Shown here: positions 1 through 64,000 of the stretch, piece by piece
Numbering within the stretch: position 1 is the first letter of the stretch
Layout of the letters: each line of letters starts with the position of its first letter
Origin: Collinsella sp.
GTDB lineage: Bacteria > Actinomycetota > Coriobacteriia > Coriobacteriales > Coriobacteriaceae
Direction: 5' to 3'
Assembly (NCBI GenBank): GCA_018365375.1
Contig: JAGZKE010000007.1
Location: 10,755 to 74,754, forward strand
DNA: 64,000 nucleotides
The notes under the pieces: generated by a model
Told to the model about the DNA's origin: nothing
The model's database searches: none
Seen by the model: the letters and a program-made list of their open reading frames with translations, nothing else
Program-made: the position numbers and the translations under genes

Positions 1-482
1 CTATGGCTTCCGAGATCCTTCCCGGTAAGACCATCCTCGAGGCCCTCAACACCGACCTCGTCTGCGACGCCATCAACGTTGCTATGCGCGAGATCTTCCT
101 GCAGATCGTTTACGGCCGCAGCCAGACCGCGTTCTCCGAGGGCGGCCTGCCCGTGGGCGCCTCCCTCGACGACCTCGGCAAGGGCCTTCGCTCTCAGGTC
201 GGCACCATGTTCGGCACCAAGGCCAAGGGCGCTCGTTACCTCGAGCTCGCTCAGGGCTACGTCACCCGCATGGCTCTCAACGACAAGAACGAGATCATCG
301 CGTTCGAGTTCCTGAACCTCGGTAAGTTCACCGACGCCGTCAAGGCCGGCAAGACCCCCGAGGAGGCCATCGCTGGCGCTATGGGCCACTATGGTCAGTG
401 GGAGAACGCTGCCAAGTACATCGACCCGCGCACCGACGAGGAGACTCACTCCGTCGCCAGCGTGTTCCCGGTTCACGAGTAG
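1..482 (+). CDS. NifU/IscU-like scaffold-domain protein, partner of GGGtGRT protein (5'-truncated by window)
   Basis: ORF runs off the window start; 'LVCDAINVAMREIFLQIVYGRSQTAFSEGGLPVGASL' resembles the protein I recall upstream of GGGtGRT genes; strong codon bias. Confidence 0.6.
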   Translation, partial: MASEILPGKTILEALNTDLVCDAINVAMREIFLQIVYGRSQTAFSEGGLPVGASLDDLGKGLRSQVGTMFGTKAKGARYLELAQGYVTRMALNDKNEIIAFEFLNLGKFTDAVKAGKTPEEAIAGAMGHYGQWENAAKYIDPRTDEETHSVASVFPVHE

Positions 483-500
483 AAAGGGAGGGAAATAACT

Positions 501-1505
501 ATGACTGTTACGTTCGAAGGTTACGAGCGCCGCGCTGACAAGATCAACAAGTGCCTCGCCGACAACGGCATCGCCTCCCTCGAGGAAGCTCTGCAGATCT
601 GCACCGACAAGGGCTTCAACCCGCGTGAGATCGTCAACAACACCCAGTCCATCGCCTTCCAGAACGCCGAGTGGGCCTACACCCTCGGCTGCGCTCTCGC
701 TGTCAAGCGTGGCGCCAAGACTGCTTCTGAGGCTGCCGCCATCATCGGCGAGGGCATCCAGGCCTTCACCGTTCCCGGTTCCGTCGCCGAGGACCGCAAG
801 GTCGGTCTGGGTCACGGTAACCTGGGCGCCATGCTGCTCTCCGACGACACCGAGTGCTTCGCCTTCCTGGCTGGCCATGAGTCCTTCGCTGCCGCTGAGG
901 GCGCTATCGGCCTGGCTCTGAACGCCAACAAGGCTCGTAAGAAGCCGCTGCGCGTTATCCTCAACGGTCTGGGCAAGGACGCCGCTCAGATCATCGCCCG
1001 CATCAACGGCTTCACCTACGTGAAGACCCAGTTCGACTACTTCACGGGCGAGCTCAAGGTCGTCGAGACCATCCCCTACTCCGATGGTCCCCGCGCCGCC
1101 GTCAACTGCTACGGCGCCGACGACGTCCGCGAGGGCGTTGCCATCATGTGGCACGAGAACGTCGACATCTCGATCACCGGCAACTCCACCAACCCGACGC
1201 GCTTCCAGCACCCCGTCGCTGGCACCTACAAGAAGGAGCGCCTCGAGGCTGGCAAGAAGTACTTCTCCGTCGCTTCTGGTGGCGGCACTGGCCGTACCCT
1301 GCACCCGGACAACATGGGCGCCGGCCCTGCCTCTTACGGCATGACCGACACCATGGGCCGTATGCACTCCGACGCCCAGTTCGCCGGTTCTTCCTCCGTG
1401 CCTGCGCACGTCGACATGATGGGTCTCATCGGCATGGGCAACAACCCCATGGTCGGTGCCACCGTCGCCTGCGCTGTCGCCGTCGAGGAGGCCCTCAAGG
1501 CCTAA
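501..1505 (+). CDS. GGGtGRT family protein (function unknown)
   Basis: Contains the signature 'VASGGGTGRTLHPDN'; SD GGGAGG upstream. Confidence 0.9.
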   Translation: MTVTFEGYERRADKINKCLADNGIASLEEALQICTDKGFNPREIVNNTQSIAFQNAEWAYTLGCALAVKRGAKTASEAAAIIGEGIQAFTVPGSVAEDRKVGLGHGNLGAMLLSDDTECFAFLAGHESFAAAEGAIGLALNANKARKKPLRVILNGLGKDAAQIIARINGFTYVKTQFDYFTGELKVVETIPYSDGPRAAVNCYGADDVREGVAIMWHENVDISITGNSTNPTRFQHPVAGTYKKERLEAGKKYFSVASGGGTGRTLHPDNMGAGPASYGMTDTMGRMHSDAQFAGSSSVPAHVDMMGLIGMGNNPMVGATVACAVAVEEALKA

Positions 1506-1539
1506 TCGCGCCCGCGCGATGCTCATGTAGTTGAGCTTT

Positions 1540-1574
1540 AGAGCCGCTACCCACCCGGGTAGCGGCTCTTTTTA
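1540..1574 (+). terminator. Intrinsic terminator
   Basis: agagccgctaccc-accc-gggtagcggctct followed by a T-run. Confidence 0.85.
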
Positions 1575-1623
1575 TTTGCCCCGTCCCAAATTGGTTACTC
1601 TTTATTAGAAGGTCCGATATATC

Positions 1624-1690
1624 AGTTGCGGTGAAATACGGACTGAATTGCATCCATACAGGCCAAAACAGTCCGTATTCCACCGCAACT
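1624..1690. repeat. Palindromic element, AGTTGCGGTG family, copy 1
   Basis: 22-bp arms agttgcggtgaaatacggactg / cagtccgtattccaccgcaact with 1 mismatch; related copy at 61327. Confidence 0.85.
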
Positions 1691-1827
1691 TATCAAATAG
1701 GCCGACCGAAGTGGCCGAGTCCATCTGACGCCCACCTGCCATATTTGCCCTTTACCGATTTGCCGGGTCTTTGCGGCCCCATTGCCGATCACCCGTGCGA
1801 CAATGCGCCGGACGAGAAAGGAATCCG

Positions 1828-3354
1828 ATGGAATCGACTGATGTACTGGTAATTGGATCTGGCATTGCGGGCCTTTGTGCCGCCATCGAAGCGGCACGCA
1901 CGGGTGCAACCGTCACTGTGGCAAGCGCCGGCAAGACCATGAGTGGATCGAGCTTCTTCCCGGGTACCTGGGGCCTCGGCCTCATCGGTCCCGTCGACGA
2001 AGACGACGAGCAGGACCTCATCGACACCATCCTGGCCGTCGGCGGCGGCGTTGCCGACCCCGAACTCGTCCAAACGTTCGTCCACGGCATTCCCCAAGCG
2101 ATTGACTGGCTCGAGCAAGACCTGAGCGTTGAGCTCCAGCGTCCGCAAAGCGCCAAGAGTGCTCAACAAAAGCAATTTATCCCCTGCTTTGACCACAAGA
2201 CGCGCATGTGGCGCGGCCTCACCCGCAAGCCCCTTGAGGACGCTCTGACGACCTGGATCGAGTCGCTCGGCATTCGCCTGCTCCCCCGCCATGAGCTTAT
2301 CGACCTTGTTGAGGACACGAACGGCAGAATAACCGGAACCGTACTCTACGACCTTACCGAAAATCGAATCGTGCCCTTTGCTGCCAAGGCCACGATCATC
2401 GCAGCCGGTGGCACAGGCGGCCTGTTTGAGCGCAGCCTTACGTCGGCCGATGTGCTCAGCTCCTCGCAGGCCATCGCACTCGCGCACGGCGCATCGCTTA
2501 CTAATATAGAGTTCATGCAGATGATGCCCGGCTTCATAGAGCCCAAGCGCAACCTGGTCTTCAACGAGAAAACCTGGCGCTACGTACATGTAGACCAGCC
2601 GGCAGATATTGCCGACGACAAGCTGGACGACCTGCTCGAGCAGCGCTCTGGATATGGTCCTTTCACGTCACGCTTGGCCTCCCGCGCTATCGATCTTGCC
2701 ATCGATCAGGCAGGCGCCGAAGGCCTGGCGCTCCGCTACGACTTCCCCCGCGAGGATGTCCCAGAGTTTGTGCAGACATTTGCCACCTGGCTGCAAGACG
2801 AGCACGGCATCGCCCCGACTGACGAGATGCGCGTTGCGATGTATGCCCACGCCGCTAACGGCGGCATCAAGATCGATAAGACCGCGTACACGGGCGTTGA
2901 GGGCCTCTACGCTTGCGGCGAGGCGACAGGCGGCATGCACGGAGCCGACCGCATTGGTGGCTTATCAAGTGCCAACGGCATCGTGTTCGGGCGCATCGCG
3001 GGCGCATCGGCAGCCCTTGCAGCGCAGAAAGAGCCTAAGACAGCCCTGAAGGCGGATATCGCCCTCCCCCAGCACGGCATTGCCACAACAGATGCCGAGC
3101 GCCTGACCCGCAGCCTTAAGCACACGATGAGCACCTATTGCATGATCAACCGCACCGAGACGGGCCTATCCGAGGCTCTGCAACAGCTTGAAAGCCTGCA
3201 AGACAAGGCCATGGCGCTGAACAAGCCGCATGCCGATGACAGCGAGATCGCAGCCCTCGCCCGCCTACAGTCGCAGATTCAGCTGTCGATGGAGATGGTC
3301 AAAGCCATGCGCAAGCGAACCGAAAGTCTCGGATCGCACTATCGAGCAGACTAA
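1828..3354 (+). CDS. FAD-binding oxidoreductase (L-aspartate oxidase/fumarate reductase flavoprotein superfamily)
   Basis: N-terminal 'DVLVIGSGIAG', 'GLYACGE', 'HGADRIGGLS', C-terminal 'ESLGSHYR'; SD GAAAGGA before ATG 1828. Confidence 0.8.
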   Translation: MESTDVLVIGSGIAGLCAAIEAARTGATVTVASAGKTMSGSSFFPGTWGLGLIGPVDEDDEQDLIDTILAVGGGVADPELVQTFVHGIPQAIDWLEQDLSVELQRPQSAKSAQQKQFIPCFDHKTRMWRGLTRKPLEDALTTWIESLGIRLLPRHELIDLVEDTNGRITGTVLYDLTENRIVPFAAKATIIAAGGTGGLFERSLTSADVLSSSQAIALAHGASLTNIEFMQMMPGFIEPKRNLVFNEKTWRYVHVDQPADIADDKLDDLLEQRSGYGPFTSRLASRAIDLAIDQAGAEGLALRYDFPREDVPEFVQTFATWLQDEHGIAPTDEMRVAMYAHAANGGIKIDKTAYTGVEGLYACGEATGGMHGADRIGGLSSANGIVFGRIAGASAALAAQKEPKTALKADIALPQHGIATTDAERLTRSLKHTMSTYCMINRTETGLSEALQQLESLQDKAMALNKPHADDSEIAALARLQSQIQLSMEMVKAMRKRTESLGSHYRAD

Positions 3355-3476
3355 ATCGATTCTCACTTTGAGTTTGATCACAACTTCTCAACATGCATCG
3401 AGCCCCGTGAGCATAATTCTCATAAGGAGAGCACGTTTATGGGGCTTTAGCCGTGTTTCCCTAAGGGAATCACGGT

Positions 3477-3767
3477 GCAGTTTCCCCAACTTCGCGCCCC
3501 GACGGGTTCGACCCCATGCGAGGTCAACAAAAAAGCGACCAGCCTGGGCCGGTCACTTTAACAATCTTTGGGTGGGCCGTCAGGGGGTCAGCCTGCTGCG
3601 CAGGCGGTCGCTGCGGCGCTTCGCGCCTTGCGCGCTGCGCTGGCAAATGCTTACGCATTTCCTCAGCTCCGCACCCCGACGGGTTCGACCCCATGTGAGG
3701 TTAACAAAAAAAGCGACCAGTCTAAGCCAGTCGCTTTAACATGCTTTGGGTGGGCCGTCAGGGGGTC
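3477..3767. repeat. Tandem ~178-bp repeat downstream of tRNA-Lys, containing a duplicated tRNA 3' end
   Basis: 3477-3589 aligns with 3655-3767; gggtgggccgtcagggggtc occurs at 3570 and 3748. Confidence 0.85.
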
Positions 3768-3823
3768 GAACCCTGGACCTTGGGATTAAGAGTCCCCTGC
3801 TCTACCAACTGAGCTAACGACCC
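3751..3823 (-). tRNA. tRNA-Lys(CTT), CCA not encoded
   Basis: Reverse complement GGGTCGTTAGCTCAGTTGGTAGAGCAGGGGACTCTTAATCCC...GGTTCGACCCCCTGACGGCCCA, followed by CCC. Confidence 0.95.
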
Positions 3824-3866
3824 AAAGCTAAAGTCCGTTGTGGCGGACTTTAGAGGAGATATCGTG

Positions 3867-3942
3867 TGGTGGGCCGTCAGGGGGTCGAACCCTGGACCTT
3901 GGGATTAAGAGTCCCCTGCTCTACCAACTGAGCTAACGACCC
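3867..3942 (-). tRNA. tRNA-Lys(CTT), CCA encoded
   Basis: Body identical to the copy at 3751; ends in CCA. Confidence 0.95.
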
Positions 3943-3964
3943 GATATCAACACGAAGCAAGAAC

Positions 3965-4042
3965 TGGGGTGGGTAAAGGGACTCGAACCCTCGACCTACG
4001 GGACCACAACCCGTCGCTCTAGCCAACTGAGCTACACCCACC
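3965..4042 (-). tRNA. tRNA-His(GTG)
   Basis: GGTGGGTGTAGCTCAGTTGG...GGGTTGTGGTCCCG...GGTTCGAGTCCC...CCCCA; G-1 and C73 present. Confidence 0.95.
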
Positions 4043-4207
4043 GTGTCCTGTGCGCTTCGCGCTCGACTATTATTGCAAGGAACGCCACGCGATGCAAGCC
4101 CCAATTTTCAAGAATTTTGAAAAGAGTTTTTCGAGACCATTTCGAGCAAATCCCACCGGTTTCATAGGAGTAAACTTGCCCCACTGCAAATGCTCGAAAG
4201 GACCGGC

Positions 4208-5389
4208 ATGAAAGAACTATCCAACCGCACGGCAACGTTTACCGATTCGGTCATCCGCCGCATGACACGCATCTCCAATAAGTATGGCGCTGTCAATCTC
4301 TCGCAGGGCTTCCCTGACTTCGATCCCCCAGCGCAGCTGCTCGATAGCCTCAGCGCCATCGCCAGCGACCCCAAGCCGCTCTATCACCAGTACTCCATCA
4401 CCTGGGGCTCCCAGGCCATGCGCGAGGCGCTCGCCGCCAAACAGGAGCACTTTATGGGCATGCCGGTGAACCCCAACGAGAATATCGTAGTCACCTGCGG
4501 CTCCACCGAGGCCATGATGGCCGCCATGATGACGGTTACGAACCCCGGAGACAAGGTCGTCATCTTCTCGCCGTTCTACGAGAACTACGGCGCTGACACC
4601 ATTCTCTCGGGTGCCGAGCCCATCTATGTGCCGCTCAACCCGCCCACATTCGACTTTGACCGCGAGGCGCTCGAGGCTGCCTTCCGCGACAACGACCCCA
4701 AGGCCATCGTCCTGTGCAACCCTTCCAACCCCTGCGGCAAGGTCTTTACGCGCGAAGAGCTCACCTTTATCGCCGACCTGTGCAAAAAGTACGACGCGTA
4801 CTGCATCACCGACGAAGTCTACGAGCACATCGTCTACGCGCCCCATGAGCACGTCTACATGGCCACGCTGCCCGGCATGTTCGAGCGAACCATCAGCTGC
4901 AGCTCGCTGTCTAAGACGTACTCCATCACCGGCTGGCGTCTGGGCTACACCATCGCCCCGGCCCAGATCACCGAGCGCATCAAGAAGGTCCACGACTTTC
5001 TCACCGTGGGTGCCGCCGCTCCCCTGCAGGAAGCCGTTGTCACCGCCCTCAACTTCGACGACAGCTATTACGATGAGGTCCTCGACCTCTACACCGCCAA
5101 ACGCGACCTGTTCTGCCAGGGGCTCGATAGCATCGGTCTTGAGCATAACGTGCCGCAGGGCGCCTACTACGTCATGATGGACATCTCTGAGTTTGGCTAT
5201 GACAGCGACCTCGAATTCTGCGAGGACCTCGCATCCAAGGTGGGCGTGGGCGCCGTGCCCGGCTCGAGCTTCTTCCGCGAGCCCGTCAACCATCTGATTC
5301 GTTTCCACTTTGCCAAGCGGGACGAGACGCTTAACGCGGCACTGGAGAACCTCAAGTCGCTACGTGATAAAATCAAGCCGCGCGGGTAA
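4208..5389 (+). CDS. PLP-dependent aminotransferase, class I/II
   Basis: 'NLSQGFPDF', 'NPSNPCG', 'DEVYEH', 'SLSKTYSITGWRLG'. Confidence 0.92.
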   Translation: MKELSNRTATFTDSVIRRMTRISNKYGAVNLSQGFPDFDPPAQLLDSLSAIASDPKPLYHQYSITWGSQAMREALAAKQEHFMGMPVNPNENIVVTCGSTEAMMAAMMTVTNPGDKVVIFSPFYENYGADTILSGAEPIYVPLNPPTFDFDREALEAAFRDNDPKAIVLCNPSNPCGKVFTREELTFIADLCKKYDAYCITDEVYEHIVYAPHEHVYMATLPGMFERTISCSSLSKTYSITGWRLGYTIAPAQITERIKKVHDFLTVGAAAPLQEAVVTALNFDDSYYDEVLDLYTAKRDLFCQGLDSIGLEHNVPQGAYYVMMDISEFGYDSDLEFCEDLASKVGVGAVPGSSFFREPVNHLIRFHFAKRDETLNAALENLKSLRDKIKPRG

Positions 5390-5530
5390 GGACGGCCCGG
5401 CAACTAAAGCAACCAAAGAAGCCCCGCACCGCCCGCCACGTTGCGAGGCTTCTTTTTATAGCGCTTTCTTAAATGGTTTAGAGCCCTATACTTTAGTCAC
5501 GGAGCAACTTGTCCCAGAGAGAGGAATACT

Positions 5531-6421
5531 ATGGCAGAACAGCAGCTTATCGGAGCGCTCGAGGCCGGCGGCACCAAGATGGTCTGCGCCACGGGCTATG
5601 CAGACGGTACGGTCCTGGAGCGTGAGCAGATCGCGACCACGACCCCGCAGGAGACCGTCGAGGCCGTCAACGCGTGGTTTGCCGACAAGGGCATCGCCGC
5701 GCTGGGCATCGGCGCCTTTGGCCCCACCGCAGTCAACCCTGCCTCGCCCCAATACGGCAAGATCCTGGAGACGCCCAAAACGGCATGGCGCTACTTTGAC
5801 CTGCTGGGCACTATCCAAAACGAGCTCAATATCCCCTGCGGCTACGACACCGACGTCAACGTCGCCTGCCTGGGCGAGGTCACCTTTGGTTGCGCCCAGG
5901 GCCTCACTGACGTTGTGTATCTGACCATCGGCACCGGCGTGGGCGCCGGCGTGCTCTCGGGCGGTAAGCTCGTACACGGCATGATGCATCCCGAGGCCGG
6001 CCACATCCTGGTCACGCGCGACCCGCGCGACACCATTGGCGAGCACAGCGCCTGCCCCTTCCACGACAATTGCCTCGAGGGTCTCATCGCCGGCCCCGGC
6101 GTTAAAAAGCGCTGGGATGGCAAGAGCGCCGGAGACATGGCCGATGACCCGGAGGCCATGGACCTGCTCGCAGGCTATCTGGCACAGGCGCTCATGACCT
6201 ACACGCTGTGCTACGCGCCGCAAAAGATCATCATCGGTGGCGGCGTGGCCGACCACACCCCCATCGTGCCGCTCGCGCGCAAGAAGTGCGCCGAGATGCT
6301 CAACGGTTATATCGTCACGCCCGAGGTCAACGACATCGATACCTATATTGTCAACAACAGCCTTGAGGGCAAGCAGGGCATCATGGGCTGCCTGGCCCTG
6401 GGCGCGCAGGCGCTTCAGTAA
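5531..6421 (+). CDS. scrK: ROK family fructokinase
   Basis: 'EAGGTKMVC', 'TDVN', 'TIGTGVGAG', 'HPEAGH', 'CPFHDNCLEG'. Confidence 0.8.
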   Translation: MAEQQLIGALEAGGTKMVCATGYADGTVLEREQIATTTPQETVEAVNAWFADKGIAALGIGAFGPTAVNPASPQYGKILETPKTAWRYFDLLGTIQNELNIPCGYDTDVNVACLGEVTFGCAQGLTDVVYLTIGTGVGAGVLSGGKLVHGMMHPEAGHILVTRDPRDTIGEHSACPFHDNCLEGLIAGPGVKKRWDGKSAGDMADDPEAMDLLAGYLAQALMTYTLCYAPQKIIIGGGVADHTPIVPLARKKCAEMLNGYIVTPEVNDIDTYIVNNSLEGKQGIMGCLALGAQALQ

Positions 6422-6534
6422 CAGACGCACCCACAGGGCGTGGCGCGCCCGGCAAATCCAACCTACGGAACGACGCCACCACGCCCTATATAAGCCCTCT
6501 AATAAAAAAGGCCGCCTAGCACCAAGCATACGTC

Positions 6535-6984
6535 CTAGGCGGCCTTTTTGGCACATATGAGCGATCGTAGTAGATATCGGAGCACAACGCCCGTTGCCGC
6601 TCCACAGCAGTCGATCATCACATCGGTGATCATGCCGGCGCGTCCCGGCACAAAGAGCTGAATCGTCTCGTCGATCGAAGGAATCAGCAGCAGGAACACC
6701 GCCGTGGGCAGCAGCACGTCAAAGGTGCGCCGGCCCTCAAAATCAAAGGCGTGCGTTGCCAAGATGCCGAGCACCATATACTCGGTAAAATGCGCGCACT
6801 TGCGAACAACAAAGTTGGTCACCCATTCATATGGAAGTCCCACGCCGTGCAGGAAACCGCGGATAGCTTCCATGACCGTTAGGCTCAGCGAGCCCGACCC
6901 CGAGCCGGGAACCAGCGAATTGCCCCAGATCAAGAGCGCCATCAGGCAGGTCACGACCGCCCATTTTCGATTGATCTTAACCAT
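6535..6984 (-). CDS. VanZ family membrane protein
   Basis: 'VRKCAHFTEY', 'DETIQLFVPGRAG', 'DVMID'. Confidence 0.9.
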   Translation of the reverse strand: MVKINRKWAVVTCLMALLIWGNSLVPGSGSGSLSLTVMEAIRGFLHGVGLPYEWVTNFVVRKCAHFTEYMVLGILATHAFDFEGRRTFDVLLPTAVFLLLIPSIDETIQLFVPGRAGMITDVMIDCCGAATGVVLRYLLRSLICAKKAA

Positions 6985-6991
6985 GCAGAAG

Positions 6992-8392
6992 TTATGCCTC
7001 CGCGCGGAGCGGCGCGAAGCTGGCGGTACCGCCCTCGATAACGCTCAGGTAGGCACGGCCCGTACGCTTGGCGGTAGAGGACTGCAGGCGCTCGATCTCC
7101 TCCTCGAGGATCTGATTGACGCGCTCGTGACGACGGTTTTCCATAATGCCGGCGGCAATAGCCTCGGCCCGCTCGATGCTCTCGCGCGAGATACGGGCAG
7201 TATCCTCGGGGAACACAGCGCTGTGACGGCCGACATAGGCGGGGGCAGCAGGCTGAGGGGCAGCGACGGGAGCGGGGGCTGCAACAGGAGCAGGCTCGTC
7301 AATCTCATCCAGAATCGCGGTGGCGGCGGCCCACATGTCCTCGTGGCCCGAGTAATCAGCCATGGGGACATCAACCTCGAGTGAGGCATCCGGAAGGTCG
7401 CCGGTGTCGATGCGATCTTGGGCATCAATCGATGCGGTGATGGCTGCAGGCTCATCGAGGTCATCGAAATCGATATCCGCGGCACCGGAGATGATAGGCA
7501 TGCTGGCGAGGTTTACATTGTACGGCGCAGCCTCAGCCGCCTGCTGCTGGGCAGGAGCGCCCCACAGCGAGCTTTCGGCGGCACGGCGGGCGGCAACGGC
7601 CTCCTCGTCCGCGGCCATGGCTTCATCAACGTACGAATTGTCGGCAGAAGCGTTCGCGTCCGCCGAGGTAGCGCTGTAGGCGTTATTGGCTGCCGCGTTG
7701 GCGACGAGTGCCACGAAAGCCGCCGTGCTGCCCGCAGGGGCGGCCTGGGAGCCAGACACGGCGCGTGCCGCGGCGGCGATGTCGTCGCGATTGAAGGAGC
7801 CGGTCTGCCCGCCGTTGGTGAGCTCGTCGATGGCGACTTGATAGACGTCGCGCGAGTGTGCAGGGTCGCAGCTCACCGGCGAATCGTCGTCGAGCATACT
7901 GTCGATCATGGACCAAGCCTCGTCCTCGTCCATAGCATCTGCGGCTCGAGCGATGGTAGGGACACCATCATCGGCATGACGGCGCTGGAACGCACCAGTC
8001 AGGCCGGAAAGGAATGCCGAGGTAGACTGCTCCGCCTGAGCCTGAGAATCAGAAGCCACAGCGTAAGGAGTCGCATCCTGCTGCTGAGCTGAAATCGAGG
8101 CGGTCTTGAACTCGCTTTGATGCTGATTGAGATTGGCGGCACCGCCCATGGCATCGGGCTGGAACAGACGCTCTTCACGCTGCGCACGATACTCGGAGAT
8201 ACCCAGCGAGGCGGCATAGATGCCCACGCCCGCCACCGCGCCCACGGCGAAGGGAACCGCACCCGCCACGACCGTCTCGTTCACAGACGAAAACGGCAGC
8301 GTCGCAGCATACATAACCACGGGAGCGGCAAGGCCGATCCCGCACGAAAGTCCGGCAAGGACTGCTCGTTGTGTTGCATCAGAAGAAGCCAT
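6992..8392 (-). CDS. Hypothetical protein with two N-terminal TM segments and an acidic/Ala-rich tail
   Basis: Long ORF with coding-like codon use and hydrophobic N-terminus; start inferred at MASSD. Confidence 0.7.
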   Translation of the reverse strand: MASSDATQRAVLAGLSCGIGLAAPVVMYAATLPFSSVNETVVAGAVPFAVGAVAGVGIYAASLGISEYRAQREERLFQPDAMGGAANLNQHQSEFKTASISAQQQDATPYAVASDSQAQAEQSTSAFLSGLTGAFQRRHADDGVPTIARAADAMDEDEAWSMIDSMLDDDSPVSCDPAHSRDVYQVAIDELTNGGQTGSFNRDDIAAAARAVSGSQAAPAGSTAAFVALVANAAANNAYSATSADANASADNSYVDEAMAADEEAVAARRAAESSLWGAPAQQQAAEAAPYNVNLASMPIISGAADIDFDDLDEPAAITASIDAQDRIDTGDLPDASLEVDVPMADYSGHEDMWAAATAILDEIDEPAPVAAPAPVAAPQPAAPAYVGRHSAVFPEDTARISRESIERAEAIAAGIMENRRHERVNQILEEEIERLQSSTAKRTGRAYLSVIEGGTASFAPLRAEA

Positions 8393-8636
8393 GAGCTCTC
8401 CCCATCTTCCAGCACCCAAATCGCATCATTCAGTTGGCTGCGCGAGAGAAGATGAAGCGGGGCTATGCCCCAAAGCAACGGTATATGGTTCGTTTCATCT
8501 GCGTTTTCCGTCGCGAAGCTTAAAAGCTATTATGCGAAACCGCCCTGTCGATTGCAAGCGACGATGTCGGATTGAAACGGGAAACCTGCTGCTTGCCAGT
8601 CTTATGGTCAAAAATAGGCGCGGAGCGGCGATATAG

Positions 8637-8668
8637 AAAAGGGCCGAGGCTCAAAGCCCCGACCCTTT
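8637..8668 (-). terminator. Intrinsic terminator after rho
   Basis: aaagggccgaggc-tcaaa-gccccgacccttt hairpin with flanking A/T runs. Confidence 0.65.
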
Positions 8669-8705
8669 ATTGCATTGATGACTATCGCTGCGTGTGGATG
8701 ACAAC

Positions 8706-11261
8706 CTAGAACGTCTGCTCGTAGTCGCTGTGCTTTTTGGCCGAACGCACCAGGAACTCCTGGTTGGTGTTGGTGCCCTTAAGACCCTTGATAAACGACG
8801 CAGCTGCGCGCTCGGTGTTGTTCATGCCGGCAAGAATGCGACGCAGGCCAAAGACAAACGGACGCATCTGCTCGTCAACCAACAGGTCCTCGTTACGCGT
8901 ACCGGAGGCAACGGGGTCGATAGCCGGGAAGATGCGGCGGTCGGCCAGGTCGCGGTCGAGCTTGAGCTCCATGTTGCCGGTGCCCTTGAACTCCTCAAAG
9001 ATGACCTCGTCCATCTTGGAGCCGGTGTCGATGAGGGCAGAGGCCAGGATGGTGAGCGAGCCACCGTTCTCGATATTGCGGGCTGCGCCCAGAAAGCGCT
9101 TGGGCGGATACAGTGCCGCCGAATCGACGCCGCCCGAAAGGATGCGGCCTGAGGCGGGCGCCGCCAAGTTGTAGGCGCGGGCAAGACGCGTGATGGAGTC
9201 GAGCACCACCACGACATCGCCGCCCAGCTCCACGATGCGCTTGGCGCGCTCGATGACGAGCTCTGCCACACGAGTGTGGTTGTCGGCGGGCATATCGAAG
9301 GTCGACGCCACAACCTCGCCCTTGATGGAACGCTGCATATCGGTGACCTCTTCGGGGCGCTCGTCGACGAGCAGGCAGATGAGGTGCACCTCGGGGTTGT
9401 TGATCGAGATGGACTGGCAGATCTTCTTGAGGATTGTGGTCTTGCCGGCCTTGGGCGGGGACACGATCAAGCCACGCTGACCCTTGCCGATCGGCGACAC
9501 GATGTCGATGGCGCGACCGGTAATGGAGTCCTTGCCATGCTCCATGCGCAGCGGCTCGTTGGGATAGACCGGGGTGAGGTCACCGAACTTGGGGCGGTTG
9601 CGAATCTGCTCGGGGTCTAGACCGTTGACGGTCGTGATTTTGGCGAGGCCGGCGCGCTTGTCGCCGCCGCGCGAAGGACGAAGCGAGCCCTCGATGACGT
9701 CGCCCGTGCGCAGACGCGCGGAGCGGATGAGGTAGGCGGGCACGAAGGCGTCGTCGTTGGACTTCATGTAGCCATGGGCATGGATGATACCGGAGCTGTC
9801 CGGACGAATCTGCAGGATGCCCTTGATGTCGCGGAAGCCCTCGGCCTTCGCGGCGGTGACGTAGATCTCCTCGACGAGCTCGGCTTTCTTCTTGCCGGTC
9901 GTCTCAATCTCGAACTCCTTGGCCTTCTCGCGCAGCTCGGCGACCTTCATGGCCGCGAGCTCCTCGCGCGAAAGCGTGGGCTCGGTGGGAGCGGCATTAC
10001 GCTCCTTGTTGCGCTGCTTGCGATCGCGCTGGCGGTTGCGGCGGTCGTCGTTGCGCTCGTCCTTGCGCTCGTTGCGTTCCTCGTTGCGCTTGTGCTGGCG
10101 ACGGTTGGAACGAGTGCCGTCTTCGGCCTCGGCGGGCGCGGCAACATCGGTTGTGGCGGCGTCGGCATTGACCGCAGCGGCTTCATTGGCCTCGGCGCCA
10201 GAATCGACCTGCGCTTCGACATCAGCCTGATGCTCGGACGCCTTGGCCTTAGCGGACTTCTTACGACCGCGCTTGGGCTTCTCGGACGCAGGCTGTTCGA
10301 CGTCTTGGGGCTCGGCGGCATCAGTCGATGCATCGGCGGTCGTCTCGTCGGAATCCTCGGACGTACCCTTCTTGGCAGCCTTAGCCTTGGACGTGCGCTT
10401 AACAGCAGTGCGACGGCTGCGACCGGGGCGGACGTCGGCGGGCTCGGCATCGGCGGGAGCGGCCTCGGAAGTCGCAGCATCCTGAACGGGTGCATCGGCA
10501 GCGGTTGCAGACTCGGCGGTCGCCGCAGCATCCCGAGCAGCTGCGGCTGCGGCTGCGGCCTTCTCTGCCTCGACGAAGGCCTTGGGCTTGCGACCGCGAC
10601 GGTGCGGGCGCAAAGCCGGATCGACAACGGGAACTTCGCTGGCCTCGACAGGCGCAGCGGGCTCAGTTGGCGATGCGCCCTCCCCTGCCGCGGAACGGAC
10701 CGAAGCCTCAGTGAGCTCGGGGGTTACCTGATCGGCAACCTGCTCGGCCTTAGCAGCCGTGCGACGGCGTGTGCGCGGTGCCGGCTTCTCGGTCGGTTGG
10801 TCGGCGGCAGGGGTCTCGGGCACAGACGGGGCTGCAAGCTCGGTCAGAGCCGCGGCCTCGCGCTCGGCAGCACGACGGCGGGCGCGCACCACCTGAGCCT
10901 CGCTAATCTGCGCCAACGCACGTGCCTGCGCGACCTCATCGGAAATCGGCGCCGAGGAGTCAGCTGCAACGGTGCGCTTGGCGCGCGTCGTGCGCGTGGT
11001 ACGGCGCTTGGGCTTGGTGACCTCCTCGCCGTCAGCAGCAGGCTTGGTCGTGCGGCGCGTACGCTTGGGCTTTGCCAGAGCAGCCTCCTCACCAGTTGCA
11101 GGCACGGCCTTCTCAGCCGCTGCAGGCGTAGGCGTCGAAGCAGCCTTAGGCGTCTCAGGAGCCGAGGCTTGCGCGGGCGCCGCGACCTGGTCCGACGCAA
11201 CCGGTGCAGCGGGAGCGGTCTGCGTCGTCGTTATTTCGTTTTCTTGCTGTTGATCAGACAC
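8706..11261 (-). CDS. rho: Transcription termination factor Rho with long N-terminal insertion
   Basis: 'PIGKGQRGLIVSPPKAGKT', 'DERPEEVTDM', 'EEFKGTGNME'; ~430 aa low-complexity N-terminus. Confidence 0.97.
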   Translation of the reverse strand: MSDQQQENEITTTQTAPAAPVASDQVAAPAQASAPETPKAASTPTPAAAEKAVPATGEEAALAKPKRTRRTTKPAADGEEVTKPKRRTTRTTRAKRTVAADSSAPISDEVAQARALAQISEAQVVRARRRAAEREAAALTELAAPSVPETPAADQPTEKPAPRTRRRTAAKAEQVADQVTPELTEASVRSAAGEGASPTEPAAPVEASEVPVVDPALRPHRRGRKPKAFVEAEKAAAAAAAARDAAATAESATAADAPVQDAATSEAAPADAEPADVRPGRSRRTAVKRTSKAKAAKKGTSEDSDETTADASTDAAEPQDVEQPASEKPKRGRKKSAKAKASEHQADVEAQVDSGAEANEAAAVNADAATTDVAAPAEAEDGTRSNRRQHKRNEERNERKDERNDDRRNRQRDRKQRNKERNAAPTEPTLSREELAAMKVAELREKAKEFEIETTGKKKAELVEEIYVTAAKAEGFRDIKGILQIRPDSSGIIHAHGYMKSNDDAFVPAYLIRSARLRTGDVIEGSLRPSRGGDKRAGLAKITTVNGLDPEQIRNRPKFGDLTPVYPNEPLRMEHGKDSITGRAIDIVSPIGKGQRGLIVSPPKAGKTTILKKICQSISINNPEVHLICLLVDERPEEVTDMQRSIKGEVVASTFDMPADNHTRVAELVIERAKRIVELGGDVVVVLDSITRLARAYNLAAPASGRILSGGVDSAALYPPKRFLGAARNIENGGSLTILASALIDTGSKMDEVIFEEFKGTGNMELKLDRDLADRRIFPAIDPVASGTRNEDLLVDEQMRPFVFGLRRILAGMNNTERAAASFIKGLKGTNTNQEFLVRSAKKHSDYEQTF

Positions 11262-11435
11262 AGTGTTTGCTCAACTTTCTTTTCAAGCCCTGTGATCACA
11301 TGCTCCCTGCATAAACCTTCAGGGCGGCTAAACAGTCTAGCTCCGTCAAATACCGACGGACATCATTGATCTGTATCGAGATATTTGCGTCATATACGCA
11401 GCGTTAGTGTAACACAACCGCCGCCACCTGCAACT

Positions 11436-11485
11436 TAGTCATTGGGGACGTTCTTAAACGACTATTCAAAAGGGACACTCTTTGG
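11436..11485. repeat. GGGAC-loop palindrome, family D
   Basis: tagtcattggggacgttcttaaacgacta plus gggacactc; near-identical to 32168. Confidence 0.8.
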
Positions 11486-11517
11486 TTTACCGCCCACAAA
11501 TCTGACTGCCTCCGCCA

Positions 11518-11667
11518 AAACTATGGCGGTTTACTACGATGAATCGCTCAACCGCGACCACTCCGAAACTTGTTGAACTAAAACCGCAGGTAGATGCCTT
11601 GCACTTTTTAGCTAAAAGCCGGCGTGGTTGGAATATCTCAATTCATCGTAGTAAACCGGCATAGTTT
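11518..11667. repeat. Long inverted-repeat element with internal ACCTGCGGTTTT motif
   Basis: 27-bp arms aaactatggcggtttactacgatgaat / attcatcgtagtaaaccggcatagttt with 1 mismatch; aaaaccgcaggt at 11580. Confidence 0.85.
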
Positions 11668-11711
11668 CGTATTTCCAGCAGTTCCAAATTCGTCAATACG
11701 TCGGCGTTTGC

Positions 11712-11745
11712 AAAAAAGCCCGACCTCCGTGGGAGATCGGGCTTT
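11712..11745 (-). terminator. Intrinsic terminator after argS
   Basis: aaaaaagcccgacctcc-gtg-ggagatcgggcttt. Confidence 0.8.
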
Positions 11746-11790
11746 CAAGGCTTAGTTAAACCAAGTCTGTACGGTCAAATGACCCGCAGA

Positions 11791-13644
11791 TTACATCTGC
11801 TCGGGAGCGGAGACACCAACAAGGGTGAGCACCAGGGCGAGCGTCACGCGGACGGCATCGCAAGCGGCCAGACGGGCACGCGAAAGCTCGGGGTCGACGG
11901 GACGGCCCTCGCTCGGCAGCACCTGGCAAGCAGCATAGAAGCTGTGGAAGTCGCCGGCGAGCTCCTCGGCAAAGTGCGTCAGACGGAACGGAGCGCGGTC
12001 GCGAGCGCAGCTGGCGATGAGGTCGGTGAGCTCGTTGAGCTTACGCGAAAGGGCGAGCTCGGTCGGGTCGGTCAGCAGCGAGTAATCGACGTTCTCACCG
12101 ATGGCCTTGGCGGCAACGGCCTTCATGCCCATCTCGTCAGCCTGCTCGGGCGTAACGTCAGCGGCACGACGCAGGATGGAGCACACGCGGGCGTGAGCGT
12201 ACTGCACGTAATAGACCGGGTTGGAGTTGTCGCGCTTCTTGACGGCCTCGATATCGAAGTCGACCATCTGGTTGGAGCTCTTGGAGATGAGCGTGTAACG
12301 AGCGGCGTCGGAGCCAACCTCGTCGACGAGCTCCTGCAGGGTCACCATGGTGCCCTTGCGCTTGGACATACGGACGGGCTTGCCGTTACGCAGCAGGTTG
12401 ACGAGCTGGCCCAGCAGAACCTCGAACTTGCCGGGGTAACCCAAGGCATCGCAGACGCAGCGGACGCGCTCGATGTAGCCGTGGTGGTCGGCGCCCCAGA
12501 TGTCGATGACGTGGTCGACGCGCTGGAACTTATCCCAGTGATAGGCGACGTCGGAGGCAAAGTAGGTGTACTCGCCGTCGGACTTGATCAGCACGCGGTC
12601 CTTGTCGTCGCCCAGATCGGTGGAACGGAACCACAGGGCGCCGTCCTTGGTATAGAGGTAGCCCATCTTGTCGAGCTTCTCAAAAGCGCGGTCGACGGCG
12701 GAGGTGCCGGCGGTCTCGCCCTCGGTGTCCTTCACATACAGCGAGCGCTCGGAGAACCAACGATCGAAGTCGCAATTGACGGCGTGGCAGAGGTCGCGCA
12801 TGTTGTCGACCATCTTTACGTAGCCGCGCTCGCGGAAGCTCTCCATGCGCTCCTGAGGATCGGCGTCGACCCACTTATCGCCGTCGGTGCGCCAGAACTC
12901 AGCAGCCTCGTCGATGATGTAGTCGCCGCCGTAGGAGTCCTTGCCCAGGGTCTCGGCAAAGTTGTCCTGATACGGATGGGTCTCGGGATGCTCGTCGTTC
13001 TCGTCGGCGACAAAGGCGTCGCGGTCGGCGATCAAGATCTTGTGAGCCTCGTCGATATCCACGCCCTGCTTGGCGATGATGTCGGCAAGCTGCATATAGC
13101 GCGTGCTGATGGAGTTGCCGAAGGTGTTCATCTGAGAGCCGTGGTCGTTGATGTAGAACTCACGCTGGATGTCGTAACCGGCGTGGTCCATAACACGGCA
13201 GAGCGAGTCGCCCAGCGCGGCCCAGCGGCCGTGGCCAATGTGCATGGGGCCGACGGGGTTGGCGGAAACGAACTCGACCTGGGTCTTCAGGCCACCACCG
13301 ACGTTGGACTTAGCGAAGTCCATGCCCTTCTCGCGAGCCTCGCCAAAGATGGCATTCTTGACGGCAACGGAGAGGTAGAAGTTGATGAAGCCAGGGCCTG
13401 CGATCTCGACTTTCTCAATCGCGGGGTCCTCGGGCATATGGGCAACGATGGCCTCGGCGATCTTGCGCGGGGCGCAGTGGGCCAGCTTGGCGGACTTCAG
13501 GGCCATGGTAGAGGTCCACTCGCCATGAGAAGTGTCAGCCGGTCGCTCGATAGCGCAATCGTCAAGTTCAAATGCGGAAAGGTCGCCGGCCTCCTGGGCC
13601 GCAGCAAGCGCAGCGCGTACCAGCTCTTCAATCTTCTCGGGCAT
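11791..13644 (-). CDS. argS: Arginine--tRNA ligase
   Basis: 'EFVSANPVGPMHIGHGR' (HIGH), 'MSKRKG', 'YYVQYAHARVCSILR'; SD AAGGAGG. Confidence 0.97.
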   Translation of the reverse strand: MPEKIEELVRAALAAAQEAGDLSAFELDDCAIERPADTSHGEWTSTMALKSAKLAHCAPRKIAEAIVAHMPEDPAIEKVEIAGPGFINFYLSVAVKNAIFGEAREKGMDFAKSNVGGGLKTQVEFVSANPVGPMHIGHGRWAALGDSLCRVMDHAGYDIQREFYINDHGSQMNTFGNSISTRYMQLADIIAKQGVDIDEAHKILIADRDAFVADENDEHPETHPYQDNFAETLGKDSYGGDYIIDEAAEFWRTDGDKWVDADPQERMESFRERGYVKMVDNMRDLCHAVNCDFDRWFSERSLYVKDTEGETAGTSAVDRAFEKLDKMGYLYTKDGALWFRSTDLGDDKDRVLIKSDGEYTYFASDVAYHWDKFQRVDHVIDIWGADHHGYIERVRCVCDALGYPGKFEVLLGQLVNLLRNGKPVRMSKRKGTMVTLQELVDEVGSDAARYTLISKSSNQMVDFDIEAVKKRDNSNPVYYVQYAHARVCSILRRAADVTPEQADEMGMKAVAAKAIGENVDYSLLTDPTELALSRKLNELTDLIASCARDRAPFRLTHFAEELAGDFHSFYAACQVLPSEGRPVDPELSRARLAACDAVRVTLALVLTLVGVSAPEQM

Positions 13645-13986
13645 AGATCCTCCTTGTGTTAAAGCCCCCGAGCTCTTGGTCACTCGTAGGGCAAAAGCCA
13701 GAGTTTGTAGCACTCTATCACAAGCGACGGGCACTGTCGCAGGGTAAAGCCAATCGATATTGCATATGCACAAAATTGACTACAGCTTGTATGGAGTCAC
13801 TCAAAGATGCCGGTCTGCCTGCAGATTATGCAGGCGTTGAAAATGCATAAAGGTGTGAATGAGCTGCGTCTGTTATCGAATACTCTTACCTATCGGAGTT
13901 GTGTGCTTTTCCTGCATAAAGTGAGAATTTGCGCACGTCAGCGTGTTATTCTAGACATACGTAAATTCGTATAAGTTGGAGGTAGC

Positions 13987-14472
13987 ATGTTCTCAATCGG
14001 TCAACACGTCATTCATCCGGGTCAGGGAGTCTGCACCGTCGTCGGTTTTAGGGACGACACGCCGCAGCCCATGCTGCTGCTCGAGACCAAGCAGGGACAT
14101 GCGCAGACGATCCTCATGTACCCCGTGGCGCAGGCCGATCGTTTGCACGCCGCCATCTCTCAGCAAGATGCCGAGCACCTGCTGAGCCACTATGACGAGC
14201 TGGAGTGCGACACCTTCACCGAGCGCAACAGCTCACTTGAGGAGACGCACTTTAAGCAGCAGCTCAAGCTGGGTGCGCCCGAGACGGTCCGCGTGGCAAA
14301 GACCATGATGCACCGCATTCGCCAGGCCGAGGAAGCTGATAAAAAGCCCAGCTCCTACTACATGCGCGTACTCAAGGAAGCCAAGCGCCGCTCCATCGAG
14401 GAGTTCGCCGTGGCCTTGGGCGTCACCGAGGAGGCCGCCGAAGCTCGCCTAGCTCAAGCCGCCCTCAATTAA
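13987..14472 (+). CDS. CarD family RNA polymerase-binding regulator
   Basis: 'MFSIGQHVIHPGQGVCTV' matches the CarD/TRCF RID start; 161 aa; SD GGAGG. Confidence 0.8.
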   Translation: MFSIGQHVIHPGQGVCTVVGFRDDTPQPMLLLETKQGHAQTILMYPVAQADRLHAAISQQDAEHLLSHYDELECDTFTERNSSLEETHFKQQLKLGAPETVRVAKTMMHRIRQAEEADKKPSSYYMRVLKEAKRRSIEEFAVALGVTEEAAEARLAQAALN

Positions 14473-14515
14473 CCTGCCAAAAAGGGACAGGTTTATTTTG
14501 GCAGGTTTTATCTGG
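14471..14515 (+). repeat. REP-like palindrome, family A (left flank of RAYT)
   Basis: aacctgccaaaa-agggacaggtttat-tttggcaggtt then ttatctgg. Confidence 0.9.
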
Positions 14516-14828
14516 CCAAACATCAACAAACAATCAGTAAATGGTCGGGTGCTCCGTTTTGTTTAAGAGCGCCCGACCATTTTTCTATCGCCGTAAAAAT
14601 GCGTGAAGCCCATTTGCGATGACATCACGCAAGGGCCGTCCAGATCGACGTAACCAACGCCCGCATCCACAACAAGCGCGCCCGTCTTACTCAATTACCA
14701 TTAAAAAGCATCAATTTGAAAACGCAATTATATTTCGGCAGGTAGCAGCTATAGTCGGTGAACTGAATCTCGACAACCGAAGCCCCCGAATGAGGTATCT
14801 TCAGCCCATCCAAGCTAAAGGAGGGGCC

Positions 14829-15587
14829 ATGCCGAGAAAACCTCGTTCAAAGTCACCAACCGGTTATTTCCACGTCACGTTGCGTGGAAACGGAGGGCAA
14901 TTGCTGTTTGACGATGCCGAGGACCGAATCGCCATGCTTCAGATCCTCGATGCGATCCTCCCCAAACACAATATCGAGCTTATCGCTTGGTGTCTTATGG
15001 GGAGCCACATTCATCTACTCATCGACGATCCGGACGACCGTAAGAGCGACGCGATGCACGCGGTAGCCGTATCGTATGCGGGCAGGTACAATGCGCGGAC
15101 AGGGCATATCGGCCACGTGTTTCAGGAACGGTTTTGGGATTCGCCCATTAAGTCGGAAGTATATTTACTCGAAGCAATTCGATACATCCATCTGAATCCA
15201 CAAAAAGCAGGACTGGCGGCATATGACGAATATCCCTGGAGCAGCCATCGCGAGTATCTAATGAGCGCCAGGTCACGGCCGCATGTCACCGGCAGCGTTG
15301 TCGGTGTTTTATTCCCAACACCTCGCTCATACCTTAAGCTCATGGAAAGCACGCCGTCGCTTCCCTATCGCCCCAGCGCAACAGCCAAGGTTCGCGAGGA
15401 AGATCTATGCGAATTTGGCACGGCAATCGTGCAGAGTGTCGCAGGATGTGCTCCGACGGAACTTAAATCCGTCTCCAAGCCACTTCGCAATGAGGCGATT
15501 CTCGCACTTCGAAAACAAGGGCTAACGGTTAAGCAGGTTCAGCTGCTGACCGGACTGGGAACATGGATTATCAAGAACGCGTCCTAA
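14829..15587 (+). CDS. REP-associated tyrosine transposase (RAYT, Y1 HUH family)
   Basis: 'MPRKPR..YFHVTLRGN', HUH 'CLMGSHIHLL', 'GHVFQERF', catalytic Tyr 'YIHLNPQKAG', 'YPWSS'; SD AAAGGAGG. Confidence 0.9.
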   Translation: MPRKPRSKSPTGYFHVTLRGNGGQLLFDDAEDRIAMLQILDAILPKHNIELIAWCLMGSHIHLLIDDPDDRKSDAMHAVAVSYAGRYNARTGHIGHVFQERFWDSPIKSEVYLLEAIRYIHLNPQKAGLAAYDEYPWSSHREYLMSARSRPHVTGSVVGVLFPTPRSYLKLMESTPSLPYRPSATAKVREEDLCEFGTAIVQSVAGCAPTELKSVSKPLRNEAILALRKQGLTVKQVQLLTGLGTWIIKNAS

Positions 15588-15712
15588 CGTCGCGTTTACC
15601 GAGTTACGGATACGGCGAAGCGCAACTGCCTGCCGCGAGGCACCGCATTCGCCAGCGTCTCCATGTCAAACAGAAAACGCTTCCGCTGAATAACGTCCAA
15701 CGGAAGCGTTTT

Positions 15713-15758
15713 CCCAGATAAAATCTACCAAAATAAACCTGTCCCAATTTGGCAGGTT
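15713..15758 (-). repeat. REP-like palindrome, family A (right flank of RAYT)
   Basis: Reverse complement aacctgccaaattgggacaggtttattttggtagattttatctggg. Confidence 0.9.
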
Positions 15759-16356
15759 AGGCCTGGAAGGTGTCGCGGTCGGGCGCGAAGGACTGCATGG
15801 CCGCGATGGTGCGGTCAAAGAGCTCGGGGAGCTCCCAGCCGAGCATCTCGGCGCCCTGCGAAATCACGTCGCGCGAGCAGCCGGCGGCAAAGCGCTTGTC
15901 CTTGAACTTCTTCTTGAGCGACTTGGCCGTAAAGTCCATGACGCTCTTGCTCGGACGCATGGTCACGGCAGCACCGATCAGGCCGGTGAGCTCGTCGCAA
16001 GCAAACAGGATCTTCTCCATCTGCAGCTCGGGCTTGGGCAGCGAGGTATTGAAATCGGACGTGTGCGTCTGAATAGCGCGAATGAGTTCGGGAGAGGCAC
16101 CCTCGCCCTCAAGGATCTCGGCCGCATAGATGGTGTGGTTCACGGGATCGTCCTCATGCTCCTCCCAATCCAGGTCGTGCAGCAAACCGACGATGCCCCA
16201 AAACTCCTCGTTCTCGGGGTCGAACTCGCGCGCAAAGTAGCGCATGGTGCCCTCGACCGTTTCGCCGTGGGTGATGTGGAACGGGTCCTTGTTGTGCTCG
16301 TTGAGCAATTCGAACGCACGGTCGCGGGTGATTCCGGCGGAAAGCGTCTGGGACAT
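15757..16356 (-). CDS. HDIG/HD-domain hydrolase
   Basis: 'GLLHDLDWE', 'DELTGLI', 'KSLKKKFKDKRFAAG'; SD GGAGG. Confidence 0.88.
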   Translation of the reverse strand: MSQTLSAGITRDRAFELLNEHNKDPFHITHGETVEGTMRYFAREFDPENEEFWGIVGLLHDLDWEEHEDDPVNHTIYAAEILEGEGASPELIRAIQTHTSDFNTSLPKPELQMEKILFACDELTGLIGAAVTMRPSKSVMDFTAKSLKKKFKDKRFAAGCSRDVISQGAEMLGWELPELFDRTIAAMQSFAPDRDTFQA

Positions 16357-16482
16357 GGCAATACCTCCAGGTGAGTCGGTGCTAAGACACGGTGTCACTA
16401 TCGTATATCGCCGCGGCTCAAGCCGAAAGGCAGAAAAAGCATGCGGAGGAAAAAGCCGGGCGAACGCGTCGCCCGGCAAAAC

Positions 16483-16528
16483 CGCAGATAAAACCTGCCA
16501 AAATAAACCTGTCCCTTTTTGGTAGGTT
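16483..16528 (-). repeat. REP-like palindrome, family A, third copy
   Basis: gcagataaaacctgccaaaataaacctgtccctttttggtaggtt. Confidence 0.9.
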
Positions 16529-17814
16529 TAGGGGCGGACCTGGCCGGTGCCTCGGAGCTTGTATTTGTAGGTGGTGAGGGCCTCGGCGGCAAAGGGGCCG
16601 CGGGCGTGGAGCTTTTGGGTCGAGATGCCGATCTCGGCGCCCAGGCCAAACTCGCCGCCGTCAGTGAAGCGAGTGCTGGCGTTGGAGTACACGGCCGAGG
16701 CATCGACCGCATCCAGGAAGCGCTCGCAAGCATCCGTGTCCTCGGCAACGATGGCCTCGGAGTGCATCGTGCCGTAGCGATTGATGTGTGCGATGGCCTC
16801 GTCCTCGTTTGCCACGACCTTCATGCTCATCTCGAGCGCCAGATACTCGCGACCCCAGTCCTCCTCAGTCGCGGCAACGTAGTCATCGCCCTCGGCAAGC
16901 CCGGCGTCGGCGCATGCGGCGCACGTGGCCTCGTCGCCGTGAATGAGCACGCCGTGGTCATGCAGCACGGCCACGACCGCGGGCAAAAACGCATCGGCCA
17001 CGGCACGGTCGACCAGCAGCGACTCGACGGCATTGCACACGCCCACGCGCTGTGTCTTAGCGTTGACGATAATATTGAGCGCTTTATCGAAGTCGGCGGA
17101 TTCATGCACGTAGATGTGGCAGTTACCCGTGCCCGTCTCGATCACCGGAACGAGCGACTCGCGCACGCAGCGCTGGATCAGGCCCGCACCGCCACGCGGA
17201 ATGAGCACATCGACGACGCCGCGGAGCTTCATGAGCTCGCCAGTGGCCTCGCGGTCGGTGGACTCGATCATCGAGATAGCCTCGCGCGGGAAGCCCTTGG
17301 TCTCGAGCGCATCGGCCAGCAGCTCAGAAATCATGGCGCACGAGTGATAGGCCAGCGAGCCGCCGCGCAGAATGCAGGCGTTGCCGGTGCGGATGCAGAT
17401 GCCCGCGGCGTCGGCCGTCACGTTGGGGCGCGCCTCGTAGACCATGGCAACCAGGCCCAGCGGCACACTCACGCGCGTAAGGTCCACGCCACTCGCAAGC
17501 ACACGGTGATCGAGCACGCGGCCCACGGGATCGGGCAGCTCGGCAAGCTTCTCCAGGCCGGCGGCCATGCTCTCAACGCGCTCGGGCGTCAGCAGCAAGC
17601 GGTCGAGCAATCCGGCCGAGGTGCCTGCGTCACGCGCAGCGGACATATCGAGCTCGTTGGCGGCGACGATGGAGTCGACACCGTTGCGCAGTGCTGCGGC
17701 CATGGCGCGCACGGCCTCCTGGCGCTGCTCGTCGCTCGCCGTGGCAAGCGAGGCCGACGCTGCCTTGGCGGCAACGGCAAGATCGTGGACATACGTGGCT
17801 ATATCGACCGACAT
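16528..17814 (-). CDS. proA: Gamma-glutamyl phosphate reductase
   Basis: 'YEARPNVT', 'GNCHIYV', 'NASTRFTDGGEFGLGAEIGISTQKLHARGP'. Confidence 0.97.
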   Translation of the reverse strand: MSVDIATYVHDLAVAAKAASASLATASDEQRQEAVRAMAAALRNGVDSIVAANELDMSAARDAGTSAGLLDRLLLTPERVESMAAGLEKLAELPDPVGRVLDHRVLASGVDLTRVSVPLGLVAMVYEARPNVTADAAGICIRTGNACILRGGSLAYHSCAMISELLADALETKGFPREAISMIESTDREATGELMKLRGVVDVLIPRGGAGLIQRCVRESLVPVIETGTGNCHIYVHESADFDKALNIIVNAKTQRVGVCNAVESLLVDRAVADAFLPAVVAVLHDHGVLIHGDEATCAACADAGLAEGDDYVAATEEDWGREYLALEMSMKVVANEDEAIAHINRYGTMHSEAIVAEDTDACERFLDAVDASAVYSNASTRFTDGGEFGLGAEIGISTQKLHARGPFAAEALTTYKYKLRGTGQVRP

Positions 17815-17926
17815 GGGCGGCCCTTTCTCCTAGAAGTTTGCAACCATGGTAGCCGATTTGCGCATGACCTCACCTGCGGCGGTAGAATTGGTCAACCCGA
17901 AACACCGCAACGAACGGAAGCATCAC

Positions 17927-19345
17927 ATGGCGTTCATCACTTCGTACCACGTCCCCGGCCTTTACGTCGAGGACCACAGCATCGACGTCCCCCTTGACTG
18001 GCGCGGCCTGGAGCCGATGCTCCTGGCCGTCGGCAGCACCATGCGCCGCGGCGCTATGCCGGCGCCCATCGCCGGCGCGCCCGAGAGCATCAAGCTCTTC
18101 TACCGTGTGGTTTGCGCGCCCGACCGCATCAACGACGATCTGCCACTGCTCCTGTTTTTGCAGGGCGGCCCCGGCGGCGAGAGCCCGCGTCCGCTGTCGC
18201 CCACAAGCGACGGCTGGATCGAGGAGGCCGTCAAGCACTTCCGCGTGGTCCTTCCCGACCAGCGCGGCACCGGACGCAGTAGCTGCGTGGACGGACGCAC
18301 GATCAAGGCACTGGGTGATCGCGCAACGGCCGCCGGCGCCGATACAGCACGCTCGCAGGCGGATTTCCTCAAGCGCCATCTTGCCAGCTCCATCGTGCGC
18401 GATTTTGAGTACCTGCGCCTGGTGGGCTTTGGCGGCAAGCCCTGGGTCACACTGGGGCAGAGCTACGGCGGCTTTTTGACGTTGAGCTATCTGTCGCTCT
18501 TCCCCGAGGGCGTGGCGGCAAGCTTTACCTGCGGCGGCATTCCGCACGTGCCGGCGAGCGCCAGCGAGGTCTACGCGCACACCTTCCCACGCATGGCAGC
18601 CAAGACGCAGCAGTATTACGACCGCTACCCCGCCGACGTCGAGCGCGTGGCGATCCTGGCAGATGCCCTCGAGGAGCAAAAGCCCGTGTTGCTCGACGGC
18701 TCGCCGATGACGGTCGAGCGCCTACAGCTCATGGGCAGCGACTTTGGCATGAAGCCGAGCTTTGAGCGCATGCATTGGATTATCGATCACGCGTTTGTTA
18801 CAGGCGACGGTACACTGAGCTGCGGCTTCTCGGTATCCGACAGCTTTTTGATGCGCGCCTTCGAGCGTACCAACACGCGCACGAATCCGCTGTACTGGAC
18901 GCTGCAGGAGTTCATATACGCCGACGGTGACACTATGCCCATTGGCTGGGCCGCAGCTGAAGAGAAGGCACACCGCGCCGAGTTCGACACCCTCGCGCGC
19001 CCGCTCATGTTTACCGGCGAGGCCATGTTCCCGTGGATGTTCGAGCAGATGCCCGAGCTCAAGCCCTTCAAGCCCGCCATGGACCTGCTGATGGAAGACA
19101 CCAGCTGGGACAAGATCTATGACCCGCAGCGCCTGGCCTGCAACGAGGTGCCGCTCCAGGCCGCGGTGTACTTCGATGACATGTACGTCGATTCGAGTCT
19201 GCAGCTCGACACGCTCAGCCGCGTGGGCAACTCGCACGCCTGGGTAACCAACGAGTTCGAGCACGACGGCCTGCACGGCAGTGTGGTATTCAAGCACCTC
19301 TTCGACGAGGCCCTCAACCGCGGAGACCTGCGCCGAATCTTCTAG
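17927..19345 (+). CDS. Proline iminopeptidase-like alpha/beta hydrolase
   Basis: 'LQGGPG', 'DQRGTGRS', nucleophile 'GQSYGG', 'DDMYVD', 'NEFEHDGL'. Confidence 0.88.
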   Translation: MAFITSYHVPGLYVEDHSIDVPLDWRGLEPMLLAVGSTMRRGAMPAPIAGAPESIKLFYRVVCAPDRINDDLPLLLFLQGGPGGESPRPLSPTSDGWIEEAVKHFRVVLPDQRGTGRSSCVDGRTIKALGDRATAAGADTARSQADFLKRHLASSIVRDFEYLRLVGFGGKPWVTLGQSYGGFLTLSYLSLFPEGVAASFTCGGIPHVPASASEVYAHTFPRMAAKTQQYYDRYPADVERVAILADALEEQKPVLLDGSPMTVERLQLMGSDFGMKPSFERMHWIIDHAFVTGDGTLSCGFSVSDSFLMRAFERTNTRTNPLYWTLQEFIYADGDTMPIGWAAAEEKAHRAEFDTLARPLMFTGEAMFPWMFEQMPELKPFKPAMDLLMEDTSWDKIYDPQRLACNEVPLQAAVYFDDMYVDSSLQLDTLSRVGNSHAWVTNEFEHDGLHGSVVFKHLFDEALNRGDLRRIF

Positions 19346-19396
19346 CAAAGGAGTGTCCCCACCTGCCGGCACAATAGAAACGTCCCCAAGTGCCGG
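19346..19396. repeat. GGGAC-loop palindrome, family D
   Basis: aaggagtgtcccc...gccggcac...acgtccccaagtgccgg; matches 32230 and 54610. Confidence 0.8.
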
Positions 19397-19406
19397 ATGA
19401 TGTCCT

Positions 19407-19570
19407 TCGCCACGAAAGCGGCCCATCTACTACGTTTCACCCGCATGGCCCAACCAGATGCCATAAATAAAGAAAACCGCAGGCGTTCTACCTGCGGTTT
19501 TCTTTTTGCAATTCTTGGCATGGTCACCGATAGCCTATTAAACGTAGTAGATGGGCCGTTTTCGTGGCGA
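19407..19570. repeat. Long inverted-repeat element with central ACCTGCGGTTTT palindrome
   Basis: 31-bp arms with 1 mismatch; centre aaaaccgcagg-cgttcta-cctgcggtttt. Confidence 0.9.
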
Positions 19571-19659
19571 CCAGCTCGGACATAAGCGCGGCGGGGCAAA
19601 GTTACCCTGGTAATTTCGCCCCACGTGCATTGCAGATCGAAGGCGCCCGGCGTCGAGGC

Positions 19660-20787
19660 CTAAGCAAATACAATCAAGTTGTCTCGATGGATCGCCGGCT
19701 TCTCGGCTAGGTCTGCCAGTAGACGGTTGCTGGCGATCTGGTCCTGGCGGCGGCCGGCGGCAAGCTCCAGCACGTCCGAATCGGCCTCGGCGATACCACG
19801 GGCGACAACCATGCCACTCGGGTCGCACACGTCGAGCACATCGCCCTCGGCAAACTGGCCATCGACCTCGCGAATACCCACCGCGAGCAGCGACGAACCG
19901 CGGCTGACCAGCGCCTTCGCGGCGCCGTCATCGACCGTCACCGAGCCGTGCGCCTTGTCGCCCAGTGCAATCCACAGCTTGCGCGGCGCAATGTCCAGGC
20001 GCTCCGCCGGCGGATCGAACAGCGTACCCACGCTCTCGCCGCGGGCCAGACGCACGAGCGCATCGGGCTCCTCGCCCGAGCAAATCACGCTCTGAATGCC
20101 CGCCGTCATGAGAATGCGGCTCGCGCGGATCTTGGTGATCATGCCGCCCGTGCCCACCGATGTGGAAGAATCGCCCGCCGAGGCGATGATCTTGGCGTCG
20201 ATCTTATGCACGACCGGGACGAACTCGGCCGTGGGATCCTCGTGCGGATTGGCGGTGTAGAGGCCATCGATGTCCGAGAGCGTCACGCACAGATCGGCAG
20301 AAACCAGGCAGCTCACAAGCGCCGCCAGCGTGTCGTTGTCGCCAAACTTGATCTCATCGACGGTGACGGTATCGTTCTCGTTGACGACCGGCACCACGCC
20401 GAGCTCCACCAGGCGAAGCAGGGCGTCGCGCGCGTGCAGGTAGGACGTGCGGCGCGCCGTGTCGTGACGCGTGAGCAGCACGAGCGAGGTGAGCAGGTCG
20501 CGCGCATGGAACTCCTCGTCGTAGGCCGACGAGATGATGCACTGACCGGCCGAGGCGCAGGCCTGCAGGCTCGGCAGGTCGCCGACCGGCTTACGGTCGA
20601 AGCCCAGCACGGGATAGCCGCAGGCAATGGCACCCGAGCTCACCACGATCAGGCGCCAGCCAAGCTCGCGCAGCGCTGCGGCCTGGTCGGCAAGCCCGCC
20701 GATAAAGGCGCGGTTGACCTTGCCGTCGGCGCCCACCACCGTGGACGAACCGATCTTTACCACCATCGTTTTATAAGAAGTCGTCAT
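19660..20787 (-). CDS. proB: Glutamate 5-kinase
   Basis: 'VVKIGSS', 'VSSGAI', 'NENDTV', 'FGDNDTL', 'GTGGMITK', C-terminal PUA domain. Confidence 0.97.
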   Translation of the reverse strand: MTTSYKTMVVKIGSSTVVGADGKVNRAFIGGLADQAAALRELGWRLIVVSSGAIACGYPVLGFDRKPVGDLPSLQACASAGQCIISSAYDEEFHARDLLTSLVLLTRHDTARRTSYLHARDALLRLVELGVVPVVNENDTVTVDEIKFGDNDTLAALVSCLVSADLCVTLSDIDGLYTANPHEDPTAEFVPVVHKIDAKIIASAGDSSTSVGTGGMITKIRASRILMTAGIQSVICSGEEPDALVRLARGESVGTLFDPPAERLDIAPRKLWIALGDKAHGSVTVDDGAAKALVSRGSSLLAVGIREVDGQFAEGDVLDVCDPSGMVVARGIAEADSDVLELAAGRRQDQIASNRLLADLAEKPAIHRDNLIVFA

Positions 20788-20858
20788 ACGTCAAACCAAT
20801 CGAATGTCGAGCGTTCGGGCGAGCTGGGGCAGTCGGGGCGCCTAGTGCGGAACGGACG

Positions 20859-20897
20859 AAAATGATCCGTTTTCCTCCGTCCCCTTCGGATCATTTT
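20859..20897 (-). repeat. GGGAC-loop palindrome, family F, containing the pncB stop codon
   Basis: Reverse complement AAAATGATCCG-AAGGGGACGGAGGAAAA-CGGATCATTTT. Confidence 0.75.
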
Positions 20898-22396
20898 GCC
20901 CAGGGGAAGGCCGAAGCCGCGGCCATGTTCTTACGCACGAGCTCGTCGCGCACCTGAGCCAGGCCCTGCTCCATACCCACCACATAGGTCTGCGGGTACA
21001 GGAAGCGCTTGAAAGCTGCGTCCAGATGGTCGAGCGCCCAAGCACAGCGCTCGCGCGCGTCCTGGATGCTCTCACGCGGAGCCACCGCACTGCCATCGCG
21101 CACGATCGGCACCAGCAGCTCGCGATACTCGAGTTCGGACACGTCGGTCACCAGGGCGGCATCGTTCACGGCCACAAGGGTATTGCCGCGCGCGGCGCCC
21201 TCCCCCGCCAGATGGTCCTCGTCGTAGATCATGTCGCAGACCGGGCCGCCAAAGCCGTCGTAATAACGGCGCACGCGTTGCACACCCGGGATCGTGCGCT
21301 TGTATGGCTGCTCAGAGAGCTTGACCACCGGCGTCCACGGGTCCGTCTCGCTCGCGCGGCGGGCCGAAAGCTTGTACACGCCGCCCAGCGCCGGCTGATC
21401 GTAGCAGGTCGCGAGCTTGGTGCCCACGCCAAAGCTATCGATGGGCGCACCCTGGTCGAGCAGCGACTGGATCGTGTACTCGTCCAGGTCGTTGGAGACC
21501 GAAATCCCCACATAGGGCAGGCCCTCAGCATCAAAACGGCCGCGGACATACTTGGACAGCTTGGCGAGGTCGCCCGAGTCGATGCGAATAGCCGACAGGC
21601 GCTCGCCCACCGCCTCCATCTCCTTGGCAACCGTAATGGCATGCTCGCAGCCCTCGCGTACATCGTAGGTGTCGATGAGCAGCGTACAGTTCTTGGGGCT
21701 CGACTTGGCAAATGCGCGGAAGGCCTCGAGCTCGGAATCGAAGCTCATCACCCAGCTGTGCGCATGCGTGCCAAAGACGGGAATACCGTAGCGGCGGCCG
21801 GCGAGCACATTGGACGTAGAGGAGCAGCCGGCAACGTAGCTCGCGCGTGCAACGGCCAGGCCGCCATCGGGACCCTGGGCTCGGCGCAGGCCAAACTCCG
21901 CCACGGGGCGACCGTCGGCGGCGAGCACCACGCGCGCCGTCTTGGTGGCGACAAGCGTCTGGAACCCGACGATGTTGAGCAGCGCCGTCTCGAGCAACTG
22001 GCACTCCAGCGCGGGGCCGGTGACGCGCACCATGGGCTCGCGCGGAAAGACGAGCTCGCCCTCGGGCACGGCGTCGATGTTTACATGCGCACGAAAATCG
22101 CGCAGGTAGTCGAGGAATCCAGGCTTGAACATCGCGCCGCCGGCAGGGGCCTGGAGCGAGGCGAGGTAGTCGATGTCCTCGGGCGTAAAGCGCAGATTCT
22201 CGACCAGCTCGGGCAGTTCGGCGGTGCCGCACATGACGGCATAGGCGCTGCCAAAGGGATGGTCGCGGTAAAACGCGGTAAAACAACCCTGCTCATTGGC
22301 CTTGCCGCTCTCCCACAGGCCCTGGGCCATAGTGAGCTCGTACAGATCGGTGAGCATTGCAATGTCGGTGGGATGCGAGATGTCGGTCAAAGCCAT
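20891..22396 (-). CDS. pncB: Nicotinate phosphoribosyltransferase
   Basis: 'LTDLYELTM', 'EFGLRRAQG', 'GTHAHSWV', 'IRIDSGDL', 'FGVGTKL'. Confidence 0.95.
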   Translation of the reverse strand: MALTDISHPTDIAMLTDLYELTMAQGLWESGKANEQGCFTAFYRDHPFGSAYAVMCGTAELPELVENLRFTPEDIDYLASLQAPAGGAMFKPGFLDYLRDFRAHVNIDAVPEGELVFPREPMVRVTGPALECQLLETALLNIVGFQTLVATKTARVVLAADGRPVAEFGLRRAQGPDGGLAVARASYVAGCSSTSNVLAGRRYGIPVFGTHAHSWVMSFDSELEAFRAFAKSSPKNCTLLIDTYDVREGCEHAITVAKEMEAVGERLSAIRIDSGDLAKLSKYVRGRFDAEGLPYVGISVSNDLDEYTIQSLLDQGAPIDSFGVGTKLATCYDQPALGGVYKLSARRASETDPWTPVVKLSEQPYKRTIPGVQRVRRYYDGFGGPVCDMIYDEDHLAGEGAARGNTLVAVNDAALVTDVSELEYRELLVPIVRDGSAVAPRESIQDARERCAWALDHLDAAFKRFLYPQTYVVGMEQGLAQVRDELVRKNMAAASAFPWAK

Positions 22397-22480
22397 GGGG
22401 CGACCTTTCGGATGTGTGGTACAGAATTTGAGGGTTAGACGAGAGCAGAGGATGCGGACATGACGCCCGATGCAAATCGG

Positions 22481-22939
22481 TTAGAGCAGGCCCATGCTGG
22501 TCAGGATCGTGTAGCCCATAAAGATGACAAACGCGATGAGGGCAAGGACAATGATGATTTTTTGAGCCGGCGCCATGCCAGGGATCTCGTTCTCGCCCGT
22601 AGGCTCCTTGGAGGTAACCATGCGCTGGGCAAAGGTCATCTCGTCACGGCTCGGCTTGGGCTCGACGGACTTGGGACGAGCGGCCTTTTTAGGCTGAGGT
22701 TTGGGCGCGGCAGGTGCAGGCTTCGCGGCAGCGAGCTTGGGTGCGGGCGCAGGCGCCGGTACGGCTGCGCCCTTCGCAGCAGCCTCCTCGGCCTTCGCAC
22801 GCTCGGCATGCAGGGCGGCCAGCTCCTCACGCTCGCGGCGTGCCTCTTCCTGGGCCTCGCGACGAGCTTTCTCGGCGCGGAGCTCTTCCAACTCGGCGCG
22901 TTCCTCGGCAGACAGTGGTTGGGACTCAAGCTCGGCCAT
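22481..22939 (-). CDS. Hypothetical coiled-coil protein with C-terminal TM anchor
   Basis: Charged helical N-terminus, Pro/Ala linker, hydrophobic C-terminus. Confidence 0.7.
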   Translation of the reverse strand: MAELESQPLSAEERAELEELRAEKARREAQEEARREREELAALHAERAKAEEAAAKGAAVPAPAPAPKLAAAKPAPAAPKPQPKKAARPKSVEPKPSRDEMTFAQRMVTSKEPTGENEIPGMAPAQKIIIVLALIAFVIFMGYTILTSMGLL

Positions 22940-23003
22940 GGTACAGCCCTTTCTTTTAAAAAAAGCCGCCGACACAATGTCAGCGGCTTATCAAATCCAA
23001 GGG

Positions 23004-23076
23004 TGGAGACGAAGGGAGTCGAACCCTCGGCCTCTGCCATGCGACGGCAGCGCTCTCCCAACTGAGCTACGTCCCC
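23004..23076 (-). tRNA. tRNA-Ala(CGC)
   Basis: GGGGACGTAGCTCAGTTGGGAGAGCGCTGCCGTCGCATGGCAG...GGTTCGACTCCCTTCGTCTCCA; G3:U70 pair. Confidence 0.95.
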
Positions 23077-23129
23077 AGGACAAGTTGATATTTTACCTAC
23101 GGCTCGCCAACTGTCAACGCCCAATACCC

Positions 23130-23219
23130 AGTCTTTTTGGGACGGGGCTGTTTTGACTACTTTTCAAACGTCCGAGCCACCCCGATGATTTTTCTGGGAC
23201 GGGGATTAAAAATCATCGG
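23130..23219 (+). repeat. GGGAC-loop palindromes, family C (two units)
   Basis: agtctttttgggacggggctgttttgact and ccgatgatttttctgggacggggattaaaaatcatcgg; the same pair is inverted at 35827-35916. Confidence 0.85.
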
Positions 23220-23227
23220 CGAACGCG

Positions 23228-24166
23228 CTACTTTGCGCTGGTGAGGACGCCGGTGGTGTCGAACGCCGGGGTAAAGCTCTCGTCTACCGCTCCGCCTTCT
23301 TGCCAGAACATCGTCGTAAAGCCCAGATCGTCGGCATGATCAAGCACCTGCTCGTACTCCTCGCGCGTCACGGCGCGCGCCAGCTCGCCGCCCTGCTCGC
23401 GTATGAGCGCATTGGGCGTGTACTGGTTCATGACAGAAATCGGCACGTCGCCCACCGTCTGCCACACCAGGTCCAGCACGCGGCACGAATCGTCCGCATG
23501 CCCCGGCAGCACTAGGTGACGCACGATGATGCCGCGCTTCATGAGCCCGCCCTCGTCCACTAGCTCTCCCCCACGGCGCTCGATCTCGCGCGCCATCTGC
23601 GCCAGGCCCGACACGGCCACGCGTGGGTAATCCTTAATATGAGAGAGCGACTGCGCAAGCTCGGCATCGGCATATTTAAAGTCGGTAAGCCACACGTCGA
23701 CCAGATCGCCGAGCGCAGCCACGGCACTCGCCCGCTCATAGCCACTCGTGTTGTAGACGATCGGGATGTCCAGCCCGCGCACCCGCGCTGCGGCAATCGC
23801 GGCCGGCAGCAGGTGAGCGTAATGCGTCGCCGTCACCAGGTTGATGTTGTTGGCACCCTGGTCCTGCAGCTCCAGCATAATCTCGACCAGGCGCTCTGGC
23901 GAAATCTCAAGCCCGAAATTGCCCGTCGAGATCTCGTGGTTCTGGCAATAGATACATTTGAGCGAGCAGCCGCTAAAGAAGATCGTGCCCGAACCGGTCT
24001 CGCCCGAGATAGGCGGCTCCTCCCACATATGGAGCGCCGCGCGGGCCACCTTGAGCGTGTCATCGGCACCGCATACGCCGTGCGCACCCTCGTCGCGCAC
24101 CGCACCGCAACGGCGCGGACACAAATGGCAGGCGGGCGAAAAAAGTTCGGTCAACGGCGTCGGCAT
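23228..24166 (-). CDS. Radical SAM protein (PflX-like)
   Basis: 'CHLCPRRC', 'WEEPPISG..GSGTIFFSGCSLKCIYCQN', 'IVRHLVLPG'. Confidence 0.9.
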   Translation of the reverse strand: MPTPLTELFSPACHLCPRRCGAVRDEGAHGVCGADDTLKVARAALHMWEEPPISGETGSGTIFFSGCSLKCIYCQNHEISTGNFGLEISPERLVEIMLELQDQGANNINLVTATHYAHLLPAAIAAARVRGLDIPIVYNTSGYERASAVAALGDLVDVWLTDFKYADAELAQSLSHIKDYPRVAVSGLAQMAREIERRGGELVDEGGLMKRGIIVRHLVLPGHADDSCRVLDLVWQTVGDVPISVMNQYTPNALIREQGGELARAVTREEYEQVLDHADDLGFTTMFWQEGGAVDESFTPAFDTTGVLTSAK

Positions 24167-24317
24167 AAAAACATGCTCCAAAACAACGATTCAGCAGCTC
24201 AAACGTAAAGGGACCAACCGCACAGACGGCTCGAGCCCAAGGCGCCGTAATCGTGCGACACGATTTTTGTAATGTCAAGACTGGAATCGATAAAGTGCCG
24301 CTTTATGATGTAGGTAT

Positions 24318-24478
24318 TCCGCCCCCCGCGGAGCAACTGGGTGAACCGTCGCGTTTATTTAGGGAGCCCACACAGTCGTACCTAGTACAGGTATCCTTCG
24401 TTGTTAAGGACGCTGGAACAGTCGATGAGGGCACCCACCTGTTTTAGGTGGGTTCATTTTCGTAACGTGGGGGGTGGT
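24318..24478 (+). ncRNA. ssrS: 6S RNA (probable)
   Basis: Closing stem ccgccccccgcg/cgtggggggtgg; internal 'gggagccca' and 'ggcacccacctg..aggtgggttc' blocks recalled from 6S RNAs; -10 TATGAT at 24304; T-tail. Confidence 0.75.
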
Positions 24479-24690
24479 TTTTATTTGCCGAAAACCACCA
24501 TTACAGCCCATATGGATCCCCGCCGGTATCCCGACAATCCATCGACAACATCCCAATATCTGGTAAGCGCGTGATTATCGCTGCGTGCAATTCCATGCAC
24601 CCCCCTTGGTCGAGTATCATGGTTCGGCTATGCCCTTTGCGCTTAGCAACCTTTGACCTTTTCCTTCGACGCTTGGCGGTTTTTAGATTC

Positions 24691-25890
24691 ATGGCTTCAT
24701 CCCCGAGCTACATACCGTATCTATGCGTGGCAGCGGCGGCCTTTATCACGACCTTCCTCACGGTGCCCCTGGTCAAGCGCTTGGCAATTAAGCTCGACGC
24801 CGTCGACTATCCTTCTAAGCGCCGCATCAACACCAAGCCCATCCCGCGTTTGGGCGGAACGGCGGTGTTTTTGGGCCTGGTCGTTGCCTGTATTGTGCAA
24901 ATCCTAGGCACCTGGCACCTAGGCTGGCCGCCCGTCCTGGTGCCGCACCCGCGCCTTCACATTAGCTATCCCATGCTGGCGCTCTCCTTTACCGTCATCT
25001 TTGCGACCGGCGCTATCGACGACGTCTTCCAGCTCAAGCCCAAGCAAAAGCTAGCCGGACAGGTCCTCGCCGCGCTTATCGCCTGTATCGGCGGCCTGCG
25101 GATCGGCGTCATCGTCAACCCGTTTGCCCCCGGCGAGATTATGCTCGGATGGCTCGCCTACCCCATCACCGTGATCTATCTGGTGGCATTCACCAACATC
25201 ATTAACCTCATCGACGGCCTCGACGGCTTGGCCACGGGCATCTGCGGCATCGCGTCGTTCACCATGTTTTCGATGGCCGTTCTCTCGGGCCGCATCGACG
25301 CCGCCGCGCTCTCCATTGCGCTCTTTGGCGCTTGCCTGGCCTTTTTGCGCTACAACTTCAACCCCGCAAGCATCTTCTTGGGCGACTCGGGGTCGTTGCT
25401 TCTGGGCTTTGCACTGGGCTCCATCTCGCTGCTCAACGTGAGCCGCACCGCCGCGCTCACCTCGCTTATCATCCCGCTCATCGTTGCCGGCGTGCCCATC
25501 ATCGACACGTTTAGCGCCATCGTGCGCCGCAAGCGCGCCCACATTAGCATCGGGCAGGCCGACAAGGGCCACATCCACCACCGCCTGATCCAAGAGGGCT
25601 ACAACCAAAAGCAGGCAGCGCTCCTCATCTACGCCTGGTGCATCATGCTTTCGGCCGGCGCCGCCGCGATTAACCAGGTCGAGGCGCCCATGCGCGTGCT
25701 CATCTTTACCGTACTCGCCATTGGCTCGGCGGCCTTTGCCAAGCACCTGCACCTGTTTGAGCCCGTGCTGCGCCACCATTACAACAAGCGCACGCACGAG
25801 GACGAGCTGGTAACCCCCGACGATCCCGCCTTTAAGCAGGAGGAGCAGGCAGCCGAGGAACGTAAAGAAGAGCGCCACCGCAAGCTCTAG
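24691..25890 (+). CDS. Undecaprenyl-phosphate GlcNAc-1-phosphate transferase (MraY/WecA/TagO family)
   Basis: 'PIPRLGG', 'GAIDD', 'NLIDGLDGL', 'NFNPASIFLGDSGS', 'DKGHIHHRL'. Confidence 0.93.
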   Translation: MASSPSYIPYLCVAAAAFITTFLTVPLVKRLAIKLDAVDYPSKRRINTKPIPRLGGTAVFLGLVVACIVQILGTWHLGWPPVLVPHPRLHISYPMLALSFTVIFATGAIDDVFQLKPKQKLAGQVLAALIACIGGLRIGVIVNPFAPGEIMLGWLAYPITVIYLVAFTNIINLIDGLDGLATGICGIASFTMFSMAVLSGRIDAAALSIALFGACLAFLRYNFNPASIFLGDSGSLLLGFALGSISLLNVSRTAALTSLIIPLIVAGVPIIDTFSAIVRRKRAHISIGQADKGHIHHRLIQEGYNQKQAALLIYAWCIMLSAGAAAINQVEAPMRVLIFTVLAIGSAAFAKHLHLFEPVLRHHYNKRTHEDELVTPDDPAFKQEEQAAEERKEERHRKL

Positions 25891-26049
25891 GATAAGCTTT
25901 CGAGCATGTGCCCCGGTGCCGCTGGCCATGCGCAGCCACGCCGCACCCATTGCACATACCGCCCCTCTCCCGCCCCTCGCCTACTTACGCCCCGCCCCTC
26001 CAATAAACGCGTTATCATCTTGACCCATGAACATACGTTAGGAGCAATC

Positions 26050-27099
26050 ATGCCAAACGAGAACAGCTACGAAGTCGCGCTGCAAAAGAGCAACGCCATT
26101 CGCGATGGCCTGGCCAAGACACCCGAGAAGTTCACCATGCTTACCGGTGACCGCCCCACCGGACGCCTGCACCTGGGCCACTACTTCGGCACCCTCAAGG
26201 GCCGCGTGGAGCTGCAGAACATGGGCGCCAAGACCAACGTGCTCATCGCCGACTACCAGGTCATCACCGACCGCGACACCACCGAGCACATCCAGGACAA
26301 CGTGTACAACATGGTCATGGACTACCTTGCCTGCGGCATCGACCCCGACAAGACTATGATCTACGCGCACTCCGCCGTGCCCGCCGCCAACCAGCTCATG
26401 CTGCCGTTCCTGTCGCTGGTCTCCGAGGCCGAGCTGGCGCGCAACCCCACCGTCAAGGCCGAGATGGAGGCCTCGGGCCACGAGCTCACCGGCCTTCTGC
26501 TCACCTACCCGGTGCACCAGGCTTGCGACATCTTGTTCTGCAAGGGCAATGTGGTGCCCGTCGGTCGCGACCAGCTACCGCACATCGAGCTCACCCGCAC
26601 CATCGCCCGCCGCTTTAACAACCGCTACGGCAAGGTGTTCCCCGAGGTCGACGCGCTGCTTTCCGAGACCCCGCTGCTGCCCGGCCTAGACGGTCGCAAG
26701 ATGAGTAAGAGCTACGGCAACGCCATCAACATCTCGATGACCGCCGAGGAGACGGCCAAGCGCATCAAGAAGAGCCAGACCGATTCCGAGCGCATGATCA
26801 CGTTCGATCCCGAGAACCGCCCCGGCGTGTCTGGCCTGCTTTCGACGGCCGCCATCTGCACCGGCCGCTCCGAGGTCGAGATTGCCGAGGAGATTGGCAT
26901 GGGCGGCTCCGGCCAGCTCAAGAAGTACGTGACCGAGGCCGTCAACGAGTACTTCGCGCCGATCCGCGAGCGTCGCCAGCGCTACGAGAACGATCTGGAC
27001 TATGTGAAAGACGTGCTGCACGAGGGCAACCGTCGCGCCAACGAGATCGCCGAGCAGACCTTGGCCGAGGTTCAGGACGCCATGGGCATGGTGTACTAG
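26050..27099 (+). CDS. trpS: Tryptophan--tRNA ligase
   Basis: 'TGDRPTGRLHLGH', 'VPVGRDQLPHIE', 'KMSKS'. Confidence 0.97.
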   Translation: MPNENSYEVALQKSNAIRDGLAKTPEKFTMLTGDRPTGRLHLGHYFGTLKGRVELQNMGAKTNVLIADYQVITDRDTTEHIQDNVYNMVMDYLACGIDPDKTMIYAHSAVPAANQLMLPFLSLVSEAELARNPTVKAEMEASGHELTGLLLTYPVHQACDILFCKGNVVPVGRDQLPHIELTRTIARRFNNRYGKVFPEVDALLSETPLLPGLDGRKMSKSYGNAINISMTAEETAKRIKKSQTDSERMITFDPENRPGVSGLLSTAAICTGRSEVEIAEEIGMGGSGQLKKYVTEAVNEYFAPIRERRQRYENDLDYVKDVLHEGNRRANEIAEQTLAEVQDAMGMVY

Positions 27100-27381
27100 G
27101 AAAAGCGCATTCGCACAACATAAACGGTGGGGTTAAATCCTCCCCCGAAACAGGAACAGGCCCGCTGGCAGCTAGTTGCCAGCGGGCCTGTTCCCGAAGT
27201 ACACCGTTGAATCGCACAGAGGGGAGGAATGCGAATCAAACTCAACAGGGCAGGCTTTTTCATCGCCTATCGCCTGCTCCGTTGCTGAAAACAATATAGT
27301 TCACCGTGGTTTACTTTGTAGCGTCAACCTACGCCGCCACACCTTCTCCATAAGTTAGCCCCGGTAAACCTTCACAGACCT

Positions 27382-27420
27382 AAACCACTACAGGGGGGCA
27401 GGCACCTTTGTGGTGGTTTT
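27382..27420 (+). repeat. GGGAC-loop palindrome, family B (degenerate)
   Basis: aaaccactacaggggggcaggcacctttgtggtggttt. Confidence 0.85.
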
Positions 27421-27433
27421 GACGATCCGGCCG

Positions 27434-27754
27434 CTAAAGCCCCGCCGGCCAGCGGCAAGAAGCAAGGTCGACGTGCATGGGATCGGCAAACACCACGCCC
27501 TTCCCCAGCAGAAGTTCACGTTGAGCATCGGGGCCGCCAAACGCAAAGCCCTCGCAAATGCGGCCATCGGCAAATACCACGCGATGGCAGGGAATCTGTC
27601 CGGGGCGTGGATTGCTGTGCAGCGCATAGCCCACGTAGCGCGCACTGCGCGGACGGCCGGCGAGCAGCGCCACCTGGCCGTACGTGGCGACCATCCCCTC
27701 AGGGATCTGCTCGACCACCTCGTACACCTGCTCAAAAAAGCCTTCGGATGCCAT
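27434..27754 (-). CDS. MGMT/Atl family O6-alkylguanine DNA-binding protein
   Basis: 'IPEGMVATYGQVA', 'ARYVG', 'IPCHRVV'. Confidence 0.92.
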   Translation of the reverse strand: MASEGFFEQVYEVVEQIPEGMVATYGQVALLAGRPRSARYVGYALHSNPRPGQIPCHRVVFADGRICEGFAFGGPDAQRELLLGKGVVFADPMHVDLASCRWPAGL

Positions 27755-27783
27755 CGTGCGCTCCTTTCCTCGCGGAAAAGCAT

Positions 27784-27822
27784 AAACCACCACAAAGGTG
27801 TCTGTCCCCTTTGTGGTGGTTT
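27784..27822 (-). repeat. GGGAC-loop palindrome, family B
   Basis: aaaccaccacaaaggtgtctgtcccctttgtggtggttt. Confidence 0.9.
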
Positions 27823-27832
27823 TAGCAGGCGA

Positions 27833-28687
27833 CTAGTTGGCGGGGCGGAAGAAGGCTACTGCTACGGCGCCGGGACCCACATGGGTGCCGATGGTGGCGC
27901 CGATGACATGGACGGGCAGCTCGCCCTCCACGTGACCTGCCCACAGAGCCGAACTGTCCTCGATGTATTTCTTGAGCACGGCGTCCGAAAGACCCGTGTA
28001 GCCAAGTGCCAGCGGCATGGAAAAGTCGACGCCGCCCGCCTGCTCGACCTTCTGGTTGAGCAGGTTGCGACCGTTCTTGGAACCGCGCGCCTTGCCCAGC
28101 TGCACGATCAGGCCATCCTCGGCAGCCACAACCGGCTTCACATTGAGCAGCGTACCCACAGCGCCCGCCGCAGCAGACAGGCGGCCGCCGCGCACTAAGT
28201 ACTCCAGCGTCTCTACCAGACCAATAACCACGACACGGTCACGGACGGCCTCGACAGCTGCCGCAATCTGCGCGGCGCTGCAGCCCTCGTCCACCAGGTG
28301 CAGCGCATACTCGACCAGCACGCGCTCGCCCAGCGTCACGTTGTTACTGTCCACGACGAACACGTCGCCTCCCGGCATCTCGGCAAGAGCCGTACGAGCA
28401 CTCTGATTGGTGCCCGAAAGCTTGGCGCCCACAGTAATAATCACAGCCTCATCGCCGGCCTCACGCGCCTCGGCGATCGCCTGCAAAAAGGCATACGGGT
28501 TGACCTGACCGGTCTTGGGAAGTTCATCGCGTTCCACGAGCATCTCGTAAAAACGTTGGTGGTCAATGTCGACGCCATCCATATACACGTCGGTGCCAAA
28601 GCTGACGGACAGCGGCAGAACATGCAGAGCCGGGTGCTCCGCCGGCGACATATCGCTCGCGGAATCGGTAATAATACGGATAGACAT
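27833..28687 (-). CDS. DegV/FakB family fatty-acid-binding protein
   Basis: 'IITDSASD', 'LSGT', 'TLEYLVRGGRLS', 'IGTHVGPG'. Confidence 0.93.
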   Translation of the reverse strand: MSIRIITDSASDMSPAEHPALHVLPLSVSFGTDVYMDGVDIDHQRFYEMLVERDELPKTGQVNPYAFLQAIAEAREAGDEAVIITVGAKLSGTNQSARTALAEMPGGDVFVVDSNNVTLGERVLVEYALHLVDEGCSAAQIAAAVEAVRDRVVVIGLVETLEYLVRGGRLSAAAGAVGTLLNVKPVVAAEDGLIVQLGKARGSKNGRNLLNQKVEQAGGVDFSMPLALGYTGLSDAVLKKYIEDSSALWAGHVEGELPVHVIGATIGTHVGPGAVAVAFFRPAN

Positions 28688-28806
28688 AGCGAATCCTTTC
28701 TTGCGCGGACCCCGCGCAGGGAATTTTGACAACAATGTCCCGGCACGGCATGCGCGCTCAAACGGGACGATGCAGTTGTTGGTTGAAAGCTAGCGCCAGC
28801 GCAGCT

Positions 28807-29256
28807 CTACAGCTCGCGCAGGGTGTTGAGAATCGTGCGCAGCGATGCGTACATCTGCTCGCGCTGCTCCACGCCCATGGTCTTTCCGGTGGTATCGAGC
28901 ACTTCGCGAATGATGCGATCGGCTTCATTCATGCTCTCGCCGCCCAGCGTGGTCAGGCGAACCGGGGCACGGTACTTGACGGCAGCATCGCCCGAGTCGT
29001 CGACCTCGACGTAGCCGCCCTCCTCCAGGTGAGCCAGCGTACGCGAAACGGCAGCGCGGGTCACGCCGGCCATGCGGGCGAGGTCGGCACCGGTCAGGCC
29101 GTCCTTGCTGCGCTCCAGATAGTACAGGCACATGACGTCGGAGCCCTTGAGGCCCAGCCTTGCGCCCTCGGACGTCTTGATGCGCTGGATCTCCTTGTAG
29201 AGGCCGCTAATCAGTCCGACAAAGTCCTCAAAACGTGTCTCGTCGTTCTGCTGCAT
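28807..29256 (-). CDS. MarR family transcriptional regulator
   Basis: wHTH 'LTGADLARMAGVTRAAVSRTLAHLEEGGYV', 'LTTLG'. Confidence 0.9.
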   Translation of the reverse strand: MQQNDETRFEDFVGLISGLYKEIQRIKTSEGARLGLKGSDVMCLYYLERSKDGLTGADLARMAGVTRAAVSRTLAHLEEGGYVEVDDSGDAAVKYRAPVRLTTLGGESMNEADRIIREVLDTTGKTMGVEQREQMYASLRTILNTLREL

Positions 29257-29362
29257 GTGAGACGACCGCCTTTCGCTTGCATGATGCTAACGGGTAAACA
29301 TCTTAGCCGTACCGAGGAGTCCTCCACACCCAGATATCCCATTTGTTAACCCATCAACATAA

Positions 29363-29402
29363 AAACCACCACAAAGGCGCCTGTCCCCCTTTGTGGTGGT
29401 TT
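29363..29402 (-). repeat. GGGAC-loop palindrome, family B
   Basis: aaaccaccacaaaggcgcctgtccccctttgtggtggttt. Confidence 0.9.
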
Positions 29403-29428
29403 ACGAGGAACGCGGGCCGCAGGAATTC

Positions 29429-30148
29429 CTACAGCTCCACGCACGGATTCTCGTGCGTCACCAGCGTCTTGACGACAACTGTGGCGCCAAGATAACGCTC
29501 AAGCAACTCAGCAAGGCGATCGATTGCGGCCTGGCAATCCCCCATCCGCTCGGGCTCCACGCACTCAATCGCCAGGAAAGCGTCCGCCGAATCGTCGGAC
29601 AGCGCCGTGCGAACGCCGTCGCGCCAGTTCCAGCAACGGCACACAGCACCCGCGTCATCGATATAGGCAAGCTCACCGGGCAGCGTCGGATCGTCCGTCT
29701 CCTCACCAAGCGGCAGGAACGCGTCGCCGCCGTCGGTCACCGTCAGGCGCAAATTACCCTCAATAGCATGCAGATCCTCACCGCCCACGGGCAGCGCGTA
29801 GGTCAGCGAAACCGTATTGTAGATGTCCACCGCCGGCGTGATGTGGCCGACCGGCTTGCCTTTGAGCACGCGCTTGAGCAGGTTCTCGATGGAGCACCGC
29901 GCACCCTTCTTGGTCTTAAACTGACGATACGCCTCACGCCACGCCTTGACCGGCGCGTTCTCGCTGATGGTGTCGCTCGTCAGGTGACGCTCCGCATCAA
30001 TGTTGGCGCGGTCGAGCAACGCGGCGATCGCATCCACGTCTTCCTGGGGAATCTGTGCCGCGGGCTTCATGCCCTTTACGACCACAACTCCGATAGCCGC
30101 CTGCGGGAACAACTCCCAAAACGAATCCTCGGCAACAAAACTCTTCAT
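29429..30148 (-). CDS. Stand-alone B3/B4 domain protein (tRNA editing-like)
   Basis: 'AWREAYRQF', 'SIENLLKRV', 'VDIYNTVSL..ALPVGGEDL', 'CRCWNWRD'. Confidence 0.9.
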   Translation of the reverse strand: MKSFVAEDSFWELFPQAAIGVVVVKGMKPAAQIPQEDVDAIAALLDRANIDAERHLTSDTISENAPVKAWREAYRQFKTKKGARCSIENLLKRVLKGKPVGHITPAVDIYNTVSLTYALPVGGEDLHAIEGNLRLTVTDGGDAFLPLGEETDDPTLPGELAYIDDAGAVCRCWNWRDGVRTALSDDSADAFLAIECVEPERMGDCQAAIDRLAELLERYLGATVVVKTLVTHENPCVEL

Positions 30149-30190
30149 GTGCTCTCCCTTCATAGCGTGCACCCGAATGCGGGCGCCTAA

Positions 30191-30286
30191 ACAAAAAGCG
30201 CCCTTACGACGGCCACCTTCAAAGTCCTACGGTGCCGCCACAAGAGCGCTTACGCTGCCCCCATCCGGAGAAGGGGGCGATATGTC
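30191..30286 (-). promoter_or_regulatory. Guanidine-IV-like riboswitch (probable)
   Basis: After -10 TACAAT (30293-30298): hairpin GCCCCC-TTCTCCGGAT-GGGGGC, then long stem AGCGCTCTT...ACCG...AAGGGCGCT-TTTTT; lies upstream of a B3/B4 gene. Confidence 0.65.
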
Positions 30287-30320
30287 AGGCGTATTGTAAC
30301 CCGAGTTATCCGCTCGAGCA

Positions 30321-30358
30321 AAACCACCACAAAGGTGCCTGTCCCCTTTGTGGTGGTT
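30321..30358 (-). repeat. GGGAC-loop palindrome, family B, overlapping the pckA stop
   Basis: aaaccaccacaaaggtgcctgtcccctttgtggtggtt. Confidence 0.9.
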
Positions 30359-32027
30359 ACAGGCGGAGTCCCAGCAGGCCGCGGCCGCGGTGACGAGCCT
30401 CGGCGGGCACCTGGGCGTGCGGGCCGGCGGCCTTTACGGAATCGGGCAGGTGCGAGTACTTCTTCTCAAAGTTCTCCTCGAACATCACAGCCAGGTTGTG
30501 CGCGGCCTCGTCGTAGCGCGCGGTGCTTTGCCAGTACTGACGCGGCACCAGGATGCCGTCGGGCACGCCGTGGCACGTGGTGGGAATGTCGACGTTAAAG
30601 ATGTCGTCGTGCACGAACTCGCTGTCCTCGATGGTGCCGTCGAGGGCGCGCGCGACCAGGGAGCGCGTGTAGGCAAGCTCAATGCGATGCCCCACGCCGT
30701 AGCCGCCGCCGATCCAGCCGGTGTTGACCAGGTAGACGCGCGTGCGGCCGTCGGCGATGCGCTCGCCGAGCATTTTGGCGTAGACCATGGGGTCGAGCGG
30801 CATAAACGGCTCGCCGAACAGCGAGGAGAACGTGGGCGTGGGCTCGGTGACGCCGACCTCGGTGCCGGGAATCTTGGCCGTAAAGCCCGTCACAAAGTGG
30901 TACATGGCGGCGTCGGCCGTCAGGCGCGAGATGGGCGGCAGCACACCAAAGGCGTCGCAGGTCAGGAAGAGCACGACGCTCGGGGTGGTGCCCATGCCCT
31001 TGGTCCACGCGTTAGGAATGTGCTCCACGGGGTAGGCCACGCGCGTGTTATGCGTGATCGAGACGTCGTCGTAGTTGGGCTTACGGTTCTCGTCGAGCAC
31101 CACGTTTTCGCAGATAGCGCCAAAGCGGACGGCGTTGAAGATTTCGGGCTCGTGGAACACGTCCAGGCCCTCGCATTTGGCGTAGCAGCCACCCTCGATG
31201 TTGAAGATGCCCATGTCGGACCAACCGTGCTCGTCGTCGCCGATCAGTAGGCGCGTGGGGTTGGCCGAAAGCGTGGTCTTGCCGGTGCCGGACAGGCCAA
31301 AGAACACGGCGGTCTCGTGCGTGACGGGATCCATGCTGGCCGAGCAGTGCATGGGCAGTACGTCGTCCTCGACGGGCAGCAGGTAGTTCATGACGCTGAA
31401 GATCGACTTTTTAATCTCGCCGGAGTAGCCGGTGCCGGCGACCAGAATCACGCGCTCCTGGAAGTTAATGACCACGGCGGCGCTGGAGTTGAGGCCCTTG
31501 ACGGCGGGATCGCACTGGTAGCCCGGCGCGGCGAGCACGCAAAAGTCCGGCTCGCCAGTGCGCGCGATTTCGCGGGCGAGCGGGCGGGCGAGCATCTGCT
31601 TAATGAAGAGTGCCTGGCTGGCACGCTCGCAGGCGACGAGTAGTCGGCGCGTGTGGTTGCGGTCGGCGCCGGCCATGCCGCGGGTGACGAACACATCGCG
31701 CTCGTTGAGATAGTCGACGATGCCGGCCTTGATGGCCTCGTAGCTCTCAATCGAAAGCGGGCGGTTGACGGCGCCCCAGGCGATCTTGTCGTGCACGTCG
31801 GGCGTGTCGGCGATAAAGCGGTCGTTGGGCGAACGTCCGGTACGCTCCCCCGTCTCGATCACCAGTGCGCCGTTGGAGGCCATGCGGCCTTCGTTACGGC
31901 GGATGGCATGCTCGACGAGCTCGGCTGCCGGCAGGTCAACCAACAGGCGGGGCTGGTTCTCGGCGGGGTCTTCGACCAGCGTAATACCAAAATTGGACAG
32001 AACTTCTGCAGGGGTAACACCAGGCAT
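30357..32027 (-). CDS. pckA: Phosphoenolpyruvate carboxykinase (ATP)
   Basis: 'TGRSPNDRF', 'YSGEIKK', 'FFGLSGTGKTTLS', 'LIGDDEHGW', 'EGGCYAK'. Confidence 0.97.
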   Translation of the reverse strand: MPGVTPAEVLSNFGITLVEDPAENQPRLLVDLPAAELVEHAIRRNEGRMASNGALVIETGERTGRSPNDRFIADTPDVHDKIAWGAVNRPLSIESYEAIKAGIVDYLNERDVFVTRGMAGADRNHTRRLLVACERASQALFIKQMLARPLAREIARTGEPDFCVLAAPGYQCDPAVKGLNSSAAVVINFQERVILVAGTGYSGEIKKSIFSVMNYLLPVEDDVLPMHCSASMDPVTHETAVFFGLSGTGKTTLSANPTRLLIGDDEHGWSDMGIFNIEGGCYAKCEGLDVFHEPEIFNAVRFGAICENVVLDENRKPNYDDVSITHNTRVAYPVEHIPNAWTKGMGTTPSVVLFLTCDAFGVLPPISRLTADAAMYHFVTGFTAKIPGTEVGVTEPTPTFSSLFGEPFMPLDPMVYAKMLGERIADGRTRVYLVNTGWIGGGYGVGHRIELAYTRSLVARALDGTIEDSEFVHDDIFNVDIPTTCHGVPDGILVPRQYWQSTARYDEAAHNLAVMFEENFEKKYSHLPDSVKAAGPHAQVPAEARHRGRGLLGLRL

Positions 32028-32166
32028 GGGGCCTCCTTTAAAAACGCGACACGTAGACGCGGCGCGCACTTTACTCACGTAAAGCCCGTTGTACCCGATA
32101 TGCAAAAACGTTTTTGCGGCAACGACGAAGCGCCCGCCCAACGGTCAAAAATCGCACGCAAGCGGC

Positions 32167-32279
32167 CTAGTCATTGGGGACGTTCTTAAATGACTAGTCG
32201 TTGGGGACACCCTTGAACAGGCAACAGCCAAGGAGTGTCCCCAGATGCCGGCACTTGGGGACGTTCCCAAAGTGCCGGC
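32167..32279. repeat. Cluster of four GGGAC motifs, family D
   Basis: ctagtcattggggacgttcttaaatgactag / ggggacaccc / ggagtgtcccc / gccggcacttggggacgttcccaaagtgccggc. Confidence 0.85.
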
Positions 32280-33850
32280 TACAGCGGCAGGCCTTGGCCG
32301 AGCATGGCAATGGCGCTCATGAGGACCAGCATGCCGGCGGCGTAGGGCAGCACCGCGCCCAGAAGCTCGGCGTCCTTACCGCGCACGTGCACGGCGGCAA
32401 GGCCAATGGCGAGGGTCTGCGGCGAAATCATCTTACCGGCGGCGACACCCAGGGCGTTCAGCGCGACCATCCAGTAGTCACTCACACCCAGCGCCGAAGC
32501 GGCCTGGCTCTGAATGGGACCAAACAGCATGCCCGAGGACGTGCCCGAACCGGTCACGAACGCACCGACGGCACCGATCCACGGAGCCAGAATCGGGTAC
32601 AGCCCACCGGCGACGGCAATGCAAAACGCACTGATTGACGAGATCATGCCCGCATAGCCCATCACCTTGGCGCAGCCCAGCACCGAAAGCATCGTGATTA
32701 CCGTCGGCATCATCTGCTTGACGGTCGCGGCCAGCACCTCGCCCATCAGACGTGGCGAAGCGCCCTGAATCGCACCGCCGATAAACGCGGCCAGGAAGAT
32801 CCAAACACCCGGTGTGTTGATCCACGAAAACGTAAGCGTACCGGGGTTCTCGCCGCAATACACCTGCACGTGGCTCGCAAACGGCGCGAGCGCGGCGTGC
32901 ACGACGGGAACCAGGTTGGAGGTACCCAGCAGCAGCACAAAAATCAGGATGAAGCACGACCAGGCAGAAAGCGCCGACTTAACGGTGAGCTGTTCGCCGG
33001 CCTCGATATTCATATGGAAGCGCGCGTCCAGGTGACCGGACTTCTCGGCGCGCATGGCAAGCGCGGCGGTCAGTGCGAGCGACACGATGGAGCCCACGAC
33101 TACGGCCAGCTCGGGACCCACAAACATGGCAACGACCAGGGCCGCGACAACAAACGATACGCCGGAGAGCAACGCCACGCCGGCGACGCCGTGCAGGCGC
33201 TCGGCAACGCTTGCAACATTGCCCTGGTCATCGGCGACACGGCCCGCAACCAGCACAATAAGCAGCGGCATCGCCACAAAGAAGGGCGCGAGCTGCACCA
33301 GCTGAACGGTCGCCAGGTGCAGGGAATTCAGACCCACCAGGTCGGCAACGGACACCGTGGGGATGCCAATGGAGCCGTAGGGCGTGGGCACGCCGTTGGC
33401 CAGCAGGCAAATGAGCACGGCAGGCACGGCCTCAAAACCAAGGCCCGCGAGCATGCCGGCGGGAATGGCAACGGCGGTACCAAAGCCGGCCATGCCCTCC
33501 ATAAAACCGCCGAAACACCAGGCCACGAGCAGCGCCAGCAGACGACGATCGCTGCTGATGGAGGTGATCATACTGCCGATCACGTCCATGGCACCCGTGC
33601 GCACGCACAGGTTATACGTGAACACCGCGGCGATAATTACGAGCACGATGGGCCACAGGGCCATCAAAAAGCCCTCGAGCGAGGCCGTGGCTATCTGCGC
33701 CGCCGGCAAATGCCACCACGCAAAGGTGAGCACGCACGAAAGGGCGAACGAACCAATAGCGGCCTTCCAAGCTGGCCATTTAAAGCACAGCAGCATCACG
33801 ACGAGCCAGATGATCGGCACAAGAGCCAGCAAAAACGCAGCGACATCCAT
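32279..33850 (-). CDS. lctP: L-lactate permease
   Basis: 'FGGFMEGMAGFGTAVAI', 'GAFVTGSGTSS..LFG', 'GKMISPQ'; many TM helices. Confidence 0.9.
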   Translation of the reverse strand: MDVAAFLLALVPIIWLVVMLLCFKWPAWKAAIGSFALSCVLTFAWWHLPAAQIATASLEGFLMALWPIVLVIIAAVFTYNLCVRTGAMDVIGSMITSISSDRRLLALLVAWCFGGFMEGMAGFGTAVAIPAGMLAGLGFEAVPAVLICLLANGVPTPYGSIGIPTVSVADLVGLNSLHLATVQLVQLAPFFVAMPLLIVLVAGRVADDQGNVASVAERLHGVAGVALLSGVSFVVAALVVAMFVGPELAVVVGSIVSLALTAALAMRAEKSGHLDARFHMNIEAGEQLTVKSALSAWSCFILIFVLLLGTSNLVPVVHAALAPFASHVQVYCGENPGTLTFSWINTPGVWIFLAAFIGGAIQGASPRLMGEVLAATVKQMMPTVITMLSVLGCAKVMGYAGMISSISAFCIAVAGGLYPILAPWIGAVGAFVTGSGTSSGMLFGPIQSQAASALGVSDYWMVALNALGVAAGKMISPQTLAIGLAAVHVRGKDAELLGAVLPYAAGMLVLMSAIAMLGQGLPL

Positions 33851-34029
33851 GGGTAGAAACTCCTTGGTACCGCGCAAGCGGCATCGGGGGGGTCACAAAA
33901 CTTCAACAGGATACCGCACGTTTACCGACAAATTACAGCCGCCCGCCGAAATTATTGAACAACCTGTTCAAAAACACGAATGGACGCCACCGCGACTATA
34001 CTAGAGCGCAGCAAGAGAAAGGAATCGCC

Positions 34030-35610
34030 TTGAGCATCACGCCCCTCGATAGCATCCGCCGCGCCATCGCCCGCCGCAATGGCGTCGCCAACCCCACCGT
34101 ATCGGGCAGCGTCACCGCAAAGGCCCAGGGCGGACGCATCGAGAACGGCCTGTTCCCCGCATCGCACACCGCCGAGGAGCTCGCACGCATCCAAGAGCTG
34201 AGCCAGCGTAACGCCGGCGGTCCCGACAGCAGCCAGACCACACGCCGTCGCCGCGAGCGCGATCGCCAACCCGGCCCCATCCACCGCATGGTCAATGCCT
34301 GGTGGAACCGCCTGCTCGGAGCCGTCTACGGCGGCGGCTTCTCCACGCAAGAAGCCGAGTACGAAGATCACGCCACCCGCCGCGACTATCTCTGGAATAC
34401 CCTGGGCACCGCCGTATGGGGCATGGCGTTTCCGCTGCTCACCATTGTGTCGACGCAGCTCGTAGGCGCCGAGGAGGCCGGCAAGTTCTCCATCGCCTTT
34501 GTCACCGGCACGCTCATCATGATCGCGTGCAACTACGGCGTGCGCAACTTTCAGGTCTCAGACATCGACGAAAAAACCTCCTTCGCCTCCTACCAGCTCA
34601 ACCGCTGGATTTGCGGAGCGCTCGCGCTGGCATGCGGCCTGGTATACAGCAGCGCCCGCGGCTACGATGCACAGATGGCCACGATCGGCCTGGGCGTCTA
34701 CCTGTATAAGGTGATCGACGGCATCGCCGACGTGTACGAGGGCCGCCTGCAGCAGGCCGACAAGCTCTATTTGGCCGGCATGAGCCAAACGCTGCGTTCC
34801 GCCGGCGTCATCGTGGTCTTTAGCGTGGCACTGTTCCTCACACGCAGCATGCCCATCGCGGCCATGGCCATGGGTGTCACCGCCATCGCCTCGCTCGTGC
34901 TGGTCACCGCCCCGCTCGCCCTGCTCGAAACCGAAAAATCACGCCGCATGAGTCTGCGCGAGGCTGGCCACCTGTTTATCCAGTGCGCCCCGCTCTTTGG
35001 CGCGCTGTTCCTGTTCAACCTTATCGAGAGCATGCCCAAGTTTGTGATGGAAGGTACGCTGGCCTACAAGTATCAGCTGTACTTTAATGCCCCGTTCTTT
35101 CCGGCGCAGGGAATTTTGTTGAGCATTGGATTTATCTATAAACCGCAGCTCCTGCGTCTGTCGAGCATTTGGGCGAATCCGCGTAAGCGTCGCCGCTTTG
35201 ACCTGATTATTATTGCCGTTATGGCACTGATCGTGGTCATTACCGGAGCGTGCGCCGCATTTATGGCAGGCCCCGGCATCCCCATCATGAGCTTTATGTA
35301 CGGCCTTAACTTTGAGCGCTACCGCACGCTGGCGCTGCTGATGGTTGTTGCCGGCGGCGTCACCGCGGCAATCGACTTTATCTACGCCATCATCACGGTG
35401 TTGCGCCACGCCGGCGACGTCACCAAGATCTACCTGATCTGCTTCGCCGTAAGCGTGGTGCTGCCGGTGATCCTGATTAAGCTGCTGGGTCTGATGGGCG
35501 CTGTGGTGAGCTACCTAGCCATCATGGCCCTACTCCTGGTGCTGCTGATTATCGAGTACACCCACATCCGCCAGCGCATCGAACGCGACCGCAACCCATA
35601 CGGCGCCTAA
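34030..35610 (+). CDS. Polysaccharide biosynthesis/flippase-like (MOP superfamily) membrane protein
   Basis: About 12 TM segments, 'GAEEAGKFSIA', 'YGVRNFQVSD'; TTG start inferred from SD GAAAGGA. Confidence 0.75.
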   Translation: MSITPLDSIRRAIARRNGVANPTVSGSVTAKAQGGRIENGLFPASHTAEELARIQELSQRNAGGPDSSQTTRRRRERDRQPGPIHRMVNAWWNRLLGAVYGGGFSTQEAEYEDHATRRDYLWNTLGTAVWGMAFPLLTIVSTQLVGAEEAGKFSIAFVTGTLIMIACNYGVRNFQVSDIDEKTSFASYQLNRWICGALALACGLVYSSARGYDAQMATIGLGVYLYKVIDGIADVYEGRLQQADKLYLAGMSQTLRSAGVIVVFSVALFLTRSMPIAAMAMGVTAIASLVLVTAPLALLETEKSRRMSLREAGHLFIQCAPLFGALFLFNLIESMPKFVMEGTLAYKYQLYFNAPFFPAQGILLSIGFIYKPQLLRLSSIWANPRKRRRFDLIIIAVMALIVVITGACAAFMAGPGIPIMSFMYGLNFERYRTLALLMVVAGGVTAAIDFIYAIITVLRHAGDVTKIYLICFAVSVVLPVILIKLLGLMGAVVSYLAIMALLLVLLIIEYTHIRQRIERDRNPYGA

Positions 35611-35690
35611 TTAGCTGCCCCCGGTCGCCGGAATTTGCGATGGAATCGCCCCGGCTGGGGTCTCGTTGCGGGCAATATGCATCACGCAAA

Positions 35691-35815
35691 ACTAAGTGAG
35701 TAGACTTTTACCGAACCCCCAACCACACCGACAAACCGTAAGTCTGTGACCTGCGGTTTTATTGAGGCAAATATGTTGGGTGCTCGGCATTTCCAAAAAA
35801 GTCTACTCACTTAGT
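35691..35815. repeat. Long inverted-repeat element with internal ACCTGCGGTTTT
   Basis: Perfect 19-bp arms actaagtgagtagactttt / aaaagtctactcacttagt; centre aaaccgtaagtc-tgt-gacctgcggttt. Confidence 0.88.
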
Positions 35816-35826
35816 CAGCGGGCAGC

Positions 35827-35916
35827 CAAATGATTTTTAAATCCCCGTCCCAGAAAAATCATTTGATGGGCAGAAGGGCAAAAGTAGCCAAAAAAGCCCC
35901 GTCCCAAATTAGCTAC
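35827..35916 (-). repeat. GGGAC-loop palindromes, family C (two units)
   Basis: caaatgatttttaaatccccgtcccagaaaaatcatttg and gtagccaaaaaagccccgtcccaaattagctac. Confidence 0.85.
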
Positions 35917-35936
35917 GGTAGAACGGCGGAACAAGG

Positions 35937-36776
35937 TTATTCGCCCGGGTTGATGTTCGCGTAGAACTCGGCCCCGTCGTCCAGACGCAGAATGCCTACG
36001 CGGCCGAACTCCGACCCGGTGGCGGCGGCGCAGTCGATGTCGATGCGGTCGGGCTCGCCGGCGGTATCCTCGCCGCCCAGGCGCACGATCTGCCCGCGCC
36101 CCGACTCCTCGTCGAGCCCCGCCAGACCGCCCACCTCGCAATAACGTCCAAGCGACACCGTGGGCGTGTGGCCGCTCACCACGACCGGACCCTTGCCGTC
36201 GGAAGAAAGCAGCCCCGTCGGCGCATCCCAGTAGCCGTGACGAATCCACAGCAGGTCATCGGACGACTGCACGGCAAGCATCTGCTTCAGCAGTTCGCGA
36301 TCGGCATCCACCGCCCCCGCACCATCGGCACAATCAACCCCATGTTCAAGCAAAAACGCCCGGGCCGCCTCGGTCTGGATGCCGGCATGTACCAGCAGGT
36401 ACGGACGCTCGTCAGTCTCGACCACCGCGTAGAGCGGCAGCGTCGCCATCCAACGCACGAGCTCCTCGTACGCCTCAAATTCCATATCGTTGAGCTGCTG
36501 ACGGGTAGTCCAACCGCCGTTGATATCCCAGGTCTCGGCATCGAGCGGATCCTGGCCAATGATGGCGTCGAGCATGATCTGCTCGTGATTGCCCTTGAGC
36601 ACGCGAGCGTTGGGCAGCGAGCGCACGAGCTTAATAACACCAACTGGATCGGGCCCGCGATCGATCATGTCACCCAGCACGTACAGCGTATCGTCGGACG
36701 CCAGCGAAATCTTGGAAAGGGCCTCGTCCAGCGCGCGCACGTGCCCGTGAGCATCAGATGTCACATAGATCGCCAT
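35937..36776 (-). CDS. Metallophosphoesterase (PPP/PrpA-like Ser/Thr phosphatase family)
   Basis: 'SDAHG', 'LGDMIDRGP', 'KGNHE', 'VHAG', 'SGHTPT'. Confidence 0.92.
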   Translation of the reverse strand: MAIYVTSDAHGHVRALDEALSKISLASDDTLYVLGDMIDRGPDPVGVIKLVRSLPNARVLKGNHEQIMLDAIIGQDPLDAETWDINGGWTTRQQLNDMEFEAYEELVRWMATLPLYAVVETDERPYLLVHAGIQTEAARAFLLEHGVDCADGAGAVDADRELLKQMLAVQSSDDLLWIRHGYWDAPTGLLSSDGKGPVVVSGHTPTVSLGRYCEVGGLAGLDEESGRGQIVRLGGEDTAGEPDRIDIDCAAATGSEFGRVGILRLDDGAEFYANINPGE

Positions 36777-37101
36777 GGAACGCCTTTCCCTGCATTACGG
36801 CCGAAGCCCGGATCCGCAACTAAAACTTCAAGTTGAACTTAAACGTTACCCATTGTACTCCGTTGCAATAAAGCTGGAAAGGGTTGCATACCGTTAACGG
36901 TCGCCAGCGCACGCATGTCAACCCGCACCGCTCACACCACGCCGTCTGGCCCAGCGCCCCAACCAGCACCGCCCGCGCCTCCGCCTCGTGTCGAAAATGC
37001 GCACGCCCGCAATCCGCCCTCATAAACCCACCATCTTTGGGTACAAATAACCGCAGATAACTGACCGTGCCACGCCAACCACCCAGGAGCGGACACTACC
37101 C

Positions 37102-38703
37102 ATGAACCAGATCCTTCTCTTTATCGGCCTCGTCATTATTCTGTGCCTGACCATCAAACCTGTCGGAAAAAAGCTCCCCTTCCCCACCCTGCTCATCTTT
37201 ATCGTGCTCGGCATGCTGCTGGGCGTCAACGGCCCGGCGCGCATCGACTTTAGCGACTATGCGCTCACCGAAACCGTCTGCAGCACGGCGCTGCTGTTCA
37301 TCATGTTCTACGGCGGCTTTAACACCAACATCGACCGCGCCAAACCTATCGCCGTGCCCGCGGTGCTGCTGAGCACCCTCGGCGTCGTCATCACCGCTGG
37401 CATCACCGGCGTGTTCGCGCATTTTGTGCTGGGCTTCGACTGGATCGGCGGCCTTCTGCTGGGATCGGTCGTGGCATCCACCGACGCGGCGAGCGTCTTT
37501 AGCGTGCTGCGCGAGCACAGCCTGTCGCTGAGAGGTGGCACCGACTCGCTGCTCGAGGTGGAATCGGGCTCCAACGACCCCGTCGCCTACATGCTCACCG
37601 CGGTGCTCGCTACCCTCGCGGCCGGCGGCGACGTTAACATCCCCGTGCTGCTGGCCAAGCAAATCATCCTAGGCGTGGGCTTGGGCATTGTCATCGGCTG
37701 GGCATCGGGCCGTCTGATCGAGCGCGCGCATGCAACAGCCGAGGGGGCGCAGACCATCTTCTTGTTCGCCGTGGCCATCGTCGCCTACGCGCTGCCGAGC
37801 TACCTGGGCGGCAACGGCTTTTTGGCAGTGTACCTTGCCGGCATTGTGCTGGGCGCAAGCGACATCACCGGCAAAGTCGGGCTGGCGCACTTCTTCGACA
37901 CCCTCACCGAGATGGCAGAGATGACCATCTTCTTCTTGCTAGGCCTGCTCGTGACGCCCGCCCGTCTGCCGCAAATGCTGCTGCCGGGCCTGGCACTCAT
38001 GGCGTTTATGCTCTTTGTGAGCCGCCCCATCGCCGTCGGTCTGCTGTTGGCGCCCTTTAAGACGAACCCTCGCCAGGTTGCACTCGTAAGCTGGGCGGGC
38101 CTGCGCGGCGCGGCTTCGGTCGTCTTTAGCCTCTTTGCCGTTGTGGCCGGTGTTCCCGGTGGGCACGACCTGTTTGACCTGGTCTTTGTGATTGCCGTGT
38201 CGAGCATTGTGGTGCAGGGCTCGCTGCTGCCGGCGGTGGCAAAGAAGCTCGATATGAACGATGCAGAAGGCGACGTGCGCCGCACGTTTAACGATTACCG
38301 CGACGAGGACGGCATGTCGTTCGTTAAGCTCAAGGTGGACGCGGGCCATCCGTTTGCCGGACACTCGCTCGCGGACATTGGCAGCGCCACAGATATGCTC
38401 GTTATCCTGGTGCTGCGCGACGGAGCGCACCCGGTACTGCCCAACGGTGATACCGTCATCGAGGAAGGCGACCTGCTGGTGATGGCCGCCCCAACGTTTG
38501 AAGAGCGCGCCGAGGTTACGCTGCGCGAGGTCACCGTGACTCCCCACGGTCGCCTGGCCGGCCAGCGCCTGCGCGATGTGCCGCAAGGCAAGCATCCGTT
38601 TATTGTGGTGATGCTCAAGCGCGAAGGCCAGACGATCATCCCCGATGGCAACACCCTAATATACGCCGGCGACGAAGCCGTCATCGCCACACTGGCATCG
38701 TAG
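37102..38703 (+). CDS. K+/H+ antiporter (NhaP2/CvrA family) with two TrkA-C domains
   Basis: 'STDAASVFSVLR', 'LEVESGSNDP', 'WAGLRGA'. Confidence 0.92.
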   Translation: MNQILLFIGLVIILCLTIKPVGKKLPFPTLLIFIVLGMLLGVNGPARIDFSDYALTETVCSTALLFIMFYGGFNTNIDRAKPIAVPAVLLSTLGVVITAGITGVFAHFVLGFDWIGGLLLGSVVASTDAASVFSVLREHSLSLRGGTDSLLEVESGSNDPVAYMLTAVLATLAAGGDVNIPVLLAKQIILGVGLGIVIGWASGRLIERAHATAEGAQTIFLFAVAIVAYALPSYLGGNGFLAVYLAGIVLGASDITGKVGLAHFFDTLTEMAEMTIFFLLGLLVTPARLPQMLLPGLALMAFMLFVSRPIAVGLLLAPFKTNPRQVALVSWAGLRGAASVVFSLFAVVAGVPGGHDLFDLVFVIAVSSIVVQGSLLPAVAKKLDMNDAEGDVRRTFNDYRDEDGMSFVKLKVDAGHPFAGHSLADIGSATDMLVILVLRDGAHPVLPNGDTVIEEGDLLVMAAPTFEERAEVTLREVTVTPHGRLAGQRLRDVPQGKHPFIVVMLKREGQTIIPDGNTLIYAGDEAVIATLAS

Positions 38704-38930
38704 TGACTAGGAGGTAGCTAATTTAGGACGAAGAGATCAAGCGCCTAGAGAACCTCATGTCTTCGCTCGCAGATTTGGATTTGCCTGAGGAGTAAGGTCA
38801 CCCCTCCCCCATGTAACCATCCTGTAAATCATAGCGGCGTAGTCGAGTTTTACCGCGATGCGGTCGCGCCCGGCGCTCCACTGTGCTAAAGTATCCCGAA
38901 CGTTCAAACGACTACGAGGGGAACTAGAAG

Positions 38931-40055
38931 ATGGCACGTGTGCACAACTTCTCAGCTGGCCCGGCCGCGCTGCCTACAAGCGTGCTCGCCGAGATCGCCG
39001 ACGAGATGATGGACTACCGCGGTTGCGGCATGTCCGTGCTCGAGATGAGCCATCGATCTAGCATGTACCAGCAGATCATCGACGACGCCGAGGCAACCCT
39101 GCGCCGTCTGCTGAACATCCCCGACAACTACCGTGTCCTGTTTTTGCAGGGCGGCGCCACGCTGCAGTTTGCGGGCATCCCCATGAACCTCATGCGCCGC
39201 GGGCGCGCCGGCTACATCGTGACCGGCAACTTTGCCAACAAGGCATACAAAGAAGCCGCCAAGTACGGCGAGGCCGTGCTGCTCGCAAGCTCCGAGAGCA
39301 CCAATTTCGACCGCATTCCCACCATGGCCGACATCAACGCGCGCATTGCCGCCGAGGCCGCGGGCGACGGGCTCGACTACGTCTACATCTGCCAGAACAA
39401 CACCATCTTTGGCACCATGTACCACGAGCTGCCTAACTGTGGCGATGTGCCGCTGTTCGCCGATGTCTCGAGCTGCTTCCTGTCGCAGCCGCTCGACGTC
39501 GAGCGCTACGGACTCATCTACGCCGGCGCGCAGAAAAACGCCGGCGCCGCGGGTGTGACCGTGGTCATCGTGCGCAACGACCTCATCGCAGATGGCCCCG
39601 CCTTTGCGCAGACGCCGCAGTACATGGACCTCAAGACCCAGGCCGCCAAGGGCTCCATGCTCAACACGCCCAACACCTTTGGCATCTACGTGTGCGGCAA
39701 GGTGTTCCGTTGGGTTGAGCAGACCGGCGGACTTGCCGCCATGGCCGAGCGCAACTGGGCCAAGGCCAACCTGCTCTATGACCTGCTCGAACACAGCGAG
39801 CTGTTCCATAGCACCACGCAAGCCGAAAGCCGCTCCATCGCCAACGTCACCTTCCGTACCGGCGACGCCGAACTCGACGCGGCCTTTGTCGCAGGCGCGG
39901 CCAAGCACCAGATTCAAAACGTCAAGGGCCATCGCCTGGTGGGCGGTATGCGCGCCAGCGTCTACAACGCCGTAACCATGGAAGACGTGCAGGCACTGGC
40001 CTCGTACATGAAGGACTTCGAAGCGCAGCATAGTTTGAGTCCGCGATCTAACTAG
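38931..40055 (+). CDS. serC: Phosphoserine aminotransferase
   Basis: 'NFSAGPA', 'EMSHRS', 'YAGAQKN', 'KGHRLVGGMRAS'. Confidence 0.97.
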   Translation: MARVHNFSAGPAALPTSVLAEIADEMMDYRGCGMSVLEMSHRSSMYQQIIDDAEATLRRLLNIPDNYRVLFLQGGATLQFAGIPMNLMRRGRAGYIVTGNFANKAYKEAAKYGEAVLLASSESTNFDRIPTMADINARIAAEAAGDGLDYVYICQNNTIFGTMYHELPNCGDVPLFADVSSCFLSQPLDVERYGLIYAGAQKNAGAAGVTVVIVRNDLIADGPAFAQTPQYMDLKTQAAKGSMLNTPNTFGIYVCGKVFRWVEQTGGLAAMAERNWAKANLLYDLLEHSELFHSTTQAESRSIANVTFRTGDAELDAAFVAGAAKHQIQNVKGHRLVGGMRASVYNAVTMEDVQALASYMKDFEAQHSLSPRSN

Positions 40056-40124
40056 CCCGCAACACGCGGGCCGACAAGCCACTTCAAACCACTTGTTTTA
40101 GACAAACCTGCTAAGGAGTTTTTC

Positions 40125-41288
40125 ATGCGCAAAATTAAAACCATCGACGACATTACCAAAGACGGCAAGGTCGAGTTTGGCGAGGGCTACGAGTTTGTGG
40201 GCACCGCCGAGGAGGCCGACGCCATCCTGATGCGCTCCACCGACCTGCACGGCTACGAGCTGCCCGAGGGCATCCGCGCCATCGCCCGCTGCGGCGCCGG
40301 CGTCAACAACATCCCAGTCGAGGAGTACGCCAAGAAGGGCGTCGTCGTCTTTAACTCCCCCGGCGCCAACAGCAACGCCGTCAAGGAGCTCGTCCTGGGC
40401 ATGCTGGTGCTTTCGAGCCGTGGCGTGGTGCAATCGATGAACTGGGTGCGCGACAACGCCGACGACCCCGAGATCCAGGTCGATGCCGAGAAGGCCAAGA
40501 AGGCCTTTGTGGGCCGCGAGCTCAAGGGTAAGCGCATCGGCGTCATCGGTCTGGGCAACGTGGGCTCCAAGGTTGCTAACGCCTGCGTCGACCTGGGCAT
40601 GGACGTCTACGGCTACGATCCGTTCATTTCCGTCGAGCACGCGTGGGTGCTGAGCCGCGAGGTGCAGCGCGTGGGTACGCTCGAAGATCTGTGCCGCGGC
40701 TGCGACTACCTCACCGTGCACGTGCCCAGCAAGGCCGACACCATCGGCATGATCAGCACCGAGCAGATCAACCTGCTGGCACCCGACGCAGTGCTCATCA
40801 ACTACGCGCGTGAGACCATCATTGACGAGGACGCCGTCGACGCCGCCCTGCGCGAGGGCAAGCTCAGCTGGTTTAGCTGCGACTTTGCCACGCCCAAGAC
40901 CGTCAAGATGCCCAATACGTTTATCACCACGCACTCGGGCGCCGGCACCGGCGAGGCCGAGGCCAACTGCGCCGATATGGCCATCAGCGAGCTCAAGGAT
41001 TACCTGGAGAACGGCAACATCGCACACAGCGTCAACTACCCCGCCTGCAGCATGGGCAAGGCGCGCGCCGCAAGCCGCATCGCCTGCCTGCACGCCAACG
41101 TGCCCAACATGATCGGCCAGATCACGGCGATCCTGGCCAAGGACAATGCCAACGTGCAGCGTATGACCAACGAGTCCGCCGGCGAGAACGCCTACACCAT
41201 GTTCGACACGGACGAGCACCTGGACAGCAGCACCATCGAGGCGCTCAAGCGGATTCCGTCGATGTATCGCGTACGCGTGATCAAGTAG
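40125..41288 (+). CDS. serA: D-3-phosphoglycerate dehydrogenase
   Basis: 'RCGAGVNNIP', 'GVIGLGNVG', C-terminal ACT 'HANVPNMIGQIT'; follows serC. Confidence 0.92.
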   Translation: MRKIKTIDDITKDGKVEFGEGYEFVGTAEEADAILMRSTDLHGYELPEGIRAIARCGAGVNNIPVEEYAKKGVVVFNSPGANSNAVKELVLGMLVLSSRGVVQSMNWVRDNADDPEIQVDAEKAKKAFVGRELKGKRIGVIGLGNVGSKVANACVDLGMDVYGYDPFISVEHAWVLSREVQRVGTLEDLCRGCDYLTVHVPSKADTIGMISTEQINLLAPDAVLINYARETIIDEDAVDAALREGKLSWFSCDFATPKTVKMPNTFITTHSGAGTGEAEANCADMAISELKDYLENGNIAHSVNYPACSMGKARAASRIACLHANVPNMIGQITAILAKDNANVQRMTNESAGENAYTMFDTDEHLDSSTIEALKRIPSMYRVRVIK

Positions 41289-41351
41289 CGCCGGCTGATC
41301 TGACGGGCAGTTCCCCATGTGGCCTGCCCGTCGCTGACATTGAATGCCCGC

Positions 41352-41387
41352 GGGGGCGCCTTTCGCACGAGAGGCGCCCCCATTTTT
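41352..41387 (+). terminator. Intrinsic terminator after serA
   Basis: gggggcgcctttcg-ca-cgagaggcgccccc-attttt. Confidence 0.8.
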
Positions 41388-41465
41388 GTGAGCGCTCCAT
41401 TAAATGCACCGAGCCGCTTCTTGACATACAATTTGTATGTTGACCTAACTATCTGTGAGGTGCCT

Positions 41466-42686
41466 ATGGTTGATACAGATTTTGCTTGGCGGCTTACGCA
41501 AGGGCTCGTGCGGATCGACAGTTCCGACCCAGGTGCGTATGAGGGCGAGATTGAACGCTATATCAAAGCGTTGGTTGAGGAACGGTTGGCGCAGCTGAGC
41601 CATCCGGTACTCGATGCCGTGCAGATTGCAGAGCTCGAAGTACTCCCCGGGCGCCGCAACCTTATGGTCACCGTGCCGGGCCAAAGCGACGAGCCGCGAC
41701 TCGTCTATATCTGCCATATGGATACCGTTACGCTGGGCGATGGCTGGGACGCGGACATTCCGCCGCTCGGGACGGTTGTGCATAACGACAAACTCTATGG
41801 CCGTGGCGCCTGCGACATGAAGGGTGGCCTGGCCTGCGCCATTGCCGCGCTGGTCCATACGCTCGAGCGCGTGGTGGCGGATGGCGCGCTGCCCCGCCGC
41901 GGCTTTTCGCTCATCTGCTCGGTCGACGAGGAAGATTTTATGCGCGGCTCAGAGGCCGCGATCGATGCTGGCTGGGTCGGCTCGCGCGAATGGGTGCTGG
42001 ACACCGAGCCCACCGACGGACAGATCCAGGTGGCGCACAAGGGGCGTACGTGGTTCGAGATTGAAATGGCTGGCGTGACGGCGCATGCGAGCCAGCCCTG
42101 GAAGGGCGCGGATGCCGTCGCCGCCATGGCCGAGGCCGTGTGCTCGCTTCGCCGTGCGTTCGCGGCACTGCCCGTGCATGATGAGCTGGGGCCATCGACC
42201 ATCACGTTTGGACAGATCGAGGGTGGCTATCGTCCCTATGTCGTGCCCGACCACGCCAAGGTCTGGGTCGATATGCGTCTGACCCCGCCGACCGATACGG
42301 CCGCCGCAACGCGCATGGTAGAGCAGGCCATCGCCATCGCCGAAGCCGCCGTTCCCGGTTGCCATGGCAGCTACACCGTGACGGGCGACCGCCCCGCCAT
42401 CGAGCGCGACCCGAACTCTCCCCTTCTAGCAGCGCTCAAGCGTGCCGCCGATGACGTGACGGACGCGGACACGACCGTCGGCTTCTTTACCGGCTACACC
42501 GACACCGCCGTCATTGCCGGCAAGACGGGTAACCGCAATTGCATGAGCTACGGTCCCGGGTCGCTCGCGCTCGCGCACAAGCCCAACGAATATGTGCCCC
42601 ACGCCGATATCGTTCGTTGTCAGCAGGTGCTAATCGCGCTCGCCGATAACGTGCTCTGGGACGCGAGCGGCCAAGTTGGGGCATAA
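41466..42686 (+). CDS. M20 family metallopeptidase/deacylase (ArgE/DapE-like)
   Basis: 'HMDTV', 'GRGACDMKGG', 'DEE', 'EPT', 'AHKPNE'. Confidence 0.9.
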   Translation: MVDTDFAWRLTQGLVRIDSSDPGAYEGEIERYIKALVEERLAQLSHPVLDAVQIAELEVLPGRRNLMVTVPGQSDEPRLVYICHMDTVTLGDGWDADIPPLGTVVHNDKLYGRGACDMKGGLACAIAALVHTLERVVADGALPRRGFSLICSVDEEDFMRGSEAAIDAGWVGSREWVLDTEPTDGQIQVAHKGRTWFEIEMAGVTAHASQPWKGADAVAAMAEAVCSLRRAFAALPVHDELGPSTITFGQIEGGYRPYVVPDHAKVWVDMRLTPPTDTAAATRMVEQAIAIAEAAVPGCHGSYTVTGDRPAIERDPNSPLLAALKRAADDVTDADTTVGFFTGYTDTAVIAGKTGNRNCMSYGPGSLALAHKPNEYVPHADIVRCQQVLIALADNVLWDASGQVGA

Positions 42687-42725
42687 TAAGCCGCGAACAA
42701 ACCGACTCGCGCGTTAGGACCGCCC

Positions 42726-43409
42726 ATGAAAGCACTTCCGTTTCCCTGCATCCGCCCGGCTCAGGACCGCGTGCTCGAAGCGCTGTCCGCAATGGGCAGC
42801 ATCCTGAGCGGCAACGATGCCCTGCGCGGAGCCATTGCCGATGGCCTGATGCTCAAGGACCCAGGTGCAGCGTATTACGTGTACGAATGCTCGGGGGAGC
42901 CGGGACGCGTGACGGGTGTCGTGGCGATTTGCCCGACGAGTGTATTTGCGGGCGACAAGAGCGATGCCAGCGCTGACGTGGCCGCCGCTGCGCGCGCGAT
43001 CGCCGAGCTCAAAGTGCAGCCGCGCCCCGTGTCGCTCGCCTACGAGGCCTCGCCCGTCATGGATATCATCCTGGGCGCCGCCAAAGAGGGCGCGTCGCTC
43101 TACGCCGTTACCGACCCCGCGGGCATTACACACCGCGCGTGGGAGGTCAAGCGCGAGGACGCCGTCGGGGCCATCCGCGCTATGCTCGACCAAGCACCGG
43201 AGCCGGCACTGACCGACGACCCCGCCTACGCCGCCGCTCTGACCGGGGCGTCGCAGCTGCTGGCCGATGAGGCCCGTGCCGCCGGAACGTACACCGGCAA
43301 GGAGCCGTTCAACTTTACCGTTGCCGTGCTCTTCCCCGCCGCGCAGGTCAGCGGCGCCGCGCCGCAAGTTCCGACAGGTCTGCTCACGCACCAGGTCGCG
43401 CGGTTCTAG
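42726..43409 (+). CDS. Shortened DUF1015-like protein
   Basis: N-terminus 'PFPCIRP' and 'D..AAYYVYE' resemble DUF1015; located downstream of serC-serA. Confidence 0.55.
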   Translation: MKALPFPCIRPAQDRVLEALSAMGSILSGNDALRGAIADGLMLKDPGAAYYVYECSGEPGRVTGVVAICPTSVFAGDKSDASADVAAAARAIAELKVQPRPVSLAYEASPVMDIILGAAKEGASLYAVTDPAGITHRAWEVKREDAVGAIRAMLDQAPEPALTDDPAYAAALTGASQLLADEARAAGTYTGKEPFNFTVAVLFPAAQVSGAAPQVPTGLLTHQVARF

Positions 43410-43538
43410 CAAGACCAGACCGCCCAGCACAATAATCGGCAGCTCAACAAACAGGGGGCGGAGATGCAGCAGGTACATGCATCTCCGCCCCTTTCGCGTC
43501 GAGAAGTTATGCCGGCGACCCGTGCCGCCGCGCTCGCG

Positions 43539-44174
43539 TTATCCGCGCTGCGGACCCGCAGTAGCCACGAGCGGTTCAAGCCCCAGCTCGCGCGCATAAT
43601 CTTCCTGCGTAAAGACTTCGACCAGCTCAAACGTACCGGCCTCGTCGTCAAACACGAAATGCAGCACCGAGCAGTTGCCCGGCACGCGATCGCGCTCATC
43701 AGCCGCCGCACCCTTCACGTGGTCCATGAACTCCTTGATGGCCGAGCCGTGGCTCACCGCGAGCACGCACTCGTGGTCCGGGCGACGCATAAGATCGGTC
43801 AACGTCGCCACCACGCGCTCGCGCACCTGCATCTGGCCCTCGCCGCCAAACTGGCGATAGAAGTCGCGCCACGGGCGCTCGGGCATGAGTATCACGCGCT
43901 CGGCCTCAAAGTCGCCAAAGAACCACTCACGCAGGCCGTCCAGGCGCTCGTACGCCAAGCCCGGCCACAAGTTGGCGATAGTCTGCTCGGTGCGATGAAG
44001 CGTGGAGGTGTAGGCATGATCGGGCTCAACGCCGCGCGCACGTAAAAACATGCCGGCGCGCGCCGCCTGGTCGCAACCCAACTGCGTAAGCGGCGAATCA
44101 CTCCACCCCTGAATGATACGCTTAAGGTTGAATATCGTCTGTCCATGACGGACCAGATACAGATCTTTATTCAT
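43539..44174 (-). CDS. Histidine phosphatase family protein
   Basis: 'LYLVRHGQT', 'QGWSDSPLT', 'LREWFFG', 'VSHG'. Confidence 0.93.
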   Translation of the reverse strand: MNKDLYLVRHGQTIFNLKRIIQGWSDSPLTQLGCDQAARAGMFLRARGVEPDHAYTSTLHRTEQTIANLWPGLAYERLDGLREWFFGDFEAERVILMPERPWRDFYRQFGGEGQMQVRERVVATLTDLMRRPDHECVLAVSHGSAIKEFMDHVKGAAADERDRVPGNCSVLHFVFDDEAGTFELVEVFTQEDYARELGLEPLVATAGPQRG

Positions 44175-44191
44175 AGGGGTCCTTTCGTTCG

Positions 44192-44734
44192 TTACCAACC
44201 CAAGAGCGAAAACGCCCCGTCGCAATAGCCAAAATGAAGCACGGCACCGTTGTCGGGTAGCTCTCCCTCGCCAGTCACATACTCAAGAAACTCCTGGCAG
44301 GCTGAGCCGTGGGAAACCGCCAGCACGCAGTCGTGCTGCGGCCTGGCCATGATGCGGGACAGCGCCCCGACCATACGTGCGCGAAGCTCACTTTCCGACT
44401 CGCCACCAAAGGCAACCGGATAATCACCCCAGGGCTGCGGCGGCATCTCGCGATTTGATGTGCCCTCCAGCGAGCCAAAATGCCACTCACGCAGGTCATC
44501 GACCAGCTCAATGGAACGGCCCTCGCCAACGATAAGCTCGGCCGTATGCCGCGCCCGGCCCAACGGCGAGGAATACACATGATCAAAGGCCACGCCACGC
44601 GCCGCAAACGCCGCGCGCGTCGCCAGCGCCTGCTGACGCCCGCGCGCCGTAAGCGGCGAATCGTGCCAGCCCTGCAAAATGCTCTGCACATTGAGCTCAG
44701 TCTGCCCATGCCGCACCAAATACAGATCCGCCAC
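44192..44734 (-). CDS. Histidine phosphatase family protein (tandem paralog)
   Basis: 'LYLVRHGQT', 'QGWHDSPLT', 'SSPLGRA', 'VSHG'; GTG start after GGGAGG. Confidence 0.92.
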   Translation of the reverse strand: MADLYLVRHGQTELNVQSILQGWHDSPLTARGRQQALATRAAFAARGVAFDHVYSSPLGRARHTAELIVGEGRSIELVDDLREWHFGSLEGTSNREMPPQPWGDYPVAFGGESESELRARMVGALSRIMARPQHDCVLAVSHGSACQEFLEYVTGEGELPDNGAVLHFGYCDGAFSLLGW

Positions 44735-44749
44735 ACACCCTCCCCTCGT

Positions 44750-44786
44750 ACCACCACAAAGGGGACAGGCACCTTTGTGGTGGTTT
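44750..44786 (+). repeat. GGGAC-loop palindrome, family B
   Basis: accaccacaaaggggacaggcacctttgtggtggt. Confidence 0.9.
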
Positions 44787-44816
44787 ACCGCTGGATCACA
44801 CCGCGGTGACACTCAA

Positions 44817-45488
44817 CTACACCAGCACGTCGGCGAGCGAACGCTTGGGTACGTGGTGCACCTGCGCCTCGTCGCGCCAATAATTGATGGAGCCGTCGGG
44901 GTTGGAATCGATCGCATCGATCACCTGTGTCTCGGCCGGAACGCCAAACGCCATGATCAGCTTGAGCTCATATTTGTCGTTATCGAGCCCCATGGCATCG
45001 ATCGCGCGGGGCGTAAAGGCCTTGAACATACAGGCTGCCACCTCAGGCGTGGCGCTGCGGGCGGCGAGCATCATCGTCTGCGCGGCAATGCCCGTGTCGA
45101 CCTCGGTAATGGGAGCGGCTGGCTTGCCCGGAACGGCGCGCTCAGCCAAAATCGCGATGTAGCCGGTCGGGCGCTCACCCTCGGCAGGACCCGGCCAATC
45201 CTTAAGCGCACCGGCCCATGCAAGCTCATCAAATACGCGCGCGCAATCCACGGCACCGCTCACCACATGAAAACGCAGACGCTGAGCATTGGCGCCGCAG
45301 GGAGTCAGGTGAGCCAGCTCTGCCAGCTCGAGCAAAAACTCACGCGGCACGCGCATGGACTCGTCAAAACGGCGGCACGTACGGGCACGACGGACCAGCG
45401 CATCAAACGCTTCCAAGCCGAGCTTTTCGCAACCCTGCTCTGCCATCGATTCGACACTCGACGGCGCCTCGGGAACTGCTTCGTTCAT
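44817..45488 (-). CDS. Nitroreductase family protein
   Basis: 'RTCRRF', 'PCGANAQRLRF', 'DTGIAAQTMML', 'HHVPKR'; start uncertain. Confidence 0.88.
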   Translation of the reverse strand: MNEAVPEAPSSVESMAEQGCEKLGLEAFDALVRRARTCRRFDESMRVPREFLLELAELAHLTPCGANAQRLRFHVVSGAVDCARVFDELAWAGALKDWPGPAEGERPTGYIAILAERAVPGKPAAPITEVDTGIAAQTMMLAARSATPEVAACMFKAFTPRAIDAMGLDNDKYELKLIMAFGVPAETQVIDAIDSNPDGSINYWRDEAQVHHVPKRSLADVLV

Positions 45489-45723
45489 AGGGACCCCCAA
45501 TACAAGCCAATTGTCCTTAGGAAAATCTAACCTAAAACGTAGGCAATAACGAACAGGGCTGCAATGTTCTACACCTGTTGAATAGAAAATCGCAACGTGG
45601 GGAACAACGGAAACAATTCGGGGCCTTTGGGTTACGTTTCGCCCTCTCCGACCCATACGCCAGCGCCTTTAGGCGATACTGGTTGTAACGATCAAGGCTT
45701 ACGCCGCACGGAAAGGAGACATT

Positions 45724-46326
45724 ATGGGCATCTTTAAGAATGATGACCAAAAATCGAGCCAGTTTGGATTTGACGAGAAAAGCATGGCAGGCAAGGCCGT
45801 CAAGGCCGTGCGCTGGATTTACGCCATCACGGGCGTCTTGGCGCTCGTCGCCGGCATCGCACTGCTGTTTGCGCCTGCCAAGTCCCTCGTCTTCCTAACG
45901 ACCGTCTTGGGCTTCTACTTTGTGATCACGGCCGCGATCAGGCTGTTTACCGCTGTTTTCGAGCCACTGCTGCCCACCGGCTGGCGCGTGACGAGCATCA
46001 TCTCCAACCTACTCATTATCTTGGGCGGCGTCATAATCCTGCGCAACCAGGCCTTCTCGACCGCGACGCTCACCACGATGGTGGTTATCGTGGCCGGCTT
46101 TGGCTGGATCGTCGAAGGTGTCATGTCCATTCTGGAGTCCGAGCTTTCGTCCAACCGTGCCCTCGCCATCCTGAGCGGCGCGCTCTCCATCATCGCCGGC
46201 ATGTTCGTGTTTATCTATCCGCTGTGGTCGGCCAAGATGCTCGTCATCTTTAGCGGCGCCGCACTGCTGGTGTTTGGCGTAACGCTGATTGTTCGTGCTA
46301 TTCAATTTGGCAAACTGGTGCACTAG
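45724..46326 (+). CDS. HdeD/DUF308 family membrane protein
   Basis: Repeated TM hairpins 'GVLALVAGI...P'; SD GAAAGGAG. Confidence 0.8.
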   Translation: MGIFKNDDQKSSQFGFDEKSMAGKAVKAVRWIYAITGVLALVAGIALLFAPAKSLVFLTTVLGFYFVITAAIRLFTAVFEPLLPTGWRVTSIISNLLIILGGVIILRNQAFSTATLTTMVVIVAGFGWIVEGVMSILESELSSNRALAILSGALSIIAGMFVFIYPLWSAKMLVIFSGAALLVFGVTLIVRAIQFGKLVH

Positions 46327-46809
46327 ATGCCACGAACGCTCTTTATTGATGCAGACGCCTGCCCGGTCACGCGCGAGTCGATTGACTGCGCGCGGCGGGC
46401 GGGCGTCGCCGTTGTTATCGCCGGCAACAGCACGCAAAACCTGGAACGGCACATTCGCCGCGACGACCCGCGCGACGCCGAGCACGCGCGACGCAGATTT
46501 TGGGTCACGACGCTCGATGTGAGCGTGGGCGCCGACAGCGCCGACTTTGCCATTGTCGAACGCCTGCAGGCGGGCGACGTGGTCGTGACGCAGGACATTG
46601 GCTTGGCGAGCATGGTGCTCGGGCGCGATGCCGCCGCCATCGGTGTGCGCGGGCGCGTCTACGACAAAGCGACCATCGACATGCAGTTGTTTATTCGCCA
46701 CGAGGAAAAGAAGGTACGCCGCGCCGGGGGACGCACTCGCGGACCGGCGGCATTTACCAGCGAAGACCGGGCCCGCTTTAAACGCAACCTCACCGAGCTG
46801 CTGCACTAA
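46327..46809 (+). CDS. YaiI/YqxD (DUF188) family protein
   Basis: 'IDADACPV', 'DSADFAI', 'VVTQDIGLA', 'GGRTRGP'. Confidence 0.92.
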   Translation: MPRTLFIDADACPVTRESIDCARRAGVAVVIAGNSTQNLERHIRRDDPRDAEHARRRFWVTTLDVSVGADSADFAIVERLQAGDVVVTQDIGLASMVLGRDAAAIGVRGRVYDKATIDMQLFIRHEEKKVRRAGGRTRGPAAFTSEDRARFKRNLTELLH

Positions 46810-46812
46810 CCA

Positions 46813-46915
46813 AGGTAGATTTTTGGGACATGCCTAAAAATCTACCTTTTTGTTTTGGCAGCGGGGAATGCCCTGGTCACAGGGGTAGATCGTAAGACAT
46901 GTCCCAATAATCTAC
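46813..46915. repeat. GGGAC-loop palindromes, family E (inverted pair between convergent genes)
   Basis: aggtagatttttgggacatgcctaaaaatctacct and gtagatcgtaagacatgtcccaataatctac. Confidence 0.8.
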
Positions 46916-48004
46916 TTAAAGGCCAACGGCGGATAGGATAAGGCCCCAGCCGGCGCCGATGACGTACATCATGACCAGGAACACGGCGTTTTCGCGGGCG
47001 CTGCGGTTGGTGCGGAACAGCACCAGGTAGCCCACGCCGGCAGAAATGAGCGTGCCGGCGAGCATCGGGGCCAGCTGCAGCGCGCCTTCCAGGTACAGTT
47101 GCGTGATGACGACGCTGGCCGAGCAGTTGGGAATCAGGCCGACAAGCGCCGAGCCCAGGACCGCAAGCGTCTCGTTGCCGCGCAGGAACTGCCCGATCGC
47201 CGACTCGCCAAAGATCTCGAGCACGGCGACCAGAATCAGCGTCACCAGGAAAATGAATACCGACACCTGCACGGTATGCGAGATCGCGCTGCGAATAATC
47301 GACAGGAGGGGCGCGCCCTCGTGAGAGCGGGAGTGACCGTGGCCATCATGGTGTTCATGCTCGTCCTCATGACCGTGATCGTGGCCATGTCCGTGTTCGT
47401 GCTCGTCCTCATCATCATCGCAACCGCAATGGTCGCGCTCGCACAACTCGTGGATGTGGTCGGCGCTCACGCCCGCCTCGGCCACTTCATCAATGATGTC
47501 GCCCCCGGTATGGTCGTCGTGCGCGCAGTTCACATGAGCCGGATTGGCAGCGGTCCCCAGCACGGTACGGCGAATCGCCGCATGCGCGCGGGCATTACGA
47601 CGAAGGCCGCGGATAGCCGCGTCCACGATAAAGCCCGTGACCAGCGCGATCAGTGCCTTCGAAGCCAAAAGCATCGCCATGGTCTGCACGGGCACCTGCT
47701 CGGCGAGCAACAGCGGCAGCATCTCATCGGAGGTCGAGAGGAACACGGCGACCAGCGTGCCCAGCGTCACGACACGGCCGGCGTACAGCGTTGCTGCCAT
47801 GGCCGAAAATCCGCACTGCGGCACCATGCCCAGCAACGAGCCAGCCACAGGACCCGCAGCGCCGGCGCGCTTGATAGCGCCGTTGACGCGGTCGCCCGCA
47901 ACGTGCTCAAGTGTCTCGAGAGCAAGATACGTCACCAACAAAAACGGCGCCAGCGAGAGCGTGTCCTTGCCGGCGTCGAGCAGAATATCAATCAGCAAAT
48001 CCAT
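46916..48004 (-). CDS. Putative manganese/metal permease with His-rich loop
   Basis: Two 'G.(V/I)P(Q/N)C' motifs, 'STSDE', central His/Asp/Glu-rich tract. Confidence 0.75.
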   Translation of the reverse strand: MDLLIDILLDAGKDTLSLAPFLLVTYLALETLEHVAGDRVNGAIKRAGAAGPVAGSLLGMVPQCGFSAMAATLYAGRVVTLGTLVAVFLSTSDEMLPLLLAEQVPVQTMAMLLASKALIALVTGFIVDAAIRGLRRNARAHAAIRRTVLGTAANPAHVNCAHDDHTGGDIIDEVAEAGVSADHIHELCERDHCGCDDDEDEHEHGHGHDHGHEDEHEHHDGHGHSRSHEGAPLLSIIRSAISHTVQVSVFIFLVTLILVAVLEIFGESAIGQFLRGNETLAVLGSALVGLIPNCSASVVITQLYLEGALQLAPMLAGTLISAGVGYLVLFRTNRSARENAVFLVMMYVIGAGWGLILSAVGL

Positions 48005-48042
48005 GACGGATGGAACCTTTCATGTCTTTCGGCAGCATTGTA

Positions 48043-48115
48043 AAAGTCCTAGCGGTCAACTAGGGTATTGTAGTTGTCCTAGGCGCGATGCCAATAGTTG
48101 CCCATGGTAAACTAT
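48043..48115. promoter_or_regulatory. Candidate DtxR/MntR-type operator sites
   Basis: atagttgcccatggtaaactat (48094-48115) plus two related tagttg.cc copies; same motif upstream of the DtxR-family gene. Confidence 0.5.
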
Positions 48116-48176
48116 CATCTCGCCACATCTCAATGAACCCGAGCCGCGCGGTGCGGCCCGTCCAAGGAGCAGTTAT

Positions 48177-49145
48177 ATGAACGTTTCACAAGCACTCGAA
48201 TACGAGCGTCAGCCGTTTATCCCCATGTTTATCTATGGCGATCACGGCGCCATGGAGTCCGAGCGCCAGAAGGGCGAGGAGGCCCTTAAGGTGCTCGAAA
48301 CCGAGTACTTTACCGCCGAGGGCGACCCCAGCTTCGACTTTGCCACCGTGCGCGACCTGGCTGACCGCAACCGCGACCTGTGCGACCAGATTGGCGAGGC
48401 GCGCCTGCGCAACGTGACGCCCGCGACGCTTTCGCGCGGCCTGTCCGATGCCGACACCTGCGCCGCCATCGGTAAGATGCAAAAGCGCACCGCCGCGTCG
48501 GTCATGCGCGAGATCCGCGGCGACCGCGACGCGCTCGGCGTGGCCTACGCCCGCAAGCCCATCCAGGGCACCGTGCTCGGTATCGACATCGAGACCACCG
48601 GCCGTGCACCCGAGCGCGGTTATATCATCAATGTGGGTTGGGAAATCATGGAGCTCACCAGCGACGCCGTCCCGCACGACGCCGAGGCACACTACTGCGG
48701 CCTGCCCGACATCTACCGCAGCGAGGATGTGCCGTTGTCGAATATCCACCACATCACCTGGGACGACATCGACGGCAAAAAGCCGTTCCGCGAGAACAAG
48801 GAACTGCAGAAGCAGCTGCTCAAGCTTATGAAGAAGTACCCGTACATGGCGCATAACGCCGCGTTCGAAGACAGTTGGTTCAAGATCCACCTGGACGGTT
48901 ACGCCGAGGCACGCCGCGCCGGCAAGATCATCGTCATCGACTCGCGCCAGATCTGCCGCAGCTTGGATGCCGACGTCCGCTCGCTCCCCCGCGAATCCGC
49001 CCCCGCCGCGCTCGAGAACTGGGCGCGCCGGCGCGGCACCCTCGCCGCCGACGCCAACGAGCAGCACCTGGGCCTCGACGACACCGACCTCATGCTCCGC
49101 ACCGTCCAAGCCGAGTTCAACCTCAAGAACCTGTTTGCCAAGTAG
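48177..49145 (+). CDS. DEDDh 3'-5' exonuclease domain protein
   Basis: 'GIDIETTG', 'AHNAAFE', 'HLGLDD'. Confidence 0.85.
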   Translation: MNVSQALEYERQPFIPMFIYGDHGAMESERQKGEEALKVLETEYFTAEGDPSFDFATVRDLADRNRDLCDQIGEARLRNVTPATLSRGLSDADTCAAIGKMQKRTAASVMREIRGDRDALGVAYARKPIQGTVLGIDIETTGRAPERGYIINVGWEIMELTSDAVPHDAEAHYCGLPDIYRSEDVPLSNIHHITWDDIDGKKPFRENKELQKQLLKLMKKYPYMAHNAAFEDSWFKIHLDGYAEARRAGKIIVIDSRQICRSLDADVRSLPRESAPAALENWARRRGTLAADANEQHLGLDDTDLMLRTVQAEFNLKNLFAK

Positions 49146-49495
49146 AAACGCCTGCGACAAGCATGGCCCCGTTCACGAGCGGCCCCGCAGCGGGAAACCC
49201 CGCAGCGGGGCCGCCCTACGTTCCACAGATAGATTTGCCATCACAAATTCTGAACCCTCATTTTGAACGATTTCGGCCAATTCCCGACGCGTAATTCGTT
49301 GTCGGATGGTGATGCATCACTATCAAATGTGTGGCAGTTGAGTATTTATATGCTATAGCTAAGCTGCGAAAACTTTTATTTAGGGCATACCAACTCATAA
49401 TTGCGTCAAGCTTTTGGACAGCATTTGGTTAGACCTCTAAAACGGCTTTTCCACTCAGCGCCGTCAACACGGCATTAGCTGACACGATATATATC

Positions 49496-50686
49496 ATGAG
49501 TATCGTATTGTCACATACCACTGCAAAAGCGGTCTACCAGGCCGCGCATTCGGTGTCTGCGAAAGGCATCGAGTCCTGTAGCCCTGCCGCGATTTACGGA
49601 TCATGTCCCACCGGAACGTTCCTTGACGCAGCCGCAGAATGGCTCACCAAACATGATGTTTCCCTCGACACAAATGATTCCCTCGAGGTGATGGTGTTTG
49701 ATCGCAGGAATGCGCGCTATGCAATGAACTGTCAATGCCACGTTTCTTCAAAACGATTCTCGAACTCACGCTTTATAGAGCTCAAAGATGGCATCTTCAT
49801 TGTTGGCGTTGAGCTTTGCGCACTTCAGGCCGCCACCTATCTTTCTTTTCGCGAACTAGTGGAGTACTACTTTGAACTGTGCGGCGCTTATTCCCTTGGA
49901 ACCGACTCTTCCACCTCCTATACCGAGCGTTTCGCGCTCACCTCGACCGAGAGGTTAAAGCAGTTCTTTAATTCCATTACCAGATGCGACGGTCTGGCCC
50001 TTGCCCGAAAGGCGATCCAATGTGTGCGCGACGGATGCCGGTCTCCTATGGAAACAGCCTTTGTCATGATGTTAACGCTGCCCAAAAGCGAAGGAGGGCT
50101 TGGTATTAAGGGAATTGAGACCGATTACGAGGTGCAGGTCACCACTGCCGCAAAGAATCTCACGAGACGCAAAAAGTTCTTTATGGATGCGTATCTAAAG
50201 AAATCTCGCACAGACATTGAATACAACGGTTTTTATCATGACGCGGAAGAAGACCGCGCCATCGATGAGGAGCGCAAGAATGCGCTTGCGTCCATGGGAT
50301 ACGGAATCATCACCGTCAGCCGTTATTCCTTTATGCATGCCAGCTCTTTTGTTAGGGTCATGGAAGCAATCCAGCGGAAAGAGGGCGTACGCCCCTCGCG
50401 TCTGCCAAAAGACTTTCAAATCATGCAAGAGGACCTGAGACAGTTTGTGCTCAGAAGGTTTATAGAAGAGAAAAAGCGAATTCAGAAGCAGCTTCGCCAG
50501 GATTCCGAAGATCGTCAACGAATCGACCTCGAAAAAGCAACACTCGAAGGCATCACGCTGGATGACCCGACAATTAATGAAGTTGCAGCAATCGATGACA
50601 TGCAGACTGTCGAATCCGACAGCCCATCATTTGCCCAAACAAGCAGTCTCACGCCCGAGGGCAAGGTCTTCGGTGCCGGAAACTAG
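49496..50686 (+). CDS. Uncharacterised protein with C-terminal Vsr/DUF559-like nuclease motif
   Basis: 'ELCGAY', 'RSPMET..LTLP..GGLG', 'D......IEYNGFYH', 'DEERKNALASMGY..ITV'; visibly AT-richer than neighbours. Confidence 0.6.
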   Translation: MSIVLSHTTAKAVYQAAHSVSAKGIESCSPAAIYGSCPTGTFLDAAAEWLTKHDVSLDTNDSLEVMVFDRRNARYAMNCQCHVSSKRFSNSRFIELKDGIFIVGVELCALQAATYLSFRELVEYYFELCGAYSLGTDSSTSYTERFALTSTERLKQFFNSITRCDGLALARKAIQCVRDGCRSPMETAFVMMLTLPKSEGGLGIKGIETDYEVQVTTAAKNLTRRKKFFMDAYLKKSRTDIEYNGFYHDAEEDRAIDEERKNALASMGYGIITVSRYSFMHASSFVRVMEAIQRKEGVRPSRLPKDFQIMQEDLRQFVLRRFIEEKKRIQKQLRQDSEDRQRIDLEKATLEGITLDDPTINEVAAIDDMQTVESDSPSFAQTSSLTPEGKVFGAGN

Positions 50687-50695
50687 GCCGGCTAA

Positions 50696-50950
50696 CAAGG
50701 TGGGTACCCTAACGATGTGCAAAATTGCGAGTATTCAGCAAGGTCGGGTGTCTATCACCCTCGAGTGGATCCAAATGTGAAGCGAAATCACTCTTGCGTG
50801 AGAGCGTTAGGCAACATTTGAGGAAGAACTCATCGGATTAACACCCAAAGATAACTCTTGAACTGCATTATATGACCTGCAATAAATTAGCGGACCCCCT
50901 ATAGTTGCAGAATACTCCATTTTTTGCACGGCACGAGGGTACCCACCTTG
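50696..50950. repeat. 255-bp element with long imperfect terminal inverted repeats
   Basis: Perfect 15-bp ends caaggtgggtaccct/agggtacccaccttg, continuing gtgcaaaa/ttttgcac and gagtattc/gaatactc; internal tgacctgc. Confidence 0.85.
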
Positions 50951-51032
50951 GCATCGACTATCAAAAAACGCTCAGTCCGGGATCTCGTCACCTATTCCCC
51001 ATCATTTTGTACAACGAATTACCTGAACGTCA

Positions 51033-51092
51033 TTGACATATGAACATGCACTCATATAATCGAAAGTAAATTATATGAGCGCATGTTCATAT
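51033..51092 (+). promoter_or_regulatory. Sigma-A promoter with two SmtB/ArsR operators
   Basis: TTGACA (51033)-16 bp-TATAAT (51055); atatgaacatgcactcatat and atatgagcgcatgttcatat. Confidence 0.85.
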
Positions 51093-51106
51093 GAAAGGAT
51101 ATTGCA

Positions 51107-51472
51107 ATGAGCATCCGCGTTGATGAAACGAAACTCGACATCGAGGCCACCGAACCCGCGATCCCGACCACCTGCTCGCCCGAGGACCTTCCCGACGAGG
51201 AGCTTCTCTACGACCTCGCCGACCTGTTCAAGGTCTTCAGCGACACCACGCGCATCAAGATTCTCTATGCTCTCATGGGCCGCGAGCTCTGCGTGGCAGA
51301 CATCGCCGAAGCGACCGAAACCTCGCAGTCCGCGGTGTCGCACCAGCTGCGCACACTCAAGCAGTCACACCTGGTTAAATTCCGGCGCGACGGGCGCAAT
51401 ATCCTATACTCGCTCGCCGACGACCACGTCTACACCATGCTCAACCAGGGCATGAGCCACATCTGCGAATAG
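51107..51472 (+). CDS. ArsR/SmtB family metal-sensing repressor
   Basis: 'LFKVFSDTTRIKIL', 'ELCVADIA', 'SQSAVSHQLR', alpha5 site 'DDH..........H..E'. Confidence 0.95.
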   Translation: MSIRVDETKLDIEATEPAIPTTCSPEDLPDEELLYDLADLFKVFSDTTRIKILYALMGRELCVADIAEATETSQSAVSHQLRTLKQSHLVKFRRDGRNILYSLADDHVYTMLNQGMSHICE

Positions 51473-51535
51473 CGACCAACCACGGTACCAGCGCGGCCTG
51501 CACCCAAGCCGCAAATACGGGGAAAGGAACCCACC

Positions 51536-51754
51536 ATGAAAAAGCAGTTCAAGCTCGACGAGATCGACTGCGCCAACTGCGCGCGTAAGCTTCAGGACGA
51601 GCTGGCCAAGCTCGAGGGCGTCAAGTCCGTTTCGGTCAACTTTATGACCCAGAAGCTGACGCTCGAGGCCGATGAAGCCGAGTTCGACGAGGTCCTCGAC
51701 CGCGTTGTGGAGTTCACCGCCGACGCCGAGCCGGACTGCGAGATCATTCTCTAG
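51536..51754 (+). CDS. Heavy-metal-associated (HMA) domain protein
   Basis: 'IDCANCA' CxxC motif; 72 aa. Confidence 0.9.
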   Translation: MKKQFKLDEIDCANCARKLQDELAKLEGVKSVSVNFMTQKLTLEADEAEFDEVLDRVVEFTADAEPDCEIIL

Positions 51755-51785
51755 CCCAGGTTTACGCCAACCCGCAAGGCCGCGC

Positions 51786-51831
51786 TTGACGCGGCCTTTG
51801 CTCGCGAAATTGTATGAGCGAATGTTCATAC
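51786..51831 (+). promoter_or_regulatory. Third SmtB/ArsR operator (internal, before the ATPase)
   Basis: gtatgagcgaatgttcatac at 51812-51831; TTGACG at 51786. Confidence 0.7.
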
Positions 51832-51854
51832 GTTCAAATGGGAGGATACGAGTC

Positions 51855-53807
51855 ATGGCCACCGCCGACCCCAAGAAGAAAAAGAAGAAGCGCAAGAAAA
51901 AAGAGTCACTCGAGCATAAGCGCAACCGCATACTGGTAGCGCTGGGCATTTTTGCCGTGGTGTACGCCCTCGATGAGCTCGGCACCCTCACTGCCGCATT
52001 CGGCACCCCGGGCGACATCTACGCCAGCTTCGCACTGTTCCTCGTGCCGTTTTTGATTGCCGGCTACGACGTGCTCCAAAAGGCATACAACAACATCCGC
52101 CGCGGCAAGGCGTTCGACGAGAGCTTCCTCATGGCCGTCGCGACCATCGGCGCGTTTGCCATGGTGCTCTTCCCCGACACCGATCCGCACATGGCCGAAG
52201 GCGCCGCCGTCATGCTGTTCTACCAGGTCGGCGAGCTGTTCCAGGCATACGCCGTGGGCAAGAGCCGTAAATCGATCAGCGCCATGATGGACATCGCACC
52301 CGACTACGCCAACGTCGAGCAACCCGACGGCACACTCGAGCAGGTCTTCCCCGATGACATCGCCGTGGGCACCGTCATCGTCGTCAAGCCCGGCGAGCGC
52401 GTGCCTATCGACGGCGTCATCGTCGAGGGCGAGACACAGCTCGATACCGCCGCGCTCACGGGCGAGTCAGTCCCCCGCCCGGCCAAAGCCGGAGACGATA
52501 TCATCAGCGGCTGCATCAACATGACGGGGCTCATCCACGTGCGCACCACCAAGCCCTTTGGCGAGTCCACCGTCGCACGCGTCCTGGAGCTCGTGGAAAA
52601 TGCCAGCGAAAAGAAGGCGCGCACTGAGAACTTTATCACGCGCTTCGCCCGCGTCTACACGCCCGCCGTCACCGGCGCTGCCGCGGTACTCGCGCTCGGC
52701 GGCGGCTTGGTCACCGGCGCCTGGTCCGACTGGATCCTGCGCGGCCTGACCTTCCTGGTCGTCAGCTGCCCGTGCGCGCTCGTGATTAGCGTCCCGCTCA
52801 GCTTCTTTGGCGGCATTGGCGGCGCATCCAAGCTGGGCGTCCTCATCAAGGGCTCCAACTACCTCGAGACGCTCGCCGATGTGGACACCGTCGTCTTTGA
52901 CAAGACCGGCACGCTCACCAACGGCACGTTTTCGGTCGTGGCGGTACACCCCGAGGCTGGCTACACCGAGCAGTCGCTGCTTGAAGTCGCAGCTCTTGCG
53001 GAGTCGTTCTCCGATCACCCCATCGCGCAGTCCGTGCGTGTCGCCTACCAGGGCGAGGTCGACCCCAAGCGCGTTAGCAACTCCGCCAACGACGCGGGCC
53101 ACGGCGTGACGGCAACCATCGACGGCAAGCACGTCGTCGTTGGCAACGCAAAAATGCTCGCCGCGACCGGAGTCGAAGCGCCCGATTGCGAGGTCGTCGG
53201 TACGATCCTTCACGTGCTGGTCGATGGCATCTATGCCGGCCACATTGTAATTGCCGACACCGTCAAGGCCGATGCCGAGCAGACGATCAGCGACCTGCAC
53301 GCCGCCGGCGTCAAGCGCACCGTCATGCTCACGGGCGACCGCGAGGAGGTTGCGGCGTCTGTGGCCAAGCAACTCAGTCTCGACGAGTTCCACGCGCAGC
53401 TGCTGCCGGGCGATAAGGTCGAGCGTGTTGAGGCGTTGCTCGCGGCCGAAAGCGGCAAGGGCAAGCTCGCCTTTGTCGGCGACGGTATCAACGACGCACC
53501 TGTGCTTACGCGCGCCGATGTGGGCATTGCCATGGGCGCTATGGGTTCCGACGCCGCGATTGAGGCCGCCGACGTGGTGCTCATGGATGACAAGCCGTCC
53601 AACATTTCCCGCGCGATCCGCGTGGCGCGCAAGACCATGGCGATTGTTTGGCAGAACATCATCTTTGCGCTGGGCATTAAGCTGCTGATTCTAGTGCTGG
53701 CAGCACTCGGCATTGCCAACATGTGGCTTGCTGTGTTCGGCGACGTAGGCGTGGCGATCATCGCCATCCTGAACGCCATGCGCGCGATGGGTGTCAAGAA
53801 CCTGTAG
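51855..53807 (+). CDS. cadA: Zn/Cd-type P1B ATPase
   Basis: 'TGES', 'SCPCAL', 'DKTGT', 'HPIA', 'GDGINDAP'; Lys and Asp/Gly in the last TM helices. Confidence 0.9.
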   Translation: MATADPKKKKKKRKKKESLEHKRNRILVALGIFAVVYALDELGTLTAAFGTPGDIYASFALFLVPFLIAGYDVLQKAYNNIRRGKAFDESFLMAVATIGAFAMVLFPDTDPHMAEGAAVMLFYQVGELFQAYAVGKSRKSISAMMDIAPDYANVEQPDGTLEQVFPDDIAVGTVIVVKPGERVPIDGVIVEGETQLDTAALTGESVPRPAKAGDDIISGCINMTGLIHVRTTKPFGESTVARVLELVENASEKKARTENFITRFARVYTPAVTGAAAVLALGGGLVTGAWSDWILRGLTFLVVSCPCALVISVPLSFFGGIGGASKLGVLIKGSNYLETLADVDTVVFDKTGTLTNGTFSVVAVHPEAGYTEQSLLEVAALAESFSDHPIAQSVRVAYQGEVDPKRVSNSANDAGHGVTATIDGKHVVVGNAKMLAATGVEAPDCEVVGTILHVLVDGIYAGHIVIADTVKADAEQTISDLHAAGVKRTVMLTGDREEVAASVAKQLSLDEFHAQLLPGDKVERVEALLAAESGKGKLAFVGDGINDAPVLTRADVGIAMGAMGSDAAIEAADVVLMDDKPSNISRAIRVARKTMAIVWQNIIFALGIKLLILVLAALGIANMWLAVFGDVGVAIIAILNAMRAMGVKNL

Positions 53808-53827
53808 CGTTCGTGGGCTGTCCGGCC

Positions 53828-53946
53828 GGGACCGGGCTTGGTTTTGAAAACGTCCTCGCGCATGAGGCCCGTCTTTCCTGCTCCTGCGGAGCAACGGAAA
53901 GACGGGCCTCGCGCTGCGGAGTGTTTTCAAAACCAAGCCCGGCCCC
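53828..53946. repeat. ~120-bp nested hairpin element
   Basis: Perfect 20-bp outer arms and 15-bp inner arms; apex tgctcc-tgc-ggagca. Confidence 0.9.
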
Positions 53947-54068
53947 GACCTGCGTTGACACAGCTGGTGGTTCTTGGGCATCGCTTACTGACGGGGTTCC
54001 TTGTCTGAATTGGACTTAGTTGGTGGTGCTACTGATCCCGGTCGCTGTCCCGCGCCGCTGCGGGAGTG

Positions 54069-54458
54069 CTAGTCGGTCATTATTGGCGCCGAAGCACCGT
54101 CCCGTCCCAGCATCGCCCTCAGCTTCTCGAAGCTTTCCTCGCTTAGGCAGTGCTCCATGTGGCAGCCCTCTTGCGACGCGACCTCAGCCGAAACACCCGC
54201 ATCCTCTAGCAGCCCCACGAAAAAGCAGTGACGCTCCCACATTTGGCGCGCGACCTCCAGACCACGCTCCGTCAGATGAACGTCGCGCTTGCCCATTTCG
54301 ACATAGCCGTTGCTTTCCAACGTCGCCATGGCCTTGGAAACGCTCGCCTTGGTTACGCCGAGGTGCTCCGCAACGTCGATCGAGCGCACGATGCCCTGAC
54401 GTTCCGACAGAACGTAGATCGATTCGAGATAGTCTTCTCCGGATTCACGTAGGGCCAT
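54069..54458 (-). CDS. DtxR/MntR family metal-dependent regulator
   Basis: 'SGEDYLESIY', 'VRSIDVA', 'SVSKAM', 'ERH', 'GCHMEHCLS'. Confidence 0.93.
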   Translation of the reverse strand: MALRESGEDYLESIYVLSERQGIVRSIDVAEHLGVTKASVSKAMATLESNGYVEMGKRDVHLTERGLEVARQMWERHCFFVGLLEDAGVSAEVASQEGCHMEHCLSEESFEKLRAMLGRDGASAPIMTD

Positions 54459-54596
54459 GGGCCGCCTTTCGCGATGATTGCTAGTTAGCCTTTGGATACT
54501 TTTCACAGCTTACTTTACCGCAAAAGTTGCCCATGTCTTACTACTTTGCCTAAAAGTTAGCCGTGTTTCACAAAACGTGCGGGACGAAAACAAAAT

Positions 54597-54657
54597 GGGG
54601 ACGCCCCGCAAGGAGTGTCCCCAGGTGCCGGCAGAAAAGGAGCGTCCCAAAGTGCCG
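54597..54657. repeat. GGGAC-loop palindrome cluster, family D
   Basis: ggggacgccccgcaaggagtgtccccaggtgccggcagaaaaggagcgtcccaaagtgccg. Confidence 0.8.
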
Positions 54658-54665
54658 AGCCGCAG

Positions 54666-55436
54666 CTATAACAGGCCAAAGTGCTTTGCGGCGTTGTAGA
54701 TCCCATCGTCGTCCACGGCGGTCGTCACGTAGGTCGCCGCAGCTTTCACCGTGTCCTGCGCGTTGCCCATGGCCACACTTGTGCCCACGGCCGAGAACAT
54801 CGACAGGTCGTTCTCGCCGTCGCCAAAGGCAATCGCTTGACTCGCGTCGATGCCCAGGCGCTCCAGCGTCGCCGCCACACCCAGGTCCTTGCCGCCGTTG
54901 GCCGGAATAATGTCGCAGAACAGGTCGCACCAGCGCGTGGTGAGCGAATGCGACACGGCATCGGTCACGATATGCTCGTCAACTGGGTCAACAAAGGCAC
55001 AGAACTGATAGACCGGCGCGTCAAAGGCATGCTCAAACGGCTCCTCGTGGTAGACGATTCCCGCGTTGCTGCCAGCCGTCACCACGCGCTCGGACAGGCG
55101 GTTCACAAACGAGTTCTCGCCCTGCATGCACAGTGAGTCGTAGCGCCCCTGCGCCACCTGGTCCACAATCACCGCAACGTCGTCCGGATCGATCGGGCAG
55201 CTGCGGTAGACGCCCTTGGCATCAAAACAGTGCTGGCCCGAAAGCGTAATGTACGCATCCCAGCCCAGGTCGAACAGCCAGTCCGGCATCTGGTAGGTCG
55301 GACGGCCCGTGGCGATCACGCACGCAATCCCCTGCTCGCGAAAGCTGTCGAGCACCTGCTGCGCCGACGCCGGAATCCGGTGGGTCTTAAAGCTCAGCAG
55401 CGTACCGTCGATATCGAAAAACGCGGCTTTGATCAT
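54666..55436 (-). CDS. Cof-type HAD-IIB hydrolase
   Basis: 'FFDIDGTL', 'ATGR', 'AFGDGENDLSM', 'AMGNA'. Confidence 0.93.
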   Translation of the reverse strand: MIKAAFFDIDGTLLSFKTHRIPASAQQVLDSFREQGIACVIATGRPTYQMPDWLFDLGWDAYITLSGQHCFDAKGVYRSCPIDPDDVAVIVDQVAQGRYDSLCMQGENSFVNRLSERVVTAGSNAGIVYHEEPFEHAFDAPVYQFCAFVDPVDEHIVTDAVSHSLTTRWCDLFCDIIPANGGKDLGVAATLERLGIDASQAIAFGDGENDLSMFSAVGTSVAMGNAQDTVKAAATYVTTAVDDDGIYNAAKHFGLL

Positions 55437-55442
55437 TCTCGC

Positions 55443-57299
55443 CTACTCCTCGCCCTCGAGCTTTTCGCTCGCCTCGAGCCACGCCATCTCCAGCTCGTCC
55501 ATGGCGGCGTGAGCCTCGTCGATCTTTGCCTGCTGCTCGCCGAGCGCCGTGTAGTTGGTGGGATCGACCTGGGCCATGGCGGCCTCGGCCTCCTCCACGC
55601 GGGCGCGCTGCGTCTCCATCTTGCGCTCGAGCGAGCTCACCTCGCGGCGGAGCTTCTGACGCTCGGCGTTGGAAAGGCCGTTGGGCTGACCGCTCGACTT
55701 GGGCTTGTCGGCAGCAGCCGCCGCACCGGTGTCGAACGTGCCGGTCTTAGCGCTCGGCGCGCCCACGGGCTCGCCCTCGGCGGTAGCGTTGCACAGGCGC
55801 AGGTACTGGTCCACGCCGCCGGGCATATGCGTCAGATGGCCATCGAGCAGTGCCCACTGTTGGTCTGTCACGCGCTCCATCAAAAAGCGATCGTGTGTCA
55901 CCAGGATCAGCGTGCCGGGCCAGCCGTCCAGCAGGTCCTCGACAATCGCGAGCATGTCGGTATCCAGGTCGTTGCCCGGCTCGTCCAGGATGAGCACGTT
56001 GGGCTCGTCCAGAATCGTCAGCAACAGCGACAGGCGACGGCGCTGGCCGCCCGAAAGATCGCCGATGCGGCTCCAGAGCTGCTGCGTCGTAAAGCCCAGA
56101 CGCTCGCAGAGCTTCTCGGGCGAAGTCTCCTTGCCGTCGATGACGTAGTACTTCTTATAGTTGCCGAGCACCTCGCGGATCGTGTCGCCCATGTAGGGTT
56201 CGAGCTCCTCGAGCTGCTGCGACAGCACGCCAAAGCGCACTGTCTGGCCAATCTTCACGCGGCCGCGCGTGGGTTCAATCTTGCCCTGGATCACGTCGAG
56301 CAGCGTCGACTTGCCGGCACCGTTCTCGCCCAGCAGGCCATAGCGGTCGCCCGCACCAATGAGCCAGGTCACGTCAGAGAGCACCTGCTTGGGCGCGCCA
56401 TCGGTATCCGCATAGCCGGCGTCCACGTCGACCACACCGATAACCTGCTTGCCCAGGCGGCTCACGGCGAGGCGCTTGAGCTCCAGCTCGTCACGCACGG
56501 GCGGCACGTCGGCGATCAGCTCGCGAGCGGCATCAACGCGAAACTTGGGCTTGGTGGAACGCGCCTGGGCGCCGCGGCTCAGCCACGCGAGCTCCTTGCG
56601 CGCCATGTTGCGACGGCGTTCCTCGGTAACCGCGGCCATGCGGTCGCGCTCCACGCGCTGCAGGATATATGCGGAGTAGCCGCCCTCGAAGGGATCGACC
56701 TGGCCGTCGTGGACCTCCCACATGCTGGTGCAGACCTCGTCCAAGAACCAGCGATCGTGCGTGACCACGAGCATTGCGCCCTGACCGCGCTGCCAGCGAG
56801 CCTTAAGATGGCGTGCAAGCCAGTTGATGGTGCGCATGTCCAGATGGTTAGTGGGCTCGTCGAGCATGAGCACGTCGTAGTCGCCGATCAACAGGCGCGC
56901 GAGGTCCACGCGGCGGCGCTGGCCACCCGAAAGCTCGCCCACCGTGCCCTCCCAGGGCACATCGCTAATGAGACCGGCGAGGATCTGGCGCGTGCGGGGG
57001 CTCGACGCCCACTCATACTCGGGCGTGTCGCCCACGACGGCATGGTGCACGGTGTCGGTGTCGACAAGCTGGTCCTTTTGGCCGAGCAGGCCGATCGTGG
57101 TGCCGCGACGATGCGTCACGCGGCCGTCGTCGGGCTCCAGCGTGCCGGCGAGCACGCTCAGCAGCGTCGACTTGCCGTCGCCGTTTTTACCGACAATACC
57201 AATACGGTCGCCCTCGCCCACGCCGAGCGTCACGCTATCGAAAATATGCTTGGTGGGAAACTCTAGGCTGACGGAATCGCATCCCAAAAGAATCGCCAT
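55443..57299 (-). CDS. ABC-F family ATPase (Uup-like)
   Basis: Two NBDs (GKNGDGKST, GENGAGKST, LSGGQ x2), no TM segments, C-terminal coiled coil. Confidence 0.92.
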   Translation of the reverse strand: MAILLGCDSVSLEFPTKHIFDSVTLGVGEGDRIGIVGKNGDGKSTLLSVLAGTLEPDDGRVTHRRGTTIGLLGQKDQLVDTDTVHHAVVGDTPEYEWASSPRTRQILAGLISDVPWEGTVGELSGGQRRRVDLARLLIGDYDVLMLDEPTNHLDMRTINWLARHLKARWQRGQGAMLVVTHDRWFLDEVCTSMWEVHDGQVDPFEGGYSAYILQRVERDRMAAVTEERRRNMARKELAWLSRGAQARSTKPKFRVDAARELIADVPPVRDELELKRLAVSRLGKQVIGVVDVDAGYADTDGAPKQVLSDVTWLIGAGDRYGLLGENGAGKSTLLDVIQGKIEPTRGRVKIGQTVRFGVLSQQLEELEPYMGDTIREVLGNYKKYYVIDGKETSPEKLCERLGFTTQQLWSRIGDLSGGQRRRLSLLLTILDEPNVLILDEPGNDLDTDMLAIVEDLLDGWPGTLILVTHDRFLMERVTDQQWALLDGHLTHMPGGVDQYLRLCNATAEGEPVGAPSAKTGTFDTGAAAAADKPKSSGQPNGLSNAERQKLRREVSSLERKMETQRARVEEAEAAMAQVDPTNYTALGEQQAKIDEAHAAMDELEMAWLEASEKLEGEE

Positions 57300-57462
57300 A
57301 TGCCCTGCTCCTTCGTAGAAATTCAACGTTGTCCATAATAGCAGCGAAAAGGCGGGCCGCACACGACACAAAAAGGCGGGCCATCTCCCAAAAGAGATGA
57401 CCCGCCTCTCCAATCAGTCCCGTGGCAACCGTGGCCGCCGCGGGCCTCAAGCATGTCCCGGA

Positions 57463-58331
<869 letters not shown>

Positions 58332-58335
<4 letters not shown>

Positions 58336-59258
58336 TCGGCCGTCATCTTCCTTGCCAGTTGCTTGCCCACAATGCGGGCGATTACGTTAAACAGCAGCAC
58401 GCAAATCATCAGCAGCGCCGCGGTGCCCCAGACGATCTGCTGGGCCTCGGGGCTGCCTTCGCCATAGATCTTGTAGATGTGCACGGCGAGCGACTCGCCG
58501 GGGCGGAACACGTTCCAGGCGCAGGTGGGGCTCGACAGGTTAAAGCTCAAGAAGTTCAGGCGAACCGGCGAGCTCATGCCCGAGGTAAAGAGCAGTGCTG
58601 CGGCCTCGCCAAACACACGGCCGGCCGAAAGCACGATGCCGGTCACGATAGCGGGCATGGCCTCGGGGATCAGGATGTGCAGCGTGGCCTCCCAGCGAGT
58701 GAGGCCCATGGCCAGGCACGCATCGCGCTGGGCCTGCGGCACGTCCTCGAGCGCCTGCTGGATCACGCGCACCAGGATGGGGATGTTGAACATGGTGAGC
58801 GCGACGGCGCCGGAGATGATGGAGTACTTCCAGCCCAGCTGCACCGAGAACACCAGAAAGCCGAACATGCCGACGACGATGGAAGGCAGCGAGGACAGCG
58901 TCTCGATGGCGGTAGAGGCGATGTCGCGGATAGGGCCGTTCGGCGCGTACTCAACCAGGAAGACCGCTCCGCCTAGGCTGATGGGCACCGAGATGATCAG
59001 AGTGATCAGCAGCAGGTAGAACGAGTCGAACAGCTGGTAGAGCACGCCGCCCTGCGTTCCGTTGGCGCGCGACGGCTCTGTGAGAAAGCCCGGCTGGAAC
59101 AGCGTCGAGATGCCCTCGAACAGGATATAGGCCACCATGGAGATGACGATGAGCATGACGATGGCGACGATCGCCGTCAGCACGCCCGTGGCGATGCGAT
59201 CCTGCTTTTGGACACGCCCGAGCCTCGCCTCGTCGATGTGGATGCGCGTGCTAGCCAC
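58332..59258 (-). CDS. pstA: Phosphate ABC transporter permease
   Basis: 'LSSLPSIVVG', 'GRVFGEAAAL'; operon context. Confidence 0.93.
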
Positions 59259-60159
59259 GAGCCTTCGCCCCCTTGCGGCCAATGAGATGGATGATCAGGA
59301 TGAAGATGAGGCTCATGCCCATCAGCAGCAGACCGAGTGCCCACAGGACGTCGTCCTGGGCCGAGCCCTCGGCGTAGACCGCCATGGACGTGGTGAGCGT
59401 GGTGGTGATGGTGGACGCCGGCGACAGCAGCGACGTCGGCATGGCCTCGATGCCGCCGATTACCATGCGCACGGCGAGCGTCTCGCCAAAGGCGCGGGTC
59501 ATACCCAGGATGACCGCAGTCATGAGCGACGGCATGGCAGACTTGAGCACCACGTGCCAGATGGTCTGCCAGCGGGTGTAGCCCAGCGCGAGCGAGCCCT
59601 GACGGTAGCTGTCGGGCACGGCACGCAGGCCATCGACCGAAAGCGTGGTCATCGTCGGCAGGATCATGACGGCCAGCACGATGGCGCCGGGCAAGATGCC
59701 CAGACCCGTGCTCACATGGAAAACGCTCTTCATAAGGCCGACGACCACGTGAAAGCCAATAAGGCCAAAGACGACCGAGGGAATACCGGTCAAAAGCTCA
59801 ATAAGCGGCTGAAAGATCTTGGAACCAAACTTAGGGCTAATCTCGACCGCAAAGATGGCAGAGCCGATGGCGATGGGCAGCGCGATGAGCGTGGAGAGCA
59901 CCATGACCGCAAACGAGGTGACGATCAGGGGCAGGGCGCCGGTGTAGGGCAGGCCGTTTTTGGCCGTGTTGGCCAGGTCCCACTTGGTGCCGGTGAAGAA
60001 CTCGACGACCGAGACGCCGTCCTTGATAAAAGCCGAGAGGCCCTTTTGGGCGACCATAAAGATGAGCGCGGCAACGACAAGCGTCACGAGCGCTACGCAC
60101 GCGCCCGTGACGCCCAGGCCCACGTTCTCAAGATCGCGCTTTGGCAGCTGTTTTGCCAT
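59251..60159 (-). CDS. pstC: Phosphate ABC transporter permease
   Basis: 'ELLTGIPSVVFG', 'MILPT', 'RAFGETLAV'. Confidence 0.93.
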   Translation of the reverse strand: MAKQLPKRDLENVGLGVTGACVALVTLVVAALIFMVAQKGLSAFIKDGVSVVEFFTGTKWDLANTAKNGLPYTGALPLIVTSFAVMVLSTLIALPIAIGSAIFAVEISPKFGSKIFQPLIELLTGIPSVVFGLIGFHVVVGLMKSVFHVSTGLGILPGAIVLAVMILPTMTTLSVDGLRAVPDSYRQGSLALGYTRWQTIWHVVLKSAMPSLMTAVILGMTRAFGETLAVRMVIGGIEAMPTSLLSPASTITTTLTTSMAVYAEGSAQDDVLWALGLLLMGMSLIFILIIHLIGRKGAKARG

Positions 60160-60183
60160 TGCAAACCTTTCCGGGGCGATTAT

Positions 60184-61122
60184 TTATTTAGCAGAGACCT
60201 TGCCGCTGGCGTCCTTGACGACCTTCATGGCAGAGACGGGGATGAAGCCCTGCTCCTCGACGAGCTTGCCCTGGACGTCGTCGGAGAGCATGAACTCCAG
60301 GAAGGCCTTGGTGGCCTCGTCGGCGTCCTTTGCGCAGTACATGTGCTCGGTAGCCCAGATCTTGAAGGAGTCGTCGGTGACATTCTTGCTCTTGGGCTCG
60401 ACACCCTCGACCTTGATGGCGTTGAACTTGGAGTCATCAAAGTGTGAGAAATCGAGGTAGGAGATGGCGTTGTCGGTGCTGCCCATCTGAGTCTGGACGT
60501 CGCCTGATTTGTCGAGCTCGGCGTCGCCCTTAAAGTCGACGGCCTCGTCGCCAAAGACGGCAGCCTCGAAGGTGGCGCGGGTACCGGAGCCGGCCTTGCG
60601 ATTGAGCACGACGATGGTAGCGTCGTCGCCGCCGACCTCCTTCCAGTTGGTAATCTGACCGGAGAAGATACCCTTGAGCTGCTCGAGGGACAGGTCGTCG
60701 ACCGTCACGTTCTTGGAAACGACGGGGCCCATGCCCACGACGGCAACCTCGTGGTCGACGAGGTTCTTGACCTGGTCGGCCTCGAGCTTGGTCTCGGCGA
60801 AGACGTCGGAGTTGCCGATGGTGACGGTGCCGGCGGCAACAGCGGTCAGGCCCTTGCCCGAACCGTTACCCGAGCCGGAGACGGAGACATCGGGGTTGGC
60901 GTCCATGAACTTCTCGGCAGCGGCCTCGACGAGAGCCTGGAACGAAGAGGCACCGTCGTAAGTCACCTCGCCGGAGACGGACTCGGCAGCAGCGGCGCTA
61001 CCCTTGTCGGCGGCATCGGATGCGCCGGAGCCGCCGCAACCAACGAGACCGAGACCGACGATGCTGGCAAAACCACCAGCGAGGCCGAGGAACTGACGAC
61101 GAGAATAAGCCTGATCGAGCAT
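60184..61122 (-). CDS. pstS: Phosphate-binding lipoprotein
   Basis: Signal 'SRRQFLG...LVGC', 'GSGKG', 'GSGTRATF'; heads the pst operon. Confidence 0.9.
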   Translation of the reverse strand: MLDQAYSRRQFLGLAGGFASIVGLGLVGCGGSGASDAADKGSAAAAESVSGEVTYDGASSFQALVEAAAEKFMDANPDVSVSGSGNGSGKGLTAVAAGTVTIGNSDVFAETKLEADQVKNLVDHEVAVVGMGPVVSKNVTVDDLSLEQLKGIFSGQITNWKEVGGDDATIVVLNRKAGSGTRATFEAAVFGDEAVDFKGDAELDKSGDVQTQMGSTDNAISYLDFSHFDDSKFNAIKVEGVEPKSKNVTDDSFKIWATEHMYCAKDADEATKAFLEFMLSDDVQGKLVEEQGFIPVSAMKVVKDASGKVSAK

Positions 61123-61264
61123 GATCTTCCTTTCATACATGCGACTCGCGGGCACCCCACCCGCTTTGCTGTTTGGAAAGATACGGCCCCGACCGGGCAG
61201 CGTCCGCGCCAACTACGGTTTCTTACGGGCATTTGATAGACCCTTACCGCAAGCGCAGCACGGC

Positions 61265-61284
61265 CTTTACAAACGAATAACAAA
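61265..61284 (-). promoter_or_regulatory. Pho-box-like direct repeat
   Basis: Minus strand TTGTTAT-TCGT-TTGTAAA, 11-bp period, ~150 bp upstream of pstS. Confidence 0.45.
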
Positions 61285-61326
61285 CCCGCCACCAAGCATG
61301 ACCCGCCTTTTACACCAATAAAAACA

Positions 61327-61395
61327 AAGTTGCGGTGAAATAGTTCCTGCTTGGCCATCAAATGGCCCATTCTAGGAACTATTCCACCGCAACTT
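61327..61395. repeat. Palindromic element, AGTTGCGGTG family, copy 2
   Basis: aagttgcggtgaaatagttcct / aggaactattccaccgcaactt. Confidence 0.85.
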
Positions 61396-61416
61396 AGATT
61401 GGGAAACCGCGAGACC

Positions 61417-62853
61417 TTAAAGCTCTAATTCATTCAAACGGAGGATCGCAACAATATAGATCTTGAGCGCCTGCTTGAGCTGTTCTTCGCTGGCACACTC
61501 GTTGGGGCCGTGCATCTGGCCGCCCCACGCGGGCAGCTCCAGGCCGGTCTCTTCGGGGCCAAACGAGACGGCGCGGGCAAAGTTGCGCGCGTACGTGCCG
61601 CCGCCCATGGCAAAGGGCTCAGCATGCTTGCCCGTAAACTCGTTATAGGTATCAATAAGCGCCTTCACGGCCGGATCGTCGGCAGACACCGAGAACGGCA
61701 CTTTCGCGCGACCCAGCTGGCACGTCACGCCAAAACGGCCCACGAGCGGGTCGAGCTGCTCGCGGATGGTATCGGCACTCGTGCTGTCAGGGAAGCGCAC
61801 GTCGATGACCTGCTCAATATGGCCATCCGCCACGCGGATGACGCCAGCGTTGCAGGTAAGCGGGCCAAACGCCGGACTCGTCGCATCGATACCCAGGCCG
61901 CGGCCATAGGCATCCGCATGCACAAAGGCCAGGAACTTGACGAACTCGTGCTCGGCAGGCGTCAGCAGGCGCTCGTCGCGTGCACCAAACGCGTCCTCGG
62001 CCTCGCGCAGATACGACACAATCAGGCCGACGGCGTTGATGGTGCCCGCAGGCATCGAAGCGTGGCCGCCAATACCGTGGGCGAAAATCTGCACATGACC
62101 ATTGTCGAGTGCTGTGATCTCCAGGCGGTCGGCGTTGTCGACCGGCGCCGGCAGCTCATCGGCGGCAATCGCGAGCTCGCAGATGGACTGCGACGGAATG
62201 GCGTTGCTCGCCTCGGCACCGCTCCAGGACACAATGCGCCCGCCGTCGATCTTGGGGCTCACAAACGTCGCCCCAAACTGGCCCTTCTCGGCATTGCAGA
62301 CCGGGAACTCGGCATCGGGCGTAAACAAAAAGTCGGGGTCTGCGTGGTTCTCCAGATAATGGTGAACGTCGGACATGCCCACTTCCTCATCGCAGCCCAG
62401 CAGCGTGCGGAAGGTGTAGCGCGGAACGATGCCGTGCTTGAGCAGGTAGGCGCCGGCGTAGAGCGACAGCACGGCCGGACCCTTGTCGTCGATCACGCCG
62501 CGGCCGAGCAGCCAGCCCTCGCGACGCTCCATCGCAAACGGGTCGGTGTTCCAGCCGGGGCCAGCGGGTACCACGTCAACATGGCAGATAGTCGCAAGCT
62601 GCTTATCGCCGCGGCCCGGGATATCGGCAATGCCCACATACCCATCGTCGTCGCTCGTTTGATAGCCGAGCTTCTGCGCGATGCCGAGCGCGCAATCGAG
62701 CGCGTCACGGACCGGGCGGCCAAACGGCGCGCCGGGCTCCGCATCGGCAGCAACGGCCACGGACGGATAGCTCACCAGCTGCTCGATATCGGCGACGACA
62801 TCCTCCCAGACCTCGTCGACATACTCGGCAACGCTCTGCTCCACCTGATTCAT
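61417..62853 (-). CDS. PepV/Sapep family dipeptidase (M20A)
   Basis: 'HVDVVP', 'GRGVIDDKGP', 'DEE', 'PDAEFP', 'GGGTYAR', 'HGPNE'. Confidence 0.92.
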   Translation of the reverse strand: MNQVEQSVAEYVDEVWEDVVADIEQLVSYPSVAVAADAEPGAPFGRPVRDALDCALGIAQKLGYQTSDDDGYVGIADIPGRGDKQLATICHVDVVPAGPGWNTDPFAMERREGWLLGRGVIDDKGPAVLSLYAGAYLLKHGIVPRYTFRTLLGCDEEVGMSDVHHYLENHADPDFLFTPDAEFPVCNAEKGQFGATFVSPKIDGGRIVSWSGAEASNAIPSQSICELAIAADELPAPVDNADRLEITALDNGHVQIFAHGIGGHASMPAGTINAVGLIVSYLREAEDAFGARDERLLTPAEHEFVKFLAFVHADAYGRGLGIDATSPAFGPLTCNAGVIRVADGHIEQVIDVRFPDSTSADTIREQLDPLVGRFGVTCQLGRAKVPFSVSADDPAVKALIDTYNEFTGKHAEPFAMGGGTYARNFARAVSFGPEETGLELPAWGGQMHGPNECASEEQLKQALKIYIVAILRLNELEL

Positions 62854-62907
62854 GGACGACCTCCTTACCAATGAGCGGCGAGCGTGCCCGCCCCTCACAT
62901 CAAATAC

Positions 62908-63576
62908 TTATATAGCGAAAAGTTTAGCAAGCTCCGCCACCGAGTGCACCACCGCATCGGCGCCCGCAGCCTCGTGCTCCCCCGGCGCCGCCGCACCCGA
63001 ATAGATGCCAATGCACGGCACGCCCATCGCGTGCGCGCCCTCCACATCGTTAAAGCGGTCGCCAATCATCACGGCCTCGTCCGCGGTCGCGCCCAGGGCC
63101 GCCAGCGCATCGCGGACCGAATCCGCCTTGGTCTCGCGGCCCTGCGGCGGATTCATGCCAACCACGGCCTCAAACTGAGAAAGCCCCAGTTCACCCACCA
63201 TGTCAACGCACTTTGCCTCCATGCGCGACGTCGCCACGGCCAAGCGCTTGCCCTGGGCGACCAACCCATCGAGCAGCTCGGGAATTCCATCGAACACGGG
63301 ATACTCTTCCGGTCCCAGCTCATCAAAAAAGGAACGGTACTCGTCGGCCACCACAAGCGACTCCTCGCGGGAGAAGCCATAAAAGTCGTGAAAGCTCTTC
63401 CACAGCGGAGGCCCGATCATACGGCGCAGATCACCCATCTGCGCCTCCGAAAACCCGCGCGCGGCCAACGTCTTGCGCGTCGAGGTCATCACCGCCCGAC
63501 CCGTATCGGCCACCGTGCCATCGAAATCAAACAGCACGATCGGCCGCTTGCATATCTCCAGCGCCTCCATCGGCAT
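62908..63576 (-). CDS. HAD-IA family hydrolase
   Basis: 'LFDFDGTVAD', 'IGPPL', 'VATS', 'MIGDRFNDVEGA'; start uncertain. Confidence 0.9.
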   Translation of the reverse strand: MPMEALEICKRPIVLFDFDGTVADTGRAVMTSTRKTLAARGFSEAQMGDLRRMIGPPLWKSFHDFYGFSREESLVVADEYRSFFDELGPEEYPVFDGIPELLDGLVAQGKRLAVATSRMEAKCVDMVGELGLSQFEAVVGMNPPQGRETKADSVRDALAALGATADEAVMIGDRFNDVEGAHAMGVPCIGIYSGAAAPGEHEAAGADAVVHSVAELAKLFAI

Positions 63577-63726
63577 CACTCTTCCCCAGTTGATGATTTC
63601 CACACCGTCGCTTCAAACTGTTGACTATTCAACAATTGAACCTAGTAATGTGGAACGACTCTACTATACTTGTCGCACTTTGCTCTCAGAAGGCGGCGCG
63701 CAAGCGCCCCAACGAAAGGTGCAATT

Positions 63727-64000
63727 ATGTCTTTTGCCATCATAACCGACTCCACGTCGGACATCTCCCCCGCCCGCGCCCAAGAGCTCGGCATTTACGT
63801 GATTCCGCTGCATGTGATTATCGAGGGCGAGGACCTGCTCGACCAGGTGCAGATTACCGCCCAGGAGTACGTCGCCCGCATGGCCGGTTCCGAGCAACTG
63901 CCGCACACCTCGCAGCCGAGCGCCGGCGAGTTCAAGGCACTCTTTGACCGCGTGCTCGCCGACGGCCACGACAGCGCCATCTTTATCTCGCTGTGCAGCG
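63727..64000 (+). CDS. DegV family protein (3'-truncated by window; absent from the ORF track)
   Basis: Translates as MSFAIITDSTSDISP...LPHTSQPS; SD GAAAGG. Confidence 0.88.
   Translation, partial: MSFAIITDSTSDISPARAQELGIYVIPLHVIIEGEDLLDQVQITAQEYVARMAGSEQLPHTSQPSAGEFKALFDRVLADGHDSAIFISLCS

Follow-up and report, generated by a model that had tools for sequence, protein, structure and literature searches.

Genes and hairpin sites at the locus

The window, which is the whole stretch of 64,000 nucleotides analysed here from a Collinsella genome, contains a gene for a HUH tyrosine transposase, with carD and an HD-domain gene as its neighbours, and a series of hairpins belonging to several families (Table 1). 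All hairpin sites listed in a preliminary description of this DNA were recovered at their positions with the arms and tails given there, including the copy at 27382 that reads GGGGC; in that list, 1577 is only half an element and forms no hairpin, and 23130 is imperfect. Its family C turned out to be two families, C1 (atgatt...) and C2 (gtagct...), and its family D likewise comprises D1 (tagtcat) and D2 (gccggcac), each of the four flanking its own enzyme clade.

Table 1. Transposase gene, neighbouring gene and hairpin sites, with positions counted from the first letter of the window
Feature	Position	Strand	Remark
Half family C2 element, left arm and core	1577..1598	-	most relatives without element
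Family D1 hairpin and truncated second unit	11436..11484	+	
Family A hairpin, left terminal repeat of Y1 gene	14471..14507	+	overlaps carD stop codon
TIRYT / TnpA-Y1 subclass 2.1-type HUH tyrosine transposase, clade A, 252 aa	14829..15587	+	Pfam Y1_Tnp
Family A hairpin, right terminal repeat (inverted)	15722..15758	-	overlaps HD-domain gene stop codon
HD-domain gene between two A copies	15757..16356	-	
Family A hairpin	16491..16529	-	at proA stop codon
Family D2 unit and terminal unit	19346..19396	-	
Family F hairpin	20859..20897	-	intact in 3/15 genomes
Imperfect family C2 hairpin	23130..23158	+	
Family C1 hairpin	23182..23219	+	centre inverted in most relatives
Degenerate family B hairpin, GGGGC core	27382..27419	+	
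Family B hairpin	27784..27822	-	
Family B hairpin	29363..29402	-	
Family B hairpin	30322..30358	-	provides stop codon of PEP carboxykinase gene in this genome
Mosaic array, D1 and D2 units	32167..32279	+	
Family C1 hairpin	35827..35865	-	
Family C2 hairpin	35884..35916	-	
Family B hairpin	44750..44784	+	found in all covering genomes
Family E hairpin, first of head-to-head pair	46812..46848	+	
Family E hairpin, second of head-to-head pair	46885..46915	-	
Family D2 unit and terminal unit	54597..54660	-	

The transposase gene most likely starts at 14829, where a GGAGG ribosome-binding site is found, rather than at the first ATG of the open reading frame (14619). The catalytic residues of its product, H60-I-H62 and Y119 in YIHLNP, are invariant across 24 aligned proteins, and the HuH motif reads SHIH in the window allele and NHIH in close relatives. 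For the AF2 model (pLDDT 87.5) the best Foldseek match is 4ER8. A C-terminal helix-turn-helix (HTH) lies at about 217-251, with model helices at 217-229, 234-241 and 245-249 and the recognition helix at 245-251; HTH_23 is matched by 8 of the 24 aligned relatives and not by the window protein itself. The two repeats that flank the gene, 14471+ and 15722-, share 52 nt at 88%, and the upstream family A copy is present at 29 of 32 clade-A loci (duplicates included). At C46, the inverted flanking is laid out as for A, with family H. Genomes with the B allele of the window's transposase locus carry the HD-domain gene in reverse orientation.

Design and census of the hairpins

Genome-wide, 114 of 2719 GGGAC sites (4.2%) lie in hairpins, against 0.20-0.72% for 19 other permutations of the pentamer, and in the window 12 of 87 such sites fall within stems with a score of at least 8, the cut-off of the chance control, against a mean of 0.22 and a maximum of 2 in 100 dinucleotide shuffles; the expected enrichment over controls is thus borne out. 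A census of the genome gave about 236 hairpin copies in 11 families of 10-39 copies each, with 1 in the reversed-genome control. An Rfam search returned four tRNAs only. GGGAC had been described as a loop element; it is indeed the constant core, but rather forms the 5' half of an inner palindrome whose dyad axis falls exactly on the next base in 167 of the 236 copies. A fully paired centre, GGGAC-N-GTCCC, is found in family G and in 14 of the 125 enzyme clades described below. The arms have A runs at their start and T runs at their end.

The copies are intergenic in 227 of 230 non-edge cases, and 80 of 207 have a stop codon within 10 bp (61 sense vs 19 antisense). They prefer gene 3' ends, occupying 45 of 168 convergent gaps and 13 of 184 divergent ones. 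Most copies are single, and 21 of 48 close pairs are head-to-head pairs of the same family. The outer edge of family A copies is sharp, and the copies carry about 20 nt of the inner flank from the gene's right end. None of the 11 family profiles has a conserved foot 5' of the arms, GT[AG]G included, which agrees with the earlier proposal that these repeats resemble REPs without GTAG and combine a constant tag with 'addresses' specific to each family. The GGGGWSAS motif occurs exactly in families B and H and with one mismatch in A; among the 125 clades it is exact in 17 and has at most one mismatch in 66.

Pairing of families with enzyme clades

In this genome or in a relative, ten of the 11 families flank an enzyme clade of their own. 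When enzymes are clustered at 75% identity or more, every cluster is flanked by a single family (A, B, C1, C2, D1/D2, E, F, H), so that families B to F, too, each flank their own paralog clade. The suggestion of one family per paralog therefore stands across the pangenome (10 of 11 families) and within the genome for A and H only, these being the families whose cognate enzymes it encodes. The family G enzyme was found in 1 of 401 genomes, with a query picked for having the same centre, and family I had no enzyme among the loci examined. Three samples of protein clusters yielded paired upstream and downstream dyads for 41 of 60, 51 of 72 and 33 of 69 clusters, giving 125 enzyme-repeat pairs in total. 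Cognate enzymes retain HuH and the Tyr; a conserved paralog has lost the catalytic Tyr in 18 of 21 scorable loci and has no flanking repeats.

Variation between strains

The copies had been expected to vary between strains, and 15 of 17 orthologous sites do so among 15 genomes, G236 having been dropped because its region covered the first 14 kb only. The copy at 27784..27822 is flipped in three relatives, replaced by an inverted pair of family F in G205 and interrupted by an IS in G128; the one at 29363..29402 has its centre reversed in 13 of 13 covering relatives (12 called; the G128 copy is degenerate). Template switching in palindromes also yields paired arm changes, and such changes at orthologous sites were therefore not counted as evidence for folding. 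A search for clean filled and empty junctions, anchored on the wrong side at the 57.3 kb site, found replacements, deletions and flips and no cut site or target duplication.

Enzyme genes behave as patchy accessory alleles at fixed loci, most genomes having no enzyme for most families, and the repeats persist without enzyme and differ between strains. Six genomes without the family B enzyme keep one B copy at its locus, while enzyme-bearing alleles have two. RNA reads of another strain have zero depth over 14803-15403, so that strain lacks enzyme A. Family A averages 30.6 copies with its enzyme present and 29.5 with it absent, locus copies removed (p 0.06), and family B 30.4 and 28.3 (p 0.08). 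Since copy number barely tracks the enzyme, either the repeats spread only weakly today or their decay is slower than the movement of the enzyme genes.

Covariation of repeat parts with protein parts

Distances between repeats were compared with distances over all 4-residue windows of the proteins, controlling for core and linker distance. With a shift-tolerant arm distance, which was chosen post hoc and which the HTH-arm signal requires, each of two separate Coriobacteriia sets has its strongest association with the arm at residues 243-249 (partial r of 0.25 in one and 0.32 in the other, family-wise p 0.001 for both); fixed-register Mantel and per-column mutual-information tests, one fixed-register test numbering the helix off by two, gave no HTH-arm signal. 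In a third, metagenomic set the peak fell at 237-241 (p 0.007), and the advance prediction for this set was thus half borne out, the peak being inside the HTH but at another place. When only distant pairs among 108 clean-core clades are used, the peak for arms lies at 243-250 and the peaks for centres lie at 76-80 and 97-103 (p 0.002-0.004). The hairpin centre varies together with the core rather than with the HTH, and the two core segments align with R78 and W94-Q95-R97 of E. coli TnpA-REP; in the available text of the structural study R78 and R97 touch REP bases (PMC3479197), and W94/Q95 fall in the GTAG-recognition region (PMC6006769). These patterns suggest that the enzyme tail may read the hairpin arms and the nuclease core the centre.

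Within the recognition helix, position 2 goes with the base preceding G-N-C[AG], a motif broadened only after the data were seen: Gly with T in 23 of 25 cases, Asn with A in 6 of 8 and Ser with G in 8 of 13, over the same 108-clade subset. Sister clades exchange residue and base together (L407/L404, L394/L436), and the Gly and Asn states are scattered on the core tree, with 15 and 14 changes. In independent-pair tests (5-7 pairs), from which L042, L439 and L420 were left out, a mean of 4-4.4 pairs pointed in the right direction for Gly and Asn and essentially never against, with a median p above 0.05 and a weaker result for Ser; the automated choice of repeats went wrong in a few clades, e.g. 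L042, L439, L420, L507, L508 and L513. Among the advance predictions, an aromatic residue with a C-rich arm failed in new data (n=3, p 0.39), the strict N-GAC form of the Gly-T rule held in 0 of 3 metagenomic cases, and the family G enzyme has Ser and not the predicted Gly. The code of Gly-T, Asn-A and Ser-G is hence a statistical association, and its advance predictions failed or half-failed.

Discussion

In outline this system has already been described, as TIRtron/TIRYT elements (PMC3733652) and as TnpA-Y1 subclass 2.1 (PMC6006769). Our results indicate that the hairpins are the dispersed ends of such elements and not GTAG REPs. As in the available text of Di Nocera, De Gregorio & Rocco 2013 (PMC3733652), a Y1 HUH tyrosine-transposase gene lies between inverted repeats with a GGGGWSAS-like motif, and the dispersed families are moderately abundant, some self-complementary, occurring as singles, dimers and clusters. 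That text lists the TIRs as ends and reports TIR families in few genomes; here, in contrast, 11 families coexist, each end is a hairpin of fixed geometry centred on the base after GGGAC, and families map one-to-one onto clades across the pangenome, with arms and centre covarying with different protein domains.

Subclass 2.1 (Quentin et al. 2018, PMC6006769) is the same as RAYT Group 1 (Bertels et al. 2017, PMC5581495), which is known for a YIHLNP motif, about 250 aa, a conserved Ser after the core, a C-terminal HTH, low copy number and divergent paralogs. The window enzyme shares these traits: it has YIHLNP, where the subclass motif is Y[IV]HLNP or YIELNP, together with HuH and the C-terminal HTH, and its 252 aa compare with an expected length of about 240 aa. 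Quentin et al. saw no REP-like flanks and reached no conclusion on DNA recognition by the HTH, and Bertels et al. did not count Group 1, with flanking 16-mers of about 12 copies, as REP-associated; we find hairpin families of 10-39 copies each that covary with the HTH recognition helix. What is new here is this covariation of arms with the C-terminal recognition helix, and of centre with core, statistical in nature, over the 125 pairs.

REP/BIME/REPIN sequences and their enzymes, RAYT groups 2 and 3 (including TnpA-REP of E. coli, PDB 4ER8; PMC3479197, PMC8266576), share the fold, the intergenic hairpins near gene 3' ends, a family-specific enzyme, orphan families following enzyme loss, IS insertion into repeats and perhaps the arrangement in head-to-head pairs. 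The present system differs from them in lacking the GTAG foot, in its constant tag at the hairpin top and its extra HTH domain, in having tens of copies per family and not hundreds, and in an NCBIfam REP_Tyr_transpos score of 67.2 bits, below the cut-off of 80. With IS200/IS605 (TnpA-IS608, ISDra2) it has in common the HUH/Y1 core and subterminal hairpins; unlike there, no identical multicopy elements occur, tnpB is not beside the gene, the ends match in inverted orientation and the protein is longer.

Given the fixed dyad geometry, the one-to-one pairing and the inverted flanking of the genes, we consider it probable that the hairpins are dispersed terminal repeats of TIRYT (subclass 2.1) genes, each clade having likely spread its own family by a predicted two-part reading, the arm being the task of the HTH and the GGGAC centre that of the nuclease core. 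The repeat would fold on single-stranded DNA, the HTH would bind the duplex stem, and the core would dock on the GGGAC top via the surface used by E. coli TnpA-REP; cleavage and strand transfer just outside the 5' arm may then duplicate the unit, often beside stop codons. Were the recognition helix to change, a new family without cross-reactions would arise, and deletion between the two flanking copies would remove the gene and leave an orphan family.

Against this stands first the view that the pairing is real but the HTH-arm covariation arises by hitch-hiking, recombination swapping gene end and repeat jointly without any binding code. The recognition helix is encoded in the last ten codons, about 0-160 nt from the downstream copy, D1 and D2 enzymes at one locus have 26 of 32 fixed differences after residue 145, and the single-residue predictions failed. 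However, the centre is as near to the gene end as the arms and yet covaries with the core, the upstream copy matches as well, the signal persists among distant pairs, and the Gly and Asn states recur in separate parts of the core tree, so that we regard this view as unlikely.

Less probable still is a regulator or nucleoid factor that binds the dyads in double-stranded DNA, one HTH per arm, the repeats being operators and the nuclease secondary. The fixed two-fold geometry and the conserved Tyr-less paralog would fit it, but this degenerate paralog has no flanking repeats, cognate enzymes keep their catalytic residues, copies prefer 3' ends and convergent gaps, and the enzyme is missing for most families in most genomes. 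We give yet a little less credit to an ordinary IS-like transposon of gene plus two ends, with the dispersed hairpins as solo ends or MITEs left by excisions: inverted flanking, the sharp outer edge and the single copy remaining after gene loss speak for it, whereas every clade examined is confined to a single chromosomal locus, the three Y1 paralogs of the genome are about 33% identical without a near-identical duplicate, and a plasmid search matched 15 of 72,556 records, all weakly. A search of viral contigs gave 8 loci. Intrinsic terminators homogenised by gene conversion, with incidental adjacency to transposase genes, would suit the intergenic sites, the sense-biased stop codons and the A and T runs, but are hardly credible, as they leave unexplained why each family goes with one clade, why 125 clusters have inverted flanking repeats and why the core is constant, are as an origin already contradicted by the pairing data, and have no listed RNA ends at hairpins in three RNA runs of another strain (a coarse comparison).

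Beyond the reading of the hairpins as TIRYT ends, we put forward tentatively, at somewhat less than even chances, that subclass 2.1 enzymes are modular, re-addressable DNA processors, in which a few recognition-helix residues, chiefly the second (Gly-T, Asn-A, Ser-G), would choose the arm while the core reads the constant GGGAC top, so that one substitution could found an orthogonal family. In Collinsella the enzymes may then be rare circulating accessory alleles that service the repeats in every strain of the complex and maintain mobile DNA at the level of the pangenome.

No other non-IS group of Y1 transposases is as large as subclass 2.1, which occurs in 14.9% of species (PMC6006769) and for which neither the DNA partner nor the function of the HTH had been settled; 125 natural enzyme-substrate pairs and a concrete two-part recognition model are now provided. 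If true, the model would account for the coexistence of a dozen repeat families free of cross-talk, for their origin and for their becoming orphans. It also draws attention to orthogonal enzymes predicted to cut ssDNA, and to places in the genomes of a common human gut genus that are hot spots for inversion or gain of genes and for IS insertion.

GGGAC hairpins and their gene context

The repeats are hairpin units of ~33-39 bp, laid out as arm, A/T run, GGGAC, one base, GTCCC (degenerate or perfect), A/T run and arm. Every palindrome site listed in the preliminary description was found in the window as described, and its families exist, with the correction that its C and its D each comprise two (C1 and C2, D1 and D2); the genome census adds families G, H and I, none of them called in the window. 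Anchored matching in the Collinsella genome under study (G000; 2.15 Mb, 54 contigs, completeness 99.96%) gave 236 copies, which fall into 11 families (A 39, D1 34, B 32, G 24, D2 22, F 22, C2 17, I 15, E 11, C1 10, H 10) against 1 match in the reversed genome, and the base directly 3' of GGGAC is the dyad axis in 167 of them. The expected enrichment of GGGAC in hairpins was borne out: 12 of the 87 sites in the window lie in stems scoring at least 8, compared with a mean of 0.22 and a maximum of 2 in 100 dinucleotide shuffles, and genome-wide the share is 114/2719 (4.2%) versus 0.20-0.72% for the 19 pentamers obtained by permuting GGGAC.

By our own gene calls, on which all placement counts rest, 227 of 230 copies are intergenic once contig-edge copies are excluded, occupying 45/168 convergent, 114/820 tandem and 13/184 divergent gaps, while 80 of 207 scorable copies lie at most 10 bp from a stop codon (61 sense and 19 antisense to the gene) and 21 of 48 close pairs are same-family and head-to-head.

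Features of the window, its surroundings and related genomes (plain numbers, window numbering; C5 and C46, contigs of G000; window, C5:10755-74754)
Feature	Position	Remarks
HUH/Y1 enzyme gene, clade A	14829-15587	252 aa; flanked by inverted A copies
Second Y1 paralog	C46:28074-28826	flanked by two plus two inverted H copies
Third Y1 paralog, degenerate	C5:9352-10083	just upstream of window; HuH and Tyr lost; flanking repeats absent; same locus elsewhere: L016, L022-L026, L046-L049, others
IS3-type copies, genome G128	L174:2248-3702 and two more	window equivalents 15750, 27784, 30321
Hairpin centres inverted between arms	27784, 29363, 23196	
B copy at PEP carboxykinase gene	30322-30370	provides stop codon in G000; relatives have own stop and ~20 extra bases ahead of hairpin
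Lactate permease gene	32279-33877	adjoins D2 unit; found in only 4/15 genomes compared
Half C2 element at gene end	~38700-38960	marks insertion site: 17-22 kb in 6/14 relatives, 2.6 kb in one
Longer inverted-repeat elements	11530-11700, 19410-19580, 1620-1700	~100-170 bp; unrelated to GGGAC families; several alternative alleles in relatives
Rho termination factor ORF	8706-11261	851 aa; long N-terminal extension, domains begin near residue 434
Four tRNA genes	3751-4041, 23004-23076	some GGGAC matches here are tRNA sequence, not repeats

Pairing of hairpin families with Y1 enzymes

The model of the clade A protein is confident (pLDDT 87.5) with E. coli TnpA-REP (4ER8) as nearest structure, it has a C-terminal helix-turn-helix (HTH), and proteins 97-99% identical to it come from Collinsella or C. 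aerofaciens. G000 carries three Y1 paralogs with mutual identity of ~33%. The degenerate one sits at a widespread, fixed locus, has Ser in place of the catalytic Tyr at 18 of 21 scorable loci and a decayed HuH at some, G000 included; no flanking repeats were found at the loci of its clade, which is possibly a repeat-free one, domesticated or decaying.

A Y1 paralog is present in 195 of 201 genomes of the genus. When 163 fetched loci (duplicates counted) and two G000 loci were clustered at 75% identity, families A, B, C1, C2, E, F, H and an additional one, J, were each tied to their own enzyme cluster, and D1 and D2 belonged to two enzyme sub-clades that share one locus, each with its own family. 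The enzyme of family G, sought with a query picked for its centre type, occurs in 1 of 401 genomes, which also carries 22 A copies; with this find and the cluster pairing, the pangenome supplies an enzyme for 10 of the 11 families, and family I had no match among the pangenome loci examined. The proposal of one family per RAYT paralog holds as one family per cluster across the pangenome and fails within G000, where only A and H have their enzyme. In another genome (L342, G261:C1), a subclass 2.1 gene lies between the arms of a 166-bp inverted duplication containing a tRNA gene and a GGGAC hairpin.

The enzymes are patchy: enzyme A occurs in 40 and enzyme B in 11 of 190 repeat-bearing genomes, all of which have 22-44 A and 13-42 B matches each. 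Treating related genomes as independent, though kin are not, A copies number 30.6 with versus 29.5 without enzyme A (p 0.06, three locus copies subtracted) and B copies 30.4 versus 28.3 (p 0.08); copy number hardly tracks enzyme presence, which counts against the reading favoured here.

Beyond Collinsella, a pair of upstream and downstream dyads was found in 41 of 60 clusters of set 1, 51 of 72 new clusters of set 2 (98 loci, two other families of the order) and 33 of 69 metagenomic or viral clusters of set 3 (76 full-length of 88 loci), with the exact GGGAC core in 90 of 125 clades, figures that are partly conditioned by a repeat picker which fixed the axis and demanded at least 2/5 core matches.

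Variation among strains

Copies had been expected to vary across strains, and over 14 syntenic regions and G000, 15 of 17 repeat-bearing gaps differ in family, number or orientation, part of which is decay below the calling threshold. Two alleles exist at the carD-HD-proA locus, one with A copies, enzyme A and an inverted HD gene, the other with B copies and enzyme B. Six genomes carry a single B copy there versus two around the gene in enzyme-B alleles, as a deletion between the ends that removed the enzyme gene would leave. Elsewhere B is replaced by an F pair (genome G205), and some relatives keep A arm remnants ahead of B at 27382. The outer edge of the A copies is sharp, and they retain ~20 nt of the sequence flanking the enzyme gene at its right end; neither a clean cut site nor a target duplication emerged from the syntenic comparisons.

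In G128, a 1454-bp IS3-type element (rve_2, HTH_21, HTH_28) with TG...CA ends and a 3-bp duplication has entered the dyad centre of B hairpins three times, one copy being itself interrupted, which resembles IS targeting of REPs.

Covariation of arms and centres with enzyme domains

In fixed-register tests, core distance follows centre distance (r 0.23, p 0.0002) and no HTH-arm link was seen; a first advance rule, stated before the second set, failed. Using an arm distance that allows 1-2 nt shifts, adopted after the second set had been seen, we scanned every 4-residue window with core and linker distance controlled, and the arm signal peaks at residues 243-249 in sets 1 and 2 separately (family-wise p 0.001) and in the first HTH helix, 237-241, in set 3 (p 0.007). 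When tree distance was the covariate in 108 clean-core clades, and also when only distant pairs were compared, the arm signal was strongest at 243-250 and the centre signal at 76-80 and 97-103 (p 0.002-0.004). This statistical covariation suggests two parts, arms with HTH and centre with core. On alignment to E. coli TnpA-REP, residue 77 corresponds to R78 and 98-101 to W94-Q95-P96-R97; the accessible text of PMC3479197 gives R78 and R97 base contacts with REP, and that of PMC6006769 and PMC8266576 places W94/Q95 within the GTAG-recognition region.

At single residues, helix position 2 goes with one arm base in N-GAC arms of sets 1-2 (Gly-T 20/20, Asn-A 7/9, Ser-G 7/10) and, with a motif widened after the data were seen, in all sets (Gly-T 23/25, Asn-A 6/8, Ser-G 8/13). 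Contacts of Asn with adenine and of glycine with the thymine methyl group are ordinary chemistry. Gly and Asn states recur at scattered points of the core tree, and between sister clades helix residue and arm base change together, with too few independent pairs to reach significance; the strict Gly rule scored 0/3 in set 3, and Gly predicted in advance for the enzyme of G proved to be Ser. The domain-level split is better supported than a single-residue code.

Hairpin geometry, family pairing, patchy enzymes and strain variation are all shown by the comparisons above. By analogy with the HUH family, the enzyme would bind the folded single strand and would cleave and transfer near the base of the 5' arm. 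HTH recognition of the hairpin stem and of the genomic duplex are indistinguishable by sequence, because the base pairs are identical.

Discussion

The GGGAC hairpin system is real and is a TIRtron/TIRYT. As far as the accessible text of each source goes, TIRtrons/TIRYTs, their GGGGWSAS motif and dispersed TIR families are defined in PMC3733652; PMC6006769 equates subclass 2.1 with TIRYT, did not find REP-like flanks for it and leaves the HTH role open; PMC5581495 puts the 16-mers flanking Group 1 at ~12 copies; and 10.1101/2021.07.10.451892 has REPINs decaying once the RAYT is lost and views Group 1 as host-co-opted single-copy genes. The hairpin layout may already stand in figures or supplements of the TIRYT papers; our literature search, mostly of papers outside subscription, returned none that describes these Collinsella repeats or a code linking HTH and arm. 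What this study adds is the pangenome map together with a testable two-domain recognition model.
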